From: a virus
Strand: one strand, 5' to 3'
Length of the DNA: 64,000 bases
IMG/VR virus record: IMGVR_UViG_3300047445_000314
Span: 35,207 to 99,206 of that record
How positions within the stretch are numbered: the stretch's first letter is position 1; every line of letters begins with the position of its first letter. Both the position numbers and the translations under genes were made by a program. This document shows, piece by piece, positions 1-64,000 of the stretch. A model generated the notes under the pieces. That model ran no database searches. It was not told the origin of the DNA and worked only from the letters and a program-made list of their open reading frames with translations.

Positions 1-255
1 GTCCGACTTTGAACCCGACGAAGTACACTACACACACCGTATCATGGCCTTGCAAGAAACAGGCGAGGAAGTATTCTACTCGTATGCGACCGAACGCACC
101 GCAGCGCGCAAGATCACCGAAGCGCACAGGCAGCATGTCGAATGGCGTCGCGTATGGTCCGAAGCACTCCCCCGCCATGGCGCACCACGTAGCATCTAAG
201 CGGCGCGCAGGGTCTACTAAGCGCGCTCCCTTCCTTCCATACATTGGAGAACATC

Positions 256-378
256 ATGAAAAACATAGTCGCCCTTGTCATCGCTACCGCATCCGGCGCA
301 ATGATCTACCTTACTGCCTCCGGTATCCATGACAGTATCATCCGGGTTGCGCAGGCAGTCGTTATTGCAGCACACTAA
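256..378 (+). CDS. small hydrophobic peptide (40 aa)
   Basis: Not in the ORF track. RBS GGAGA, then MKNIVALVIATASGAMIYLTASG... read manually. Confidence 0.5.
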   Translation: MKNIVALVIATASGAMIYLTASGIHDSIIRVAQAVVIAAH

Positions 379-400
379 CAATTACAAAAGAGAGAATATC

Positions 401-559
401 ATGTTGCTTACCGCTTGCATTATCTTCGCCCTTATCATGTCCTTACCCGCTATCAATGCGGCGCACGCTCAGCTTGCCATTGTCAAACAGCAGCGCAATT
501 ACGACAGCGAATTGCAGCGCGACAAATTTGCACGCGGCAAGTTGCACGAGGAAAAGTAG
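401..559 (+). CDS. small protein with N-terminal hydrophobic segment
   Basis: In-frame ATG at 401 within ORF 329..559, after a purine-rich RBS; MLLTACIIFALIMSL. Confidence 0.5.
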   Translation: MLLTACIIFALIMSLPAINAAHAQLAIVKQQRNYDSELQRDKFARGKLHEEK

Positions 560-753
560 TTCCAAACGACAATTATCCTATGCTCGGTATTCCCACACGG
601 AAAAATTGAGCATAGGAAATAAAAAATTTCTCATATCGACGGGCGGTGAGCGTTTTTTGTACCTACAGAGTTTTCAACTACCCTTATCAGTTTCTTCTCC
701 CAGTATTCCCTCTTCCCCCAGCCAGCGTCATGGTCTTCTCTTGCACAGTTCAT

Positions 754-870
754 GACCGGGATCACGACCGGGTACGGGTATGCGTTTATGGCCGGGTACA
801 TTGACCGGGATCGCGTCCGGGTATATAGAAAAATTTTGAAAAGGGCTGTGTCTCGGTACTTGGCCGGGTT
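754..870. repeat. CCGGG short-repeat cluster in non-coding DNA
   Basis: gaccgggatcacgaccgggta (754-774) and gaccgggatcgcgtccgggta (803-823), with further CCGGG at 792 and 864. Confidence 0.6.
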
Positions 871-1112
871 GCGCGGAGGTACATGAAAATTTGCGCGTGG
901 ACGTCAGGGCCTGGATGCCGTTGCCTACCGTATCGCTACCTGCTGCGTGTCGTGCTCCCGCCGCTATCAGATTCTTTACTCCGTTACTTCACCGATAATT
1001 TCTACGTTGTTCCTACCTTGCTTTACTACGCTGGCGCGGAGGGCGTAGGATGGGCTATGCGATAATGGGATGTACCAAAAATTCGACGGTTGTCTATTTA
1101 AAGGAGGAGCAC

Positions 1113-1454
1113 ATGATCTACAACAAAGAAAAGATAGAGGCCATCTTGGCGGATGCAGAGACCGGCACCGATGGCGAGGGCCGGTTATTCCTGATACAGC
1201 AAGAGAAGATAGCGGCGCGGCTGGCAGGGATCGGCTTCATGGATACGCTCGACTGGAAAAAATGCGACGTTGAAATGCCGACCGAACTAGGCCAGGCCTA
1301 CTTCGTCGTACGCCAATACCCGAACGGCGTCCTACGTTTGCGCACCTTGCCGTGGCTTGCATCCCTTGATGGTGATGAGCATTTCTACAGCCCTACAGGC
1401 TTAGGCAAGGATATCCTGTGGGCCGAGATACCGGAGATTGAACTACCCTTCTAA
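1113..1454 (+). CDS. hypothetical phage protein
   Basis: Strong RBS AAGGAGGAG before ATG 1113. Confidence 0.75.
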   Translation: MIYNKEKIEAILADAETGTDGEGRLFLIQQEKIAARLAGIGFMDTLDWKKCDVEMPTELGQAYFVVRQYPNGVLRLRTLPWLASLDGDEHFYSPTGLGKDILWAEIPEIELPF

Positions 1455-1464
1455 GGAGCACAGC

Positions 1465-1845
1465 ATGATCAAGGTCAATTACCTACGTCGGCGCAGGGTG
1501 GCCGAGAAGTATCTGGAACAGGAACAGCAGACCGCCGCCGTTACGGCTACCACCTCAGAAGCCCAGGTAGCAGGCTGCACCGGCAAGCAGGGTTACGAGA
1601 CCCGCAGTGACGCCGCGCGCTCACTGGAGCATGTCCGGCATGCCAAGCGGCTGGGCAGTACCACCAAGGTCCGCATCTACCAATGCGCGACGTGTAACAA
1701 GCACCATATCGGTGGCTACATGCCAGCCGTCATGCACAAGACACCGAGGAGGACGCGCCAGGAGTTGCTGGAGGCAGCCATGGCCGAGGTCGAGGAGATA
1801 CGCCAGGATAGCCTGGTCACTAGCGATACGGTAGAAACTACGTAG
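1465..1845 (+). CDS. hypothetical protein with C...CxxC..H zinc-binding motif
   Basis: RBS AAGGAG; GCTGKQGY...IYQCATCNKHHIG. Confidence 0.7.
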   Translation: MIKVNYLRRRRVAEKYLEQEQQTAAVTATTSEAQVAGCTGKQGYETRSDAARSLEHVRHAKRLGSTTKVRIYQCATCNKHHIGGYMPAVMHKTPRRTRQELLEAAMAEVEEIRQDSLVTSDTVETT

Positions 1846-1907
1846 CAGCCCAGCAACAGATATATCCACAATATGTACAAAATAGTTGTACCGAGGACAT
1901 AATGTCA

Positions 1908-1916
1908 TGGTACAAT
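1908..1916 (+). promoter_or_regulatory. extended -10 promoter candidate (TGgTACAAT)
   Basis: AT-rich intergenic gap upstream of 1959; the same TGgTACAAT occurs at 48273. Confidence 0.45.
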
Positions 1917-1958
1917 AGGGACTATTCCCTAGCGTAATCACCAGACATATACCAGCCC

Positions 1959-2669
1959 ATGCAGTTTAACCTCACGTCGGTGGTTTACGGCGTATTTACG
2001 GAGATTATCATGATTGGTTTCAGCTTATCCTTCTGGTTGCCGGGTAACTTCAACACCGGCCGCGCGCTACTCAACTTCCTGCTGTGGCTTTTTGCAATTG
2101 ATATCAAATACGACCCCGACCAGCGCAGCTTGATGCTGGTAGCCCGCTTGACCGGGGTCGAGCTGACCGTACGCATCGCCGGGGTAGACCGGGAGCTGGC
2201 ACCCACTATACACGACGAAAACAGGGTCGATGGGCACCAAAAAGCAGCCGAAGAGTTCATCGAAAACATCAAAAAAGGCGCAGAAAGTAGTCAAAAATAC
2301 GCGGAAAGCAGCCAAAACACCGATAAAAGCACCAAAATACGCGTCAGAGCGGTCGATAACGATGGAAATGTGCGCGCCAGCACAGAAACACACGAAAACG
2401 GAGGCAAAGGAGGGCCAGTCACCGATGCACCGAAATGGGCGCGCGAGCTGATGCGCAAGGGTGCGTCGCTGATCCTGATGAACCGCAACATCGTTGACGA
2501 GCAGGAGTACAGCTTCCGACTACCCATCCCCGCCAGCGCGCTGGCCCTGGAGATCGGCTCGGTGGCGGTATTCGGCACCGAAGACAACCATATCCTGTGC
2601 AAGGTCACCGGCTACCGCGAGGAAGAGGATGACGGCAGGCTATATTACTACACGAAAACTAAGCTGTAA
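1959..2669 (+). CDS. hypothetical protein with hydrophobic N-terminus
   Basis: 236-aa ORF; two hydrophobic N-terminal segments. Confidence 0.6.
   Translation: MQFNLTSVVYGVFTEIIMIGFSLSFWLPGNFNTGRALLNFLLWLFAIDIKYDPDQRSLMLVARLTGVELTVRIAGVDRELAPTIHDENRVDGHQKAAEEFIENIKKGAESSQKYAESSQNTDKSTKIRVRAVDNDGNVRASTETHENGGKGGPVTDAPKWARELMRKGASLILMNRNIVDEQEYSFRLPIPASALALEIGSVAVFGTEDNHILCKVTGYREEEDDGRLYYYTKTKL
2092..2107. repeat. dispersed palindromic motif copy 1 (TTGCAATTGATATCAA), in CDS
   Basis: Match to consensus TTGMAATYRATTKCAA. Confidence 0.8.
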
Positions 2670-2678
2670 GGAGGTAGC

Positions 2679-3032
2679 ATGCCTATCACTCACGAAAAAC
2701 CGTTGACGCTAGAACAGATCGAAACGCAGATCGCCTGTCACAGCAAGGTGGTTCAGAAATGGCGCGACCATCTGGATGAGTACCACCGCAACTCCACGAT
2801 AGCCTGCCCGACCTGCAAGCAGGAGCACAAGTTGCGCGACCTCATCTATCTCCAAACCCACTACTACCATGACCCGGTAGGCTGTATCGGTGGGGATTAC
2901 TGGAGCAACGACGAGGGGCAGGCGGACTGTATCACGCCGGGCTGCAAGGCGCGCTGGCGCTTCTACAACAATCCCGATGTCGTTGCTAAGAAGAAGTATT
3001 TCGGAAAAGTAGTGGACGTCTACGACAAGTAG
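2679..3032 (+). CDS. Cys-rich (zinc-finger-like) hypothetical protein
   Basis: RBS AAGGAGG; CPTC...CITPGC. Confidence 0.7.
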   Translation: MPITHEKPLTLEQIETQIACHSKVVQKWRDHLDEYHRNSTIACPTCKQEHKLRDLIYLQTHYYHDPVGCIGGDYWSNDEGQADCITPGCKARWRFYNNPDVVAKKKYFGKVVDVYDK

Positions 3033-3033
3033 T

Positions 3034-3049
3034 TTGCAATCAACTTCAA
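3034..3049. repeat. motif copy 2 (TTGCAATCAACTTCAA), intergenic
   Basis: Between stop 3032 and the RBS of 3059. Confidence 0.9.
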
Positions 3050-3058
3050 AGGAAAACC

Positions 3059-3274
3059 ATGCTGCGACTTACCTACCATAAAAACCGCAAATTCGTGAAG
3101 GTCGGCGACGCCGTGTATGACACCGAAGACCAGCCCGTCACCGTACGCGAGATTGTCCGGCCCGACGCCGTGCAATGGCCCGAAGGGCGGGTAGCCCTGG
3201 AGTGCGTCAAGACCGGCGTGATCGCCTTGTACGATGTCAGCATTATCCGTGCCCACTGGAAAGAAGAAGCATGA
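3059..3274 (+). CDS. hypothetical protein
   Basis: RBS AAGGA; stop overlaps the next start (ATGA). Confidence 0.65.
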   Translation: MLRLTYHKNRKFVKVGDAVYDTEDQPVTVREIVRPDAVQWPEGRVALECVKTGVIALYDVSIIRAHWKEEA

Positions 3275-3810
3275 AACTCTTTGACTACATCGTCGACCGC
3301 CTGATCGCGCGGGCGCAAAAGACACCCTACTTTACTCTACCCGGCTACATGGAACGTTTCTGGCTAGTACCCTATACCCGCGTCGGCTCGCACAGCGCGA
3401 TGGATGGCGTCGGTCCGGTCTCACCATGGAAGCGCCCGCTCTCGCGCGCCGTCCAGCTCCTCAATATCGCCGCGCGCATCCACCACATCCTGCGCTCCGA
3501 CCTGGACCGCCACATGCACAACCACCCATGGTGGTATGTCACCGTTATCTTGCGCGGCGGCTACTACGAGGTCACCCCGCTATACGATATGTGGGGCGAT
3601 TACGTCTGCGATATCCGCGAATGGCACGGACCCGGCAGCGTCCTGTTCCGGCGCGCAAATTCTCTGCACCGGATAGAGATACCGGCAGGACAGACGGCAT
3701 GGACTTTGTTCATCACCGGCAAGTACAGCAATAGCTGGGGCTTCGCGGAGGACATGGACCGGCCCGACGAGATCACGCCGTACAGAGAGTATCTAGACGC
3801 CAAGAAATAA
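3271..3810 (+). CDS. cupin-fold phage protein
   Basis: RIHHILRSDLDRHMHNHPW...GGYYE...LHRIE His pattern typical of phage cupin-like proteins. Confidence 0.65.
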   Translation: MKLFDYIVDRLIARAQKTPYFTLPGYMERFWLVPYTRVGSHSAMDGVGPVSPWKRPLSRAVQLLNIAARIHHILRSDLDRHMHNHPWWYVTVILRGGYYEVTPLYDMWGDYVCDIREWHGPGSVLFRRANSLHRIEIPAGQTAWTLFITGKYSNSWGFAEDMDRPDEITPYREYLDAKK

Positions 3811-3830
3811 AAGCCGCAAGTAGTCCGATT

Positions 3831-3846
3831 TTGCAGTTAATTGCAA
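3831..3846. repeat. motif copy 3 (TTGCAGTTAATTGCAA), intergenic
   Basis: Immediately before the RBS of 3858. Confidence 0.9.
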
Positions 3847-3857
3847 AGAGGCACGCG

Positions 3858-4193
3858 ATGGACAGTATGCTACACCTCCTTAGAGGGCTGGTTATCCCAG
3901 TATTCAAGCATGTCCACCGCGCGCTCGACCAGCGCCGCAAGCCTGCCGGACACGCGCTGGATGCACGCCTGGTCGCGGCGATCCGCTGGGATTATGAACA
4001 CGGTGCGATGAGCAAATGCGCGGTGGCGCGCAAGTACCGGCTGGTGGTCGGCCGCAACAACGTCCTTGGCATAGTCAATGGGCGGGTCCGGCCGGAAGTA
4101 GTTGCCAAACAGGACGATCTGGCATGGAGCAAACGAACATGGAACAGCGACCCGAGCAGTGGACGGAACATAGTACGAGGAGGGAAGCAATGA
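3858..4193 (+). CDS. putative helix-turn-helix DNA-binding protein
   Basis: AIRWDYEHGAMSKCAVARKYRLVVGRNNVLGIVNGR resembles a tri-helical HTH. Confidence 0.5.
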   Translation: MDSMLHLLRGLVIPVFKHVHRALDQRRKPAGHALDARLVAAIRWDYEHGAMSKCAVARKYRLVVGRNNVLGIVNGRVRPEVVAKQDDLAWSKRTWNSDPSSGRNIVRGGKQ

Positions 4194-4375
4194 ACATCTC
4201 GATGTACAACCCTGATTTCAACCTGCGCGTCAACTGGACATATCTATGGCGCAAGTTGCATTGCCTGAACGCGATGGATCAATGGACCAACTGGGAACGG
4301 CACTACGAGCGCGACGTCGACGCCGGGTACTGTCTTGATCGCTACAACCTGGAGGATGCATTATGGAAGAATTGA
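4190..4375 (+). CDS. hypothetical protein
   Basis: ATGA-coupled to the previous gene, RBS GGAGG. Confidence 0.55.
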   Translation: MNISMYNPDFNLRVNWTYLWRKLHCLNAMDQWTNWERHYERDVDAGYCLDRYNLEDALWKN

Positions 4376-4716
4376 AATCAATTGCAAACGACGAGGAATT
4401 CACACGGCTTTTTCAAGATCTACTCCTGTATGAATCCCCATTCCAGCTCTCGGTGCGTACAGCACTCCTTACTAACTACATCGACCAGCGCACCGCCAAG
4501 CGCATCGAAGAAGAAGTCGAGCGGTATAGCCACACCCGTCGCTGCGTCGACTTGTCCAAGTTGGAAATCCCGCTGACCTTTTGCGGGGAGGACATGGTGC
4601 GCCTCAAGGACGTCGCGACCTTGTGCCAGGATAGTCCGGATATGTTCGTCCTGGATGATAGCCAGCCGCTCTACAAATACGAGCCGCCCAGGCTGGACCC
4701 GGATTGGGGGGATTGA
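4363..4716 (+). CDS. hypothetical protein
   Basis: RBS GGAGG; 117 aa. Confidence 0.65.
   Translation: MEELKSIANDEEFTRLFQDLLLYESPFQLSVRTALLTNYIDQRTAKRIEEEVERYSHTRRCVDLSKLEIPLTFCGEDMVRLKDVATLCQDSPDMFVLDDSQPLYKYEPPRLDPDWGD
4372..4387. repeat. motif copy 4 (TTGAAATCAATTGCAA), in CDS (LKSIA)
   Basis: Consensus match. Confidence 0.9.
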
Positions 4717-4718
4717 GC

Positions 4719-4964
4719 ATGGAAAATTTGAAACCAATTGCATATATCACCCAGCGTGAAGGAGTAAGCATGGATATCGACGAGTACATCCGGGGGCTGT
4801 CCGACGAGGAACTGCGCGAGGCGGTTGTCACGGTCAGGGAGGATTTGGCGGAAGCCGCCGCCGACCATAACGGCTCGGAATGGCACGAGGCCTGCTTCGC
4901 GGCGGCCATGATTGTCGCGCTGGAAGTCGAGCGGCGCGGGATGGTTTTGAACGTAATACACTAG
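4719..4964 (+). CDS. hypothetical protein
   Basis: In-frame ATG at 4719; alternative start near 4770. Confidence 0.6.
   Translation: MENLKPIAYITQREGVSMDIDEYIRGLSDEELREAVVTVREDLAEAAADHNGSEWHEACFAAAMIVALEVERRGMVLNVIH
4728..4743. repeat. motif copy 5 (TTGAAACCAATTGCAT)
   Basis: Two mismatches to consensus. Confidence 0.75.
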
Positions 4965-4973
4965 GAGAGTAAA

Positions 4974-5978
4974 TTGAACGCAGAACAGATCAAGGACGCG
5001 CGTGAGGCATTGGACAGCATGGATGACTACGCGCGCATGGAAACCGGTATTAATGCCATCGGCCCGCGCAATGTATTAGAGGCGTTTATCGCTTCGGCGG
5101 AGGCCACCATTGACGCGTCGGACGATCTGTCTGCGCAAATGGACGCGGCGGAGGAGCGAGCATCCTTGTACGATGACGATCTGCGCGACGCGATCAAGAC
5201 CGATGTGATGAACAGCTTCTACGCGGGGGTGGCCTGGGCGCGCGCAAACCCCCTCCCCGCACCTGTATCTCTAGCCGAGCGGTTAGGCAAACAATGGGAG
5301 GAAAATCGGCAATTCGACCGCGATGCTATCAAGGCAACGCTTACCAAATTGGAGTCCACCTTTCAGGCGCAGCAGGGCTGTCACTTCCCCCTGTGCGAAT
5401 CCCCGGAAGAACAGCAGACTATCGCAGCCCAAGTGCATGCCGAGCTATATACCGGGGCGCAGGATGGTCCGGGTACACCATCCGCGCGCTTAGGCGGCAT
5501 CCTCTCAAGACTGTCGGAGATTTTTCCTGATCTGCACAATCAGTTTGCAGCAGCGCCGCCAGAGATTGCCTATCTTGAGCGAATAGCAGCCCTCCAGTCG
5601 CAGCAGGATATTGCCCATTGCCGTGATATTACAGTGGCATACGCAATCCGGGACTGGTACGCAACGCAATGGCCGGAACGTGATTTTTGTGTCGAACACA
5701 CCGATCTGGTAAAGGCAATTGCAGCCCTCAAAGCGCAGCAGGGATCATGCGACGAATGCGGGAAGAAGCAGGCTGATGGCTGGGCGCTTTACTGCGTTGA
5801 ATGTGGCGCGCTGGCGCAGCAGGGTTGTAGCTTTCCCCTCTGTGAATCAGCGGAGGAACAGCAGCGCATTGCGGCACAAGTACAACATCTACTCTACAAC
5901 GCCAAGATCGAAAACGTGCATTTGCGCGTGCGCGCTGAGAAAGCAGAGGCGGCGCTGGCGGCACGGGAGGGTAAATGA
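4974..5978 (+). CDS. mosaic hypothetical protein with internal repeat
   Basis: TTG start after AGGAG; AQQGCxFPLCESxEEQQxIAAQV occurs twice; CxxC...CxxC segment between the copies. Confidence 0.7.
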   Translation: MNAEQIKDAREALDSMDDYARMETGINAIGPRNVLEAFIASAEATIDASDDLSAQMDAAEERASLYDDDLRDAIKTDVMNSFYAGVAWARANPLPAPVSLAERLGKQWEENRQFDRDAIKATLTKLESTFQAQQGCHFPLCESPEEQQTIAAQVHAELYTGAQDGPGTPSARLGGILSRLSEIFPDLHNQFAAAPPEIAYLERIAALQSQQDIAHCRDITVAYAIRDWYATQWPERDFCVEHTDLVKAIAALKAQQGSCDECGKKQADGWALYCVECGALAQQGCSFPLCESAEEQQRIAAQVQHLLYNAKIENVHLRVRAEKAEAALAAREGK

Positions 5979-6187
5979 ACAACCTTCGATACTACATCGA
6001 TCCCGACCTGCTGGAGAAAGAGAAAGCCATGTACACCGAGGTAGTAATAGGTGGCAACGGCTTCTTTGCAGGCTGCAAGATATATATTGACCCTACGTTG
6101 CCGATCGACACCATTGAATGGCGCGGGGCTAACCGCGTACGCCTGAACATCCGTACAGGCGAAATCACTGTAACGGAAAGGGAATAA
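5975..6187 (+). CDS. hypothetical protein
   Basis: ATGA coupling, RBS GGAGG. Confidence 0.6.
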   Translation: MNNLRYYIDPDLLEKEKAMYTEVVIGGNGFFAGCKIYIDPTLPIDTIEWRGANRVRLNIRTGEITVTERE

Positions 6188-6190
6188 ATC

Positions 6191-6436
6191 ATGACACTCG
6201 ACGACCTGCGCAACAGCTACCCTTACACCGCCTCCCGGCGCAAAACCACGCGCCATCAGTTTGTACTGACCACCGAGCAGCTTTGCCAATTGCGCAAAGT
6301 ACACGAGGACCTGGGCGAAAAGGAGATCAACCTGCACCTGTGGTGGGCGCAGCTAGGGGAGCAACTCGGTTTCAAATGGTGGACCATGAAAGTGGTCACC
6401 GCGCAGCCGCTGACCTTTACGGCGGAACTTAGTTAA
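6191..6436 (+). CDS. hypothetical protein
   Basis: Tightly packed + strand ORF. Confidence 0.6.
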   Translation: MTLDDLRNSYPYTASRRKTTRHQFVLTTEQLCQLRKVHEDLGEKEINLHLWWAQLGEQLGFKWWTMKVVTAQPLTFTAELS

Positions 6437-6506
6437 TTCTCTTTCGGAAAGAACCTGCTTGCCATAAAATACAGGTTCCGACCGAAGTGCATCCCAAGAG
6501 GTTGCC

Positions 6507-6683
6507 ATGAAGAAGTTACTGAATGTCCTGTACCGCGCGAGTCTCCGGGTAGATATGCTGGCGGCTACCGCCACCGATAGCCTCATTGACTGGCTTAACA
6601 ATCCCAGCTCCGACCGCTGGGTCGATCGCTTTATCCTCGGCACCCTGGTGGCTATTGTCACCGTCGTCGCGGTTCTCTGGTGA
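6507..6683 (+). CDS. small membrane protein (58 aa)
   Basis: Not in the track; RBS GAGG; C-terminal FILGTLVAIVTVVAVLW. Confidence 0.55.
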   Translation: MKKLLNVLYRASLRVDMLAATATDSLIDWLNNPSSDRWVDRFILGTLVAIVTVVAVLW

Positions 6684-6690
6684 GACGACC

Positions 6691-6858
6691 ATGAAACCAC
6701 CGCAAAACGGCACCCAGGACGAGTTCAGTGAGGCCTCGCTACGTACCCTGACCACCGCCAAGCCCATGTCCAGGGAAGAACATAAAGCCATCCAGCAACA
6801 ACGTATCAAAGCCCGCCGCGACAACGAGGACCGGGCCATGGAAAGGGAAATAAAATGA
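6691..6858 (+). CDS. hypothetical protein
   Basis: In-frame ATG within ORF 6586..6858. Confidence 0.5.
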   Translation: MKPPQNGTQDEFSEASLRTLTTAKPMSREEHKAIQQQRIKARRDNEDRAMEREIK

Positions 6859-7061
6859 TGCCGATGCCTGCCCCGATCACCACCGCCACCTATTGCCGGG
6901 AATGCGCGAAGCGGCTCACATCGCTTTCCGCAGAGACACACTACGTACGTTGCCGTGGCCGCAACCCATACAACCGGGCATGGGAGACCAAAAATATCCC
7001 CATGCCTTTTTGCGATGCAGCATGTTTTAAGAAGTACCAGCGCAGCGCCGACGAAGATTGA
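6855..7061 (+). CDS. small Cys-rich protein
   Basis: CREC...FCDAAC. Confidence 0.55.
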   Translation: MMPMPAPITTATYCRECAKRLTSLSAETHYVRCRGRNPYNRAWETKNIPMPFCDAACFKKYQRSADED

Positions 7062-7073
7062 AATTGATTGCAA
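7058..7073. repeat. motif copy 6 (TTGAAATTGATTGCAA), overlapping a stop codon
   Basis: Exact consensus; supplies the TGA of 6855..7061. Confidence 0.9.
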
Positions 7074-7089
7074 CTCCAAGGAGAGCAGC

Positions 7090-7389
7090 ATGGACAGCGA
7101 AGAGGGGCGGGGCGGCATACGGATCATCCGTACGCTGGTATGTAGCGGATGTACGATGTGTTGCGTCGCCGACCCAGTTACCGGCAAGCCCAAGCAGAAC
7201 CTGCACTACCTATCCTGCGAGGATATCACCGAGGGTAGCGGTCAGCGCCTGGCCATGACCAATGAGGGGCAGCATAGCCACGCCGAGTTCCTGTTCAACG
7301 CGTATTGGGGTACGCTGGATTGGCATCAGCACGTCAGCCGTATCGTTGCCTCTGAGATATGGCACGCCTCCGCTGATCATCTCAAATAG
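7090..7389 (+). CDS. hypothetical protein
   Basis: RBS AAGGAG before ATG 7090. Confidence 0.6.
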   Translation: MDSEEGRGGIRIIRTLVCSGCTMCCVADPVTGKPKQNLHYLSCEDITEGSGQRLAMTNEGQHSHAEFLFNAYWGTLDWHQHVSRIVASEIWHASADHLK

Positions 7390-7449
7390 CCACCGACGAT
7401 ATATAATTGTTCTATGGGAATCATTGAACATAGACAACCAGGAGATAAC

Positions 7450-7704
7450 ATGCCGACACCCTATTTTTGCAGTAACCGCTCGCGCCCCGACCCGGCGCGC
7501 AAGCTCCTGGTACAAGATGGGTACATCACCGTCCGCGTGGCGGGATTGCACGGAGTCGTTACCTTGCGTCAGCCCAATATGGTTGAGGTAGCGTGCCCAA
7601 ATACTACCGATTGCCAGTATGACCGGAGCGCACTGGATGCGCGCTGCGCAGGCTGTAACAATGCTCCCCATTTGCGCATCCCGCAGCATGAGGTGACAGC
7701 ATGA
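7450..7704 (+). CDS. Cys-rich hypothetical protein
   Basis: RBS AGGAG; CQYD...RCAGC. Confidence 0.6.
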   Translation: MPTPYFCSNRSRPDPARKLLVQDGYITVRVAGLHGVVTLRQPNMVEVACPNTTDCQYDRSALDARCAGCNNAPHLRIPQHEVTA

Positions 7705-8456
7705 GCGAAGACCACGACAAGGCTACCCAGTTCGCCCTGACTTTAGGCGACACGCTCTCGGACAGCACGGTCGCCACGGTGATCGGCGCGGAGTTTCCGT
7801 CGCTCTCCAACGTAGCCAGGACCGACGAGCTGTTCCGTGCCGGGTATGTCTCCGGCAGTCATGATACCTACCTGCAAATCCAGCCGCGCTGCGCCGAGAT
7901 GGGGCGGGTACTGAAAAACATGTATCTGATGCTTCAGAAGATGATCCCGGCGCAGGACAACCTGGAACATCTGAACGACCTGATCGCCTTGCGCTGCGAG
8001 ATCGCAGGCTACCTGGTCAGCGAGAGCGAGAGCATCCTGCTTGCGGCGCGCTTGAAACTGGCGCGCATGTCCGGCGTACCGCAGGAATACGTGGATGGTA
8101 CGGTACTTATCTCCGATATCCCGCCCGACGCCCTGCAAGAGATCGGCCGCATCATGGCCAAAGCCAACCCGCGTAGCTGGTCGATCTTTGCACTGAGTAA
8201 CGGCGAGCAAGGCAAGAATGGCAACCTGACCTACGAGGAGATGCAGCACAATTGCCACAACGGTCGGCAGTACACCATGCCGGACAAGAGCGCCTTTCCC
8301 GAGCAACTAAAACGCTTCGGGGCCGGGCAGGTGCGTCATGTGCGCAAGATGTACCGCGACGTGCAAGCCAGCATGCAGCGCTACCAGGACATCCATGAAA
8401 GCGATGCCAAAGTCGTCACCGACAGCGTTCTACAGCGCGCGGGCCAGAAAGGATAG
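7701..8456 (+). CDS. hypothetical protein
   Basis: RBS GAGG, ATGA coupling; 251 aa. Confidence 0.7.
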   Translation: MSEDHDKATQFALTLGDTLSDSTVATVIGAEFPSLSNVARTDELFRAGYVSGSHDTYLQIQPRCAEMGRVLKNMYLMLQKMIPAQDNLEHLNDLIALRCEIAGYLVSESESILLAARLKLARMSGVPQEYVDGTVLISDIPPDALQEIGRIMAKANPRSWSIFALSNGEQGKNGNLTYEEMQHNCHNGRQYTMPDKSAFPEQLKRFGAGQVRHVRKMYRDVQASMQRYQDIHESDAKVVTDSVLQRAGQKG

Positions 8457-8459
8457 GCC

Positions 8460-8915
8460 ATGCTGCAAGTCGACACAATCGAGAGGATGAAGGGCGGGCA
8501 TTTAGTCAGCCATTATCTCTTATCCTCCTACGCCTACTACCTGATGTCGGCCTCGCCCTTGAGCGACGCCGCCTTCGACCGGCTCTGCGCGCGCCTACTG
8601 CGCGAGTACGACACTATCGAGCATCCACACAAGCACATCATCGACAAGGAACACCTGCAAGCCGGGACCGGCTACTACCTGCGCGACGAGGACTACCCGC
8701 GCATGGTCACCTCCGGCATGGATGCCTATCTCGCCAAGTGTGCCTCCGGCCAGATGGCCAAGGATTTGGAACCGTATCTTCTGCCGACCGGCACCGCCCG
8801 GCCCTCGCCGCGCGTGGCGCGCACCCCCCGGCCGTCCGTAGCACCTGCCCCCGTCGTAGTAATACCCGCACCTGCACCAACTCGTATCCGTCGCACACCG
8901 AGAGGAACATCATGA
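8460..8915 (+). CDS. stand-alone protein resembling NAD+-dependent DNA ligase domain Ia
   Basis: SYAYYLMSASPLSDAAFDRL matches the YY...P.isD.eyD.L signature; Pro/Arg-rich tail. Confidence 0.6.
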   Translation: MLQVDTIERMKGGHLVSHYLLSSYAYYLMSASPLSDAAFDRLCARLLREYDTIEHPHKHIIDKEHLQAGTGYYLRDEDYPRMVTSGMDAYLAKCASGQMAKDLEPYLLPTGTARPSPRVARTPRPSVAPAPVVVIPAPAPTRIRRTPRGTS

Positions 8916-9367
8916 ACCGCACCGTCCACAGCATCATGCACCGTCCTATTTCCACCTTCGCACAACAACTGATCGACAAAACGGAGAAACCCATGGCACG
9001 CATCACCTATGACGGCCTGTTGTTGCAGGCGCACATCGCCCCCGGCACCACCATGACGCTAGTACAGATCGCCACGGACTTATTCATGGTGGAGGAGGAC
9101 CGCGAACCGAGCAAGGTCGCCATGTGCCGGGCGCGCAGGGCCGCGTTGAACCTGGTCACCATGGGGCAGGCCACCGCCCACCCCAGCAGACACGACATGA
9201 CCCGCATACGCTCCGTCGCGCCGCAGGGCACGCAGTTATCCGCCCTGATGAACCTCGGCGTGCGGCAGGCGATCACCCACCGCCTGGAAGACGAGGATGC
9301 CGCAGCGGACCTGTCCTATCCGGACGTTGCCATAGAGACCCAAGTGGTCGCGCCAGCCACCCCATAA
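8912..9367 (+). CDS. hypothetical protein (possible winged helix)
   Basis: RBS GAGGA; ATGA coupling. Confidence 0.55.
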   Translation: MNRTVHSIMHRPISTFAQQLIDKTEKPMARITYDGLLLQAHIAPGTTMTLVQIATDLFMVEEDREPSKVAMCRARRAALNLVTMGQATAHPSRHDMTRIRSVAPQGTQLSALMNLGVRQAITHRLEDEDAAADLSYPDVAIETQVVAPATP

Positions 9368-9380
9368 AACAGCCGGGCTA

Positions 9381-9389
9381 TGCTATAAT
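9381..9389 (+). promoter_or_regulatory. extended -10 promoter (TGcTATAAT)
   Basis: Consensus extended -10 in an intergenic gap about 45 nt before 9434. Confidence 0.6.
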
Positions 9390-9433
9390 GTACCCAATGA
9401 AGCAGTAATCCACCCCCACCACGAGGAGCGCAT

Positions 9434-9829
9434 ATGCAAGTCGCAAAAACAAACAAGCAGCAAGCAGAGATCGACGAAATTTTCGCGATGATGGAGCAGG
9501 CCATCCGCCTGAATGACTACGGCTCGGACGACTTGCTGTATATGGTCGCCGACCTGATCCCGGTCAACCCGACGCTGGCCTCGGCGATTGCGCAACATGC
9601 GGGAGACTTCATGAAAAACGACGCAGTCGCCGGAGAGACCACCTGGACCGATATCGTGGTCGAGGCCTACCGCCGCGCTTTGTTCGACCTGGAAAAGTCG
9701 CCGCTGTACGGCACCGGCTACATGGTCAATAAGATTGACGCCATGCGCGCCTTCGTCACCCATTACATCAGCAACCACTCCCTGGAAGCGTCCGGGGGCG
9801 GTCATGCCGTCGCCGAGCACGTACAGTAA
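9434..9829 (+). CDS. hypothetical protein
   Basis: RBS GAGGAG. Confidence 0.7.
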   Translation: MQVAKTNKQQAEIDEIFAMMEQAIRLNDYGSDDLLYMVADLIPVNPTLASAIAQHAGDFMKNDAVAGETTWTDIVVEAYRRALFDLEKSPLYGTGYMVNKIDAMRAFVTHYISNHSLEASGGGHAVAEHVQ

Positions 9830-9838
9830 GGAAGCAGC

Positions 9839-9970
9839 ATGAAAAAGCACGTACTCCCCATCGCCGTCATCGCCGCACTGGCTATCTCAGCCTACATCGA
9901 GGTCGGCCTGTGGCGCGAATGCCGTCAGACAGGCAGCATCCTGTATTGCATGCGCGTATTGGGTAATTAA
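9839..9970 (+). CDS. small membrane peptide (43 aa)
   Basis: Not in the track; RBS AAGGA; MKKHVLPIAVIAALAISAYIEVGLW... Confidence 0.55.
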   Translation: MKKHVLPIAVIAALAISAYIEVGLWRECRQTGSILYCMRVLGN

Positions 9971-9993
9971 AGGTAAAATAGCAGGAGGGTTCC

Positions 9994-11061
9994 ATGCAAT
10001 TCGATCCAACAAAAATCAGAGTATCGAAACACTTCATTCTTTCAGATTTTCTGGGCAACCATAGCGTGTACACGCGCGGCATACCGAACATGCTGGACCC
10101 GCACGACCCGGAACTCCCCCTGAAGATGGCCAACCTGCACGCACTGTGCGACGAGTTCCTGGAACCGTTTTTGGAGCAGGCCGGGCCGTTGTCGATCTCG
10201 TACTCCTACATCACACCGGAGCTGTCCGATGAAATTGTCCACTATCAGGATTCCCGTAAGCCGTCTCATCACCAATTCAACCTTGGCGCGGCGGCAGATA
10301 TTATCTCCCACGAATGGGTCAACGCCGACCCCGAAGACGACAGCGCCACCAGCGCGCCAGTTATGCTGGCTCATGAAATTGCCAGCAGTGGGTACCCTCT
10401 CTCCCGACTCATTACCTATTCGGAGTCGCCGTATCTTTGCGTTGCTGTATCGGCATCCGAAGTTGCGGAAGGCAAGCCGCGTGGCGCGTTCTATGAAAAT
10501 CGCTACACCGGCCACAAAGGCGAGAAGCCTGACTACCGCAAGTACCCGTCACCGGCTGCAAAGCATGGCGCGCTGGCGGCTCTTGTAAAGGAAGGCCTCT
10601 CCCACGGCTGGCGCGGGCAGGGCTACCCCAGTTACCATGGACACGGCCGCCGCCAGTACCATCATATCCGGGTATCCGACTACAGCATGCTCTCCGACTG
10701 GCTATTCGATTTGCAATCAGTTGCAAACGGCGCGAAAAACATCCCGAACGTACAGAATCCCAACTTGATGGAATCCTTCTACCTCGCGGGCGATCTATAC
10801 GACAGCCTGATCAAGGAAGGCGGTCACAACCGCTACTCGATCATCAGCGGGTATGTCGATCACGCCAACCCGTCCTTCGTGAAGGAAAACGACTGGGCGC
10901 GGGGCCAGGGCTGGTTCACCGTAGTCATGCCGGAAGGGGTGGAGGTCGCGCAGGTGATGACGAACATGACCCCTGCCACCGCCACCCAGCCGATCTGGGA
11001 GCACGCCTATATACAGGACATGGGCGAGGGCAAGATGCGGGTCCATTTCCAACAACAATGA
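9994..11061 (+). CDS. peptidase M15-like protein with two tandem domains
   Basis: SKHFILSDFL...LEPF...ISYSY...SHHQFNLGAAADI; second copy RVSDYSMLSDWL...IISGY. Confidence 0.6.
   Translation: MQFDPTKIRVSKHFILSDFLGNHSVYTRGIPNMLDPHDPELPLKMANLHALCDEFLEPFLEQAGPLSISYSYITPELSDEIVHYQDSRKPSHHQFNLGAAADIISHEWVNADPEDDSATSAPVMLAHEIASSGYPLSRLITYSESPYLCVAVSASEVAEGKPRGAFYENRYTGHKGEKPDYRKYPSPAAKHGALAALVKEGLSHGWRGQGYPSYHGHGRRQYHHIRVSDYSMLSDWLFDLQSVANGAKNIPNVQNPNLMESFYLAGDLYDSLIKEGGHNRYSIISGYVDHANPSFVKENDWARGQGWFTVVMPEGVEVAQVMTNMTPATATQPIWEHAYIQDMGEGKMRVHFQQQ
10711..10726. repeat. motif copy 7 (TTGCAATCAGTTGCAA), in CDS (LQSVA)
   Basis: One mismatch. Confidence 0.9.
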
Positions 11062-11074
11062 AAGAGGGACGGAT

Positions 11075-11455
11075 ATGGTGGTAAGGGAGCGGGTAAAGAA
11101 GTCGAAGACCACGGCGCGCGCACCACGACGCTGGCCGGACATGGATAGATTCGACATAGCGCGGCGGCGCAAGCCCGCGATACAGGGCGGACTATCCTCC
11201 ACCGTCCTATACGAGGACAAGGGTTACGTGGATATCCGCTTCAACACGTACCTGATCCATACGGTCGGTATTCGGATGCCGCGCGGGGTCTCCGCGCAGG
11301 ACCCAGCCTTCATGCTGGTCCGCTACAACAAGATCAGGGAAGAGTTTCAATTGCTCGCGCAGTATCTCAACGAAATAGGCCAGAATAACGAGCAATACTA
11401 TATACTCAGCATGCAGGAGTTGCCCAAGTGGCTGCTCAGGGTAAAACCGCTTTAA
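11075..11455 (+). CDS. hypothetical protein
   Basis: RBS GAGG. Confidence 0.6.
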   Translation: MVVRERVKKSKTTARAPRRWPDMDRFDIARRRKPAIQGGLSSTVLYEDKGYVDIRFNTYLIHTVGIRMPRGVSAQDPAFMLVRYNKIREEFQLLAQYLNEIGQNNEQYYILSMQELPKWLLRVKPL

Positions 11456-11489
11456 TTACGAACAACCCCGGTAAAAGGAACAATACACA

Positions 11490-11858
11490 ATGGCAACCAT
11501 TCGCAGGGCACCGCGCCCCTCCGCGCCGGTAGCAGAACCATCACCAGAAGCCCTCAAGCCTCCCGCCCCGCCATCGCGCGCGGAACTGCTCGGCGCTACC
11601 AAGGAAGATGGTGAGATCGGCTCCAGCCGGGTTGACTACGTTGCCGTCATCCAACGCTACCAGGACAAGGTGTCCAATCGCGGTACGGCCATTCGCGCAA
11701 AATGCGTCGAGTGCTCGGGCGGGGCTTTGTCCGAGGTGCGCGATTGCCCGATCACCAAATGTGCGCTGTGGCCATATAGGATGGGCACCGACCCGAATAA
11801 CAAAAAGACCGCAGCCAAGCTGGCCAAGGGTATCGACAACGAGGAGGATGAGGAATGA
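11490..11858 (+). CDS. conserved phage zinc-binding protein
   Basis: AIRAKCVECSGG...VRDCPITKCALWPYRMG. Confidence 0.7.
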   Translation: MATIRRAPRPSAPVAEPSPEALKPPAPPSRAELLGATKEDGEIGSSRVDYVAVIQRYQDKVSNRGTAIRAKCVECSGGALSEVRDCPITKCALWPYRMGTDPNNKKTAAKLAKGIDNEEDEE

Positions 11859-12556
11859 GCTATAACAAGGATCGCGGCCAGAAGGTGCCGATGATAATCG
11901 GGATGTACGGCCTACCGCGCAGTGGCAAGGACACCGCCGCCGACTTGATGGTCAACGAGTTCGGTTTCGCGAAGGAGAGCTTCGCCAAGCCGTTGTACGA
12001 GGAAGTGGCCGCCGCCTTCAACGTCACGATTGAGAACCTGCAATCGAGCGCGTGGAAGACTTACGAGGCACCCGAGCTGTCATTGTATAACTGCAATGAT
12101 CATGACTTTGTCGATGCCATCCGCGCCATCGAGCTGTTCTACGGCATGAATTCGTCGGAGCATGAGCAGGCGTTCGACAAATTCGAGTACAGCCCGCGCA
12201 CCTCGCGCTTCATCCTGCAACGCTGGGCCACCGAGTACCGGCGCGCAGACGACCCGCTGTATTGGGTATGGAAGATGCGGGAACGGCTGGTCCCGTTGCT
12301 GGAGGCGGGCCGCGACGTGGTCATCGCCGACCTGCGCGAGGAGCCGGAAGTTCAGCTCCTGCTCGGCCACGCCACCGCGCTGGGTCTACCGATCCGCATC
12401 CTGGAAGTCACGCGCGAGGGCACGGTATCCAATGGGCATAGTTCGGACAACGCCCTGCCGCGCCACTACATCCACACTACCATCCGCAATGACCATCTCG
12501 ACGAGTATCTGTCGACCATCCGCCGCACCATCAACAACGTCAGGAGAACCAAATGA
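11855..12556 (+). CDS. deoxynucleoside monophosphate kinase
   Basis: IIGMYGLPRSGKDTAA P-loop, SFAKPL, R.ILQRWATEY.R, VVIADLR. Confidence 0.85.
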   Translation: MSYNKDRGQKVPMIIGMYGLPRSGKDTAADLMVNEFGFAKESFAKPLYEEVAAAFNVTIENLQSSAWKTYEAPELSLYNCNDHDFVDAIRAIELFYGMNSSEHEQAFDKFEYSPRTSRFILQRWATEYRRADDPLYWVWKMRERLVPLLEAGRDVVIADLREEPEVQLLLGHATALGLPIRILEVTREGTVSNGHSSDNALPRHYIHTTIRNDHLDEYLSTIRRTINNVRRTK

Positions 12557-13335
12557 GCACGAAAGAACCTAATATCATCACCCCCTTTCAGCGCGTCGCT
12601 GCAATGAATGTCGCGTTCGGCAATCCAGCAGGAGAGCCGGGCGACATCGACTGGGAGCGTATCCGCAAGCAATGTCTGAATATTCCGGACGAGGTCGGCG
12701 AGCTGTTCATTGCGCTTGGCTGCGACCCTACCCGCGTCAAGGCCATCCTGTATTCACTCAAGCGTTGCATGGACGAACGGCTCTGTACTACCGACCCGCT
12801 CGGCGTGCGCGATGCCTTGTGTGACATCAATGTCTTCTCCAACGGTGCGCACCATCTGATGGGGATCGACGCCGACCGCGACATGCACAGCGTCATCGAC
12901 GGCGTGATGACCCGGTTTATCAAAGATGATGACGACCAAGCAGCTACCATCGAGAAACACAGGGCGCTCGGAGTCACGCACGTCTATTTCGAGGGCGACT
13001 ATCCGACCATGATCATGAAATCGGCGCTCGACCAGCCCGACGCGCCGAAAGGCAAGTTCCTGAAATCCGCCAGCTATGCCGAACCGGTGTTCTACGATCC
13101 GCTCGCGGAACAGAACCTGCGCGGCTTCATGTCGGTAGTAGACACCGATGATTATTTTGCTTTCCCCTGCGCCGACCTGGTCACCCAGCCGGAAGCCGCG
13201 CAGGCCGACATCGGCAACGTAGTTAACGGCCACCTGGTACTCGGCAAGCCGATATTTGCCGACGCTCTGGACCTTCACCGCACGCGCTTCGGCAGCGGCT
13301 TTGAAGTTGATATTCCGAAATGTAGCCTGGACTAA
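12553..13335 (+). CDS. all-alpha NTP pyrophosphohydrolase (MazG/PRA-PH-like)
   Basis: DEVGEL...VRDALCDI...KGKFLKSASY pattern. Confidence 0.7.
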   Translation: MSTKEPNIITPFQRVAAMNVAFGNPAGEPGDIDWERIRKQCLNIPDEVGELFIALGCDPTRVKAILYSLKRCMDERLCTTDPLGVRDALCDINVFSNGAHHLMGIDADRDMHSVIDGVMTRFIKDDDDQAATIEKHRALGVTHVYFEGDYPTMIMKSALDQPDAPKGKFLKSASYAEPVFYDPLAEQNLRGFMSVVDTDDYFAFPCADLVTQPEAAQADIGNVVNGHLVLGKPIFADALDLHRTRFGSGFEVDIPKCSLD

Positions 13336-13348
13336 ATTACAGTCCTAT

Positions 13349-13364
13349 TTGCAATTGATTGCAA
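13349..13364. repeat. motif copy 8 (TTGCAATTGATTGCAA), intergenic
   Basis: Just before a terminator. Confidence 0.9.
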
Positions 13365-13375
13365 AGCATGTTACG

Positions 13376-13401
13376 AAAGCCGCCTTCGGGGCGGCTTTTT
13401 T
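13376..13401 (+). terminator. intrinsic terminator
   Basis: aaagccgcc-ttcg-gggcggc followed by tttttt. Confidence 0.85.
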
Positions 13402-13402
13402 A

Positions 13403-13432
13403 TTGCCCGCAGTATAGACTCTGCGGTATGAT
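13403..13432 (+). promoter_or_regulatory. sigma70-like promoter candidate for the head operon
   Basis: TTGCCC-18-TATGAT. Confidence 0.4.
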
Positions 13433-13473
13433 CGCCTCCATTGATTTTAGTCATCTTGGCGAGGGGATCGGAA

Positions 13474-13827
13474 ATGCCAACAGATAGTGTATATAGCGCG
13501 GAAGTAATGGACGTCTTCTCCGGCGACGACCTGGTCCTCATGGTCGACCTCGGCGTGGAAGGCTTGCACAAGCGCCAGCGCGTCCGCCTGTACGGCGTCG
13601 ACACCCCCAACGCGGTCAATGCGGGCCAGGACACCGACGCGGGCAAGGTCCGCGCGCTGATCCGCAGCATGACTCGCGACCGCAAGGTCACCCTCACCGT
13701 CCACTCGCGCGTCGGCACAAGCTGGGTAGGCACCGTCCTGGTCCACACCCGCGACGGGGACATCCAGTTGAACCAGTTCCTGATCGAGCGCGGCTTCTCC
13801 TATCAACGTGAAAAGAGCGCACCATGA
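13474..13827 (+). CDS. thermonuclease (SNase)-like protein, possibly inactive
   Basis: VMDVFSGDDLVLMVDLG...RVRLYGVDTP...LNQFLIERGF. Confidence 0.7.
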   Translation: MPTDSVYSAEVMDVFSGDDLVLMVDLGVEGLHKRQRVRLYGVDTPNAVNAGQDTDAGKVRALIRSMTRDRKVTLTVHSRVGTSWVGTVLVHTRDGDIQLNQFLIERGFSYQREKSAP

Positions 13828-15443
13828 GCAATAACCGTATCACCCGCACCGCGCGCCCGAGTAAGGAACGCAGCATCACTGCCACCGCGCGCACCATCAC
13901 CATCAACCGCGCCGACCATTCGACCAGCAACCAGTCGGTATATGTCGACCAGATGGAAGCCATCCTGAATGGCTCCGGCATGGCGGGCACCGTCCTGCCA
14001 ACGCCATTCGACATCCCGCAGCTCTACCAGATGATCAGCCGCTCCTCCATGCTGCCACAGTGTATCGACGCAATGGTGGTCAACACGGTCGAGTCCGGCT
14101 GGGAGGTCAAGCCGCTGTCGAAAAAGATCACCGTCGATCCGGACGAGGAGGACGAGCTGGAATCGTTCGTCACCCGCGCCAATACCGAGGAATCGCTGGC
14201 AGGCGTGATGAGCAAGGTCGTGCGCGACCGCGAATCGGTCGGCTTCGGCTTCATGGAGGTGATCCGCGACCGGGGAGGCAATATCTCGTTACTGCGTCAC
14301 GCCCCCTCGCTGACCACGCGCCTGACTGCGCGCCACCAGAAGGAGGTGCCGGTCAAGTACGACGTGCCGCGCGGCAAGCGTACCGCCGTGGTTACCGAAT
14401 ACAAGCTGTTCCGCAAATATGTGCAACTTGTCGGCGGTAAGCTGATCTTCTTCCGCGAATTCGGCGACCCACGCAAGATGGATTCGGTCACGGGGGCCTT
14501 CGAGGGCGAGCCTGGCTTCCCTCTTGGTGACGTCAAACTAGCCACCGAGATTTACCACACACGACTACCTTCCAACGACGCCTACGGCCTACCGCGCTGG
14601 CTGAGCCAGATACCGTCGATGATCGGTTCGCGCGAGGCCGAGGAAGTGAATATGAGATTTTTCGAGGACAACACCATCCCGCCCGCGATGATCACCGTCT
14701 CCGGTGGACGGCTGACCGCCGCCTCGTATCAGGAAATTCAGCGCGTGATCAACACCGGCACTGGTAAGGAGCGTCAGAACAAGATGATCCTGATCGAGGC
14801 GGTGGGTGATGGCGACACCATAGACAAAGGTGCCTCGCCGATCACGATCCACATTGAAAAGCTCACCAGCGAGCGCCCCTCCGACGGCCTGTTCAAGACT
14901 TACAAGGAAGGCAACCAGGCCGACCTACGCAGCTCGTTCCGCCTGCCGCCGATCTCGGTCGGCATGTCGCAGGACGCCAATTTCGCCACGGCGAATGTCA
15001 GCCAGTTTGTAGCCGAGGCACAAGTATTTGCACCGGCCCGCCAGCGCGAGGACGAGGCGCTGAACAACCTGATCGTGCATGGACGTAATGGTCTGCGCCT
15101 GAAAACCGTGAAACTGGTGGCCCGGCCGCCGTCGATCTCCTCGCCGGAGATGACGATGAAAGCATTGACCGCGCTGAACGTCATGGGCGCGGTCACGCCG
15201 CGCTCGGCGCAGATCGTCGCCAACGCGCTGTTGCAGATCGAGCTGCCGCCGTATCCGGAAAAAGGCGAGGATGGCTACGAGGACTGGATGGACATGCCGA
15301 TGCCGCTTTCCATGAAAGCGTCGGGCGCGGCGGAGGTCCCGGCCAACACGCATGATGAGCAGGCAGGCAAGGACGCGGCGGGTAAAGCCCTAGAGGCTAA
15401 CGGCAATGTCGCCCCGGCCTCGCCGGAACACGGCCAGGAGTAA
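13824..15443 (+). CDS. portal protein (PBSX/HK97-fold)
   Basis: GFGFMEVIRD...YGLPRW...FFEDNTIP...SFRLPPISVG; position before protease and capsid. Confidence 0.9.
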   Translation: MSNNRITRTARPSKERSITATARTITINRADHSTSNQSVYVDQMEAILNGSGMAGTVLPTPFDIPQLYQMISRSSMLPQCIDAMVVNTVESGWEVKPLSKKITVDPDEEDELESFVTRANTEESLAGVMSKVVRDRESVGFGFMEVIRDRGGNISLLRHAPSLTTRLTARHQKEVPVKYDVPRGKRTAVVTEYKLFRKYVQLVGGKLIFFREFGDPRKMDSVTGAFEGEPGFPLGDVKLATEIYHTRLPSNDAYGLPRWLSQIPSMIGSREAEEVNMRFFEDNTIPPAMITVSGGRLTAASYQEIQRVINTGTGKERQNKMILIEAVGDGDTIDKGASPITIHIEKLTSERPSDGLFKTYKEGNQADLRSSFRLPPISVGMSQDANFATANVSQFVAEAQVFAPARQREDEALNNLIVHGRNGLRLKTVKLVARPPSISSPEMTMKALTALNVMGAVTPRSAQIVANALLQIELPPYPEKGEDGYEDWMDMPMPLSMKASGAAEVPANTHDEQAGKDAAGKALEANGNVAPASPEHGQE

Positions 15444-15446
15444 GCC

Positions 15447-16022
15447 ATGGCCCATAAATTCATCCGGCGCGACGGCGAGGGCTGGGAGCAGGTGGTCATG
15501 GCGGAAATCCTGATCCCCGACACACCCAACACCTATGGCGACATCTACACCCACGCCGCCATCAAGGAATTCGCCTACCAGTTCGCCATGCAAGGTTACG
15601 GTATCGACGTCAACCACAATCAGGATGACGTCACCGGCAAGGTGTACGTGGTCGAGAGCTTCATCGTGCGGCCGGGCGACCCGGACTTCATCGAAGGCTC
15701 GTGGGTGGTGGCCATGAAAATTCTCGATCCGGATATCTGGCAAAAAGTGCTCGATGGCGAAATCAATGGCTATTCCTTTGAAGCACTGGTTACAATGCTG
15801 CCTATTCAGATCGACAACTTGCGTAATCGCATCATCACCGGCATCACGCATCCCGACCTGTTCGACGGACACACGCATACCTACTCGGTGGTGGTGGATA
15901 CGCTGAACAAGCCGGTGTCGGGCGGGACTGGCGTCACGGATGGGCATTCGCATAATATCAGCACCCATACGTTTACGGATATTGCCGATGCTCACTCGCA
16001 CCGGTTCGATGTAATTGAATAA
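15447..16022 (+). CDS. XkdF-like prohead serine protease with His-rich C-terminus
   Basis: IPDTPNTYGD...DVNH...VVESFI...GSWVVAMK...WQKVLDGEINGYSFE; three [GA]H[TS]H repeats. Confidence 0.8.
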   Translation: MAHKFIRRDGEGWEQVVMAEILIPDTPNTYGDIYTHAAIKEFAYQFAMQGYGIDVNHNQDDVTGKVYVVESFIVRPGDPDFIEGSWVVAMKILDPDIWQKVLDGEINGYSFEALVTMLPIQIDNLRNRIITGITHPDLFDGHTHTYSVVVDTLNKPVSGGTGVTDGHSHNISTHTFTDIADAHSHRFDVIE

Positions 16023-16051
16023 CGCATTTACGTAATTTAAGGAGAAGTGAT

Positions 16052-17551
16052 ATGACCAGCAAACGCATTGCCCGCAGCGCAGCCGGTAACCTCGTCAAGG
16101 TGGACACGCCGGAATTCCTGAGCCTGGTCGGCAAGCCCGCCAACCAGCGCCCGTTCCAGATCATCCGTTCGGCCCGCCCAGCCAAGGCCAAGCGCGGCGA
16201 GGACGCGGTCCTGATGATCACCTTCCCAGATGACTACACCGAGGAAGACGCCGCCGCCGCGCTGGAGAGCTTCGGCATGGAAGGCTACACCCTGGTGGTC
16301 GAGGAGACGCTGTGCTACGCCTACCGCAGCGATTTGCAATCAGTTGCAAAAGTCCAGGAACTGAAGCCCACCACGGTACGCCTGACCTCGGACGGCGTCA
16401 CGGCACACATCGATCCGGCGCAATACCAGCCGAAATCGGGCAGCGAAGGCACCGGCATTGGCGTGTGCCGTTACGAATTCACCAAAACCACGTTCGATAA
16501 TGACAAAATTATTGCGTGGGGTAATCAAAATGGTGTTGACATTTCCGTCGACGCCATCGAGAATTCGTCCAGCGATGTGATTTCGGTTTCCCGCGCGCAA
16601 CTTACCGAGGGTACCGAGGTCCGCAGGATGGAGCTGGAGGCAGGTGTCACCGCCGTCATCGTCCGCACCGATGGCATGCAGATCATCGACGGCGCGATCA
16701 AGATTCCGGACGGCTTTGTCGCCGTGGTCAATGAAGCAGCCTACGGCAACTGGGGCTGGGGTCAGATGGACTTCTACGCAGCCAGCGCCGACCGCGCCTT
16801 CTGCGAAGAGATGGAAGACGCGGCGTGGCGTCTGCGGGATGTGATGAGCAACATCATGTTCTACAACCAGCTTCCGCTGGATACCCGCAAGCAACTGGTG
16901 ACGCGGTGCTTGCAGCAATATGGACAGTTCATCTCGGATGCAATGGATGCGCTGCCCCGTCAAGTTTTGCTGCTCGCCAGTCGCGCAGATTCCATTAAAC
17001 GAAAGGATGTTGACATGACTATCGATGCCGTGAAAGCCCAGCAAGAACTGGACAAGATCGTCGCCAAACGCGCCGCCGATGAAAAAATCGCCCAGGATGC
17101 CGCCGATAAGGCTGCCGCCGAGAAAGCAGAAATCCAGCGCGCCGCTGACGAGAAAATCGCCACCGACAAGGCTGCTGCTGACAAGGCCACCGCCGACGCG
17201 GTCTCGCTGACCATGACCCGCGCCGACCTGGACAAGATGATCGCCGACGCCGTGGCCAAGGCTACCACCGCCGCGCCTGCTGTCACGACCGAAACCGCCG
17301 TACGCAGCGAAGCCACCACCACGACTACCACGACTCCTGCTACCGCAGAAGCTCCGGTCGCCATCACCCGTGCCGATCTGGAAGCCCTGCTGGCTGCCGC
17401 CGTCGCCCCGCTGGCGGAAAAGGTCGGCCGCCTGGAAGGCACCACCATCGTCCGCAGCGCGGATGGCAACGAAACTGCCGCTGTGACCGCTACCGAGAAG
17501 AGAAGTGTCTTCCGTGGCATCTTCAACAATCTGACCGGCACCCCCGAGTAA
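16052..17551 (+). CDS. head maturation/scaffolding protein
   Basis: Between protease and capsid; N-terminal EFLSLVGKPAN; Ala/Lys/Asp-rich coiled-coil C-terminus. Confidence 0.7.
   Translation: MTSKRIARSAAGNLVKVDTPEFLSLVGKPANQRPFQIIRSARPAKAKRGEDAVLMITFPDDYTEEDAAAALESFGMEGYTLVVEETLCYAYRSDLQSVAKVQELKPTTVRLTSDGVTAHIDPAQYQPKSGSEGTGIGVCRYEFTKTTFDNDKIIAWGNQNGVDISVDAIENSSSDVISVSRAQLTEGTEVRRMELEAGVTAVIVRTDGMQIIDGAIKIPDGFVAVVNEAAYGNWGWGQMDFYAASADRAFCEEMEDAAWRLRDVMSNIMFYNQLPLDTRKQLVTRCLQQYGQFISDAMDALPRQVLLLASRADSIKRKDVDMTIDAVKAQQELDKIVAKRAADEKIAQDAADKAAAEKAEIQRAADEKIATDKAAADKATADAVSLTMTRADLDKMIADAVAKATTAAPAVTTETAVRSEATTTTTTTPATAEAPVAITRADLEALLAAAVAPLAEKVGRLEGTTIVRSADGNETAAVTATEKRSVFRGIFNNLTGTPE
16334..16349. 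repeat. motif copy 9 (TTGCAATCAGTTGCAA), in CDS (LQSVA)
   Basis: Identical to copy 7. Confidence 0.9.
17015..17551 (+). CDS. putative nested in-frame scaffold protein
   Basis: Internal RBS AAAGGA and in-frame ATG at 17015, at the start of the coiled-coil region. Confidence 0.5.
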   Translation: MTIDAVKAQQELDKIVAKRAADEKIAQDAADKAAAEKAEIQRAADEKIATDKAAADKATADAVSLTMTRADLDKMIADAVAKATTAAPAVTTETAVRSEATTTTTTTPATAEAPVAITRADLEALLAAAVAPLAEKVGRLEGTTIVRSADGNETAAVTATEKRSVFRGIFNNLTGTPE

Positions 17552-17593
17552 CCTGGCGCGTAGCATCTTTTCACCTTACTAACGGAGTAACAA

Positions 17594-18538
17594 ATGACCA
17601 CTAGCACCGAACGCCTGCTGCGCGCCGATATTGCGCTGTCCAACCTGGCCTCCAACGGCGGCCTGCTTCTGCCTGAACAGGCCAACCAGTTCATCGACTT
17701 TGTCGTTGAGCAACCAACCATGCTGGCCCAAGTGCGTCAACAGCGCATGAACGGCCCGCAAATGAAAATCAACCGTTTGGGCTTCGACTCGCGCATCATG
17801 CACGCCGCGACCCAGACCGGTGGCCAGAACGACTCCGGCTCGAACGATCGCTGGCTGGCCGCTGCCAAACGCAGCAAGCCGCTGTCCTCGCAAATCCAGC
17901 TCGACACCAAGGAATACATCGCTGAAGTACGTATCCCGTACGAAGTGATGGAAGACAACATCGAGCAGGGCAATTTCGAGGAACACGTCCTGCGCCAGAT
18001 GGCCGCCCGCGCCGCGCTGGACTTCGAGGAGTTCGCTATCTTCTCCGACACCGGCTCCGGCGACGCCGACCTGCTGGTACAGGATGGCTGGCTGAAACGC
18101 ATCACCTCGAACGTGCTGGACAACGCCTCGGCCGGTCCGAAGGACTCGATGGTGACCGCCGCCCTGCTGGCTATCCCGCAGCGCTACCTGCGCAACCTGC
18201 CAGCGATGCGCATGTTCTTGTCGATCGCCAACAAGATCAAGTTCCAGGCCGACCGCATCAACCGCATCGGCGCGCTGGGTGACCAGTCGGCGGTAGCCAA
18301 CGTGGACCTGTACTCGCAGGGCGTGAAGATCGAGCCGACCGCCACCATGGCCTCGGATGGCGTCGGTGCGAAGGGCATCTTCACCTACCCGCAAAACCTG
18401 GTGTTCGGCATCCAGCGCCAGATCACCGTGGAAACCGACAAAGATATCCGCTCGCGCGAATACATCATTGTGGTTACCGCACGTATCGCGCTGCAAGTCG
18501 ATGACCAGGTCGGCGCGCTGAAGCTGATCAACGTCTGA
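17594..18538 (+). CDS. major capsid protein (HK97 fold)
   Basis: GGLLLPEQANQFID...EDNIEQGNFE...DGWLK; strong codon bias; terminator follows. Confidence 0.9.
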   Translation: MTTSTERLLRADIALSNLASNGGLLLPEQANQFIDFVVEQPTMLAQVRQQRMNGPQMKINRLGFDSRIMHAATQTGGQNDSGSNDRWLAAAKRSKPLSSQIQLDTKEYIAEVRIPYEVMEDNIEQGNFEEHVLRQMAARAALDFEEFAIFSDTGSGDADLLVQDGWLKRITSNVLDNASAGPKDSMVTAALLAIPQRYLRNLPAMRMFLSIANKIKFQADRINRIGALGDQSAVANVDLYSQGVKIEPTATMASDGVGAKGIFTYPQNLVFGIQRQITVETDKDIRSREYIIVVTARIALQVDDQVGALKLINV

Positions 18539-18558
18539 TCAACGGCAGCCGGTAATAG

Positions 18559-18595
18559 AAGGCGGGTACGGGCTTGGTCCATGCCCGCCTTTTTT
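18559..18595 (+). terminator. intrinsic terminator after capsid gene
   Basis: aaggcgggta...tgcccgcctt plus T tract. Confidence 0.8.
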
Positions 18596-18598
18596 GTT

Positions 18599-18614
18599 TT
18601 GAAATTGATTGCAT
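18599..18614. repeat. motif copy 10 (TTGAAATTGATTGCAT), intergenic
   Basis: Directly after the terminator. Confidence 0.9.
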
Positions 18615-18638
18615 AATTTACGACAAAGGATAGGTATA

Positions 18639-19013
18639 ATGAAAACCCTGAAAATGAGCGGCCTGGACAACTACATCTCCCCTGTGACCAAATTCACCAC
18701 CATCACCCGCGACAAGGTGTTGCGTGTGGACGACAGCGATGCCGAGCGCATGCTGCAAGGTGAGGAGTGGAACACGACCAAAGGTATCTACCCGCACTTT
18801 GAAGTCGTCGGCGACGATGTGCGGCCGGACTACGATTTCACCACCGCGACCGTCACGGAAGTAACCACAGCACCGGTCGCGCCGCTGGTCCTGGATACCG
18901 CAGCCTTCCTGGAGGAGTCGACCGCAGAGACTGACGACCCGGCACCGGCCCCCGCCGTGGTAAAGGGCAAGAGCCAGCGCGTGGCCCGCAAGTCCGCCTC
19001 CGCTACCGCCTAA
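18639..19013 (+). CDS. hypothetical (head-associated) protein
   Basis: RBS AAGGA; position after capsid. Confidence 0.6.
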   Translation: MKTLKMSGLDNYISPVTKFTTITRDKVLRVDDSDAERMLQGEEWNTTKGIYPHFEVVGDDVRPDYDFTTATVTEVTTAPVAPLVLDTAAFLEESTAETDDPAPAPAVVKGKSQRVARKSASATA

Positions 19014-19028
19014 GCAAAGAGACCCGCC

Positions 19029-19691
19029 ATGCCCTATCTGATCGATCCTACCGCTGCGGCAGCCTCCATCGGTGCCAAGTGCACCGGCTCGGTCGGGCCG
19101 GATGACAGCGCGCTGCTGAATATCCTCAACTACCTGCTACCACGGGTAGAAGATGCGATGGGTGTGGCATCCCTGACCTTCGGTGAAACGGTCGATACCT
19201 TCGACCTTCCCGTGCTGGCCAGCGGCGTGCAACCGCGCGATGCCAGGTTGCGCCTATCCAACGGCTATGTGGAAAATTCCGAGGATTTCCCGGTCACGAT
19301 CACAGGTCCGGACGGTTTGCCGGTCAGCACCTGGTCGATCGACCTCCGTCTGGGCGTGGTGATCCTGGCAGCAGGCTGGAAAGCCGGTAGCTACACCGTC
19401 ACTTACAGTGCCGGTTTCAGCACGCCCGAGGTGGACCCGGACATCGACCCGCCACTCACTCCGCTGTTTGAGGATGTGCCGCTGTGGATCGAGGGCGTGG
19501 TCGTCACCTTGCTGGTGCAATGGTACCGCGTCAATCAGAAGGTATTAAAACTGCCGGACAACGTGCGCTACGGCGAGCTGATGGTGCCGTTGCAGAAAGA
19601 TATCACCACCCGCGTCTACATGCGCTACCAGCGCCCGCGCGATTGCGTGTGGCCGGTGAACTCCACCCGCGCGGACGGTATGCGCGTATGA
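19029..19691 (+). CDS. head-tail connector/adaptor
   Basis: Synteny; VTYSAGF...DVPLWI...LVQWY pattern. Confidence 0.65.
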   Translation: MPYLIDPTAAAASIGAKCTGSVGPDDSALLNILNYLLPRVEDAMGVASLTFGETVDTFDLPVLASGVQPRDARLRLSNGYVENSEDFPVTITGPDGLPVSTWSIDLRLGVVILAAGWKAGSYTVTYSAGFSTPEVDPDIDPPLTPLFEDVPLWIEGVVVTLLVQWYRVNQKVLKLPDNVRYGELMVPLQKDITTRVYMRYQRPRDCVWPVNSTRADGMRV

Positions 19692-20197
19692 GCGAAGACA
19701 CCAAATTTGTACAGGGTGCGGCCAAGCTATCGCAGCGCATCGCCACCATCCGTGACCGGCTGGCGTTGCCGGTCATGGTTGAGCAGATCGGTAAGCGCCT
19801 ACTGGAGCGTACCTGGGACCGCTTCGACAAGCAGGTGGACCCGGACGGCGTCAAATGGAAGAAGCTGGAGGACAGCACGCTGGAGCGGCGTGCGCGGGCA
19901 GGCATCACCTCGAATGAGATTCTAAAACGTTCGCGCCGCCTGCGCGAATCAATCAAGATCATCAAGGGTGGTGCAGGCTCCACCTTCTTCAATACCGGCG
20001 CGGGTCTGCGCATCGGTATCGACCCATCGGCCACCGGCACGCGCGGTGAGTCCATGGCTGCCTATGCCGCTGTCATGCAGCGCGGTGACAACAAACATGG
20101 CACAAAGCCACGGCGTTTCCTGGGTATCGGCGCGCTGGACGTCAAATCGGTCGATAGCCTGCTGCGCCGCGCGGGCGACAATGCAGTGGAGGAATAG
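19688..20197 (+). CDS. virion morphogenesis / tail completion protein (Mu gpG-like)
   Basis: RFDKQVDPDGVKWKKL...YAAVMQRG...PRRFLG. Confidence 0.75.
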   Translation: MSEDTKFVQGAAKLSQRIATIRDRLALPVMVEQIGKRLLERTWDRFDKQVDPDGVKWKKLEDSTLERRARAGITSNEILKRSRRLRESIKIIKGGAGSTFFNTGAGLRIGIDPSATGTRGESMAAYAAVMQRGDNKHGTKPRRFLGIGALDVKSVDSLLRRAGDNAVEE

Positions 20198-20199
20198 AG

Positions 20200-20703
20200 A
20201 TGAACTTGCTGAACCGCGACATGGACATGATCGAGCGCATGGAGAGCGATCTGGTCCAGAAGGTACAAAGTGCCTACCAGTCGGTGCCTGACCTGCACCC
20301 AAACGTGCATGGTGTTTTCTCGCTCGACAATCTGGAAGCCATGCTGGCGACCGACCTGTGCCAGCACATCGGCGTCGGTATCGGCTACCTGGAAACCAAG
20401 CCGCACCGTCCCCCGGAACAGAATACCAACGCTGCGCGCGGCAGCAGCGGTCTGATGGCGTTGTTCTCGTATCTGATCATCCTGGCGGTACCCACCGAGG
20501 AAGCGTGCGGTACCAGGCATAACGCGACCAAGCTGCTGACCTTGCTGCGCGCGGGTATCCAAGGCTCGTTCGTCACCGACGACGCCGCCAACCGCGCATG
20601 GACCTTTGTCGGCGAAAAACCTGAAATTAGTGCTTCCACGAAAGACATGCTGTACTATTCGCAGGTATGGCAAATTGCCTTACCTATTGCAGGTAACCCG
20701 TAA
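20200..20703 (+). CDS. tail terminator-like protein
   Basis: Synteny before the tail tube gene; size. Confidence 0.55.
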   Translation: MNLLNRDMDMIERMESDLVQKVQSAYQSVPDLHPNVHGVFSLDNLEAMLATDLCQHIGVGIGYLETKPHRPPEQNTNAARGSSGLMALFSYLIILAVPTEEACGTRHNATKLLTLLRAGIQGSFVTDDAANRAWTFVGEKPEISASTKDMLYYSQVWQIALPIAGNP

Positions 20704-20721
20704 CTCAACTGGAGAATCATC

Positions 20722-21489
20722 ATGACTCGTCCTATCCCAACCAGCTACTACTACTCCGGTCAAGGTCGTCTGCTGATCGGTAAACGCAACGCCACGACCG
20801 GCGCAGGCGAAAACTTCATCGCGGTCGGCAACGTCACCTCGCTGACGGTGGATATCGCCACCACCAAGTTCGAGCACAAGGAATCGATGTCGGGCAACCG
20901 CTCGATCGACGCCACCGTGATCACCGAGCAGAAGGGTACCTTCAAGTTCTCGACCGAATCGCTGTCGCTGGACAACCTGGCGCTGGGCCTGTACGGCACC
21001 AAGCTCACCACCACCTCGGGCGCGGTCACCGCCGAGACGCACACCTACGAAGCAGGCCACATCATCGCGCTGAAGAAGCCGAAGGTCTCGGCCGTGATCG
21101 TCAAGGTTGGCGCGACCACCTGCGTACTGGGCACCGACTATGACATCGACACCGACTTCGGCACGATCTACCCGATCGCTACCTCGACTCTGATCGTCGA
21201 TGCTGCCGTGGTCAGCGTGGACTACACGGCTGGTGCCGTGGACCGCATGGACGCCTTCACCACCGGCACCGCGCCGGAGCGCTTCCTGCGCTTCGAGGGC
21301 CTGAACACCTACGACGGCAAGCTGGTCCTGCTGGAAGTGTTCCGCGCGGCAGTCGATCCAATGACCGGCCTGGAATACATCAACCAGGACTTCGGCAAGG
21401 CTGACTTCTCCGGCAACATCCTGCTGGACTCGCTGGTCACCGGCTCCGGCTCGAAGTACTTCCGCGAATACCAGTTCGCTGGTACCTAA
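20722..21489 (+). CDS. major tail tube protein
   Basis: YYYSGQGRLLIG...VGNVTSL...EHKESMSG...LRFEGLNT; strong codon bias; terminator follows. Confidence 0.85.
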   Translation: MTRPIPTSYYYSGQGRLLIGKRNATTGAGENFIAVGNVTSLTVDIATTKFEHKESMSGNRSIDATVITEQKGTFKFSTESLSLDNLALGLYGTKLTTTSGAVTAETHTYEAGHIIALKKPKVSAVIVKVGATTCVLGTDYDIDTDFGTIYPIATSTLIVDAAVVSVDYTAGAVDRMDAFTTGTAPERFLRFEGLNTYDGKLVLLEVFRAAVDPMTGLEYINQDFGKADFSGNILLDSLVTGSGSKYFREYQFAGT

Positions 21490-21515
21490 GCCCCTGCGGG
21501 CGGATAGCAGCATCC

Positions 21516-21549
21516 AAGGGGAGAGGGCTTCGGCTCTTTCCCCTTTTTT
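21516..21549 (+). terminator. intrinsic terminator
   Basis: aaggggagagggc-ttcg-gctctttcccctt plus T tract. Confidence 0.85.
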
Positions 21550-21566
21550 CATTTCAGGAGAACGCC

Positions 21567-21830
21567 ATGACCAGCATCAAAAATGCAATTGATTGCAAAG
21601 AGACCGAATACGTACTGACGGCGGTTGCCCCTTGTCAAGTATCTGGTGTAGACTTCGCCCCAGGTGCCACGATCCGTACACGCAACCAAGGTAGCCGGGA
21701 TTACTTGGTCGACACGGGCGCGGCAGTGGAGGAGAAAGTAGAAAACGTAGACGTACCGGAGACACGACAGGTGTCCGAGGTTGCCGCAACATCACCCACC
21801 GCGCGCGGTCGCATTGGCCGTAGCCGGTAA
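21567..21830 (+). CDS. hypothetical protein
   Basis: RBS AGGAG. Confidence 0.65.
   Translation: MTSIKNAIDCKETEYVLTAVAPCQVSGVDFAPGATIRTRNQGSRDYLVDTGAAVEEKVENVDVPETRQVSEVAATSPTARGRIGRSR
21583..21598. repeat. motif copy 11 (ATGCAATTGATTGCAA), in CDS (NAIDCK)
   Basis: One mismatch. Confidence 0.85.
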
Positions 21831-21857
21831 TTTGTACCAACTGGATATAACAGGAGC

Positions 21858-22508
21858 ATGATCATGGTAGAAACGAACGCAGAAACCAACGCAGGCGGTC
21901 AGTACGTCCAGTCCACCCCGACGCCCTCCACCGGGCCTGCCGTGGCCGAGATCGCGGTGTCGCTGGAGACCATCGTCGACGAGATGTTCGCCGGTAGCCG
22001 CATGTCCTACACGCTCAAGAACGGCCGCACCGTTAATTTCCATACGGCAGTGTTCAAGCAGATTGCCACCGTTACGCGGCTGTTCCAGAACCTGTGCAAC
22101 AACATCCCGCGCGAGCAGTTCATCGACCTGATCGCCACCATGGCGCATGAACAAATCAAGGCGATGGCGGCGGGTAAAGGCATCAACGACATCAACCTGA
22201 ACACCACCGAGTTAGTGGAAAAGGCCTTCGGCCAGCAATCGATCGTGCTGACCCTGTTTGCGTCCTGCATGGACTTCCTACCCGAGGCCATGCCCAACTT
22301 CTGCGATATCACCGAGGACGAGTTCAATCACCTGGAGATCGAGGACGCCATCATGGTGTGCCTGGGTGTGATCGGGATGAACTACGGTTTTTTTACCCAG
22401 AGCTTGCCCCGGCTGTTCAAGACCGTCATCGGCGGATGGTCGAAAAAGAACGCCGCCGCCAGCACGGTCGCAAGCCTGTACGCACCCGCGACAAGCACGG
22501 CAAAGTAA
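21858..22508 (+). CDS. tail assembly chaperone (G-like)
   Basis: Between tail tube and tape measure; overlapped by a -1 frame ORF. Confidence 0.65.
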   Translation: MIMVETNAETNAGGQYVQSTPTPSTGPAVAEIAVSLETIVDEMFAGSRMSYTLKNGRTVNFHTAVFKQIATVTRLFQNLCNNIPREQFIDLIATMAHEQIKAMAAGKGINDINLNTTELVEKAFGQQSIVLTLFASCMDFLPEAMPNFCDITEDEFNHLEIEDAIMVCLGVIGMNYGFFTQSLPRLFKTVIGGWSKKNAAASTVASLYAPATSTAK

Positions 22509-22525
22509 TTTCCCCCGAAAAGGGG

Positions 22526-22774
22526 ATGGACTTCGGTCTGTGGGTCCGCGATACGGTACAGAAGCTGGTGAGCCATCATCATCGTCTACAGGACATCGCG
22601 GAGTACCCACTGGACCGTGTAGTCACCCTCCTGGATGCGATCGACAGGGTCGATGCTAGGGCAAGGCTGGCGTTCGTCACCGACATGAGTGCAGTAGTGG
22701 GCGGTATGTTCGGTAGCGGAGACCATCTCAGCGAGCATATCGAGGACCTGACCGACGTATCTAAAGGAGAGTAA
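22526..22774 (+). CDS. tail assembly chaperone T-like part (probably reached by -1 frameshift)
   Basis: -1 frame is open from 22358 to 22774, ending 1 nt before the tape measure start. Confidence 0.55.
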   Translation: MDFGLWVRDTVQKLVSHHHRLQDIAEYPLDRVVTLLDAIDRVDARARLAFVTDMSAVVGGMFGSGDHLSEHIEDLTDVSKGE

Positions 22775-22775
22775 C

Positions 22776-25700
22776 ATGGCTGACAGCCAACTCAACGTAA
22801 CCATCCAGGCACGCGATGAGCTAAGCCCCGACTTGAACCGGCTGGAATCGAAGCTGATCCGGTTTGTCGGGGCGGTTACCTCTGCGCTGGCTGCCATCAA
22901 GATTTCCGGACTCCCTATCTCCACCGCAGGCGATCTGGAGCGCGAGCTGGCGAACGTCAAAAAGACGACTGGATTCACTACCACCCAGATTCTCGACCTG
23001 AATGACGGCTTGCTCAAGCTGTCCCTGCATAGCGACCAGTCCGCCTTAAACCTCGCAAAAATCTCCTCCGCCGCAGGCCAGCAAGGTCTCGGCGGGGCTG
23101 GTGTAGCAGGTGTGCTGAAGTTCACTGATTCGATCGCGCGCATGGCTTCGGTGCTGGATATCGAGGTGGGCAAGGCCGGGTCCGACATGGGCAAGTTGCT
23201 CAACATTTTCAAGATCGATATCAACGACGTTGAAAAGGCGGCGTCCGGTTTCAACGAAGTCACCAACCACGGTGCTATCAACGCAGGCAACCTGCTGGAT
23301 GCCGTCAAGCGCATCGGTGCCGCAGCAGGCTCGATCAATGCCACGCCGCTGGAAAACCTGCGTGACGCTATCACGCTCGGCGCTACCGGCATCGAGCTTG
23401 GTCTGTCGCCCGAGGTAGTCGGCACCTCGTTCACCAAAATTCTCGTGCAGCTCAAGACCAAGCGTGCGGATATTATCAAGGCGCTGTCCAGGGCGGAAGG
23501 CAAGCCCGTCACCGAGGATGAATGGCTGGCGGATGTAGAGAAAAGCGGAATAAACGCCTACCTGCGCCTCACCAAGGCACTGCGCACCTTCACCGGGGCG
23601 GGCCAGGCGGAGCTGATCAGCAGGACGCAAGGTCAGGGCCGTATCTTCGGTCTAGGTGACAAGGCACTGCAAGACGTCAACGACGATCTGATACGAAAGA
23701 ATCGTGCCAACGCAGCCAAGGGGATCGACACCGGTACCTCCGCGCTGCGCGAGCAACAGACCGTCTTGAATACGTTCAATGCACAGGTCGAGACGCTTAA
23801 AAATAGCCTATTTAAGCTCGCGGCGGACGGTGGCCAGCCACTGCTCGCCGTCCTGACCAAGTATGTCGGACAACTCGCGTTAGCACTACAGGCTCCCGGT
23901 ATGCGCGCCTTTATCGGTGCTGTCGTCAAATCCTTCGGCGACATGATCGATCTGGCCGTCTCCCTTACTAAGGCCGTCTCGGCGCTTGGTATCAACTGGG
24001 AGAACTTCATCAAGGTGGTGAAGGTACTACTGACGGTCAAGGCCGTATCGTATTTCCTGAATCTGGCGACTAGCCTGCCAATCATATCCGGCCTGCTCAA
24101 AAAGGTCACGGCAGACACAGCAGCGGTCGGCGCGGCAGCGACAGGTGCAGGAGCGGCCGTTGGCGCGTCCAACGCCAAACAGATGAACTCCTGGGAGGCG
24201 CTGCGTGCGTCAGTCAAAAAGACTGCTGACGCCTACCGCACTGCTTCCGCCGAGCGTATCGCCGCCGCTGAGAAGGAGGCTGCGGCAACAGCCGCATTAG
24301 CCGCGAAGGCGGCTGCCTCCTTTGCCGAAAAAGATGCTGCTATCGTCGCCGCATATCAGACCAAGGTGGCGAAGTCCGCCGCTGCGGCGTCACAGAAGCA
24401 GTCGCAGCCCGCACTGAATCAAGCCCGCGTTAGCTTGAATACCGCGCAAGGTGCGGTAGCCGCTGCGATCACGTCAGGCAATGCAGCCATACAAAATGGC
24501 GACGCCGCCCTGGCCAATGCCACCAATACCGGTCAAGTAGGAGTGGACAAGGCGGTCGCTATCGGCCAGGCAAAGCGCGCGGCGGCACTGAAGGAGCATG
24601 AAGCGCAGATGGCCGCTATTGAGGCGGAGGCGCGCGGCAAGCGTACTGCGGTCGATAAGGAAGCCAAAGCCTTTGCGCTGGCACAAGAGGAGGCCTTCTA
24701 TACTAAGCAGCTTGCCTCATTAAAGGTGGCGGACGCCAAACGCATCCAGCAGGCCAAAGTCGCGGCGGATGCGTTGCTGCTCACCACCACGCAGCGGGTG
24801 GAGCAAGAGATACTGGCAGAAAATGCCAAATTACTGGCGATGCAGAAGGGCGCGGCGCAGGCGAACATCGCCAATGTTATTGCAATAAAAAATGCCGAGC
24901 AACTTGCTAAGCTGCGCGCCAACGCAGCAGCAGGTATCCTGCCGATCGTACCCACCACGGGTCCTGGATTGGGCGGAGGTCCGGCACCTGCCTCGCCTAC
25001 CCCTCTACCACGCGCGCCTGCTGGCGGACTTTTCGCGGGGTTGAGCAAGCTCGAAGTATTGGCTGTTGGACTGACGGCGGTAGGTAATGCCCTGAAGTTT
25101 GTCCTAAGATGGCTGGGTCCGGTCTACCTGGGCTTTATCATCCTGGGTAGCATCGCCGACGCGCTAGGCTGGGTAGACATACTGCCCAAAGCCCTGCGCA
25201 ATCTTGGCGACTGGCTAGGCTTCAGCAGCGAGGCTGCGCGTAAAGAGGCGCAGGCGATGGAGGAATCAACCGCTGCAATGAAGCGCAAGAATGACCGCAT
25301 CAAGGAGCAGGTAGACCAGTACAAGGAGCTGTTGCTGATCAACGGCAAGCTCGACAAGAACAAGTCCGACGACGTCACCAACAAGATCAAGCTGAATACC
25401 GACGCCAAGACCAAGGCGCAAGGGGTGGATCAGCTTGGTGCGTTGTTGAGTGCAGCGCGGCTGGTGAATACCGACGCACTGACAGAGGCCAGCGCACAGC
25501 CTGCTGTGGATGCCGCGAAGAAGAATGAACTAGACGCGTTTCCTGCCAAGATTGCTAAGGCCAAGGCGGAGTTGGCTCAACTGCAAAAATCGCTGCAAGA
25601 CTCCAACACGGAGACTGCTGGGTTTTTTGCTACTGCTGTCGAGAAACGTACTGTCGAGCTGAAGACGATAGAGGACGCCTACGCAATCGCCTCTGGTCAT

Positions 25701-28235
25701 GCCAAACAACTGGGCCTGGATTCGACCAATGCAGTCAAGGCCGGGGTGGAGGACTCCAGCGAGGCGCTGGCGGTGTTCGTCAATAAAACCACCAGCATCT
25801 TCACAGACGCCAGCGCCATTATCTTCACACAGATGGTGGTCCCTCTTATCGAAGCACGCGATGCTCGCGATAAGCTGCTAGTCGATATTGCAGAGCAGCA
25901 GAAGATACTCGACAACCCCGGCGCAAGCAAACAGGACAAGAAAGAGGCCACTGAACGGCTGGCAGAGTACAACGAGCAGCTTAAGGCCGCTAAGGAGACC
26001 TTCCGCCTGTTCGGCGTGGCGATTAGCGATGTCAGCAAAAAGATAGCCGAGATGAAGGGCGTTCCGCAGAATGTCCTGGACTCGGTCGCCCTCGTACTGG
26101 GGATTGCAAATACCAAAGAAGTGACGCTCGCCTCCGCGAAGGCTATCAAGACGGAGCTTGCCACCGCCAAGCAGCAGGGCACCCCATTGACCGGTGCCGA
26201 TGCAGGTAAGACGCTGGATAAGCCGAAGGCGACCGGCAGCAACACGGTTGATCCAAAGGGTGGAGAGAGTGAAGCGCGTAAGCTGGCGAAAGCGAAGGCC
26301 GACCTTATCCGCGCCCAACTAGAGGCAGAAGCTGCGATAAAAAAGCAAGCCAACGACAATGCCTTGCAAGAGGACCAGCGCCGGTTCGATCGTGGTCTGA
26401 TCGATCTGAGGGAGTTCTACCGGGAAAAGGCGCGAATCGACACCAACAACCTGAATATCGAGATCAACCTGAAGCAGGATGAGATCGACAATAAGCTGAA
26501 GGAACGCGGCGATAAGTCATTCAAGGAATCCGACCGTGTCAAGATCGACAAAGAACTGGCTATCTTGCGAGGACAGAAGGCGGTTCTGATATCCAGGGTC
26601 AACGAGATACCAGCACAGACTGCGGAAACGATCCGCAGGGCGGTAAAAACCTTCAATGAAGGGGTATTGGCCGACAAGCTCAACCTGGTCAAGGCCTTCG
26701 GCCTGGATGACGCCGAACAGGCAATGAAGGACCAATTTACCCTGATCGAGAGCCAGATCGAGGAGCGTATCCAGACATTGGAGACCGCGTTGTCGAAGAA
26801 GCGGCCAGGTATTACACGCGGCCTCATCGACGGTCTCAAGCTGGATGCGCTGGTTAAAGCTATCGACCCGCTTTTGCAATCAATTGCAGATCGGGCGCGC
26901 TTGACCGCCGACGCGGTGCAGAATGCCTTTAACCGTATCGCCTTCCTGCGCAATCAGGGAAAGGTCACCGATAAGCAAGTCGAGCAGTTCACCAATCTGG
27001 CCAACGCGGAACAGGCGGTGGCGATCCAGCGACAGATCGACGATACCGAACGCCTGATCGCAATCAATAATCGCGAGATCGAGACCAAGATGCTTGCGGC
27101 AGGTGCTACCCGCGAGAATATCCGTGCGGCCATCGAGCAGGATGTCGCTTACCAGCAGAATATCAATGCACTGGACGGCCTGAAGCTGAAGTACCAGGAG
27201 TTGACGGCGGTAGTCGACGAGACGGCGACATCAATCAACCATGCGCTGGAAGCGGGTATCAGCAATTCGCTAACCAATGCGATGAGCCGCAGCTTTGGTG
27301 GCATCCGCCGCATGCTGGGCAACCTGCTGACCGACCTCGGTCATGCGATCCGCGAATCCGTCGCCAAGGAATTCTCCCAGACCATCATCAAGGATGTGCT
27401 CGGTGGCGGCGGCACGGGTGGTATCGGCGGCTTCTTCTCCGGTCTATTGCGGGGGGCTGGCGACGGCCCGAAGGCGCTGATCGATAAGGACAAGCTGGGT
27501 CGCACCAAGGATAGCGCGATGTACGTCCGGCTGGCCGACGCGCAGGATGCGCTGGTCAACCCACAAGGGCAAGGCCAGGACAGCGCGTTCGGCCCTACCC
27601 CCAACGGCGAGACGCTGAGCCTCAAGGATTTCAGTAAGGAGACCCAGGACGCGGTCGGTGCGGCGGAGGACGGCGCTACCAAGATACTCGCCAGCGCCGG
27701 TAATGTGTTCGCCGAGCGCGGCCTGCAAGGCGTGGTAGAGCAGGGTATCGGCAGCGTCAAGAAATCGCTGGTGAGCGGCGTATTGAACCTGTCCAACGAT
27801 ACCAAGGGCGGCGGTATATTCGGGGATTTCTTCAAGGCGGTCGGTAGTACCTTTAAAGAAGCACTAAAGGGTATCGGTGATCTGCTCGGTTCTGCTTTAT
27901 CGGGGGTGGGAGGCATTCTCAGCGGTGTATTCCACACGGGCGGCGTGGTCGGTGAAGGCTCCGCCATGGCAACCGTGTCGCCTATGGTGTTTGCCAATGC
28001 GATACGCTACCATACTGGTGGCCTGGCAGGGTTGAAGCCGAATGAGGTACCTGCCATCCTGCAAAAAGGGGAAGAGGTATTGACCGCGAACAGCCCACGC
28101 CACCGCGACAACATTGCCGTGGCACCGAAGGCACCACCGGTCAACTTGCAATTGTCGGTACATCCGGACGCGCTGAACATGACCTTGCGCGACTGGTTCG
28201 AGTCAGAGCTGGCGCGCATTCACGCCAACCGGTAA
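22776..28235 (+). CDS. tape measure protein
   Basis: 1819 aa, Ala-rich helical; TP901-like N-terminal core; C-terminal FHTGGVVG...NEVPAILQKGEEVL. Confidence 0.95.
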   Translation: MADSQLNVTIQARDELSPDLNRLESKLIRFVGAVTSALAAIKISGLPISTAGDLERELANVKKTTGFTTTQILDLNDGLLKLSLHSDQSALNLAKISSAAGQQGLGGAGVAGVLKFTDSIARMASVLDIEVGKAGSDMGKLLNIFKIDINDVEKAASGFNEVTNHGAINAGNLLDAVKRIGAAAGSINATPLENLRDAITLGATGIELGLSPEVVGTSFTKILVQLKTKRADIIKALSRAEGKPVTEDEWLADVEKSGINAYLRLTKALRTFTGAGQAELISRTQGQGRIFGLGDKALQDVNDDLIRKNRANAAKGIDTGTSALREQQTVLNTFNAQVETLKNSLFKLAADGGQPLLAVLTKYVGQLALALQAPGMRAFIGAVVKSFGDMIDLAVSLTKAVSALGINWENFIKVVKVLLTVKAVSYFLNLATSLPIISGLLKKVTADTAAVGAAATGAGAAVGASNAKQMNSWEALRASVKKTADAYRTASAERIAAAEKEAAATAALAAKAAASFAEKDAAIVAAYQTKVAKSAAAASQKQSQPALNQARVSLNTAQGAVAAAITSGNAAIQNGDAALANATNTGQVGVDKAVAIGQAKRAAALKEHEAQMAAIEAEARGKRTAVDKEAKAFALAQEEAFYTKQLASLKVADAKRIQQAKVAADALLLTTTQRVEQEILAENAKLLAMQKGAAQANIANVIAIKNAEQLAKLRANAAAGILPIVPTTGPGLGGGPAPASPTPLPRAPAGGLFAGLSKLEVLAVGLTAVGNALKFVLRWLGPVYLGFIILGSIADALGWVDILPKALRNLGDWLGFSSEAARKEAQAMEESTAAMKRKNDRIKEQVDQYKELLLINGKLDKNKSDDVTNKIKLNTDAKTKAQGVDQLGALLSAARLVNTDALTEASAQPAVDAAKKNELDAFPAKIAKAKAELAQLQKSLQDSNTETAGFFATAVEKRTVELKTIEDAYAIASGHAKQLGLDSTNAVKAGVEDSSEALAVFVNKTTSIFTDASAIIFTQMVVPLIEARDARDKLLVDIAEQQKILDNPGASKQDKKEATERLAEYNEQLKAAKETFRLFGVAISDVSKKIAEMKGVPQNVLDSVALVLGIANTKEVTLASAKAIKTELATAKQQGTPLTGADAGKTLDKPKATGSNTVDPKGGESEARKLAKAKADLIRAQLEAEAAIKKQANDNALQEDQRRFDRGLIDLREFYREKARIDTNNLNIEINLKQDEIDNKLKERGDKSFKESDRVKIDKELAILRGQKAVLISRVNEIPAQTAETIRRAVKTFNEGVLADKLNLVKAFGLDDAEQAMKDQFTLIESQIEERIQTLETALSKKRPGITRGLIDGLKLDALVKAIDPLLQSIADRARLTADAVQNAFNRIAFLRNQGKVTDKQVEQFTNLANAEQAVAIQRQIDDTERLIAINNREIETKMLAAGATRENIRAAIEQDVAYQQNINALDGLKLKYQELTAVVDETATSINHALEAGISNSLTNAMSRSFGGIRRMLGNLLTDLGHAIRESVAKEFSQTIIKDVLGGGGTGGIGGFFSGLLRGAGDGPKALIDKDKLGRTKDSAMYVRLADAQDALVNPQGQGQDSAFGPTPNGETLSLKDFSKETQDAVGAAEDGATKILASAGNVFAERGLQGVVEQGIGSVKKSLVSGVLNLSNDTKGGGIFGDFFKAVGSTFKEALKGIGDLLGSALSGVGGILSGVFHTGGVVGEGSAMATVSPMVFANAIRYHTGGLAGLKPNEVPAILQKGEEVLTANSPRHRDNIAVAPKAPPVNLQLSVHPDALNMTLRDWFESELARIHANR
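26874..26889. repeat. motif copy 12 (TTGCAATCAATTGCAG), in CDS (LQSIA)
   Basis: One mismatch. Confidence 0.85.
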
Positions 28236-28258
28236 CACTAGGTAAAACAGGAGGTACT

Positions 28259-28477
28259 ATGTCCATTACAATCCATCCACAAGCCATCCGCCCCGACGCC
28301 ACCGCTGTGGCGGTGCTGCGCGGTCCGGCCAACGTCAGCGTGATCTGGTCGTTGACCGGAGCAGGCACACTCACACACGCGTCGGAGCGGACGGACGGGC
28401 AAGGTATCGCTACTGCCTTATTTACGCCCAGTGCCGCTGACCAGACGGCGATCATCTCCGCGCAGTACGCTGAATAA
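28259..28477 (+). CDS. small Ig-like (Big_1-like) virion protein
   Basis: RBS AGGAGG; VIWSL...TDGQGIATALF. Confidence 0.6.
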   Translation: MSITIHPQAIRPDATAVAVLRGPANVSVIWSLTGAGTLTHASERTDGQGIATALFTPSAADQTAIISAQYAE

Positions 28478-28486
28478 GGAGAGGCA

Positions 28487-29653
28487 ATGTCAATTGATCT
28501 CTACTATCACCGTCCCACGGATAGTGGCGCGTGGCTGACCGGTATGCTATGGCTGGATACGGTCGGCGTATGTACCCTGATCGCGTCGGCGGAAGGGCAG
28601 CCCAACCTATATGGCATCCTGCAACTTGATGGTAGCTGGGATACGCGTAGCGTCAGCATCTATACCCCGCCCGACACGGCGCAGGCCTGGTTCGGCCCCG
28701 ACCTGTCCCTCAAAGAATCCATGGTGATGGTCACACAAAAGGTGATCATCACCGGCACCAGTGATCTGTTCAAATGGGACTACGAGGCGTTCTATATGGA
28801 GCCGCGCACCGGTTCGATACGCTACAGCGGCGGTGCTCCGCTCCAGCTCAATAGTGACACCATGCACGAAGAGTATGCCGCCCCTTTCACGGGTGGTGCA
28901 CTGCCCTCCCAGATCAAAGGCTTTCTAGGCGCGACGGCGGATCGCCTGCTATTCCACGGCCTGCTGCGCAACCTTGGCCTGGAGCCACCCTACACGCATG
29001 AGGACGTCTGTCTATTCAGCTTCCCGCGCAGCGCCAGCGAAGTGCAGGCGTTCACTATGGAAGCAGTACTGGTACCCGCGCAGATCGGCGTCGGTACGGT
29101 GCCGACCGTGTCATTCGCCAGCATGTCGTTGTCGGATACGGCAGGCGCTTGCTGGATCACCTTGGTCGCCAGCTATACCAGTGGACCGGCGCGCGCCTTG
29201 ATGCTGAAGTATGACCATGTTAATCAGGTGATCCTTGACAAGACCTACGCGCCGAGCGTGTCACCAACCGATATGTTCGACAATGTCAAGGGCGTGTGGT
29301 GGAGCGAGCGCTTCCAGGTCTTCGTCGGCGTGGAGCGCACCAATATCAACCTGTACGCGCGCCAGCGGGTGCCCTACGCGCTGAGCAACCCCGCGCTAAC
29401 CGGCACCTTGTCTGCAGGTAAGTCAGGCAAGATACGGGTAAAAGTTACTAGCGACTTGCCGGTTGTCTACCCACTCGCTACCAGTGGCGAAGTGTGCGCA
29501 GGTACGCAGGTAGCCTGGTCCAGCAGCACCGCAGGCGTCTTCTCCCCTACCGTGAGTATTACAGGCGCGGATGGCTATGCCGAAACCACGTTCTACCCGG
29601 ACCTTGGTATCACGGGTAGCTGCAACATTACCGCCACCGTTGTGTTCCCATAA
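28487..29653 (+). CDS. tail protein with C-terminal Ig-like domain
   Basis: VAWSS...TGADGYAETTF...ITATV. Confidence 0.6.
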   Translation: MSIDLYYHRPTDSGAWLTGMLWLDTVGVCTLIASAEGQPNLYGILQLDGSWDTRSVSIYTPPDTAQAWFGPDLSLKESMVMVTQKVIITGTSDLFKWDYEAFYMEPRTGSIRYSGGAPLQLNSDTMHEEYAAPFTGGALPSQIKGFLGATADRLLFHGLLRNLGLEPPYTHEDVCLFSFPRSASEVQAFTMEAVLVPAQIGVGTVPTVSFASMSLSDTAGACWITLVASYTSGPARALMLKYDHVNQVILDKTYAPSVSPTDMFDNVKGVWWSERFQVFVGVERTNINLYARQRVPYALSNPALTGTLSAGKSGKIRVKVTSDLPVVYPLATSGEVCAGTQVAWSSSTAGVFSPTVSITGADGYAETTFYPDLGITGSCNITATVVFP

Positions 29654-29655
29654 TC

Positions 29656-32562
29656 ATGATCAAACAAGTCTTCCTCTCGGATATCCTGCCGTACGAGCAC
29701 TACTACCAGCCAGCTCCTGGGTTCTACCCGTCAGACAACGATGTGCCGTTGACACCCAAGGAGGAGTACTTCTGGCGCGGGACCAGGTTCACCAAGAAAC
29801 GGCCCGGCAAAATATTCACCAGCGTACACTACATGGCCGTGGGGCCGCTCGACAACCAGCGCAACCCGCTGCGGCGCTGGGCGCAGTCGGTCACGATCCT
29901 GGGTATTAATTTTATGGAGGCGGTTCCGAAAACGACACCGACCGGGGATTTCGTCATCTGGGTCGTGGCCACAGTGGCGACGGACTACTGGCCAGCATGG
30001 GATATCATCGGATGGGAGATCGACGGCGCTACCGGTGAGTTCATCCGCTTTACGGATTCGACCTCGAACATGGGTACCATCGACTTTAGGTGGGCCAAGA
30101 TGGGCCGCAATCTGCAAATGATCGTCAATCGCGGCTTTGTCGGATTCGGTAATTACTACAGCCTGCACGCGGTCAACCCGAACAACGGCGACCCGTTCGG
30201 CAACGGCACCGAGATCGATCTGACCCGGTTTGTCGGCTGGGATAATAATTTTATTTGCTTCGATATCCAGCAGGACGTCGCCTTGATTGTCACCTCCGAT
30301 ACGCCACCAAGCTGCATCTCCGTGCACCACTTCTCCACCGGGGAGTTGATCCGCCATGTCCCTGCCTCCGGCATGCCTGTTGACGCGCACTGGGAAGACC
30401 AGAACCGCGCCTATGTCGTCTCCTCTACCGGCGTGATCACGCTGATCGATTTCGTTACCGGCGAGACCATGTCGGCCACCCAGCTTGATCTGCCTGGCAA
30501 TCCATGGAAGACCGGATATGACCGGTTCCTGAAGCGATTGTTGTTCATCGAGCGGACTCCAGACGCCTACGGGACCGGAGCCAGCACCCTGCGCGTCAAA
30601 GGCTACCGCAACCTGCCAGTGGAGACCCGCATCACCAAGCCAGTACCTCTAGCGCGCCCACGCGTCGGCAGCCGTACGCCGTTCGTTGCGCGTATCGTCG
30701 GCAGCATCGGCGAATCTATCGGCGGGCCGAACGTCACCGCATCGCTCGACAACGGTAACGGCACGCTGATCGACCAGGTGTGTCCATCCGATGGCTACGG
30801 CTACACTCGTTTTAATGTGACCGGCGTGACCGCAGGCGCGGGTACCTTGACCCTGTCGTGCAATGGCAGCGCCAGCACCTTTACGACACCTTCCTATGTA
30901 CATACCATGGTGGTGAAGCTCGACAGCTTGTTCTACCTCGGCAAAGAATACTACCTGCCAGAGCCGATCAATACCTCGTACATCGCCACCGCCCCGGACA
31001 GTACCATCCATGACGTGGCTGTGGGGCTGGCGCAGTCGGTCAACCAGGCCCCGCGCCGCGCCGTTTCCGGCTACGTGACCGGGGATGCGGATGGCGAGGT
31101 ACAAGGCACGATCACCGATGCGGAAGGGCACACCGCCGCGCTGTCAGGAAATGTAGACAGTGGCTTCTTCTTTGGTTTTATTCCTGGCGGCGACCTGATG
31201 GGGCACATCACCGGCACGGTCACCGGGTTCAATGGCGGGACCGGCAGCGGCACCCTGGTAGGGGATATTGTCACCGCGTCGGCAGGCAGTGACACCGTCA
31301 CCATCACGGGCGTGCCGCCCGGCTCGCGCGCTGTCCTTACCGCGCGCAATCTACCTGACCCGCAGGAAGACAAAGTACTACTCGGTGATGGTGAGCCGCA
31401 ACGTAATCCGTTCGGCGGTAACGTCTTAGAGCAGTGGCAGCTCGATCCTATCATAACCGGCCCTAATATCGGTACCCCTAAGCTGTGGAACGGTACGCAT
31501 TTTGTCGCAGTCAATGGCTTTGGTCGCTCAGTAAATGCTGCTGGCCCACTATGGCTGAGCACAGACGGTCTCAACTATACGCAGATGTCTTACACCGATT
31601 CAGAAGTCTTATTCGATGTATTGATCTGCATAGATGGCAGGTATTTTGGCTCCAGGCAGTCGCCGGGGTGGGTGCACATTTACTACTCAGATGACCTGAT
31701 GCACTGGACCAAGGGCGAATTTGGCATATACCCGAGTGGTACCGATTGGGATAGTGGTAGTGTAATCGTCGATATCATTAAGGTAGGCAGTACACTGGTT
31801 GCCCTTCGTAAAAATAACGAGATCATGACCAGTACCGATAACGGCGCTACGTGGGTGCATCGTATCAACGTGGTTACTCCGCTTGATTTGCGATGGCAGC
31901 TCACTAATACGCTTAATTTCGAGACCCTGTCCATAGCCTACGGTAATGGCGTGTGCGTCGTGATAGGGTCGCCAGGTATCGGAGGTAGCCCCATCGCCTC
32001 TAACCATATTTTCTCATTCTCCAGCTTCGACGGCCCCGTAACCGAAACCATCTACCCTTACCCTATTCCAAAGGATATCTGCTTGTACCAGGTGCGATTC
32101 ATTGATGGGTACTTCTATGCGATAGGGGCTAGGTTAGTTGTCACTGTTCCCCCCTATCTGGAAGGCTACAGTGTCGCCGCGCCGTGGATTCTACGCGGCA
32201 CAAATGGCGTGGACTGGACGGACGTCACACCCTACCCCGCCCTGGCGCGCAGCGAGCAGATGAAAGGCTCCGACGCCGACCGCATCTTCCGCATGGACAG
32301 CGGTCTGTTCGTCATCGTGGGCTGGGCCATGATACTAACCAGCCCTGACGGCATCACCTGGACGGAACACCCGCGCGTTGGTTTTGAGATGATGGGAGGG
32401 GCTTCTAATGGAACGATTATCGCGCTCAAGGAACATGATTGGACCGACCCCATACCTGGTGCCCTCTATCAGCAATTTATAATCAGGTTCAACATGACCA
32501 TCTACGACCCCGCCACGGAGGCCTACACGCCGCCTCTCGGTAGCATCTACGACGGGCCGTAA
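29656..32562 (+). CDS. tail/receptor-binding protein with Ig-like domain and Asp-box beta-propeller
   Basis: STDGLNY, SDDLMHW, STDNGATW, GTNGVDW, SPDGITW repeats. Confidence 0.7.
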   Translation: MIKQVFLSDILPYEHYYQPAPGFYPSDNDVPLTPKEEYFWRGTRFTKKRPGKIFTSVHYMAVGPLDNQRNPLRRWAQSVTILGINFMEAVPKTTPTGDFVIWVVATVATDYWPAWDIIGWEIDGATGEFIRFTDSTSNMGTIDFRWAKMGRNLQMIVNRGFVGFGNYYSLHAVNPNNGDPFGNGTEIDLTRFVGWDNNFICFDIQQDVALIVTSDTPPSCISVHHFSTGELIRHVPASGMPVDAHWEDQNRAYVVSSTGVITLIDFVTGETMSATQLDLPGNPWKTGYDRFLKRLLFIERTPDAYGTGASTLRVKGYRNLPVETRITKPVPLARPRVGSRTPFVARIVGSIGESIGGPNVTASLDNGNGTLIDQVCPSDGYGYTRFNVTGVTAGAGTLTLSCNGSASTFTTPSYVHTMVVKLDSLFYLGKEYYLPEPINTSYIATAPDSTIHDVAVGLAQSVNQAPRRAVSGYVTGDADGEVQGTITDAEGHTAALSGNVDSGFFFGFIPGGDLMGHITGTVTGFNGGTGSGTLVGDIVTASAGSDTVTITGVPPGSRAVLTARNLPDPQEDKVLLGDGEPQRNPFGGNVLEQWQLDPIITGPNIGTPKLWNGTHFVAVNGFGRSVNAAGPLWLSTDGLNYTQMSYTDSEVLFDVLICIDGRYFGSRQSPGWVHIYYSDDLMHWTKGEFGIYPSGTDWDSGSVIVDIIKVGSTLVALRKNNEIMTSTDNGATWVHRINVVTPLDLRWQLTNTLNFETLSIAYGNGVCVVIGSPGIGGSPIASNHIFSFSSFDGPVTETIYPYPIPKDICLYQVRFIDGYFYAIGARLVVTVPPYLEGYSVAAPWILRGTNGVDWTDVTPYPALARSEQMKGSDADRIFRMDSGLFVIVGWAMILTSPDGITWTEHPRVGFEMMGGASNGTIIALKEHDWTDPIPGALYQQFIIRFNMTIYDPATEAYTPPLGSIYDGP

Positions 32563-32619
32563 TCCTGTACAGCCGGGCAGGGCCGTAGTATCCTGTCGCG
32601 GGCTAAGTAGTAACTGCGT

Positions 32620-32635
32620 TTGAAATTGATTGCAA
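32620..32635. repeat. motif copy 13 (TTGAAATTGATTGCAA), intergenic
   Basis: Exact consensus. Confidence 0.9.
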
Positions 32636-32663
32636 ATATTTGTAGGTATATCGAGGGAACGGT

Positions 32664-33194
32664 ATGACGACCATCACCAGCTTTGCGAACTTCACTATAC
32701 TGGCCACCACCCCCGTCACTGAGGAGGTGGCGATACGTGTGCTGCCTCTCGGGTCCAGCGCGGCAGGTACCGGTCGCCTGGTGCACCCAACACTGGGTAC
32801 GCTGGATTACCCGTACTCCCCGGACCAGTGGGAAGGTTTCGACACCGACCTGATCGTGCCGCCGATCTGGGCCTCCACCACTACCCTGACCGGCGCAGCT
32901 AATACGCTCTGGGGCGGATCGATCCAGGACGTGCAACCGGTAGAGCATTGGAACAGCGACATCTCCATGCCGATGGAGTTTGTGCGAATGTTGGTCAATT
33001 TCTGGATGAACCCACCCGCGCCGGAGGATAGCTATGTGGTATGGTCGCCCTCCTACGCCAACGACCTGTCGTATAATGTCATCCTCACCTCGGTCGGCTC
33101 GGCGGGCGGCGAGCTGTCCCTGAACTACGTCTCGCGCAAGGGCTGGTTGCAGGGCGAGCTGGTGCTTAAAATGCGGGTGGTGAGCCGTGCTTAG
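32664..33194 (+). CDS. minor tail protein (distal-tail-like)
   Basis: Synteny and size. Confidence 0.5.
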   Translation: MTTITSFANFTILATTPVTEEVAIRVLPLGSSAAGTGRLVHPTLGTLDYPYSPDQWEGFDTDLIVPPIWASTTTLTGAANTLWGGSIQDVQPVEHWNSDISMPMEFVRMLVNFWMNPPAPEDSYVVWSPSYANDLSYNVILTSVGSAGGELSLNYVSRKGWLQGELVLKMRVVSRA

Positions 33195-34647
33195 CGTATG
33201 GGAGGCCCTGCCGCTGAACGCCACGGTGACGGCGCGGGTATTCCGTCACCCCACCGCGTCGCCTGCCGAAGTACTGGCAGGCACAGCCACGGACGGCGTG
33301 GAACTGACCGCCATGGTTGAATCGATCACGCACACCTCCAGTGAGCTGTCGATCCGGCTGCGCTGGCATATGGAGCTGTATGCGGCGGGCCAGCAGCCGT
33401 GCGTGCGCGAGGTGCTTGAAGTGCGCATGAATGACCGGCCGCTGTGTATTGCCATCACGGACACCATCAACGACTACGGCGAATCGCGCGGTGAGCGCAG
33501 GATGACCGTAGTAGCCCGCTCGCGCGATAGCTCGCCGCTGTGGCGGCAGTCCAAGATCGCCACCTCGTCCTACTCCATGACGACGGACTTGAGTAGCATC
33601 GCGCGGGAGATACTAGGCTTTCTGCACATGACGGACGCGGAAATCGACATGCCGTCCTCGCTTGGCGTCTTCACCGTGCATACCTCGACCCAGATGGCCG
33701 ACATGACTGCCTGGGAGATGCTGACCACGCTCATGCAACCCAGCGGCATCGAACCATATGTCGATGCGCTAGGGCGCTTCAAGACCGTCTCGCGTGGCTT
33801 CAGCCGCAGCGCGACACATATCCTGTCGGCGGACCGTATCATATCGATCGGCGGCGTGCGCTCGATCGCACCCACCACCAAGGTGCGGGTAAAATGGCTG
33901 GACCCGAACCTGAGCAAGACGTTCAATACCGAACAGAAGCTGGCTGACGCCACCATCACCGCTGGTTTCTTCCAGGCCACGCAGGAGAAGGACGTGTACT
34001 TCAGCGACGACCAGTTGCAGCGCGCAGACGATTGCCGATTAGTAATCAAGCAGTCCTGCAACAGCGGGCCGATGGATGTCGCCAGCGAGGAGTTCACTAT
34101 GGTCTCACAGACACAGGGGCGCATCACGCTCACCACCGTACCGTGGGTGTCACTGGCTGCATTGGGGGCCATGTACGTTATGGCGCGTACCGGCGATGTC
34201 GGGGATATCGCTCCGCCATTCGGCGGCATCACGGTCACGGTCGGGCGCAGGCTGCACGCCATTGCAGAGGTTGCGCTGATGCTGATCATCATGAGTATCG
34301 GTACCGGTGTCTACGAAATCTGGGGCACGCCGTTTGACTACGTCCACGCCACCAACACCACCATTGCCTACTCGGAGACCGCACCCGACTGGGCGGAATC
34401 GATCATGGAGATCAGCAACGACTTCGTCATGAACGAGGAGATGGCGCAAGGGCTGGCGGTGCGCGAGCTGGTTTATGCCTGCCTTGCGGCGAATTCGTAC
34501 ACCATGGCCCTGGTCGACGACCCGAGTATTGAGCGCGGAGATATCCTGGAAATGCCGGATAGTTCGCGCTTTTACGTAACGGACTACAGCCGCGAGACCG
34601 GACGCGGCAAGCCGCACACCTTTTCGGTCACTGGTTTCCGTATATAG
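33187..34647 (+). CDS. tail tip / baseplate hub protein
   Basis: PYVDALGRF...DDPSIERGDIL...FYVT hub-like motifs. Confidence 0.65.
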   Translation: MLSVWEALPLNATVTARVFRHPTASPAEVLAGTATDGVELTAMVESITHTSSELSIRLRWHMELYAAGQQPCVREVLEVRMNDRPLCIAITDTINDYGESRGERRMTVVARSRDSSPLWRQSKIATSSYSMTTDLSSIAREILGFLHMTDAEIDMPSSLGVFTVHTSTQMADMTAWEMLTTLMQPSGIEPYVDALGRFKTVSRGFSRSATHILSADRIISIGGVRSIAPTTKVRVKWLDPNLSKTFNTEQKLADATITAGFFQATQEKDVYFSDDQLQRADDCRLVIKQSCNSGPMDVASEEFTMVSQTQGRITLTTVPWVSLAALGAMYVMARTGDVGDIAPPFGGITVTVGRRLHAIAEVALMLIIMSIGTGVYEIWGTPFDYVHATNTTIAYSETAPDWAESIMEISNDFVMNEEMAQGLAVRELVYACLAANSYTMALVDDPSIERGDILEMPDSSRFYVTDYSRETGRGKPHTFSVTGFRI

Positions 34648-34655
34648 GAGCAGCT

Positions 34656-35177
34656 ATGTCCATACTGACCTACCTCATCGACGCGAACATCCAGGACCTG
34701 AAGGATGAGTTCGACGCCAAGACGCTGACGCGGCCCTCGCTTACCTTGTCCGATGGCCTGAACAAGTCGTATTGCGTGGACCTGGACATCGGGCAAAAGA
34801 ATCCGCTGCGCAACGTCCCTATCGCATCCGGTAGCAAGGATGCCTACTATGCCGATGTCGGCTCGGCGGTGCGGGTGCGGCGCTCGGCGTCCGGCTGGTT
34901 TGAAGTCATCGGGCTATCCAAGCGCATGCCTGGTACTTTCACGGAGGTGCCCGTTACCATTCCGCAATTCCGCTTCGGCCCGCAGACGGTCTACGGTGGC
35001 AGCCCGGTCCCGATCTCGTCGGGCGGCGTCGTAGTCGGTACGCCCGTGGCGTCCGGTATCACCTCGCGCATCCTCGCCTATTCTGAGCTGGAGCCATATG
35101 GCAGTATCCCCTATGGATCGGTCGCCTTCTACCGCGCCGGGGTATTCATCGGCTACGACCTGTCCTCCGTTGCATAA
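34656..35177 (+). CDS. tail tip protein (OB-fold-like)
   Basis: VDLDIG...LRNVPIA...VGSAVRV. Confidence 0.5.
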   Translation: MSILTYLIDANIQDLKDEFDAKTLTRPSLTLSDGLNKSYCVDLDIGQKNPLRNVPIASGSKDAYYADVGSAVRVRRSASGWFEVIGLSKRMPGTFTEVPVTIPQFRFGPQTVYGGSPVPISSGGVVVGTPVASGITSRILAYSELEPYGSIPYGSVAFYRAGVFIGYDLSSVA

Positions 35178-35208
35178 CACCGGTACACACTGATTAAGGC
35201 ACACCATC

Positions 35209-36426
35209 ATGGCTATCTCCATTCAGACCCTCGAAAACGGCGATATGAACTATATTGCCAAGCACAACGCCAACTATACCAACATCAAATTTGCACTGGA
35301 GGCGCTGGCGCGGCAATCCACCAGTACCACCTTGCAAGCTAATCTTACCGCCCCGCTGGGCTTCGAGGCGGCGTTCGGTAACACATTGACGGTGATCGGT
35401 GCGCATAGCTATGAGCATATCCTGGGATCGGGGCCTGGCTCGCTGGTAACGTTCACCGTCGCGGCAGGCTACGCATGGATTCAGTCGCTGCGCGCGGTGG
35501 TCTCCCAAGTCACCAGCACCGATATCGACTTTTCCGGGCTGACGCCAGGCACCTACTATATCCATCTGGATAGCGCTGGCGTGCCGTACCGGGATACCAT
35601 CCCCACGGAAGCCTTGTACAGCGTCGAGATGAGCGGGGACTATGGCGGATTCCCTATTATAGGGACCGTCACCTTACTCGCCTCCGTCGCCTGGGCGGCA
35701 CCGGACTGGATCGCCGCGCGCAACAGCACCCAGCTTGGCGTTACCTACCTTACCCTGGATGAGCGCCTGGAAGCGGGTGAGGCGCTGGCGAAGCAGGGCA
35801 GCGACGCGATGACTGCGTTAGGTGGTAAACTGACCAAGAGCGTCGCGGGAGGCTCCAATATTACGCTTACGACCAGTGAGGCGAAGGCAGCGTATATGGA
35901 ATTTACCGGCGCATTGACAGGGAATATACAAGTTATTTTCCCTGTCAGCAGCGCGTACCCGCGTATCCTGAACGTCAAAAATAGTACGACAGGGGCCTAC
36001 ACCCTGGAATGTATCGGCACCTCCGGCACAGGTAAGAAAGTAGCGCAAGGGTACAGCACCTTCCTACACCGTGAAGCAAGCCTGATTGAGCGCGCCAACA
36101 CGGACGCCTATACCGTGGCGGCGATAGTCCCGTACGCCTCGACCATTACCTTGGACTGGTCGATGTATGACACGGCGCATATCACCCTGACCGGTAACGC
36201 CACCATCACGCACACCAACGCGCGCCCCGGCCAGAAAGTCCTGTTGTACTTGGCCCAGGATGGTACCGGAGGTCACACCGTCACCTGGACTTCGGAAGTA
36301 CAATATGGCAATGACGTCAGCGGTATTGCCCTGAGCAGCGCGGCGAGTAAGACCGACGAAGTCGGTTTCAGCTACAACTGGGTCGCCAGCAAATACAATG
36401 TGGTCTCTGTGGCGCGCGGGTACTGA
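35209..36426 (+). CDS. tail fibre / minor tail protein
   Basis: FTGALTGNIQVIFP...VKNSTTGAYTL and LTGNATIT...QDGTGGHTVTW motifs. Confidence 0.7.
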   Translation: MAISIQTLENGDMNYIAKHNANYTNIKFALEALARQSTSTTLQANLTAPLGFEAAFGNTLTVIGAHSYEHILGSGPGSLVTFTVAAGYAWIQSLRAVVSQVTSTDIDFSGLTPGTYYIHLDSAGVPYRDTIPTEALYSVEMSGDYGGFPIIGTVTLLASVAWAAPDWIAARNSTQLGVTYLTLDERLEAGEALAKQGSDAMTALGGKLTKSVAGGSNITLTTSEAKAAYMEFTGALTGNIQVIFPVSSAYPRILNVKNSTTGAYTLECIGTSGTGKKVAQGYSTFLHREASLIERANTDAYTVAAIVPYASTITLDWSMYDTAHITLTGNATITHTNARPGQKVLLYLAQDGTGGHTVTWTSEVQYGNDVSGIALSSAASKTDEVGFSYNWVASKYNVVSVARGY

Positions 36427-36445
36427 TACAGGGACCGGCGCGGGT

Positions 36446-36461
36446 TTGCAATCAATTTCAA
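36446..36461. repeat. motif copy 14 (TTGCAATCAATTTCAA), intergenic
   Basis: Exact consensus. Confidence 0.9.
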
Positions 36462-36473
36462 ACGGGACACACG

Positions 36474-39023
36474 ATGATCTACTATAGTGATTTCGAGGGT
36501 GGCAGCAATAAGAACGGCGGGACGTCCTTCGCCGTATTGGCCACAGGCAGCGATGGGGTCACCAGCGCCACCTTCGGCAGTGTCAACTTCAACTCAGCCT
36601 CCGCGACCTTCAACAGCGGCATGGTCGGGCACAAGCTGGCGATCTGGGACGCCACGTACCAGCAGGCGGTGTATTGCGACATCACCGCCTATGTCAACTC
36701 GCATAATCTGACGGTATTCGTGGATGATAACGCCTTCGGCAGCCTGAGCGGTACCACCGGTTTTTCGTTCAATGTTGGAGGTCGTTGGAAGATCGGTGAC
36801 CGTAACCGCACCAACCCGGCCGACATCAACGGCAACCTGGATGGCGACCCCACCTTGATCCCGTATGTACCTGGCGATGAAGTGCGCGAAATGGCCAGTC
36901 CCTACCCGCATTCACTCGGGGCGGCGCAGTGGACCAACGATAGCGCGGTAGTCACCATATCCGCGCAGGTTGCCAAGAAAGTAGATGATTGCACCGCCGC
37001 CTGGACCGCCGCCAACGGCGCGTCCGCCTCGACCAGCTCATTCAACCGTATCGTCGGTGCCTCCACCTCGTCCAACCTGACCTTCCCGTCCAGCCGCACC
37101 GCCAGCACCAAGTATTTCTACAAGGCGCTATCCAGCACACTAGACCTGTCGGCATGGTCGCGTATTTGCATGTGGATGCGCACCACCAACGGCTCGGCCA
37201 ATAGCACCGGGGATATGCAGCTCTGCCTGTGCTCCGACACCAGCGGCAACACGGTGGTGGCGTCGGCGACCATCCCGAAAGTACCAATTGGTAGCCTGTG
37301 GTATCCACAGATCGTGGACTTCGGCGGCGCACTGCCTAGCAGCGTGGCATCGATCGCCATCTACAGCGGCACCACCCTGCCTAACTCCGGCCAGGCGTTT
37401 GCACTGAATAACATGATCGCCGTCAAGGCAGCGGGCGACGCCCAAGAGTTCACCTTGTCGAATCTGCTGGGTAAAGTACACAATACCTACTGGCAGCCGT
37501 CGCACGCCTACAGCGCGAGTGCCATTCGCAAACCGACCGTGACCCACCGCAACGGTTTCCGCTACCAGATCAGCAGCGCAGGCACCTCGTCGGCAACGGA
37601 GCCAACCTGGCCGACCGTCCTGGGTGGCGTGGTCACGGACGGCACCGCCGAATGGACCTGCGAGGGGCCGGAAGATACCTGGTACCCGATCCTGTACGTG
37701 GACGCCTCCGGGTCCAGCACCATAGCGCGGCTGGACTACGGCACCAACGAAAGTAACCCGACCACCGGCACCGGGCTGGATTATGTGTACACCGAAACGG
37801 AAAGTATCGACACCTACGTGCGCGAGCCAGTGCAGCTTCGTACCGTCAACATCAGCTATGGCTGGTTCGCCGCGCCGGTATTCGGGTCGGACCGCAGCCA
37901 CTGCGTCATATCGGGAGGCTGGAACCGCACTGACATGACCACCCGCGATGGCGAGTCATGGTTCGACGGTAATCTCGCCATCACCAACACGGTGCGCGTA
38001 GGTGGCTACCACATCGACGTGGACAACATCAACGCGGTGCGCGGTGCTGGTTCCGCCATCTTCTACAAAGGCGGGGCGATGACCAACTGCCATGGCGTCG
38101 GCAGCGCTAACGGTTTTGACGTGCAGGACTCCTCCGGTAGCATCACCGGGGCTGTCGCCAACCGCAATTTTAACCAAGGCGTACGCGCCGTGCCGAATGC
38201 TTCGACGCAGACCGTGACGACGAATGTCAACCTGAACCGCGTGCGCGCGGACGGCAACCGTGGCGCGGGCATCCACTTGACCGGGGCCAGCAACAGCACG
38301 CTCTGGGCGCGACGCAACGGCGTCTACTATGGTTCAGGGGATGCACTGTGCGGAGTCGTCATCGAGAGCAGGGTGTCGTATGATATCGTGATCCGCGACC
38401 TGCACACCGCCGACAACGGTAGCGGCGGGTTCGGCCCTGGTATTAGCTACAGCACCAGCGGAGCACCCGCACCAAAGGTGACGCTGATTAACCCGGTCAT
38501 GACGGAGTCGGCACCGCTGCCGGGTGTCACCGGAGGATATCTCGGTACGCGGCTGGCGGTGGTCAACCTGAATGGCGCGGGCGGTAGTACCGTCTACGGC
38601 AGCAGTACCACCCTGGAGCAGGACACCAGCAACCGCCATACCGGCTCAGGTGTTGCCTGGAAGGTCACCATGGCGTCCGGGTACGGCGATTATTCAAAAG
38701 AATTCCCCTTCTCCAGCCGATTCAATGTCGCCGTCTCCAGTGGCTCGGTGACGGTCGGGGTCTGGATCAAGCGTGGCCACAGCTCGGCGGGGGTGGCCTT
38801 GCGGGCGCTGGGCGGCTTTGTTGCAGGCGTCGCGGCCGATGTTGTCACGGTGGCCGCAGGCACAGTCAACACCTATGAGCAGCTTACCGTCACCGTGACG
38901 CCTACCCAATCCGGGGTAGTGCCTATCGAGTTGCAGTTCTATAGCAACCTGACCGACGCGGAGGTTGCGGCGCACAGCCACCCATCGCTGGTGACCTATT
39001 TTGATGACATGACGGTGAGCTGA
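36474..39023 (+). CDS. tail spike / receptor-binding protein
   Basis: 849 aa, Ser/Thr/Gly-rich; CBM-like WQPSHAY...GTSSATEPTWP...DGTAEW; beta-helix-like middle. Confidence 0.65.
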   Translation: MIYYSDFEGGSNKNGGTSFAVLATGSDGVTSATFGSVNFNSASATFNSGMVGHKLAIWDATYQQAVYCDITAYVNSHNLTVFVDDNAFGSLSGTTGFSFNVGGRWKIGDRNRTNPADINGNLDGDPTLIPYVPGDEVREMASPYPHSLGAAQWTNDSAVVTISAQVAKKVDDCTAAWTAANGASASTSSFNRIVGASTSSNLTFPSSRTASTKYFYKALSSTLDLSAWSRICMWMRTTNGSANSTGDMQLCLCSDTSGNTVVASATIPKVPIGSLWYPQIVDFGGALPSSVASIAIYSGTTLPNSGQAFALNNMIAVKAAGDAQEFTLSNLLGKVHNTYWQPSHAYSASAIRKPTVTHRNGFRYQISSAGTSSATEPTWPTVLGGVVTDGTAEWTCEGPEDTWYPILYVDASGSSTIARLDYGTNESNPTTGTGLDYVYTETESIDTYVREPVQLRTVNISYGWFAAPVFGSDRSHCVISGGWNRTDMTTRDGESWFDGNLAITNTVRVGGYHIDVDNINAVRGAGSAIFYKGGAMTNCHGVGSANGFDVQDSSGSITGAVANRNFNQGVRAVPNASTQTVTTNVNLNRVRADGNRGAGIHLTGASNSTLWARRNGVYYGSGDALCGVVIESRVSYDIVIRDLHTADNGSGGFGPGISYSTSGAPAPKVTLINPVMTESAPLPGVTGGYLGTRLAVVNLNGAGGSTVYGSSTTLEQDTSNRHTGSGVAWKVTMASGYGDYSKEFPFSSRFNVAVSSGSVTVGVWIKRGHSSAGVALRALGGFVAGVAADVVTVAAGTVNTYEQLTVTVTPTQSGVVPIELQFYSNLTDAEVAAHSHPSLVTYFDDMTVS

Positions 39024-39024
39024 C

Positions 39025-39339
39025 ATGACCAAAACCACCACCGATCTAGGTACACTCGACTTTGCCATGGCGGGCGAGCCATTTCTGGATGGCTCGGCGA
39101 CCGGCACTACACCGGATACGCTGGACTACGCAAAAGGAGGCGAGCCATTCTACGGTGCCCCTCCCGCTGGCAGCGGGTTGCCGGATACTGCCCTGGTTGC
39201 CGAGTTATCCATGACCATGACCACTTCAGCCAGCCTGACCACGGCGATCGCATTGTCCGCCTCTTTTACCGTGGACCTGACACTGGGCGTCCTCTTCATC
39301 AACCTTGGCAGCAGCGCCAAGATGGAAATCATTTTCTAA
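39025..39339 (+). CDS. small tail-fibre-associated protein
   Basis: Repeat TLDFAMAGEPF / TLDYAKGGEPF. Confidence 0.55.
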   Translation: MTKTTTDLGTLDFAMAGEPFLDGSATGTTPDTLDYAKGGEPFYGAPPAGSGLPDTALVAELSMTMTTSASLTTAIALSASFTVDLTLGVLFINLGSSAKMEIIF

Positions 39340-39348
39340 GGAGTAACT

Positions 39349-39738
39349 ATGTCCAACATGACCACCTACAGCAAGGGCGAGCTGATCAAGCACCTGTTCC
39401 GCAGCGGCTCGATGACCAAACCCTCCGCGCTGTATGTCGCACTGTTCGTCGGCGGTACCGAGGTCTCTGGTGGCGGCTACGCACGCGTCGCCCACGGTCC
39501 TAGCGACAGCACCTGGGCCGACCAGACTTCCGGCGATGGGCGTACCGCCAATATCGGTGCAATCACCTTTCCTTCCCCCACGGCATCATGGGGGGTTGTC
39601 ACCGCCTGCAAGATCATGGATGCCTCGACTGGCGGCAACGCGCTGGCCAGCGGTAACCTGGCGGCAGCCAAGACGGTCAACAATGGTGACCCCGCTCCTA
39701 CCTTCGCGGATGGCGTCCTGGTCGTCGTATTCTCTTAA
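39349..39738 (+). CDS. small phage tail fibre/adaptor protein
   Basis: LYVALF...EVSGGGYARV...ITFP..TASWG...DASTGGN family pattern. Confidence 0.7.
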   Translation: MSNMTTYSKGELIKHLFRSGSMTKPSALYVALFVGGTEVSGGGYARVAHGPSDSTWADQTSGDGRTANIGAITFPSPTASWGVVTACKIMDASTGGNALASGNLAAAKTVNNGDPAPTFADGVLVVVFS

Positions 39739-39753
39739 TTATAAGGAAACATC

Positions 39754-40215
39754 ATGTGGACCTTTCTTGACGTACTCCGGGTGGACGAGGTGGCAGGCGG
39801 ATGGCGCGCGCTGTTGCGCATGGACAATAACGGCATCGTGGATACCGTGTTGATCCCTTCACCTACCGAAGTGCTGCGCATCCCTCCTACCGACATCGAG
39901 TTGCGTATCCTGGGGGAGCATGCGGCGATCATGCGCAACGCCGAAGCGGCGCGGCCAACCGGCTGCCATATGACGTTATCCCAGTTCCGCAGCCGGTTCA
40001 CGCTGGAGGAGCGCATCGTACTGGACAATATCGAACAGCACCCCAGCCTGAGCGACGCGCAGAAGGCGCGCGTCAGGGCGCACATGACGGATATCCTGAC
40101 GGCGGATGTACCGATCAATCCCGGTAGCAACGTAATTGCCGACGCGGTGTTCTATTTCGAGTTTGTCGCCCTGCTCACCCATGAACGGGCACTGGTTATC
40201 CTGGGTCTGTCCTGA
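39754..40215 (+). CDS. tail fibre assembly-like protein
   Basis: TLSQFRSRFTLEER...LLTHERALVIL. Confidence 0.5.
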   Translation: MWTFLDVLRVDEVAGGWRALLRMDNNGIVDTVLIPSPTEVLRIPPTDIELRILGEHAAIMRNAEAARPTGCHMTLSQFRSRFTLEERIVLDNIEQHPSLSDAQKARVRAHMTDILTADVPINPGSNVIADAVFYFEFVALLTHERALVILGLS

Positions 40216-40280
40216 TATTTTCTAGGAAGCAAGGAATTGTGGCTTGCCGTCAGCGCGTGTTATATACTGGCGGCATTATT

Positions 40281-40296
40281 TTGAAATTGATTGCAA
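40281..40296. repeat. motif copy 15 (TTGAAATTGATTGCAA), intergenic
   Basis: Exact consensus, just downstream of TATACT at 40263. Confidence 0.9.
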
Positions 40297-40321
40297 TTTC
40301 GCTATACATAGAGAGGATGTT

Positions 40322-40627
40322 ATGCCTACCCCATTGACCACCCCGCTCGTCACTCCGCCCTCGGAGAAGCACACGCTTGCTGCCAACGTGGCCAAACTGA
40401 TCGGCGGCGGTAACGAGCCGATCACGGTGCATATCCCAACTGGCACCTCGGCTACTGTCTATACGACCTGCTGCCTGAGTTCGGAAATCAACGCGGATAC
40501 CGCCGACTGGGTCGAGTGGCCGAACGGCGTCAAGGCCGGACCGTTCATGGATGCCTTGTTACACCGTGTCACCGCCATCAAGGTGCTCTCGGTGGCGGGT
40601 GGTGTCATTTACTTCAAGAGGAACTGA
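40322..40627 (+). CDS. hypothetical virion protein
   Basis: RBS GAGGA. Confidence 0.6.
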   Translation: MPTPLTTPLVTPPSEKHTLAANVAKLIGGGNEPITVHIPTGTSATVYTTCCLSSEINADTADWVEWPNGVKAGPFMDALLHRVTAIKVLSVAGGVIYFKRN

Positions 40628-40629
40628 TC

Positions 40630-41136
40630 ATGGGTATCTGGGGTTCTGAAGATACGGGCGGCGCTGGTGCTGAAACCTTCACGGAGTTGACCGATGCACC
40701 AGGTATGATCTCACCGAACGCGGTGATTTGTGGGGACGATACGGGAGAAGCCTTGAAGAACTCATACCTAACCTACGAAGAAAACAACGACGAGCGTATC
40801 CTGCATCTGCACGCCCATGCAACAGGTGGTGGTGAGATGGGCATGGTGTCCGACTCGGATGTTGCGAAGTCGATGTCTTACGTAGACGACACGATAGCGC
40901 AGTTATGGGTACAACACGGTATCGCTGCAAATCTCTCACTTAGCGCCCGTCCCGATGGCTCCGTAGAAATGGCATTGCAAGCCGGGCAATTCAAGATGTT
41001 CGGACTCGATGTGGAAGCCACCGACGCGACCGCCACCATGACTGTCGACGGGGTCGAATACAGTATCGCCAAAGCTATCAAAGTAAAGATCGGTACCGAT
41101 ACCTTCTTCTGGCCGCTGTTCGGGCCAGTAGCTTAG
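40630..41136 (+). CDS. hypothetical virion protein
   Basis: RBS GAGGA; TFTELTDAP fibre-like motif. Confidence 0.6.
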   Translation: MGIWGSEDTGGAGAETFTELTDAPGMISPNAVICGDDTGEALKNSYLTYEENNDERILHLHAHATGGGEMGMVSDSDVAKSMSYVDDTIAQLWVQHGIAANLSLSARPDGSVEMALQAGQFKMFGLDVEATDATATMTVDGVEYSIAKAIKVKIGTDTFFWPLFGPVA

Positions 41137-41164
41137 CTAATTTTATTTCATTTAAGGAACTATC

Positions 41165-41740
41165 ATGGAAAAAGCAAACGCAGCAGCATCCGCAGCAGCA
41201 ATGGTACAACGCGGTGCCGGTATGGCCGAACAATGTGATGCCCACGGTTTTTATACCGTCGAGTGCTACGGTGCGGATGGCAAGCTGAAATGGACCGATG
41301 CCATCGACAACCTGGTCACCACGCAAGGCAAGAATGATGCCTTGGATAAATATCTGGCAGGCTCCTCCTACACCGCGACCTGGTACATGGGCCTGATCTC
41401 GTCCACCTCGTATTCGGCGGTGGCGGCCGGTGATGTAGCAGCCCAGATCAATGGTACCAATGGCTGGAAAGAAGCGGGCACGGCCAACGCGCCAACGTAT
41501 TCGCAATCGACGCGCCCGGCCCCGGCCTTCTCGTCGGCTTCTGCTGGCTCGAAATCGACCTCCTCGGCGGTGGCCTTCTCGATCACTGGCACTGGCACCG
41601 TTAAAGGTTGCTTCCTGGACAGTTCTTCGACCAAGGACGGCACGGCGGGCGTACTGTACTCGGCGGGTCTGTTCTCTGGCGGCGACAAAGCTGTCGGCAA
41701 TGGCGATACCTTGTCGGTGACCTATACCGCCTCGCTGTAA
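41165..41740 (+). CDS. virion structural protein
   Basis: NLVTTQGKN...[23 protein letters not shown]; strong RBS. Confidence 0.7.
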
Positions 41741-41744
41741 GTTT

Positions 41745-41760
41745 TTGCAGTCAAGTGCAA
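41745..41760. repeat. motif copy 16 (TTGCAGTCAAGTGCAA), intergenic
   Basis: Two mismatches; abuts a hairpin at 41760-41794. Confidence 0.75.
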
Positions 41761-41823
41761 AGCCGCGCATGGCTATCCGGTCATAGCGCGGCTTCGTCTT
41801 ATGCCCTGTGCTGAAAGCGACAA

Positions 41824-42423
41824 ATGACCTCGATCTCTACTCCAAGCAAGACACAAGGGACATCCCTGTTATCCCTCCAATCAATCGCAGCGAACAACAC
41901 CGTTGTCGGTACTGAAGTCGATGTGACCGGGAAATTCGCTGGCGTGATCTTCATCCACTTCGGCCGGACTACTACCACCGCACCCGGCTCCGGCGTTTCG
42001 TTCCGTATAGAAGTGGCGGACAAAGCGTCGGGCGGAAATCACTGGTATCCGTTGACCAACGTCATCACGAACATTGCAGCGTGTAATGGGCCTACCAATA
42101 CCAGCACCAGCGGGGCGGCGCAAACAGTCTCCTCGAACACTGGATTCGTAGCGCAGGATATCTGTTGTATTGCGCCGACGACGGTAGCCAATACGGAATG
42201 GGCGCGGCTCGTGTCGATTTCCGGCTCCGTGCTGACGATGGAAGAAACCATCGCCGGTTCGCACACGACTGGCAACACGTACAACAAAGCGGAAATGTAC
42301 GCCATTCCGCTGGACCTGTCGGGCATTGGCCGCCTGCGCGTGGTCGCTGACGGCTCCGCCCACAATCAGGCGTTCCGCTGCGAAGCGTTCCTGAATACGC
42401 TCGACTCCGTGAGCAGCACATGA
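41824..42423 (+). CDS. hypothetical virion protein
   Basis: Beta-rich; ATGA-coupled to the next gene. Confidence 0.6.
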   Translation: MTSISTPSKTQGTSLLSLQSIAANNTVVGTEVDVTGKFAGVIFIHFGRTTTTAPGSGVSFRIEVADKASGGNHWYPLTNVITNIAACNGPTNTSTSGAAQTVSSNTGFVAQDICCIAPTTVANTEWARLVSISGSVLTMEETIAGSHTTGNTYNKAEMYAIPLDLSGIGRLRVVADGSAHNQAFRCEAFLNTLDSVSST

Positions 42424-45035
42424 TCGCTTACCCGACCGCCTTGGCTGCGCGCCAGCGCCCTCCACCGGGCAGTCGCGCATTTCGTCAGACGACAAGTGGG
42501 GGACTGTGGCTGCCTAGCAGCCACGGCGGGGTAACGGATGCCATGGGCAACAGCCCTCCGGCCAAAGTGATCGGCGGCGTCACGTATGTGCAGGGGCCAT
42601 TCGGTGCCCCGGCGCTGAAATTCGATAACGCAACGGGCTACGTCGATTGCGGACTAAACGGCAACACGACGTTCAACTGGGCGACACCTAATGCATTCCT
42701 GTATCGTCCGCGCACCTTTTGGGCATGGGTGCGGCGACCGTCGTCCTCCAGCGTGGGGCCAGTCTTTTCAAAGGGTAACAATTCACCCAACTCCGGCTGG
42801 AGCATGTCGGTTACGACGACAGGGTTGCGCTTTGGCTGGGTGGGTTCGAGCAACGGTGCGCACACTACCTCGAACGTCCTGAGCGTAGGGGATTGGCACC
42901 TTATCGCCATCGCCTGGGACGGCGGCGCGGGGGCTATCTCCGACCTTAGCGGCACACCATTTATCGGCGGCATGTCCATCTATCTGGACGGTGTATGGCA
43001 GGGCGCTCCGAACACAGGCTCTTGGGAGGCCAATGGCTCGCAGAACAGCCTTGACCAATTCAATCTGTGGATAGGGCAGGCCCAATATGTCGGCGGCTCA
43101 GGCGGCGCAATCAGCCAATGGGCCGACCTGGAGATTGACCATTGGGGTCTCGACTATCGTGTCTATAGCCCTGAAGAAATCGCGGACCTGTATCGACGGC
43201 CTTTCAGGTCCTTCGCGCCTAGTCCTATTTTCAGAAAACTAATCCCTACGTCTGTAAACTACACGGACTCAGTTACCGAAGTCTCCACGGCCAGTGACAG
43301 TAGCGGCGCAACGGTGGCATTCGCGGTCAGCGCCACTGAGGCGGCCACGGCCAGCGACAGCGATGCAGGTACGATGGCAGCCACGGTGTCCTCGTCCGAG
43401 ACTGGCACGGCCACAGAGTCCAGCGCCAGTACGCTGGCTGCGGTCGGTAGCGTAACGGAGAGTGCAAGTGCAGCCGACACCGCTGACAACACTGCCGTGC
43501 AACTTGCCAATGCCGCCGAACTAGGCAATGCGCTCGACATCGAGACGGCCAGCTATATCGGCGTCGTCATCGACTCGTCCGAGTCGGTGGACTCCAGTGA
43601 GCTAACGAGCGCTACTGCTGTCTCGCTAGTGGCTATAGCGGAAAGTGCAGCGGCGCTGGATGCTGGCAGCGCTACTATTGCCACCTCGGTAGCCATGGTG
43701 GAAGCCGCCTCGGCAGGCGTGCAATCAATTGCAAACGCCGAGTATCTGATCGCAGAATCCGCCAGTGCCTCAGACAGCATCAATTCCCATAACGCCGCGA
43801 TTAGCAGCGCGAGCGAGTCTGCGAACGCCATGGCGGACGCATCGGCGACGGGCGGGGCGGTAGTCTCTGTGGTAGAAACCAATGCTGCCTCCACGACCAG
43901 TGTTGCAGGTAAGACCACCCGCGCGTTCGTCACGGAAGCCGCGTCGGCTGCCACGACGCAGGGTGCAACCAAAACCACCTCCGCCGCGAATGTGGCTACC
44001 GCCACTGCCAGCGACGATGACAACGCCACGACCAAGCTCAAGCTCGCTAAGAAAAGCATTGACGAGTCGGCGAACGCCACCACCACCCAGGCACTCGGTC
44101 CGTACACCACCACCGCCAACCGTGATGAGGTGGCCAGCTCCGCCGTGGTCTCCAGCGCCAGCTATATCGGCCTGGTACAGGTCACCAACGAGGCGACGGT
44201 AGCTGATAGCGTCGAGGATGTCACTGCGCAGTTCCACGTAGATGGCGAGGGCGAGTCCGCCAGTGCTACCGACGACCTGGATGCCGTTATCGACAGCCAG
44301 TTCTCCGTGGCCGAGCCTACGGTGGCCGGTGATCAGTTCGATGCCATCTCGGATACGAATGTCGGGCAGGAGGACGCAGCCAGTGCAGTCGATACAGCCT
44401 CGCTGATCTGGGTAGGTGCGGCGGAGGCCGTCGAAGCCGCGTTTGCTATCGACAGCGCCAACGGTGTCGTAGTCGTACAGCCTGCCAGCTTCCATATCGA
44501 AAGCGCGCAGGCGTTGGATAGCGTCAGTGCTGAGCGTATCGTCAATACTGAGATCAACGAGCCGACCGACAATCTGACGGAAGCACTGGACACCAGCGAC
44601 CGGACTATTGCAACCTTCGCTGATATCGAGGAAATCGACCCGAACGCGGCGGACCAGTCGGCTACCTTGCTCGGTATCGGCCGTGTGACGGAAGCGGCCA
44701 ATTTGACGGACGCCTGTGACTGCGTCGTGATATTTGCCGCCATGCAGGAAGAGTTCGCGGAGGCTGACGACATCGACATTGCCTTTGGCTTGCTGGTAGC
44801 GCTGGAGACAGAGCATGCCAGCGCGATCGATAGCCTGTTGTCGACGGTAGGCATTAGCAGGCAGATCACCGAACATGCGGTAGCCGTGGATAGCGCGCAG
44901 GGCTATCTCAAGACCGCCGCGCCCGCGATACGGGTGTGGGAGGTTCCAGGACAGGACCGTAATCTGGTACTATCCGGCAGCGACCGGACATGGGAAGTGC
45001 CGGGGCAGGATCGCGCGTGGGACATACCCGATTAA
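42420..45035 (+). CDS. LamG/concanavalin-like domain fibre protein with long repeat stalk
   Basis: ALKFD...FWAWV...WHLIAIAWDG...IYLDG...YSPEEIADLY, then ~19-aa ExxxAxD repeats. Confidence 0.75.
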   Translation: MIAYPTALAARQRPPPGSRAFRQTTSGGLWLPSSHGGVTDAMGNSPPAKVIGGVTYVQGPFGAPALKFDNATGYVDCGLNGNTTFNWATPNAFLYRPRTFWAWVRRPSSSSVGPVFSKGNNSPNSGWSMSVTTTGLRFGWVGSSNGAHTTSNVLSVGDWHLIAIAWDGGAGAISDLSGTPFIGGMSIYLDGVWQGAPNTGSWEANGSQNSLDQFNLWIGQAQYVGGSGGAISQWADLEIDHWGLDYRVYSPEEIADLYRRPFRSFAPSPIFRKLIPTSVNYTDSVTEVSTASDSSGATVAFAVSATEAATASDSDAGTMAATVSSSETGTATESSASTLAAVGSVTESASAADTADNTAVQLANAAELGNALDIETASYIGVVIDSSESVDSSELTSATAVSLVAIAESAAALDAGSATIATSVAMVEAASAGVQSIANAEYLIAESASASDSINSHNAAISSASESANAMADASATGGAVVSVVETNAASTTSVAGKTTRAFVTEAASAATTQGATKTTSAANVATATASDDDNATTKLKLAKKSIDESANATTTQALGPYTTTANRDEVASSAVVSSASYIGLVQVTNEATVADSVEDVTAQFHVDGEGESASATDDLDAVIDSQFSVAEPTVAGDQFDAISDTNVGQEDAASAVDTASLIWVGAAEAVEAAFAIDSANGVVVVQPASFHIESAQALDSVSAERIVNTEINEPTDNLTEALDTSDRTIATFADIEEIDPNAADQSATLLGIGRVTEAANLTDACDCVVIFAAMQEEFAEADDIDIAFGLLVALETEHASAIDSLLSTVGISRQITEHAVAVDSAQGYLKTAAPAIRVWEVPGQDRNLVLSGSDRTWEVPGQDRAWDIPD
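43719..43734. repeat. motif copy 17 (GTGCAATCAATTGCAA), in CDS (VQSIA)
   Basis: One mismatch. Confidence 0.85.
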
Positions 45036-45045
45036 CCAAGGAACC

Positions 45046-45378
45046 ATGATGACTACTACTCCTACTTTTGGATTCACCAAGCGCAACGACGGTTTCTGGT
45101 GGGCCGACCCGATCGACCCCAGCGACGTCGTCGATTTTCCGGTGAGCTTTCGCACGCTGCTGGGGCCGGAAGACACCATCGATACGGCCAATCTCAGCAA
45201 TGCCGTCAACGGCAAGAACATCACGATTGAGAACCGTACCGTCTTCGACACCCACGGCGTCACGGTCTGGGTCAAGCAGGGCGTGCGCCGCACCACCGCC
45301 GAGGTGCGCATCACTGTCAATACGACGGCGGGGCGGACGCTGGAGCGCACCTTCAAGATCGAGGTCAAGGATTTGTAG
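45046..45378 (+). CDS. fibre-tail adaptor-like protein
   Basis: DPSDVVDF...VTVWV...TTAGRTLERTFKIEV. Confidence 0.65.
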   Translation: MMTTTPTFGFTKRNDGFWWADPIDPSDVVDFPVSFRTLLGPEDTIDTANLSNAVNGKNITIENRTVFDTHGVTVWVKQGVRRTTAEVRITVNTTAGRTLERTFKIEVKDL

Positions 45379-45399
45379 GAATATACCGACACGCCTAGT

Positions 45400-45415
45400 T
45401 TGCAATTAATTACAA
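45400..45415. repeat. motif copy 18 (TTGCAATTAATTACAA), intergenic
   Basis: One mismatch; just upstream of the lysis promoter -35. Confidence 0.85.
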
Positions 45416-45419
45416 AAGA

Positions 45420-45448
45420 TTGCATCTAGGCACCCTTATGCTTAAAAT
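45420..45448 (+). promoter_or_regulatory. sigma70-like promoter of lysis cassette
   Basis: TTGCAT-17-TAAAAT. Confidence 0.55.
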
Positions 45449-45471
45449 ACGGGCAACCAAGGGAGAAGGCC

Positions 45472-45966
45472 ATGACCGCACAGGGACCGACGCAAACCAC
45501 CGCCAATACGGCCACCACCGGCACACCTGCTGATTTCCACATCACCGATATCCCGTTCGGCGGCACCGTCGTCACCAGTATCATGTCGGCCATGGCCGCC
45601 GTCCTGTGGGTACGCCGCAAGCTCAGCAAGGACAATGTCGAGCTGGCCAAGGACAGGGTCGAGGCCTCCGTGTTGCAGACCATCTCGGCCGAGCGCGACC
45701 GCGCCGTCCTGGCTGCCGAGAAGGCCTGGCAGACTAGAGCCGAGGACGCCAAGCTAATCGGTCAGCTCAACGGTGAAGTCAAGCACCTGTCGCATATGAA
45801 CTGCGACCTGATCAAGGAAGTGGAAAACCTGCGCAACGACTTCCAGCAGCTCCGCGAAGTTATCTTGTGTTTGTTGCCAAGGGTCATTAACATGGACATT
45901 TCCGACACGCCGTACACGCCGGAACAATTGATGCTCCTGTTGCGCCAGCCAAGGACCACGCCATGA
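45472..45966 (+). CDS. holin/antiholin-like membrane protein
   Basis: One TM segment plus coiled coil, ATGA-coupled to endolysin. Confidence 0.5.
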   Translation: MTAQGPTQTTANTATTGTPADFHITDIPFGGTVVTSIMSAMAAVLWVRRKLSKDNVELAKDRVEASVLQTISAERDRAVLAAEKAWQTRAEDAKLIGQLNGEVKHLSHMNCDLIKEVENLRNDFQQLREVILCLLPRVINMDISDTPYTPEQLMLLLRQPRTTP

Positions 45967-46448
45967 TCTCCGTCAACCTGCAAGCGTTTTTGGATACGAT
46001 CGCGCACAGCGAAGGCACGTCGACCAGTGCCGCCACCCGCAACAACGGCTACGACGTGATCGTCACGGGCGCGGACGGCAAGGCGGAAGTGTTTACCGAC
46101 TACAGCACGCACCCGTTCGCCACTGGACGCAAATCCAAGGTGATCAACAGCCGTGGCTTGACCTCGAACGCGTCCGGCCGCTACCAGTTCATGCTGCGCG
46201 ACTGGGCGCACTATCAGGCGCAATTGAGGTTGCCCGACTTTGGCCCCGCATCGCAGGACAAGTGGGCGATCCAGTTGCTGCTCGAATGCGGCGCGTTGAA
46301 GCTGATCGAGGCGGGCCGCTTCGACCTGGCGGTGGCCAAGTGTGCACACCTATGGGCATCCTTGCCAGGGGCGGGCTACAGTCAGCATGAGAATCTGCTG
46401 GCCAACCTGCGCGGGGTCTACACCAAGGCGGGCGGGGTACTGGCATGA
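45963..46448 (+). CDS. endolysin, lambda R-like lytic transglycosylase
   Basis: AFLDTIAHSEGT...ASGRYQF...LPDFGPASQD...WASLPGAGYSQ. Confidence 0.92.
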   Translation: MISVNLQAFLDTIAHSEGTSTSAATRNNGYDVIVTGADGKAEVFTDYSTHPFATGRKSKVINSRGLTSNASGRYQFMLRDWAHYQAQLRLPDFGPASQDKWAIQLLLECGALKLIEAGRFDLAVAKCAHLWASLPGAGYSQHENLLANLRGVYTKAGGVLA

Positions 46449-46822
46449 GCGGCTTTACTATTGAACCGATGATCATCGTCCTGGCATTGGCGGCGGTGGT
46501 CATCGGCATCTCGTTCTACCACGCGCACCGCAAACCCGATTTCAATTTCAATGCCTTCGACCTGATCATGACGGATGGCAGCATCGACCGGGTCGCGCTG
46601 GCCTTCATGCTGGTCCTGGCGGTGACCACCTGGATCATGCTCGATCTGCAAATCAAAGGCAAGATGACCGAAGGCTATCTGACCTCCTACGGCGCAATGT
46701 GGGTGGTACCGCTGGTAGCCAAGGTCGTCTTCAACAAGACCGAATTGCCTACGCCAACCCCGCTAGTTGCCCAGAATCCCGCGCCCCCCGCGCCAACCGA
46801 CACCCCACCGCAAGGCAGCTAA
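46445..46822 (+). CDS. putative holin
   Basis: Three hydrophobic segments, within the lysis cassette. Confidence 0.6.
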   Translation: MSGFTIEPMIIVLALAAVVIGISFYHAHRKPDFNFNAFDLIMTDGSIDRVALAFMLVLAVTTWIMLDLQIKGKMTEGYLTSYGAMWVVPLVAKVVFNKTELPTPTPLVAQNPAPPAPTDTPPQGS

Positions 46823-46824
46823 TC

Positions 46825-47412
46825 ATGGGCACCCTTCTGATGCTGTACAGGAACAAGAAGCTCATTGCCTATGCCTTGCTGGTGATCGGTCTGGTACTCG
46901 GTGCACTTGCTTATCGCGCCAGCCTGATCAATGACGGCAAGGTCGCGGGCCGGGCCGAGGTACAAGCCCTGTGGGACAAGGACAAGGCCGCGCTGGCACT
47001 CGCCGAAGAGAAGGCCTACCAGCAGCGGGTGACCGAAAACAAGGTGGAAGCGGCCAAACAACTGGAAGCTAATCTAAGCAATGAGAGGACACACCATGAA
47101 GAACTGGCTAAGCTACGCGCTGATTTGTCTACTGACCGCATGCTGCGCGGACCCCGTCTATGTGGTCCGGTCGTTGCCGGAGAAACCAAAGCCAGTCGCC
47201 CCCGCGAGCGCGACGAACCCGATCCCGGCGTCGGGGCATTTCCGTCTGACGTTGAACGAGATATTAAGTCGCTGATCTGGGAGATGGAAGTAGTCGCGTC
47301 CACCGCGCGTTCCTGCCAGCAGTTCGTCAAGGACAATGGCATGTGGCCTGCGGCGGCGGAACCAACCCCTGCCTCCGAGCCTACTACCCCAATACCTGCC
47401 CCTACGCAATAA
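46825..47412 (+). CDS. i-spanin (Rz-like)
   Basis: N-terminal TM, coiled coil, C-terminal CQQFV. Confidence 0.75.
   Translation: MGTLLMLYRNKKLIAYALLVIGLVLGALAYRASLINDGKVAGRAEVQALWDKDKAALALAEEKAYQQRVTENKVEAAKQLEANLSNERTHHEELAKLRADLSTDRMLRGPRLCGPVVAGETKASRPRERDEPDPGVGAFPSDVERDIKSLIWEMEVVASTARSCQQFVKDNGMWPAAAEPTPASEPTTPIPAPTQ
47096..47275 (+). CDS. o-spanin (Rz1-like lipoprotein), embedded in +1 frame
   Basis: RBS GAGGA; MKNWLSYALICLLTAC lipobox; Pro-rich. Confidence 0.75.
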   Translation: MKNWLSYALICLLTACCADPVYVVRSLPEKPKPVAPASATNPIPASGHFRLTLNEILSR

Positions 47413-47491
47413 AATAGTTAGCCAAAATCCCCTATAGTGGTATGATCCTGCTTGCGCGCAGTAGACCCCATAACCCTATAGGAGCAGCATC

Positions 47492-48124
47492 ATGACCCTT
47501 TCTACCATGCCAGTACCACTGTCCCACGGCCTGCAAAATACCGCAGCCGACGACGTTGTCAAGGAATTGCGTGGCCTGACCCAGTCCCTGCTGGCCGGTA
47601 CCACCGCCAACACGACCATCGCCCTGGCCGCGATCCGCACCGAAGACACCTTGATCGGCGCGCTGAACAACAACGCCGGTACCATCACCGACATCCTGTC
47701 GACCATGTCGATCAACGACTGCCGCGCCTCCGGCACCGTCACCGCCGCCTCCGCCGTTGCCGCCGACACCGTCACCGTGGATGGCCGCGTCTATACCGCC
47801 GTCGCCAACGGCGTCACCCCGGCCTTCGGCCAGTTCTCGGTCGGTGCCACCGACGCCGCCTGCGCCACCAACCTGGCCGCCGCCATCAACCTGGGCGAGC
47901 AGGCCGACACCACCAGCAAGGTGACCGCATCGGCAGCCTCAGCCGTGGTGACCATCACGGCGCGCGCGGAAGGCACGGGTGGCAATGCCATCACCCTGGC
48001 TACGTCGAACAACACCCGCCTGGCCAAGTCCGGCACGGTACTCGCGGGTGGCACCGCTACCGGTGGCGTGAAGTCGACCGGCGCGACCAACCAGATCATC
48101 CTGACCTGGTTCAACAAGCACTAA
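47492..48124 (+). CDS. virion structural/decoration-like protein in its own transcription unit
   Basis: Extended -10 TGgTATGAT near 47438, RBS AGGAG, capsid-like codon bias, Ala/Thr-rich. Confidence 0.6.
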   Translation: MTLSTMPVPLSHGLQNTAADDVVKELRGLTQSLLAGTTANTTIALAAIRTEDTLIGALNNNAGTITDILSTMSINDCRASGTVTAASAVAADTVTVDGRVYTAVANGVTPAFGQFSVGATDAACATNLAAAINLGEQADTTSKVTASAASAVVTITARAEGTGGNAITLATSNNTRLAKSGTVLAGGTATGGVKSTGATNQIILTWFNKH

Positions 48125-48189
48125 GAGCAGGTGAAGCGACCGGTGAAGCTACCCGCCTAGCCGAATCGCGGTACCCTAGTCGTACCCCG

Positions 48190-48217
48190 AAAGCCTCCTC
48201 ACACAGGGGGCTTTTTT
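48190..48217 (+). terminator. intrinsic terminator
   Basis: aaagcctcct-caca-cagggggc plus tttttt. Confidence 0.75.
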
Positions 48218-48272
48218 ACGTCCGTATATTTTGTACCACATGGCCCGTGGCGTATCGGGTAGCAGTACATTA

Positions 48273-48281
48273 TGGTACAAT
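48273..48281 (+). promoter_or_regulatory. extended -10 promoter candidate (TGgTACAAT)
   Basis: Intergenic, upstream of the AAA ATPase gene. Confidence 0.5.
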
Positions 48282-48292
48282 TGGTTTCCCGT

Positions 48293-48308
48293 TTGAGATT
48301 GATTGCAA
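48293..48308. repeat. motif copy 19 (TTGAGATTGATTGCAA), intergenic
   Basis: Just downstream of the predicted transcription start. Confidence 0.85.
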
Positions 48309-48373
48309 ATAATTCCAATACGGATTGGCTCCTGCCGCGACGACAAATCGCACCTATATAAAGGTTGAACGTT

Positions 48374-50047
48374 ATGATCCTTACGACCACCCAAGACAAC
48401 TCGGAACACGCGCTCATGTCGGAGCTGTACAAGATGGCCGACGCCGGGGCCTCCGTGCTCCAGGTCCGCACTCGCGAAGTGATGCGCGGGGCGATGACAC
48501 TGCGCCGCAACATCCTCCTGTCCGAACACAGCGAATACCGCGAATGGGACGCCATCAATGGCTTCCGCAGCTTCACCCGCGAGGATTACGTCAGCCATAT
48601 CAAGGCGGGCGACCAGAAGGACTTCATGAGCGCGCTGGAGGAGCCGCTGGGCGAATTGCGCAACACCTCCTCGTCGATTAACAGCAAGCGCGATACGGTT
48701 CATTATTACATATTCGTTGACCCGCATCCCTATCTGGCCAACAACCCGGTCGCCACCGAGCTGGTCCAGCAATACGCGGCGATGCTGCCCTCCACCAATG
48801 TTTGCATCATCTTTGTCACCCCCGACGTCACGCTGGATGGCATCACGGCAGGCACCTTGCTCATCTCCGACATGAGCACGCCCAGCGCGGAGGAGTTGCA
48901 GGACGTCCTGGTCAAGATCATCGAAAAGGCGGAGGGCGATTTCAAGGACGGCAGCGAACTGTCCGATGAGGATATCCGCCGCCTGTCCGTTCTCGGGCTG
49001 GGGCTGTCCCTCTACGAGTTCGAGACCTACGCGGCGATTGCCATCATTGACGCGAATCAGAAGGACCATGACGCGATCACTTTTGAGGTGATGTCGGATG
49101 GGATTGCCCTCGGCAAGACGGCGGTGGTCAAGCAGTCCGATATCCTGGAGCTTATGGCTGGCGCGAACATGGCCGACGTCGGCGGCATGAACCGCCTCAA
49201 GGACTGGGTCGCCTCGCGCGCCGATTGCTACTCGGACGAGGCCAAGGCCTTCGGTATCGAGCCACCCAAGGGCGCGGTCGTGGTAGGCGTACCTGGCGGC
49301 GGCAAGTCGCTGGTTGCCAGGGCTACCGCCTCCGAGCTTGGCGTGCCATTAGTCCGCATGGATTTTTCCCGCATCTTCTCCAAGTACATCGGCGATAGCG
49401 AGAGCCGCATCCGCTCCGCGCTGAAGATGGTCGAGCAGATGGCTCCCTGCGTCCTCTTCCTCGATGAGCTGGACAAGGGCCTTGGCGGCAGCGCCAACGG
49501 CGGCGGCGATTCCGGCACCTCCTCGCGCGTGCTTGGCTCCTTCCTCTCCTGGCTACAGGATAACACCGCGCCGGTCTTTGTCATGGTCACCGCCAATCGC
49601 GTCGACGGCCTGCCTCCGGAACTCCTGCGGCGCGGCCGGTTCGATCAAATCTTCTCGGTCGGCCTACCCACCGACAAGGAACGGCTGGAAGTACTGGATA
49701 TCCACCTGCGCAAGCGTAATAAGACTACGACGTTCAGCAAGGAAGACCTGTTCGAGTTTACGGCGGCCTCGCGCGACTATGTCCCTGCCGAGATCGAATC
49801 GTCGGTCAAGGATGCGCTGATCATGGCCTTTAACGAAAAAACCACCGTCAAGATGGCGCATATCTTGCGCTCCCTGAAAGACATGGTGCCGATGTCGAAG
49901 TCGAACGCGGATGCCATTGCCAAGATCGTGGCATGGGCGCGGGATAACGCCACCCCGGTTAACTACGATGCGACCACGGACGCACCACTTGTCAACCTCG
50001 GACTGACGCGGCGCGTGGCAACCAACCGCACCCGCCCGACGCGGTAA
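48374..50047 (+). CDS. Ycf46-like AAA+ ATPase
   Basis: DVGGMNRLKDW, Walker A GVPGGGKS, Walker B VLFLDELDK, PPELLRRGRFD; degenerate N-terminal ATPase-like domain. Confidence 0.85.
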   Translation: MILTTTQDNSEHALMSELYKMADAGASVLQVRTREVMRGAMTLRRNILLSEHSEYREWDAINGFRSFTREDYVSHIKAGDQKDFMSALEEPLGELRNTSSSINSKRDTVHYYIFVDPHPYLANNPVATELVQQYAAMLPSTNVCIIFVTPDVTLDGITAGTLLISDMSTPSAEELQDVLVKIIEKAEGDFKDGSELSDEDIRRLSVLGLGLSLYEFETYAAIAIIDANQKDHDAITFEVMSDGIALGKTAVVKQSDILELMAGANMADVGGMNRLKDWVASRADCYSDEAKAFGIEPPKGAVVVGVPGGGKSLVARATASELGVPLVRMDFSRIFSKYIGDSESRIRSALKMVEQMAPCVLFLDELDKGLGGSANGGGDSGTSSRVLGSFLSWLQDNTAPVFVMVTANRVDGLPPELLRRGRFDQIFSVGLPTDKERLEVLDIHLRKRNKTTTFSKEDLFEFTAASRDYVPAEIESSVKDALIMAFNEKTTVKMAHILRSLKDMVPMSKSNADAIAKIVAWARDNATPVNYDATTDAPLVNLGLTRRVATNRTRPTR

Positions 50048-50085
50048 AATAGAACGAAATAATCAGGAGAACCCAGGAGCAGACT

Positions 50086-50712
50086 ATGACAGACATCAGC
50101 AACCAGCGCATCCGCCTTGGCTTTGGCAAGGTAAATCTCAAGACCAGCGCCATGACTCTCGCCGCCCTGCGCCTGCGCCCGCCGTTCCTGAAGGATTCCG
50201 CCATCTCCTCCGGCCGCCGCGAGACGGGCAGCATGACCAGCCATCCGGTGTCGCGCATCCCGCAGGTACACGGCAGCATGTACCAGGACTATGTCACGCA
50301 CCAGAACGGCACCATCGTCATGTTGCAGGCATCCTGGACGCGCGGCGGGGTCAGGATACGCGACGGCGCGGTCCTGCTCCGCCTACGCCGAGAAGCCGCC
50401 TTGCTCAACGTCACGGCCATGCTACCGCACAGCCTGGAGTCGCAGATCGGCGACCGCATGTCGGTCTTCGAGGGGCGGGCCGACCTGCTCTCGCCGGACG
50501 AGGCGGCCATGTACAAGGTCGGTATCCCGCGCCGTTTCGTCGACAACTTCTTTGACCTGGAAGAAGTCGAAGAGTGCTTCATCGTTACGCAGGTCAGCGC
50601 AGCCATCGCCGATCGGCCTGAAGTCTCCCTGGTTGCCACCGCCGAGGGCGTGGTCGTCCGGGAAGTGCAAGCAGCCCCCACCCGCAGAATGAATTTAAAG
50701 AAAAGGACATAA
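50086..50712 (+). CDS. hypothetical protein
   Basis: RBS AGGAG; 208 aa. Confidence 0.7.
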   Translation: MTDISNQRIRLGFGKVNLKTSAMTLAALRLRPPFLKDSAISSGRRETGSMTSHPVSRIPQVHGSMYQDYVTHQNGTIVMLQASWTRGGVRIRDGAVLLRLRREAALLNVTAMLPHSLESQIGDRMSVFEGRADLLSPDEAAMYKVGIPRRFVDNFFDLEEVEECFIVTQVSAAIADRPEVSLVATAEGVVVREVQAAPTRRMNLKKRT

Positions 50713-50713
50713 C

Positions 50714-51067
50714 ATGAGCGCTCTTAGCATACAGCCTATGACCGACCTGGAGAGGCACAACGTTTTCCAGACCAATCTGCTCCTTGCGGTAGGGCTACGC
50801 GATACGTTGGTCGATGACCTGATAGGCAGAGCGGGCGTGCCTTTCGCCTACCTCAGAATTCGCGCCATCGTCATCGGCCAGTACTTCGGCGAATTGCATG
50901 TCGATTTTGAAAAGGAAGACGTCCTGTACTACATCAAGATCGATGTCGCGACGATGGAGTTGAAGTTCTACCGTTACAACGGCGCACACCGTGAGCGCTG
51001 GTCGGTGCGCGTCAAGGTACTCGGGCTGTGCACCACCATTGACCGCGTCCTGTCCTACGTTAAGTAG
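50714..51067 (+). CDS. hypothetical protein
   Basis: RBS AAGGA. Confidence 0.6.
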   Translation: MSALSIQPMTDLERHNVFQTNLLLAVGLRDTLVDDLIGRAGVPFAYLRIRAIVIGQYFGELHVDFEKEDVLYYIKIDVATMELKFYRYNGAHRERWSVRVKVLGLCTTIDRVLSYVK

Positions 51068-51084
51068 TAGTCAATCCGCGTCAT

Positions 51085-51100
51085 TTGCAATCAATTTCAA
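51085..51100. repeat. motif copy 20 (TTGCAATCAATTTCAA), intergenic
   Basis: Exact consensus, adjacent to RBS. Confidence 0.9.
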
Positions 51101-51114
51101 AGGGAGGAAGTATC

Positions 51115-51330
51115 ATGGAAATCGAACTGAAATTCGCCGACTCAAAAATGCTCAACGCGCTGGGTTACGACGAAGACACACAGACCATGGCGGTACGCTT
51201 CAAGAATGGTGACGTATGGCACTATTCGCCAGTACCTGCGGAGGCCTTCGAGACCATCCGCGACGCCCATTCGGTCGGGCAGGCGTTCCTGGCGATCCGC
51301 GACCAGTACCTGGCTACCAAGCAGGAATAA
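51115..51330 (+). CDS. KTSC domain protein
   Basis: SKMLNALGYD...VRFKNG.VWHY..VP...AHSVGQAF...IRDQY. Confidence 0.85.
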   Translation: MEIELKFADSKMLNALGYDEDTQTMAVRFKNGDVWHYSPVPAEAFETIRDAHSVGQAFLAIRDQYLATKQE

Positions 51331-51332
51331 TC

Positions 51333-51674
51333 ATGGCTACCTATAAACAGGAACGACTAGACGCATTCATCCTGCGCGCCGGGTACCCCTACGGGTGGAA
51401 CAGCCTTGTGGTATGGGCACGCAAGATGGCCGAGCAAGCAGTCGCAGAACAGGATGGCGGCCCACCCTACGGCCCGATCGACTACACCCTGAAAGCAGGC
51501 GATATCGTGTACAACCAATCCTGGGGCGACGGACAGATGTCGCTGGAGATCGTGGACGTTAATTGGGCGTTAAAGGCCGCAGCAGTCCGGCTCGCTCCGC
51601 GCGGCGGCATCGTCGTGTGGCCAGTCGGTAATCTGTCTCGTCAGATATTCGTTACGCACAGCGGACAGGGATAG
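51333..51674 (+). CDS. hypothetical protein
   Basis: In-frame ATG after RBS AGGA. Confidence 0.55.
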   Translation: MATYKQERLDAFILRAGYPYGWNSLVVWARKMAEQAVAEQDGGPPYGPIDYTLKAGDIVYNQSWGDGQMSLEIVDVNWALKAAAVRLAPRGGIVVWPVGNLSRQIFVTHSGQG

Positions 51675-51752
51675 CCCGCATACTGAAGGCGCGGCCGGTC
51701 CACCAACACGCTATAATAAGTCATCACCACCTCACATATATAGGAGCAACCC

Positions 51753-52196
51753 ATGTCACATACAACGAGCATAAAGGGTATCCAGATCATGGATATCGTC
51801 GCACTGGAGGCCGCCGTCAAGGAACTGGCCGCGTCGGGTTTGAAAATCAGCCTGGTCAAGGACGCCACCCCGCGCGCCTTCTACAGCAATCAAGCCGGGA
51901 TGGGAAAAGCCGACTATGTCGTCAAGCTGCTCGACGCCAGTTACGATATCGGCCTGTACAAGCAGGAGGACGGCTCGTACCAGCCGCGCACCGACTTCTT
52001 CGGTGGCAGCGTCGTCAAGGTCCTGGGCGCGCAGGCTTCCAAGAAAGAAAATGCTGAGCAAGCCAAGCTCGGCAAGCTGATGCAGATGTATGGCATCCAT
52101 GCCGCCACCATGAAGGCCAAGAAACAGGGCCTGACGGTACGCCGCGTCACCGGCAACGACGGCGTGGTCAAGTTGACGGTAGCCGGGTTCGCATAA
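51753..52196 (+). CDS. DUF1257 / Ycf35-like protein
   Basis: MSHTTSI...ALEAAVKEL...YDIGL...DGSY...DFF...LMQMYG...G.VKLTV. Confidence 0.75.
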   Translation: MSHTTSIKGIQIMDIVALEAAVKELAASGLKISLVKDATPRAFYSNQAGMGKADYVVKLLDASYDIGLYKQEDGSYQPRTDFFGGSVVKVLGAQASKKENAEQAKLGKLMQMYGIHAATMKAKKQGLTVRRVTGNDGVVKLTVAGFA

Positions 52197-52207
52197 GGAG
52201 CAACATC

Positions 52208-52399
52208 ATGAAGACAGTTGAGATCACGATCCAACCAGACGGCGAAGTCAAAGTCGACGCCATTGGCTTTGCCGGGGTCGGCTGCAAGAAAGCCACCACC
52301 GAATTGATTGAAGTCCTGGCGGGCGGCGGGTCGACCGACACCAAGCCCAAACCGGATTTCTACGCCACCAACCCGGTCGGTACCAAGATCAAGGGATAG
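52208..52399 (+). CDS. DUF2997-like protein
   Basis: VEITIQPDGEVKVDAIGFAGVGCKKAT...LAG...KPDFY. Confidence 0.8.
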   Translation: MKTVEITIQPDGEVKVDAIGFAGVGCKKATTELIEVLAGGGSTDTKPKPDFYATNPVGTKIKG

Positions 52400-52401
52400 C
52401 C

Positions 52402-52761
52402 ATGACCAGTCACGAAATCAGTGAGCGCACCCGCGCCGCCCTGAACCGTCTCTGCAAGTGGCGGTCGGTATTTGCCGGGTGGCAATTGGGTACCCGCGAC
52501 CAGGAAGACCCGGAATGTCAGGCGGTCAAGGACCACCGCGAATTATCCATGCTTCTGCGCGCGGAGGTCAGCGCGCTGGTCGCCACCCTGGTCCAGAAGG
52601 GTGTGTTCACGGTGGACGAGTTCAACACCAATCTGGAAAAAGAGGCAGTCACCATGGATGTGGAAAACGAACAGCGCTTCCCCGGCTTCAGTTCAATCGC
52701 GCAAGGCATATCCATGTCGATGCCGGAGGCGGCAGAGACGATGAAGAACTGGCCCAAGTAG
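52402..52761 (+). CDS. hypothetical protein
   Basis: Packed + strand ORF. Confidence 0.65.
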   Translation: MTSHEISERTRAALNRLCKWRSVFAGWQLGTRDQEDPECQAVKDHRELSMLLRAEVSALVATLVQKGVFTVDEFNTNLEKEAVTMDVENEQRFPGFSSIAQGISMSMPEAAETMKNWPK

Positions 52762-52779
52762 GGATACACAGGAGGTAGC

Positions 52780-53154
52780 ATGGCGCGACGCTTACGGCTA
52801 GGACGGGGTACGGAAAAGGATAGGACGCTTATAGACCCTCCCGCGCCGAAGGAACCACCTGAATGGCCGCACCCGATACCTCCCGACCCTCCCGATGCAC
52901 GGCGGCGGCATCAATGGCCGCCTGAACGTATAGCCACTCCCGCTGGTAGCTGCTTGCATGGCGAGGTGGCTATAGAGCGGAGATATGTGGAGTATGCAGA
53001 GTCTGGTCAGGTAACCCAGCGCATAGTGACCGGCCAGGAGATCGTCATCACCTTGCGCGGGGAGGGTAATCATATCGCCATCCTGGAAGATGCCTTGCGC
53101 CAGCTTCGTGATAACCCGGACAGTTTTAATTTCACGGTACGCGCATCCTTATAG
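52780..53154 (+). CDS. hypothetical Pro-rich protein
   Basis: RBS AGGAGG. Confidence 0.6.
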   Translation: MARRLRLGRGTEKDRTLIDPPAPKEPPEWPHPIPPDPPDARRRHQWPPERIATPAGSCLHGEVAIERRYVEYAESGQVTQRIVTGQEIVITLRGEGNHIAILEDALRQLRDNPDSFNFTVRASL

Positions 53155-53163
53155 GAGAGACCC

Positions 53164-53376
53164 ATGTGTTGGCCTGATGATTACCAGTATCTGCGCCTGC
53201 GCCGCCATAACGGTTGCCAGGACGTCCCACGCCCGCCCGACCACGCCAGCGGCCCCTTCATGACGTACGAGAACCGTACCTGGATGAGCGGCTTGATTGT
53301 CACCCGCCGCGACGGTGCGAAGGCTTGTATCTATACACCCCTACCTGGCACCCCCACGCTCGATTGGGACGAGTAA
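53164..53376 (+). CDS. hypothetical protein
   Basis: RBS AGGAG. Confidence 0.55.
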   Translation: MCWPDDYQYLRLRRHNGCQDVPRPPDHASGPFMTYENRTWMSGLIVTRRDGAKACIYTPLPGTPTLDWDE

Positions 53377-53407
53377 GATAGGGGTAGGACTACACGAGGG
53401 ATGGGTT

Positions 53408-53423
53408 TTGCAATCAATTTCAA
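53408..53423. repeat. motif copy 21 (TTGCAATCAATTTCAA), intergenic
   Basis: Exact consensus, adjacent to RBS. Confidence 0.9.
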
Positions 53424-53435
53424 CCGGAGAGAATA

Positions 53436-53780
53436 ATGAAGACACGTTTTACAACAATCGACTTCGCGGAGGACGGCACAGTGGAGGCCATGAACCGGGA
53501 CGAATTCAACATAGGCTTCCTGGGCAAGCAGAGCATCCAACGCGCCAGCGAGATCAAATTCAACGAGGCAACCCAAAGCTGGAATATTTGCTTGCCGGAT
53601 GACGATGACCGATGCTGGGTAGCAATACCGGAAGCTACCGGCTTTGCCTCGTATAACGTGGCGCGCGATGTCGAGGTGTTCTGGTTGGAGACCGCGCGCC
53701 GAGTCGGCGTCAACCCTACCAGTATGGAGGGTATCCGGATACTCCAGGCAGCCAAGGACCTGAGCCGCGTCCTGGCATAG
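53436..53780 (+). CDS. hypothetical protein, possibly of a family accompanying Ycf46/DUF1257/DUF2997 loci
   Basis: DGTVEA...LGKQSIQRASEI...W...F...A..VEVFWL pattern (recalled, not searched). Confidence 0.55.
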   Translation: MKTRFTTIDFAEDGTVEAMNRDEFNIGFLGKQSIQRASEIKFNEATQSWNICLPDDDDRCWVAIPEATGFASYNVARDVEVFWLETARRVGVNPTSMEGIRILQAAKDLSRVLA

Positions 53781-53817
53781 CAATGGTCTAGCGGCACGCC
53801 GCATGCCGTGAATATGA

Positions 53818-53842
53818 GCCGATCCGCGTGGTCGGCCTTTTT
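53818..53842 (+). terminator. intrinsic terminator
   Basis: gccgatc-loop-ggtcggc plus cttttt. Confidence 0.65.
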
Positions 53843-53928
53843 ATTTGCGCCCGTTCCCGCATCAAACACCCGATGACATAAACCTGCCAAGTAGGAAATA
53901 ATCCACAGCAACTATTCCATAGACAATA

Positions 53929-53958
53929 TTGACACAGGTCATTAATTCGTGATAGGAT
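53929..53958 (+). promoter_or_regulatory. sigma70-like promoter of replication operon
   Basis: TTGACA-18-TAGGAT with TG extension. Confidence 0.6.
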
Positions 53959-53996
53959 GTTTGTATCGACACATTCCTGATGTCACGGAGGCTACT

Positions 53997-54308
53997 ATGG
54001 GTATGAGTATCACGCAGGCATACGCGCACAAGGTCGCGCAGATGCCCAAACTACAGCACGCCGCCGTGCGCGTTGGCTTATGGATCGCTGTGGTCGCCGA
54101 GAAAACGGGCGGCTTCCCGGTGAACGTCCACCACACCAATATGATGAACGGGTACAACAAGGACGGCGTCACCGTTCCCGGTATCTGCTTCCGTCCGCCG
54201 ACCGTGCGCCAGTCCCTGGCCGCGCTGCAAGAGGCGGGCATCCTCACCGTGGTGGATATCGAGTCGCGCTACGCGCACCCGATGAAGTCCTGCACGCTGA
54301 ACCTGTAA
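53997..54308 (+). CDS. putative winged-helix DNA-binding protein
   Basis: RBS GGAGG; PTVRQSLAALQEAGILTV. Confidence 0.55.
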   Translation: MGMSITQAYAHKVAQMPKLQHAAVRVGLWIAVVAEKTGGFPVNVHHTNMMNGYNKDGVTVPGICFRPPTVRQSLAALQEAGILTVVDIESRYAHPMKSCTLNL

Positions 54309-54334
54309 TAAACAAAACGCGTTCCACAAAAGGA

Positions 54335-54365
54335 AAAGCCCCGGAGCGGCAAACTCCGAGGCTTT
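54335..54365. other. stem-loop upstream of replication gene
   Basis: aaagccccggag-cggcaaa-ctccgaggcttt. Confidence 0.55.
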
Positions 54366-54395
54366 CAGCCCCACCTCCCGTAACGAGGCAGAACC

Positions 54396-55781
54396 ATGAA
54401 ACATGCGTTATCTTACCACGATTATCGTGCGTTGTGCTCATTCGCTGAGCAAAAAGATGAAAATATCTGCAAACAATATAGCAGCACGATGGATGCGCTG
54501 TTCACCTATTGGACCAAAACACTCGGCCACGACAAGATTTGCGTACTTGGCTTCGTCCTGTCCAGGACGTTGAAGTATGGCAAAGCGGTTGCCGCGATCC
54601 CGTTCCCGGCCTTCCTGGGTGGCGTGGTCAGCGAGGAGTACCAGCGCTCGATCACCAGCGCCCTGAATATTTCCAAGAATACACTTCGCAACGTCCTGAA
54701 GGAATTGGTGGAGGATGGTTTCCTGCACGCATTTTTCCCGGAGAAGCGGCGCGGAGTGGTAGACAACTTCACCCGGTTTTTTGAGATTGATTTCAAAAAG
54801 TTGCAACGCCTGACGTCGAAAGGTAGCAGCATCATGGGCATATTGCGTACTCCGAAATCCGCGAAATCGCCTGTGGCGGGTAGGGAAAATAGTAAGGAAA
54901 ACACCCCTGAAAAGTCCGTTTTACGACTCCCAAAATTGGGAGGCCTAAGTAGTATTCATAAGATACCTAAAGGTATCTATACCGCATCGCCTGCGGCTCG
55001 CGGGACCGGCCTGGAAGATGAACAACCAGAAACAAATATCGAACAACCTGTCCCTACCGTTCGTCGCTTGACCCGTACCCGCCCTGCGGCTGCTACCCCG
55101 ATCGCTACCCAGCCTACCCCTGCACCGCTATCCGGCGTCGCCAGCCTGATCCAGCGCGTCCACCAGATGCAGCAAGAGTTTCGCGACCGGCGTGCCGCCA
55201 AGGTGCGCTCCGCCAAAGGCGCTACCTCCGCCGCGCTGCAACAGCAGCAGGTGCAAGCCATGCTCGATAGCGCGATGGCCAAGTATTTCCCCAACTCACC
55301 ACGCATGGCGATCACCGGTAAAGCCTTCGGTGCCATGCGGAATCATCTGAAGCGCTCCGCGCCGGAGGACCTGGACGATTTCATCAATTGGACGATCCGT
55401 AGCTGGTCCGAGCTGGCGCAGCAGCACTCCCGCAGCGCCCGTAAAAACTTGGGAGACAGCACGAAAGCGAAGTTCGAGCCGTTGCCGTTTGCACCCAATT
55501 TCAATTCCTTCGGCTACCGCCTGCCCTACTTCCTGGCCTGCTACGTCAGCCGTAAGGCCGAGACCGCCGCGCTCGGTTCCCGTGATACCCGGCAGGATGA
55601 GTTGCTGGAGCGTACCAAACGCGCATTGGCCCACACCCGGCAGGAGATCGTCAGCCTGCGCGCGGTGGCGCAGAAAGCCCAGCAGGAGGCACGCGAGCGT
55701 CGCTCTGCTACCACGCGTATCCATGAGACAAGTTATGATAACGATATCCCCGCATGGGATGATTCCGAGGAGAATGAATAA
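54396..55781 (+). CDS. putative replication initiator (N-terminal winged helix)
   Basis: LNISKNTLRNVLKELVEDGFL; precedes loader-like and helicase genes. Confidence 0.55.
   Translation: MKHALSYHDYRALCSFAEQKDENICKQYSSTMDALFTYWTKTLGHDKICVLGFVLSRTLKYGKAVAAIPFPAFLGGVVSEEYQRSITSALNISKNTLRNVLKELVEDGFLHAFFPEKRRGVVDNFTRFFEIDFKKLQRLTSKGSSIMGILRTPKSAKSPVAGRENSKENTPEKSVLRLPKLGGLSSIHKIPKGIYTASPAARGTGLEDEQPETNIEQPVPTVRRLTRTRPAAATPIATQPTPAPLSGVASLIQRVHQMQQEFRDRRAAKVRSAKGATSAALQQQQVQAMLDSAMAKYFPNSPRMAITGKAFGAMRNHLKRSAPEDLDDFINWTIRSWSELAQQHSRSARKNLGDSTKAKFEPLPFAPNFNSFGYRLPYFLACYVSRKAETAALGSRDTRQDELLERTKRALAHTRQEIVSLRAVAQKAQQEARERRSATTRIHETSYDNDIPAWDDSEENE
54781..54796. repeat. motif copy 22 (TTGAGATTGATTTCAA), in CDS (FEIDFK)
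   Basis: One mismatch. Confidence 0.85.
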
Positions 55782-56365
55782 TGGCCGAGCATCCGAACAT
55801 CATCAAACTGCGCACCGCAGGCATCCCCGCCTACGTCTACGGCTGGACCCTGGAAATGAAAGGCTACGCGGGTCTGCAAGAACTCATCAGCGCCCGTGAA
55901 TACTTGCAGAATGGGGTTCTCAAGAACTTTTTCCTGAACGCAGGAAACCTTCTGGTCAAGGCACAGCACGGCATCGAGAGCAACGCGGTCATCGCTTGCA
56001 ACCTGATGGCGAAGCATCTCTGTCTATCCGGCGTACCGGTCTGTGTCACTTCAGTTACCGGCATTCTGAATGAAAACCGTCGTAGGCTGGATGCCCGTGA
56101 TCAGTCCGAGCAGTACCGGGCCGTATTCGGGAAAGGCTATCTGGTGATCCCCGACTTCGTACTCTCTGATATTTCAGGTATCTGGACCGAAGATGCATTA
56201 CGCGCCGTAGCAGATACCTTGATGGCGCACGTCCAGTACGGCGGTGGTCTTGTCCTCGGCGGCAAGGATTATCCAGAGCACATTGCGGCGGTGCTGGGCT
56301 ACGATCTGCACACACTACTCCAACACGCGTTCGCGTACTACCCAGTCAACCAAGGACAAGCATGA
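55781..56365 (+). CDS. degenerate DnaC/IstB-like helicase loader
   Basis: AGIP N-terminus, YLVIPDF Walker-B-like, no Walker A; lies between initiator and helicase. Confidence 0.45.
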   Translation: MAEHPNIIKLRTAGIPAYVYGWTLEMKGYAGLQELISAREYLQNGVLKNFFLNAGNLLVKAQHGIESNAVIACNLMAKHLCLSGVPVCVTSVTGILNENRRRLDARDQSEQYRAVFGKGYLVIPDFVLSDISGIWTEDALRAVADTLMAHVQYGGGLVLGGKDYPEHIAAVLGYDLHTLLQHAFAYYPVNQGQA

Positions 56366-57618
56366 GTGACGGCCTCAAGGTGCTTAGTTCTATCATCGCC
56401 AGCGGTAGTTCCGGCGCGCTCCTCCGTCTTGACCGCGAATCACTGGTCGGCAACGAGGTGGATGCCTTTGATTTCATGCGCGGCCACTTCCGTTCCTACC
56501 GCGAATTGCCACTGGCACAGACGGTGCAGACCGAAACCGGCATCCGCCTGCCAATTGCCAATGAGCCGCTACAGTTCTATATCGACTCGGTTGATGACCG
56601 GCACACCTACAACCAGATACGCGACCACTACGCCACCTTGCGCGAACAGCTCACCGGACGCGACATGGAGGCGGTCCGCGACACGGTAGGCTTGATGTCG
56701 CGCTCGGTACGCGGCAGGGTCCGCAATACGACCGTGGTCAGCATGGGCGAGGGTCTGGGGGAGGTTATCCACCGGCTCGATACCACGCGCGGCTATGGCG
56801 GTATGACAGGGGTTACGTCGGGCTGGGAAGGTTGCGACAGCATTACAGGCGGCTACCAGAATTCCGACCTGATCACCTTTGTCGGCAGGCCGGGTCTCGG
56901 CAAAACCTACGTGTTGCTCAAGCAGACGATTGCGGCGCACCTTGCAGGCCACAGCGTTCTATTCGTGACCACCGAGATGGGAACAGAACAGATTGCCCGC
57001 CGCTACGCCTCGCTGGTATTAGGGATCAACCCCGAGACCCTGAAGACGAACATGATCTCGACGTACATGGAGCGGCGTATCCGCGCGCTGCAAGCCGAGA
57101 TGCTGGCCGACGTCGGTTTCAAGGTATTCTCAGTCGGCATGGGGGCCAAGGTGTCGGCGATAGAAGGCCTGATCGAAGAGTTCGGACCGGATGCCGTCTA
57201 CCTGGATGGTACCTATCTGTTGCACCCGACCGCGAAAGGCAAGATGAACCGCATCGAGCGGGTGGGTGAAGTATTCGATGAACTGAAAGGCCTGACCATC
57301 TCCACTGGCATACCCATCATCAACACGATGCAGTATAATCGACAGGCAGGCAAAGACGGCAAAGACGGTTCACTAGAGAACATTGGTTTTACCGACGCGG
57401 TCGGCATGCACAGCTCTGTCGTAGCAGGCTTGCGCCACGGCCCCAGCACGAACCCCAAAGACTCCCGCGCACTGGACTTCATGAAAGGACGCGAAGGCGA
57501 GAGTGGCGTCGTTAATATCCATTTCAAGTTTGCCCCTGTTAATTTTGGCGAGATGCCACCGGAAGATATCGAGGCGGCAGCCGCCGAAGCCGGTGACGAG
57601 AGCGTGTGGACAGCATAA
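56362..57618 (+). CDS. DnaB-like replicative helicase
   Basis: GRPGLGKT, VLFVTTEM, VYLDGTYL, QYNR, KGREG. Confidence 0.9.
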   Translation: MSDGLKVLSSIIASGSSGALLRLDRESLVGNEVDAFDFMRGHFRSYRELPLAQTVQTETGIRLPIANEPLQFYIDSVDDRHTYNQIRDHYATLREQLTGRDMEAVRDTVGLMSRSVRGRVRNTTVVSMGEGLGEVIHRLDTTRGYGGMTGVTSGWEGCDSITGGYQNSDLITFVGRPGLGKTYVLLKQTIAAHLAGHSVLFVTTEMGTEQIARRYASLVLGINPETLKTNMISTYMERRIRALQAEMLADVGFKVFSVGMGAKVSAIEGLIEEFGPDAVYLDGTYLLHPTAKGKMNRIERVGEVFDELKGLTISTGIPIINTMQYNRQAGKDGKDGSLENIGFTDAVGMHSSVVAGLRHGPSTNPKDSRALDFMKGREGESGVVNIHFKFAPVNFGEMPPEDIEAAAAEAGDESVWTA

Positions 57619-57627
57619 GGAATAACC

Positions 57628-57837
57628 ATGGACTATCTACTTGAAATCCCCGAAGGCTCGCGCTGGCGGCACTACAAGAATCAGGCCATCTACAAGGTCT
57701 TGATGCTGACCAATACGCAATCGAACGACCAGAAGACCTACACCACCACCGTTGTGTATGAGGGGCCGAATGGCTATCGCTGGAGCCGCCCCGCGTATGA
57801 CTGGCACCGCAGCATGACCCGCGTGGTGGCGGCGTAA
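57628..57837 (+). CDS. DUF1653-like protein
   Basis: WRHYKN..YKVL...VVYE...WSRP. Confidence 0.7.
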   Translation: MDYLLEIPEGSRWRHYKNQAIYKVLMLTNTQSNDQKTYTTTVVYEGPNGYRWSRPAYDWHRSMTRVVAA

Positions 57838-58064
57838 TGGATATCTACAGCGATCTGCGCATTCCGTTCAGCACCGCCGTATGGTTGCGCACCCACAAAT
57901 TTAGTCCTCTCGCCGTGGCCGTATCGCGCCGTTTGAAGTTGATTGCAAATGCTCGGGTAGAGATAGCATCGCTTGAATGCCAGCTCGATATTCACGACAA
58001 AGAATTGCAGAAGCTACTGGACGAAGCAAACACAAAGCTGGAGGAGTCGGCCAATGGCTATTAA
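57837..58064 (+). CDS. hypothetical coiled-coil protein
   Basis: TAATG coupling to the previous gene. Confidence 0.55.
   Translation: MDIYSDLRIPFSTAVWLRTHKFSPLAVAVSRRLKLIANARVEIASLECQLDIHDKELQKLLDEANTKLEESANGY
57933..57948. repeat. motif copy 23 (TTGAAGTTGATTGCAA), in CDS (LKLIA)
   Basis: One mismatch. Confidence 0.85.
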
Positions 58065-60852
58065 CGAAAAGCTCTGCGACGGCTGCCCGATCCAAGGGGA
58101 ACATCAACCCGCCAACGCGGTCGGGCCGGAGAACGCCAAGTTCCTGGTCGTGGTCGATGTCCCCAGCGCGGCGGGTGCCAAAGAGAAACGATTACTTGCC
58201 CCCGGCACCTTGAAGGTGTTCGCGGAGGAGATGCAGGAGATCGGCTTCGGCAAGGATGACTTCCGTTTCTTCCCGTCCTGCCTGTGCCCGTACAACCCGG
58301 ACTCGATGACCAACAAGACGAAGAAGGCGATCCACAAACACTGCCGCCAGCACTTCGTCGACGAGGTATTCACCAATCACCCGGACGCCCTGATCCCGCT
58401 CGGCGCGGCAGCAGCTACCCATGCGTTCGGGCGCGACACCAAGATCACCAAGGTGCGCGGCCTGGGCAACCAAAGCGAAGAGTTCCATATACCCATCTTC
58501 CCGCTGCTCTCCCCGGCGCAGGTGGTGTTCTATCCACAGAACCGCCCCATCTTCCGCGCCGACGTGCAATCCTTCGCGCGCTTTTTTGACCACGGCTATG
58601 ATGCCGCGTCCGGCAGCGTCGAGCATGGCGAGTACACCTTTGTCGACGACCTGCAATTCCTGATCGACATGGACCCGGAACTGCTCGCGTTCGATACGGA
58701 GAACACCGGCCTGCGCTGGTACGCCCAAGGTTGTGATGTCCGCACCTACGACGCGGCCCGCCATAAGGGCAACCAGGAATTCAAACCACGCGCACAGATA
58801 CTCACCATGCAGTTTTGTGTGGAGCCGGGGAAGGCCTATGTTCTGAAATGGGACCATCCAGAAGACCCGATCCCCGAGGCGCGCAAGGCCAAGCTGCGCA
58901 ACCAGATACGCCAGTTGCTGTGCAAGCCGGAGCGTATCATCGTTGGTCAGAATCTGAAATACGACGCGGTGTATCTATGGAAGACGGAAGGCATCCGCAT
59001 CCGTGTCGGAGGCGACACCCTCATGCTGGCGACCTTGCTGGACGAGAACGCCATGGAGCGCAACCTGGACGTGCTTACCAAAATCCATTTGCCAGCCTAC
59101 GCTGGCTACGCCGACTTGTTCAACGCCACCTACGACAAGAGCCGCATGTGGGAAGTCCCACTGCACGAGATACGTGGCTACGGCGGCGGTGACGCCGATG
59201 TCTGCTACCAGATATATGAAATCCTGGAGGCGCAGGTCATGCAGGACGAGCGGCTGTGGGCGCACTACCTGCGTGTTTCGTTACCCGGCCTGAACGGCTT
59301 TGTCGGCCTGGAGGCGCGCGGCATGCACGTCGATACCGGTGGCGCGATGGAAGAGTTCCGGCAATACATGGTGACCGAGGTCGAACGGCAGCGGGTATCT
59401 ATCGTCGCGCAGATACCGCGCCAGATCAAGCTGGATCACATCAACCTGAAAGCGTTCAAGGGCAAGCCGGAAAAAGCCCTGGCATTGTCGCGGCCAGGGC
59501 TTTTAAAAGACATTCTATTTACTCATCCGAATGGCTTTAAATTAAAACCCAAGGTCTTTACTAAGACCACTACTAAGCTACCGGACCACCTGAAAGAACC
59601 TAGTGTCTCCTCCAAGGACCATCTGCCGTTTTTCTTTGATACCTGTCCGTTCACCTTCGAGCTGGCCGAATATGTCAAAAATGAACGGCTGCTCACCACC
59701 AACGTGGTCGGCTTTAAGAACAAGTACGTGGTCGACGACATGGTCAGGCCTACGTATGGACTGTCAAAAGCTGTTACTGGGCGCACTAACAGCGACGATC
59801 CGAACGGGCAAAACTATCCCAAGCGCGGCAAGATGGCCAAGACCTACGGCAAGCAGTTCGTGGCTCCGCCCGGCTACTTCATGATCGCGCCCGACTTGTC
59901 ACAAGCCGAGCTGCGCATCGCCGCGTCGATGGCCAACGAAAAGACCATGATCGAGATTTACAAGGCGGGCGGCGACATCCACCGCACCACCGCCGCCGTC
60001 GTGATGTCGATCGCCGATGCCGCCTTCGCGCGGCTGATGGAAGCGGTACAGAAGGATGCCCGCCAGAAGGCCAAGGCGGTGAACTTCGGCTTCCTGTTCG
60101 GCATGTGGTGGAAGAAGTTTATCGTGTACGCCAAGACCCAGTACGGCGTGGAGTTCACCGACAAGGAAGCTAAGGCTGTCCGCGAGAACTTCTTCAAAAA
60201 GTACAAAGGTCTGGAGCCATGGCACAACCGGGTCAAGGACTTCGCGTTGCAACATGGCTACGTGCGCTCCTATACCGGCCGCATCCGTCACCTGCCCATG
60301 GTCGACTCGTCCGAGGACTACATCGTGCAAGAGGCACTGCGCCAGGCCATCAACAGCCCGGTCCAGGAATGCGCCTCCTCGCTGGGCGTGATGGCGATCG
60401 GCCGCATGAACGAAGAAGTCGACTCACGCTACCTGCCTATCGTCGGCTTTATCCATGACTCGATCATCGGTTACGTGCGCAAGGAATATCTGGACTGGGG
60501 TTTGAAAACCATCAAGGGCTATATGGAGTCGAACCCGATGAAGGAATGGTTCAACAGCGAGATCAAGGTGCCGATTGTCGCCGACGCCTCCTTCGGGTTA
60601 AACTTCGGGGAGTTGATCGAATGCCCCGGCTTCAGGCTTGATGAACCCTACAATTTTCAGGGTTTAGTGGACAAGGAAGGCAGACCACTCGCGCAGGTGC
60701 CAGTACAGCGCACGCCACCGAATAACGGCAGGTTGACGAGATCAGTCTATACACTTGATACCGACCTGGAAGAGGAAATGACCGACATCATGACCACCGC
60801 GCTGGCGCGTTCGCGCCGGGTGCCACGGTCGTCACCGAGGAGAGCAGCATGA
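58054..60852 (+). CDS. polA: family A DNA polymerase with N-terminal UDG-like domain and 3'-5' exonuclease
   Basis: Exo motifs FDTE, QNLKYD, YGGGDAD; motif A DLSQAELR, motif B RQKAKAVNFG, motif C IHDS; N-terminal CxxC UDG family 4-like domain. Confidence 0.92.
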   Translation: MAINEKLCDGCPIQGEHQPANAVGPENAKFLVVVDVPSAAGAKEKRLLAPGTLKVFAEEMQEIGFGKDDFRFFPSCLCPYNPDSMTNKTKKAIHKHCRQHFVDEVFTNHPDALIPLGAAAATHAFGRDTKITKVRGLGNQSEEFHIPIFPLLSPAQVVFYPQNRPIFRADVQSFARFFDHGYDAASGSVEHGEYTFVDDLQFLIDMDPELLAFDTENTGLRWYAQGCDVRTYDAARHKGNQEFKPRAQILTMQFCVEPGKAYVLKWDHPEDPIPEARKAKLRNQIRQLLCKPERIIVGQNLKYDAVYLWKTEGIRIRVGGDTLMLATLLDENAMERNLDVLTKIHLPAYAGYADLFNATYDKSRMWEVPLHEIRGYGGGDADVCYQIYEILEAQVMQDERLWAHYLRVSLPGLNGFVGLEARGMHVDTGGAMEEFRQYMVTEVERQRVSIVAQIPRQIKLDHINLKAFKGKPEKALALSRPGLLKDILFTHPNGFKLKPKVFTKTTTKLPDHLKEPSVSSKDHLPFFFDTCPFTFELAEYVKNERLLTTNVVGFKNKYVVDDMVRPTYGLSKAVTGRTNSDDPNGQNYPKRGKMAKTYGKQFVAPPGYFMIAPDLSQAELRIAASMANEKTMIEIYKAGGDIHRTTAAVVMSIADAAFARLMEAVQKDARQKAKAVNFGFLFGMWWKKFIVYAKTQYGVEFTDKEAKAVRENFFKKYKGLEPWHNRVKDFALQHGYVRSYTGRIRHLPMVDSSEDYIVQEALRQAINSPVQECASSLGVMAIGRMNEEVDSRYLPIVGFIHDSIIGYVRKEYLDWGLKTIKGYMESNPMKEWFNSEIKVPIVADASFGLNFGELIECPGFRLDEPYNFQGLVDKEGRPLAQVPVQRTPPNNGRLTRSVYTLDTDLEEEMTDIMTTALARSRRVPRSSPRRAA

Positions 60853-61070
60853 CATCACGCAAACGATTCAAAAAGGCACTGGCGCGGATTATCCGCATGG
60901 ACCGCGACCTGTTCCTCGCCCCGCGCTACAAACCTAACACGCATGCCAGGATTGTCGCGGCGATGGCGGCAATCGGTAAAGGCAGGGTAATGGCTGGCCG
61001 AAAGGATGAGGCAATCGCCGCAATGAACGCCGCCCGCTATGCTCGCCACCAAACTTCGATACCGGACTAA
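60849..61070 (+). CDS. small basic protein
   Basis: ATGA coupling, RBS GGAG. Confidence 0.55.
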   Translation: MTSRKRFKKALARIIRMDRDLFLAPRYKPNTHARIVAAMAAIGKGRVMAGRKDEAIAAMNAARYARHQTSIPD

Positions 61071-61072
61071 CT

Positions 61073-61219
61073 ATGATTACCGTAACCTATCAATATCCAG
61101 ACATGGAGCGGGAGGCGGAGAAGGAATTCACCGACCCGGCGCTGGCACACAAGCTTGTCCAGGATGTGACCGACAATGACGGCTGGGCCGAAGTTCTCTG
61201 GGACGGGGAGGAAGATTAA
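61073..61219 (+). CDS. small acidic protein (48 aa)
   Basis: Not in the track; fills the gap exactly and is TAATG-coupled to the next gene. Confidence 0.5.
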   Translation: MITVTYQYPDMEREAEKEFTDPALAHKLVQDVTDNDGWAEVLWDGEED

Positions 61220-61500
61220 TGACACCTAACGAAATGACTGCCATGCGGAAGAAGTTTGAGGAGCAGGATGTCAGTGGCCATCCCGACTATACGTACAGCA
61301 TCGCCGCGCGCCGCTATGTCTGCAATTTTACCCAAGGGCGCTGGTTGAACTGGCAAACGGCGTGGGTGGCCGGGAAAAACTACAAACCGGGGCAGGACAG
61401 GCAGGAAACCCCCGCCCGCATCGTACAATCGACCGCACCACCGCCCGCCGCGACCACGACCGCCAACCCCGCTCGCCTGACGCGCACGCGCCCAGCATAG
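61219..61500 (+). CDS. hypothetical protein
   Basis: RBS GGAGG; tail RLTRTRPA. Confidence 0.6.
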   Translation: MTPNEMTAMRKKFEEQDVSGHPDYTYSIAARRYVCNFTQGRWLNWQTAWVAGKNYKPGQDRQETPARIVQSTAPPPAATTTANPARLTRTRPA

Positions 61501-61537
61501 CGCGCTATACTAGAACCTACACCATAAAGGAGCCATC

Positions 61538-62071
61538 ATGGCAGCCGTACTCCGCCGCACCCCACCCGCGCCAGCGGTAGAAGCACCGCGCCGCATGATG
61601 CGCGTCTCGCGCCCCGGCCTGGTTGATGCCAAGTCCGTGGCCGCGCAGGAGAAGATCGAAAGCACGCTCAAAAACCATTTGCAATTGATTGCATATAACG
61701 CCAACCGCGCCGAGTATTTGCGCGCGTCAATCGCGGCCGAGTTGCTGTCGCTGGAAGAAGACACCAAGCGCCACGCAGCCATCTGCGAGAAAGCGCTGAA
61801 GGATGGCAAGCTGAAAGGCTGGACTACCGCCGACTGGGAATGCAAGTTCGAGGACACGCTAATCCGTGGCTCGCGCGAACCCAAGCTGGATGAAGTCTTG
61901 CTGGCGTTGGGCGAGGAGAACTTCCTGAAGGTGGTCAAGGTACAGATCACCGAGCTGAAGGAGTTCATGACGGACAACGAGATCAACGCAGTCTCGACCG
62001 TGGTACCCGCCACGCCGGGGCCAACCGTATTCAAGCATGGTCCGGTCGGGGTGAAGAAAGGCAAGAAATGA
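61538..62071 (+). CDS. hypothetical coiled-coil protein
   Basis: RBS AAGGAG. Confidence 0.7.
   Translation: MAAVLRRTPPAPAVEAPRRMMRVSRPGLVDAKSVAAQEKIESTLKNHLQLIAYNANRAEYLRASIAAELLSLEEDTKRHAAICEKALKDGKLKGWTTADWECKFEDTLIRGSREPKLDEVLLALGEENFLKVVKVQITELKEFMTDNEINAVSTVVPATPGPTVFKHGPVGVKKGKK
61679..61694. repeat. motif copy 24 (TTGCAATTGATTGCAT), in CDS (LQLIA)
   Basis: One mismatch. Confidence 0.85.
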
Positions 62072-62244
62072 AATACTATATCGGACAGCGCGTCATCTTG
62101 AATGACAGTGAGATCGGCACCGTAGTGGCATCGGAAAATGACAAGCCACCTTACTTTGGTATCTGGGTTTTCTCCCCCGCCAAAGGGTATGCCTCCGACT
62201 ACGCGCTGACCAGCGTCAAGCCTTTGCCTGATGGGCAGTTGTAG
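62068..62244 (+). CDS. small hypothetical protein (58 aa)
   Basis: Not in the track; ATGA-coupled; MKYYIGQRVILND... Confidence 0.55.
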   Translation: MKYYIGQRVILNDSEIGTVVASENDKPPYFGIWVFSPAKGYASDYALTSVKPLPDGQL

Positions 62245-62252
62245 AGGCTGAC

Positions 62253-63263
62253 ATGGACCGCGAAAGCGTACACGATATTATCAAGGACGTGTTCGGGCCG
62301 AATACCGAGGCCAAGGACGTCGGCGAGTGGGTTTCAATTTGCTGTCCGCTATCAGAATACACGCACCCGCACGGACGCGACAACCATCCGTCCGCTGGTA
62401 TATCGGTTGACCCGGATGGCACCTCCATTTTCAATTGCTTTACGTGCAAAAACACCGGCCCGATCCACGCCATGCTGCGCAAGTACGCCGACTATACCGG
62501 CGAGGATTTGTCCGACTTGATCGATGAGCTGGAGGAGGAATCCTATCTAGGCCCGCGCACCTTGCAGACCTGGGACAGTCTGAAGGCCAAGAACGAGGCG
62601 GTGATCCAGATGCCGATTGACGAGGGTATTTTCATGAGCCTGTACGACTCGGCGGCGGGCCATCCGTACCTGAAGCAGCGCGGTATCTCGGACGCCACCG
62701 CGCGCAAGCTGGAGTTGTTGTTCGACCCGCGCGATCCCGCCGATGACGAGCCGCGCATCCTGTTCCCGATCCGGGGTATCGACGGCTTGCTGTATGGTTT
62801 TTCCGGCCGCGCCATCTATGGGGACGCCTTCCTTAAAGTGCGCGATTACCATGGATTCAAGAAGGCGCAGAATGTCCTGGGCGCGCACCTGATTGCACGC
62901 GACAACCCGGACAAGGTTCTGCTCGTTGAAGGGCTTTTTGATTACGCGTCCATGCACGAATGCGGCTATTACGGCGCGGCGGTCATGCACAGCACGCTGA
63001 CACAGGCACAGGCTGACATCTTCCGCGAACTGGGCAAGCCGACGTACCTGTTCTATGACAACCCGAAGATCGATAAGGCAGGGAGGGAGGGCGTCGAAAT
63101 AGCGGGCAAGATGCTAAGAGACTACGTGCCAACCATGCGCGTGCGCTATCCGGAGCTGGAGATCGAAGACGACAGCGAAGACGGGTATCATATGGTTAAG
63201 GACCCAGGCGACCTTATCCGCGAAGACGTGGAAGTCATGATCGAGGATGCGCGATTATATTGA
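62253..63263 (+). CDS. DNA primase (zinc-binding plus TOPRIM)
   Basis: CPL...H..D.HPS...FNCFTC; ILFPI...GFSGR; LVEGLFD; FYDN; KDPGD. Confidence 0.9.
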   Translation: MDRESVHDIIKDVFGPNTEAKDVGEWVSICCPLSEYTHPHGRDNHPSAGISVDPDGTSIFNCFTCKNTGPIHAMLRKYADYTGEDLSDLIDELEEESYLGPRTLQTWDSLKAKNEAVIQMPIDEGIFMSLYDSAAGHPYLKQRGISDATARKLELLFDPRDPADDEPRILFPIRGIDGLLYGFSGRAIYGDAFLKVRDYHGFKKAQNVLGAHLIARDNPDKVLLVEGLFDYASMHECGYYGAAVMHSTLTQAQADIFRELGKPTYLFYDNPKIDKAGREGVEIAGKMLRDYVPTMRVRYPELEIEDDSEDGYHMVKDPGDLIREDVEVMIEDARLY

Positions 63264-63288
63264 CTTATAGCCACCACACCGCTACTAT
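63260..63288 (+). promoter_or_regulatory. sigma70-like promoter
   Basis: TTGACT-17-TACTAT. Confidence 0.6.
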
Positions 63289-63300
63289 GGAGTTGTCGTA

Positions 63301-63777
63301 ATGAAGCACGATATGTCGATAGATGTCGACTGGTTAGCGGACCGGCTCAAGCCACTTTTTGAAGGACAGCCAGTAGCATTGCAGCACCACACGCCGACCC
63401 GCGTGCGACCCAAGCGCGACCCCTATATCACCATCACGCCAGGCAGCTTACTCGGTTGGCCGCGCGAGGTATTCGTGGTATCGGTCATCGGCGAAGGTAG
63501 TTGCATGCTACGGCTGTACAGCAAACGGGAAGTGAGCAAGGCAAGGAAGGCGGGGCGCAAACTCAAGCCCAAGATCGCCGACCTGGTACGCGCCGGACTA
63601 TCGGCGAAATTAGCAGTCGTTTTAGTGACGACTTTACAGACCCTGATTGGGTTCACAAAGGAGAAAAGACATGGCAACAGCACGACGCAGCGCCCCAGCG
63701 CCCCGGCAAGACGATCCGCCAGCACGGCCAGCACGTTCGACCGGCCGCGACGGTGCACGCCCTTCCGCGAGGGGTGA
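63301..63777 (+). CDS. hypothetical protein
   Basis: RBS GGAG; 3' end overlaps the next gene. Confidence 0.5.
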   Translation: MKHDMSIDVDWLADRLKPLFEGQPVALQHHTPTRVRPKRDPYITITPGSLLGWPREVFVVSVIGEGSCMLRLYSKREVSKARKAGRKLKPKIADLVRAGLSAKLAVVLVTTLQTLIGFTKEKRHGNSTTQRPSAPARRSASTASTFDRPRRCTPFREG

Positions 63778-64000
63778 GCCAGCAGCCCCGGTACGTGCCA
63801 GCTATCGCGGCGCGGCGGGTATGCGCCAGATGGAAGAGGAACAGGTAGCGGCCGAGGCACGCAGCGAGGCGCGCAAGGCATCCTACGGCGCACCCTACCG
63901 CTACTTCTGCACGCCAGGAGAGAGCCGCGAGATCGTGATCGTCGACGAGAAACCGGACTTCTTCCGCCACGAGCACAACCTGCAAACGCGCGGCAGCAAG
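63671..64000 (+). CDS. probable single-stranded DNA-binding protein (5' part, truncated by window end)
   Basis: RBS AAGGAG; open to the end; RYFCTPGESREIVIVD...FRHEH resembles gp32-like SSBs; lies after primase. Confidence 0.5.
   Translation, partial: MATARRSAPAPRQDDPPARPARSTGRDGARPSARGEPAAPVRASYRGAAGMRQMEEEQVAAEARSEARKASYGAPYRYFCTPGESREIVIVDEKPDFFRHEHNLQTRGSK

What the first reader, a model, noticed from the sequence alone, without database searches (positions are those of the whole stretch)
2092..61694. Genome-wide lattice of 24 AT-rich palindromic sites, (T)TTGMAATYRATTKCAA(A): candidate undescribed DNA-binding or genome-organising system
Seen: copies of a 16-bp quasi-palindrome start at 2092, 3034, 3831, 4372, 4728, 7058, 10711, 13349, 16334, 18599, 21583, 26874, 32620, 36446, 40281, 41745, 43719, 45400, 48293, 51085, 53408, 54781, 57933 and 61679. 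Each has 0-2 mismatches, and most are flanked by T and A to give 18 bp. The motif is about 75% AT in GC-rich DNA and amounts to two TTGCAA-like hexamers 10 bp (one helical turn) apart. Mean spacing is about 2.6 kb and the largest gap about 5.7 kb. Sites occur in early, head, tail, lysis and replication modules alike; 13 are at gene junctions and 11 inside CDSs. The central dinucleotide is CA in 11, TG in 11, TA in 2 and never CG, so there is no orientation bias although all genes are on one strand. Known: mycobacteriophage stoperators are dispersed but asymmetric and co-oriented with transcription; parS, matS and SlmA/Noc sites are dispersed palindromes with architectural roles. This sequence matches none I know. 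Inference: a dimeric protein binds along the whole genome, acting as a global repressor/roadblock or to compact, partition, shield or traffic phage DNA.
Basis: partly seen in the sequence, partly recalled or inferred. Interest (0 to 1): 0.92.

Follow-up and report, generated by a model that had tools for sequence, protein, structure and literature searches.

The report
Evenly spaced palindrome lattice, phage
This roughly 100-kb phage, like a wide family of related phages of Pseudomonas, Aeromonas, Rhizobium and Agrobacterium, keeps one 16-18 bp DNA palindrome about every 2-3 kb along its genome, most likely as docking sites for a paired DNA-binding protein that I could not identify.

Summary
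All 24 listed sites exist, and one more clear copy lies at 55489. The window has 26 matches at up to 2 mismatches, against 0.12 expected. The 99-kb record has 43 sites.

About 70% of sites lie in the 10% of DNA that is non-coding. The 11 in-gene copies exceed a synonymous-codon background (1.2). Spacing is far more even than chance (CV 0.56, largest gap 5.7 kb).

The two arms never co-vary, and single half-sites are not enriched. This fits a two-fold symmetric protein reading duplex DNA, not a hairpin.

The lattice is a clade trait. Pseudomonas phage SM1, Rhizobium phages L338C and TM16, Agrobacterium JP1, Aeromonas HJ05 and several uncultured phages carry their own spelling of TGCAA-N3-4-TTGCA. 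The four genomes tested beside this one show the same even spacing.

The reader protein is not identified. No DNA-binding family was found in this record, but the record is cut exactly where all nine relatives checked encode ParB-like proteins. The function is inferred, not shown.

Other agents of this scan noted the same lattice family on other genomes. I found no paper describing it. The closest printed cases are the Cluster O mycobacteriophage dyad repeats and the KorB/OB system.

The parts
2092..2107 (.). palindrome copy TTGCAATTGATATCAA (1 mismatch), inside CDS 1959-2669
3034..3049 (.). copy TTGCAATCAACTTCAA; 1 nt after a stop codon, directly followed by AGGA and a start codon 9 nt on
3831..3846 (.). 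copy TTGCAGTTAATTGCAA (TA centre), at a gene junction
4372..4387 (.). exact copy TTGAAATCAATTGCAA, lying across the start of ORF 4363-4716
4728..4743 (.). copy TTGAAACCAATTGCAT (2 mismatches), at a gene junction
7058..7073 (.). exact copy TTGAAATTGATTGCAA, overlaps a stop codon; next start 16 nt on
10711..10726 (.). copy TTGCAATCAGTTGCAA inside CDS 9994-11061 (endolysin-like PHROG)
13349..13364 (.). exact, fully symmetric arms TTGCAATTGATTGCAA; 13 nt after a stop codon, followed by a terminator hairpin, upstream of the HNH and portal genes
16334..16349 (.). copy inside the 499-aa head gene. Relatives L012 and L008 have a site at the same place with their own spelling. SM1 has one in the same alignment columns but in another codon phase.
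18599..18614 (.). copy directly after the terminator that follows the major capsid gene; next start 24 nt on
21583..21598 (.). copy 38 nt after the strong terminator at 21516-21545
26874..26889 (.). copy inside the 1819-aa tape-measure gene, 4.1 kb into it
32620..32635 (.). exact copy at a gene junction
36446..36461 (.). exact copy TTGCAATCAATTTCAA at a junction; next start 12 nt on
40281..40296 (.). exact copy at a junction
41745..41760 (.). copy (2 mismatches) 4 nt after a stop codon, followed by a terminator-like hairpin
43719..43734 (.). copy inside the roughly 830-870-aa tail gene
45400..45415 (.). copy (TA centre) at a junction; a promoter-like TTGCAT-17-TAAAAT starts 4 nt downstream
48293..48308 (.). 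copy in the 249-nt gap before the AAA+ ATPase gene (a weak overlapping copy lies at 48303)
51085..51100 (.). exact copy at a junction, directly followed by a ribosome-binding site
53408..53423 (.). exact copy at a junction; next start 12 nt on
54781..54796 (.). copy inside the 461-aa gene upstream of the helicase genes
57933..57948 (.). copy just upstream of the DNA polymerase gene (inside a doubtful small ORF)
61679..61694 (.). copy inside the 177-aa ORF 61538-62071
54396..55781 (+). weak in-window candidate reader: a 461-aa protein in a conserved position before the helicase genes, with faint winged-helix signals at residues 76-156. Speculative.

Best explanation
The palindromes are docking sites on double-stranded DNA for a two-fold symmetric DNA-binding protein, most likely encoded by the phage. 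Selection keeps the sites as a genome-wide row. They sit by preference at gene junctions and at the ends of transcription units. Where genes are long they are written into coding DNA, so that no stretch is more than about 3 kb from a site.

The row is inherited across a large clade of 80-120 kb phages whose genes all lie on one strand. The outer TGCAA...TTGCA is kept, and the inner bases drift with lineage, as expected if sites and reader evolve together.

The most likely way of working (inferred, not shown) resembles KorB on plasmid RK2. The protein would load at the sites and act over a limited distance on either side. Its effect would be to gate or silence transcription at unit boundaries, or to mark and organise the whole phage chromosome.

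The best candidate reader is the clade's small ParB/Noc/KorB-like protein. Its gene lies in the block that is missing from this cut record.
For: Shown:
- Excess over chance and over a codon-aware background.
- 29 of 43 sites are fully non-coding, against 10% non-coding DNA (P 3e-19). The same enrichment holds in SM1, G001 and L338C.
- Gap CV is 0.44-0.60 with largest gaps of 3.6-6.5 kb in the five genomes tested.
- There is no arm covariation in three genomes, and lone half-sites are not enriched.
- Flanks are not conserved beyond 1-2 nt, so the site is not part of a fixed promoter.
- Exact TGCAA-N3-4-TTGCA counts are 60, 31, 16, 33 and 17 in L338C, SM1, HJ05, JP1 and TM16. The reversed control pattern gives 0-2.
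- Sites at the same places are re-spelled and change the encoded protein, for example LQSVAK to LKSISN.
- In L338C at least 14 sites sit 7-12 bp upstream of the -35 element of a conserved early promoter, often in the order terminator, palindrome, promoter.
- In the window, five sites (13349, 18599, 21583, 41745, 48293) lie within 90 bp of a + strand terminator, two found by the scan and three read by eye.

For a ParB-like reader:
- ParB_N genes are present in all nine relatives checked: SM1, G001, G002, G003, G004, L338C, HJ05, JP1 and TM16.
- The AlphaFold model of the small one matches ParB, Noc and KorB over 134-234 columns (E 8e-6 to 1e-3).
- KorB slides up to 1.5 kb from its palindromic sites (PMC11790492).
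Against: - No protein was shown to bind. Pfam scans of 164 small ORFs found no DNA-binding family in this record.
- This record has no ParB_N gene. The cut explains that, but it also means the candidate cannot be examined here.
- The relatives' small ParB-like protein has GHTR where ParB has the CTP-binding GERR motif. It shows no recognisable ParB recognition helix by sequence.
- Its model is poor at residues 177-220.
- Its partner is a fusion of ParB_N to a methyltransferase, so the pair may serve another purpose.
- The co-occurrence of lattice and ParB_N lies within one clade, so the nine cases are not independent.
- In this phage the sites have no constant position relative to promoters.
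- Half-site type and centre base are correlated, which a simple homodimer does not predict.
Confidence: 0.55

Rival explanations
1. An ordinary operator set. A small phage repressor or activator that Pfam does not recognise (helix-turn-helix or ribbon-helix-helix) binds near promoters and switches early, middle and late transcription. The even spacing would be a by-product of the sizes of transcription units.
For: - The L338C sites sit at a fixed 7-12 bp upstream of early promoters.
- In this phage several sites lie 4-28 nt after -10-like hexamers.
- Sites are enriched at junctions.
- Small phage regulators often escape Pfam.
Against: - Many sites fill stop-to-ribosome-binding-site gaps with no room for a promoter.
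- About a quarter lie deep inside long genes, including the tape-measure gene.
- Spacing is more even than any of 20,000 draws from real junctions.
- Sigma-70-like promoters are not above shuffles in the window.
- No regulator family is shared by the clade. Arc occurs only in SM1, and HTH_3, RHH_1 and LacI are absent.
Confidence: 0.2
2. The sites serve a host transcription factor. The family TGnAAnCGnTTnCA has the layout of LacI/PurR/CytR-type operators. The phage would recruit or soak up a host regulator.
For: The G001 (TTGCAATCGATTGCAA) and SM1 (GTGCAARCGYTTGCAC) spellings fit the even palindrome with central CG that is typical of that family (my own knowledge, not tested). No reader was found in the phage record.
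Against: - The row is inherited with the phage lineage across alpha- and gammaproteobacterial hosts, while the inner bases differ between phages of similar GC content.
- This phage avoids the central CG (2 of 43 sites).
- Soaking up a factor needs no even spacing.
- No host genome could be searched.
Confidence: 0.08
3. The sites are signals for a DNA transaction rather than for regulation. Possibilities are nicking or cutting by a symmetric nuclease (HNH or RuvC-like), recombination hot spots, or dispersed sites for the replication starter protein, possibly the 461-aa protein.
For: - The clade encodes HNH, RuvC-like and resolvase genes.
- In the four genomes checked (own, SM1, G001, L338C) a palindrome lies inside the 461-aa gene next to the helicase genes, as origins often do.
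- That protein shows faint winged-helix signals.
- Even spacing would suit a process that works along the whole DNA.
Against: - Cutting both strands at 43 symmetric sites would fragment the genome.
- Primases read short single-stranded words, yet lone half-sites are not enriched.
- The model of the 461-aa protein is poor and matched nothing.
- One origin suffices for 100 kb.
Confidence: 0.1
4. A nucleic-acid structure: an RNA hairpin (terminator, processing site or stabiliser) or a DNA cruciform.
For: The sites are palindromic, intergenic, and some lie next to terminators. In SM1 the 6-bp stem would stay intact.
Against: - In this phage 28 of 43 sites mismatch at pair 4-13 in mid-stem, and only 1 of 43 is fully paired.
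- Compensated changes are 2 against 69 broken pairs.
- The sites have a T before and an A after, the reverse of a terminator.
- The stems are short and AU-rich.
Confidence: 0.03
5. Chance, codon bias, or a small selfish repeat that spread by copying.
For: In this phage one asymmetric 16-mer (TTGCAATCAATTTCAA) dominates in both orientations, and centre and half-site type are linked (11:1 and 10:3). That could reflect copying.
Against: - Shuffles give 0.12, and codon-aware shuffles give 1.2 against 11 observed.
- Flanks are not conserved.
- Places are kept across distant phages while the spelling changes.
- Spacing is even in the five genomes tested.
Confidence: 0.02

Closest known systems
17-bp dyad repeats of Cluster O mycobacteriophages (TGTTCGG-N3-CCGAACA; Cresawn et al. 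2015, PMC4351075)
   Same: More than 30 copies of one dyad-symmetric site lie throughout a phage genome, both between and inside genes. There is no meaningful orientation, and most copies are not near promoters. The authors also infer a dimeric protein and leave the function open.
   Different: - The phages, host and sequence are unrelated.
- The Cluster O arms are invariant, while here the half-sites are degenerate.
- Even spacing and re-spelling across a deep clade were not reported there.
KorB and its 12 OB palindromes on IncP plasmid RK2 (PMC11790492)
   Same: A palindrome of 13-16 bp is scattered over a replicon. Some copies lie just upstream of promoters and some far from any. The lattice phages encode ParB/Noc/KorB-like proteins.
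   Different: - There are 43 or more sites rather than 12, on a seemingly lytic phage (no integrase was noticed here, and SM1's close relative UF_RH6 is reported as lytic).
- No KorA-like partner is known.
- The candidate protein has GHTR instead of GERR, and binding is untested.
- This record lacks the gene.
Stoperators of Cluster A mycobacteriophages, and the dispersed repressor sites of phiC31 (conserved inverted repeats) and P1 (C1 operators). From my own knowledge; not read here.
   Same: Tens of copies of one protein-binding site are spread over a phage genome, mostly in short gaps between genes, and act on transcription genome-wide.
   Different: - Stoperators and C1 operators are asymmetric, and stoperators are co-oriented with transcription. 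Here the site is symmetric and unoriented (21:17).
No integrase or repressor was recognised here.
LacI/GalR-family operators (PurR box, CytR sites, cre). From my own knowledge.
   Same: An even 14-16 bp palindrome of the form TGnAAnCGnTTnCA, with a pyrimidine-purine step at the centre.
   Different: No LacI-type domain is found in the phage genomes. The centre in this phage is CA/TG, not CG. Those operators are a handful per regulon, not a row.

Membership tests
ParB-parS / KorB-OB type system | Palindromic site of about 13-16 bp, read as a dyad | tested here: met
   A 16-18 bp dyad. The arms do not co-vary, and lone half-sites are not enriched.
ParB-parS / KorB-OB type system | A ParB-family protein encoded on the same replicon | tested here: inconclusive
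   PF02195 is absent from this record. However, the record starts inside the terminase gene and lacks the block where all nine relatives checked carry ParB_N genes.
ParB-parS / KorB-OB type system | CTP-binding GERRxRA motif in the N-terminal domain | tested here: not met
   The relatives' small protein has an invariant GHTR, and the large one has GHQR.
ParB-parS / KorB-OB type system | Helix-turn-helix DNA-binding domain after the N-terminal domain | tested here: inconclusive
   Foldseek aligns 134-234 columns to ParB, Noc and KorB. The model has pLDDT below 50 at 177-220, and no recognition helix is visible by sequence.
ParB-parS / KorB-OB type system | Specific binding and spreading or sliding from the site | not testable with these tools
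   Needs EMSA, ChIP-seq or single-molecule work.
Mycobacteriophage stoperators | Asymmetric site co-oriented with transcription | tested here: not met
   The site is symmetric. The centre is CA 21 against TG 17 on the single coding strand.
Mycobacteriophage stoperators | Read by the immunity repressor of a temperate phage | tested here: inconclusive
   No repressor-type family was found in 164 small ORFs, and HTH_3 is absent. Integrase was not searched for directly, and the record is incomplete.
Cluster O-type dispersed dyad repeats (a described kind, not a homologous family) | Tens of copies of one dyad-symmetric repeat throughout a phage genome, between and inside genes, with no orientation | tested here: met
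   compared with PMC4351075. The sequence and the phages are unrelated.
LacI/GalR-family operator | Even palindrome with a conserved central CG | tested here: not met
   The centre is CG in 2 of 43 sites here. It is met in G001 (30 of 37) and in SM1.
LacI/GalR-family operator | A LacI-type helix-turn-helix protein as reader | tested here: not met
   PF00356 is absent from this record, SM1 and G001. A host-encoded reader was not tested.
Intrinsic terminator or structured RNA | Base-paired stem kept by compensating changes, followed by a U tract | tested here: not met
   2 compensated against 69 broken pairs. The site is flanked by a T before and an A after.

The most novel reading that the evidence does not exclude
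A whole clade of seemingly lytic phages coats or marks its entire chromosome from a row of 30-70 evenly spaced palindromes. This would be a chromosome-wide use of a segregation-type protein, for global gating of transcription, for telling phage DNA from host DNA, or for organising DNA for replication and packaging.
Probability: 0.3. Interest if true: 0.85.

Novelty: new variant of a known kind. Interest (0 to 1): 0.68.

Why it matters
If the row is a set of docking sites for one phage protein, it is a simple cis-code that governs a whole 100-kb chromosome, and three things follow.

- It is shared by many phages of Pseudomonas, Aeromonas, Rhizobium and Agrobacterium, some of them cultured. The question can therefore go to the bench at once.
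- The even spacing puts a number on it: no base lies more than about 3 kb from a site. That is the range over which ParB-type clamps are known to act. It offers a test of whether such proteins are used by lytic phages for something other than segregation.
- The sites constrain protein sequences and mark unit boundaries. That matters for annotating and engineering these phages, several of which are being considered for therapy against P. aeruginosa.

Tried and rejected
- **Near-identical phage records:** none in GenBank phages.
- **Literature:** no paper holds the motif strings. The single hit is an unrelated shRNA oligo. Searches for Samunavirus and L338C found nothing on repeats. A search for DUF1257 with DUF2997 was not informative.
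- **Reader protein:**
  - Pfam on 30 chosen proteins and then on all 164 small ORFs, with PHROGs and NCBIfam on subsets, found no DNA-binding family.
  - Six-frame searches found no LacI, HTH_3 or RHH_1. Arc occurs only in SM1.
  - A bZIP hit is a coiled coil in the lysis cassette.
  - ESM Atlas look-ups of the conserved 114-aa and 208-aa proteins gave nothing usable.
  - The AlphaFold model of the 461-aa protein was poor (pLDDT 60) and matched nothing in the PDB.
- **Promoter idea:**
  - The flanks carry no information beyond 1-2 nt.
  - My own sigma-70 scan found 10 strong candidates, only one beside a site.
  - The consensus scan is at shuffle level.
  - The GTGGGCAC-N9-TATACT motif is not tied to the sites.
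- **Other ideas rejected:**
  - Sigma-54, FNR/CRP, IHF and Fis sites were compared by eye from my own knowledge and rejected on spacing.
  - Nucleation of H-NS/MvaT was rejected because SM1's version is GC-rich.
  - Hairpin.
  - Primase half-sites.
- **Not possible:**
  - Relatives cannot be drawn for a virus record.
- No host genome could be reached.
- **Exact 16-mer in viral contigs:** mostly single chance hits, but this search found G002.


Full report
**What the window is.** The window is bases 35207-99206 of a 99,206-bp IMG/VR virus record with 58% G+C. All credible genes lie on the + strand; my crude caller finds about 185 ORFs and about 10% non-coding DNA. It is a tailed phage, distantly related to Pseudomonas phage SM1 (Samunavirus): portal identity is 52% and DNA polymerase 56%. 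It shares gene order with Rhizobium phage L338C.

The record is cut. Its first ORF is the C-terminal third of the large terminase, and it ends just after the primase. Relatives carry about 13 kb between these two points, encoding RecA, RuvC, an exonuclease and two ParB_N genes.

**The observation.**
- All 24 listed sites are there. TTGMAATYRATTKCAA has 8 exact matches (0.00 expected) and 26 at up to 2 mismatches (0.12 expected).
- The extras are 55489 and a weak overlapping copy at 48303. The whole record has 43 sites.
- The centre counts, mean spacing and largest gap are as stated. Two CG-centred sites exist outside the window.
- Information content covers 18 bp, including a T before and an A after. 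Nothing is conserved further out.

**Is it more than composition or coding?**
- 29 of 43 sites are fully non-coding, against 10% non-coding DNA (P 3e-19).
- The 11 in-gene copies compare with a mean of 1.2 (maximum 3) after synonymous-codon shuffling.
- The same junction enrichment holds in SM1 (13 of 32), G001 (15 of 37) and L338C (32 of 55).

**Even spacing.**
- The CV of the gaps is 0.56, against about 1.0 for random placement (P about 5e-5). It is lower than in all 20,000 draws that place the same numbers of sites on real junctions and coding DNA. The largest gap is 5.7 kb, against 10-11 kb expected.
- The same holds in SM1 (CV 0.55), G001 (0.44), L338C (0.55) and G002 (0.60). Largest gaps are 3.6-6.5 kb.
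- In-gene sites sit in long genes, including the tape-measure gene, a tail gene and the 499-aa head gene.

**Duplex site or hairpin?**
- Deviations from the consensus in one arm are almost never matched in the other. This phage has 2 compensated changes against 69 broken and 11 wobble pairs. G001 has 0, 49 and 9. SM1 has 4, 50 and 14.
- In this phage pair 4-13 is mismatched in 28 of 43 sites.
- Lone half-sites are at background level.
- Orientation on the coding strand is unbiased (CA 21, TG 17).

This is what a symmetric protein reading duplex DNA gives. It is not what an RNA hairpin or a DNA cruciform gives.

One complication remains. Half-site type and centre base are linked (TTGCAATC with AATTTCAA; 11:1 and 10:3). 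The 'both weak' combination is rare, and the CG centre is avoided (AATCGATT occurs 0 times here and 25 times in G001).

**A clade trait.**
- SM1 carries about 30 copies of RTGCAARCGYTTGCAC.
- IMG/VR relatives carry TTGCAATCGATTGCAA, TTGAAATCAATTTCAA or TTGCAGTTGATTTCAA.
- L338C carries 60 copies of TGCAAC-N1-2-GTTGCA.
- Exact TGCAA-N3-4-TTGCA occurs 31, 16, 33 and 17 times in SM1, Aeromonas HJ05, Agrobacterium JP1 and Rhizobium TM16. The reversed control gives 0-2.
- G002, a complete 103-kb genome with terminal repeats, uses this phage's spelling 73 times.

What is kept is TGCAA...TTGCA.

Places are kept too. Each phage has a site just before the HNH and portal genes and another in the first third of the 499-aa head gene. 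In own, L012 and L008 the latter is the same position with a changed spelling and changed amino acids. In SM1, G001 and L338C it is shifted or in another codon phase. That pattern points to selection for 'a site hereabouts' rather than simple descent.

**Context.**
- In this phage many sites fill the whole gap between a stop codon and the next ribosome-binding site.
- Several lie 4-28 nt after a -10-like hexamer.
- Five window sites (13349, 18599, 21583, 41745, 48293) lie within 90 bp of a + strand terminator, two found by the scan and three read by eye.
- Sigma-70-type promoters are not above shuffle level.
- In L338C at least 14 sites lie 7-12 bp upstream of the -35 element of a conserved early promoter, often in the order terminator, palindrome, promoter.

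The sites therefore mark unit boundaries, but with no constant geometry across the clade. That fits a protein acting over a distance better than a classical operator at a fixed position.

**Who reads it?** Nothing in this record scores as a DNA-binding family. LacI, HTH_3 and RHH_1 are absent, and Arc is found only in SM1. The four-way conserved genes are these:
- terminase, portal, protease and capsid;
- a block of AAA+ ATPase, a 208-aa protein, DUF1257, DUF2997 and a 114-aa protein;
- DnaB, DNA polymerase and primase.

The 461-aa protein before the helicase genes shows only faint winged-helix signals, and its model was uninformative.

All nine relatives checked encode ParB_N proteins: a small one of about 235-330 aa and, in most, a fusion of ParB_N to a methyltransferase of about 500 aa. 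The small one is 45-75% identical across the Pseudomonas-type clade members aligned and 23% to L338C's. Its model matches ParB, Noc and KorB beyond the N-terminal domain. However, it has GHTR in place of GERR, and no recognition helix is visible by sequence. In this record the block that would hold it is missing. It is the best candidate, not an identification.

**Reading and rivals.**
- I put 0.55 on a phage-encoded symmetric docking protein with a genome-wide, distance-limited role.
- The rivals are an ordinary operator set (0.2), a DNA-transaction signal (0.1), a host LacI-type factor (0.08), a nucleic-acid structure (0.03), and chance or a selfish repeat (0.02).

**Known or new?** The kind is in print for Cluster O mycobacteriophages, without even spacing and without a function (PMC4351075). 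KorB/OB is the closest mechanism (PMC11790492). I found no paper on this clade's lattice.

Other agents of this scan have reported the same TGCAA-N4-TTGCA family on other genomes, and several proposed a ParB/KorB-like reader. I treated these as leads and tested only presence and fold.

Noticed in passing
window 63301-64000 and G000:C1:1-561 (L020:1-561): The record is cut. It begins inside the large terminase gene and ends just after the primase. Relatives hold about 13 kb there (RecA, RuvC, exonuclease, two ParB_N genes). The '100% complete' estimate is therefore too high.
   Followed up: partly
window 48374-53780: A conserved five-gene block (AAA+ ATPase of the Cdc48/FtsH type, a 208-aa protein, DUF1257, DUF2997, a 114-aa protein) is present in this phage, SM1, G001 and L338C. 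Its function is unknown.
   Followed up: partly
L020 about 7490, 10500, 17670; L021 about 6545, 10480 (G000 25545, 29480): The motif ACCTTGAAAGG lies just upstream of the start codons of several early genes. The 8-mer ACCTTGAA occurs 13 times against 1.1 expected. It may be a start-associated sequence.
   Followed up: no
G000:C1 31825, 33232, 33278, 33822 (also 19354); L021: GTGGGCAC-N9-TATACT occurs on the + strand only, clustered in non-coding DNA. It looks like a promoter and is not tied to the palindromes.
   Followed up: partly
L032/L033 (Rhizobium phage L338C), e.g. 42307, 50626, 59697, 61232, 71933-79734, 85356, 89037: At least 14 near-identical early promoters (TTGACAAAGGATCGGTTC..GTTAGATT) each lie 7-12 bp after a palindrome. 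The centre of those palindromes is mostly TT on the top strand (10 against 2 AA).
   Followed up: partly
L005/L006 (Pseudomonas phage SM1): GTGCAC occurs once against 22 expected, which looks like restriction-site avoidance. In this phage ATCGAT is 29 against 50 expected, and AATCGATT is absent.
   Followed up: no
L154-L159 (G002, IMGVR_UViG_3300046528_000120): A complete 103,099-bp relative with a 127-bp terminal repeat has 73 sites in this phage's spelling. Unlike this phage, it shows a strand bias of the centre (CA 47, TG 21; P 0.002).
   Followed up: partly
L031:1498-2988 (G001) and L154:9211-10755 (G002): The larger ParB_N protein is fused to a class I SAM methyltransferase domain (PF13489 in many homologues). 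It is 59-79% identical among the 120 best of 415 homologues found.
   Followed up: partly
window 45472-45963: A 164-aa ORF in the lysis region has a leucine-zipper-like coiled coil (weak bZIP_1 hit). It is probably a spanin-type protein, not a DNA binder.
   Followed up: partly
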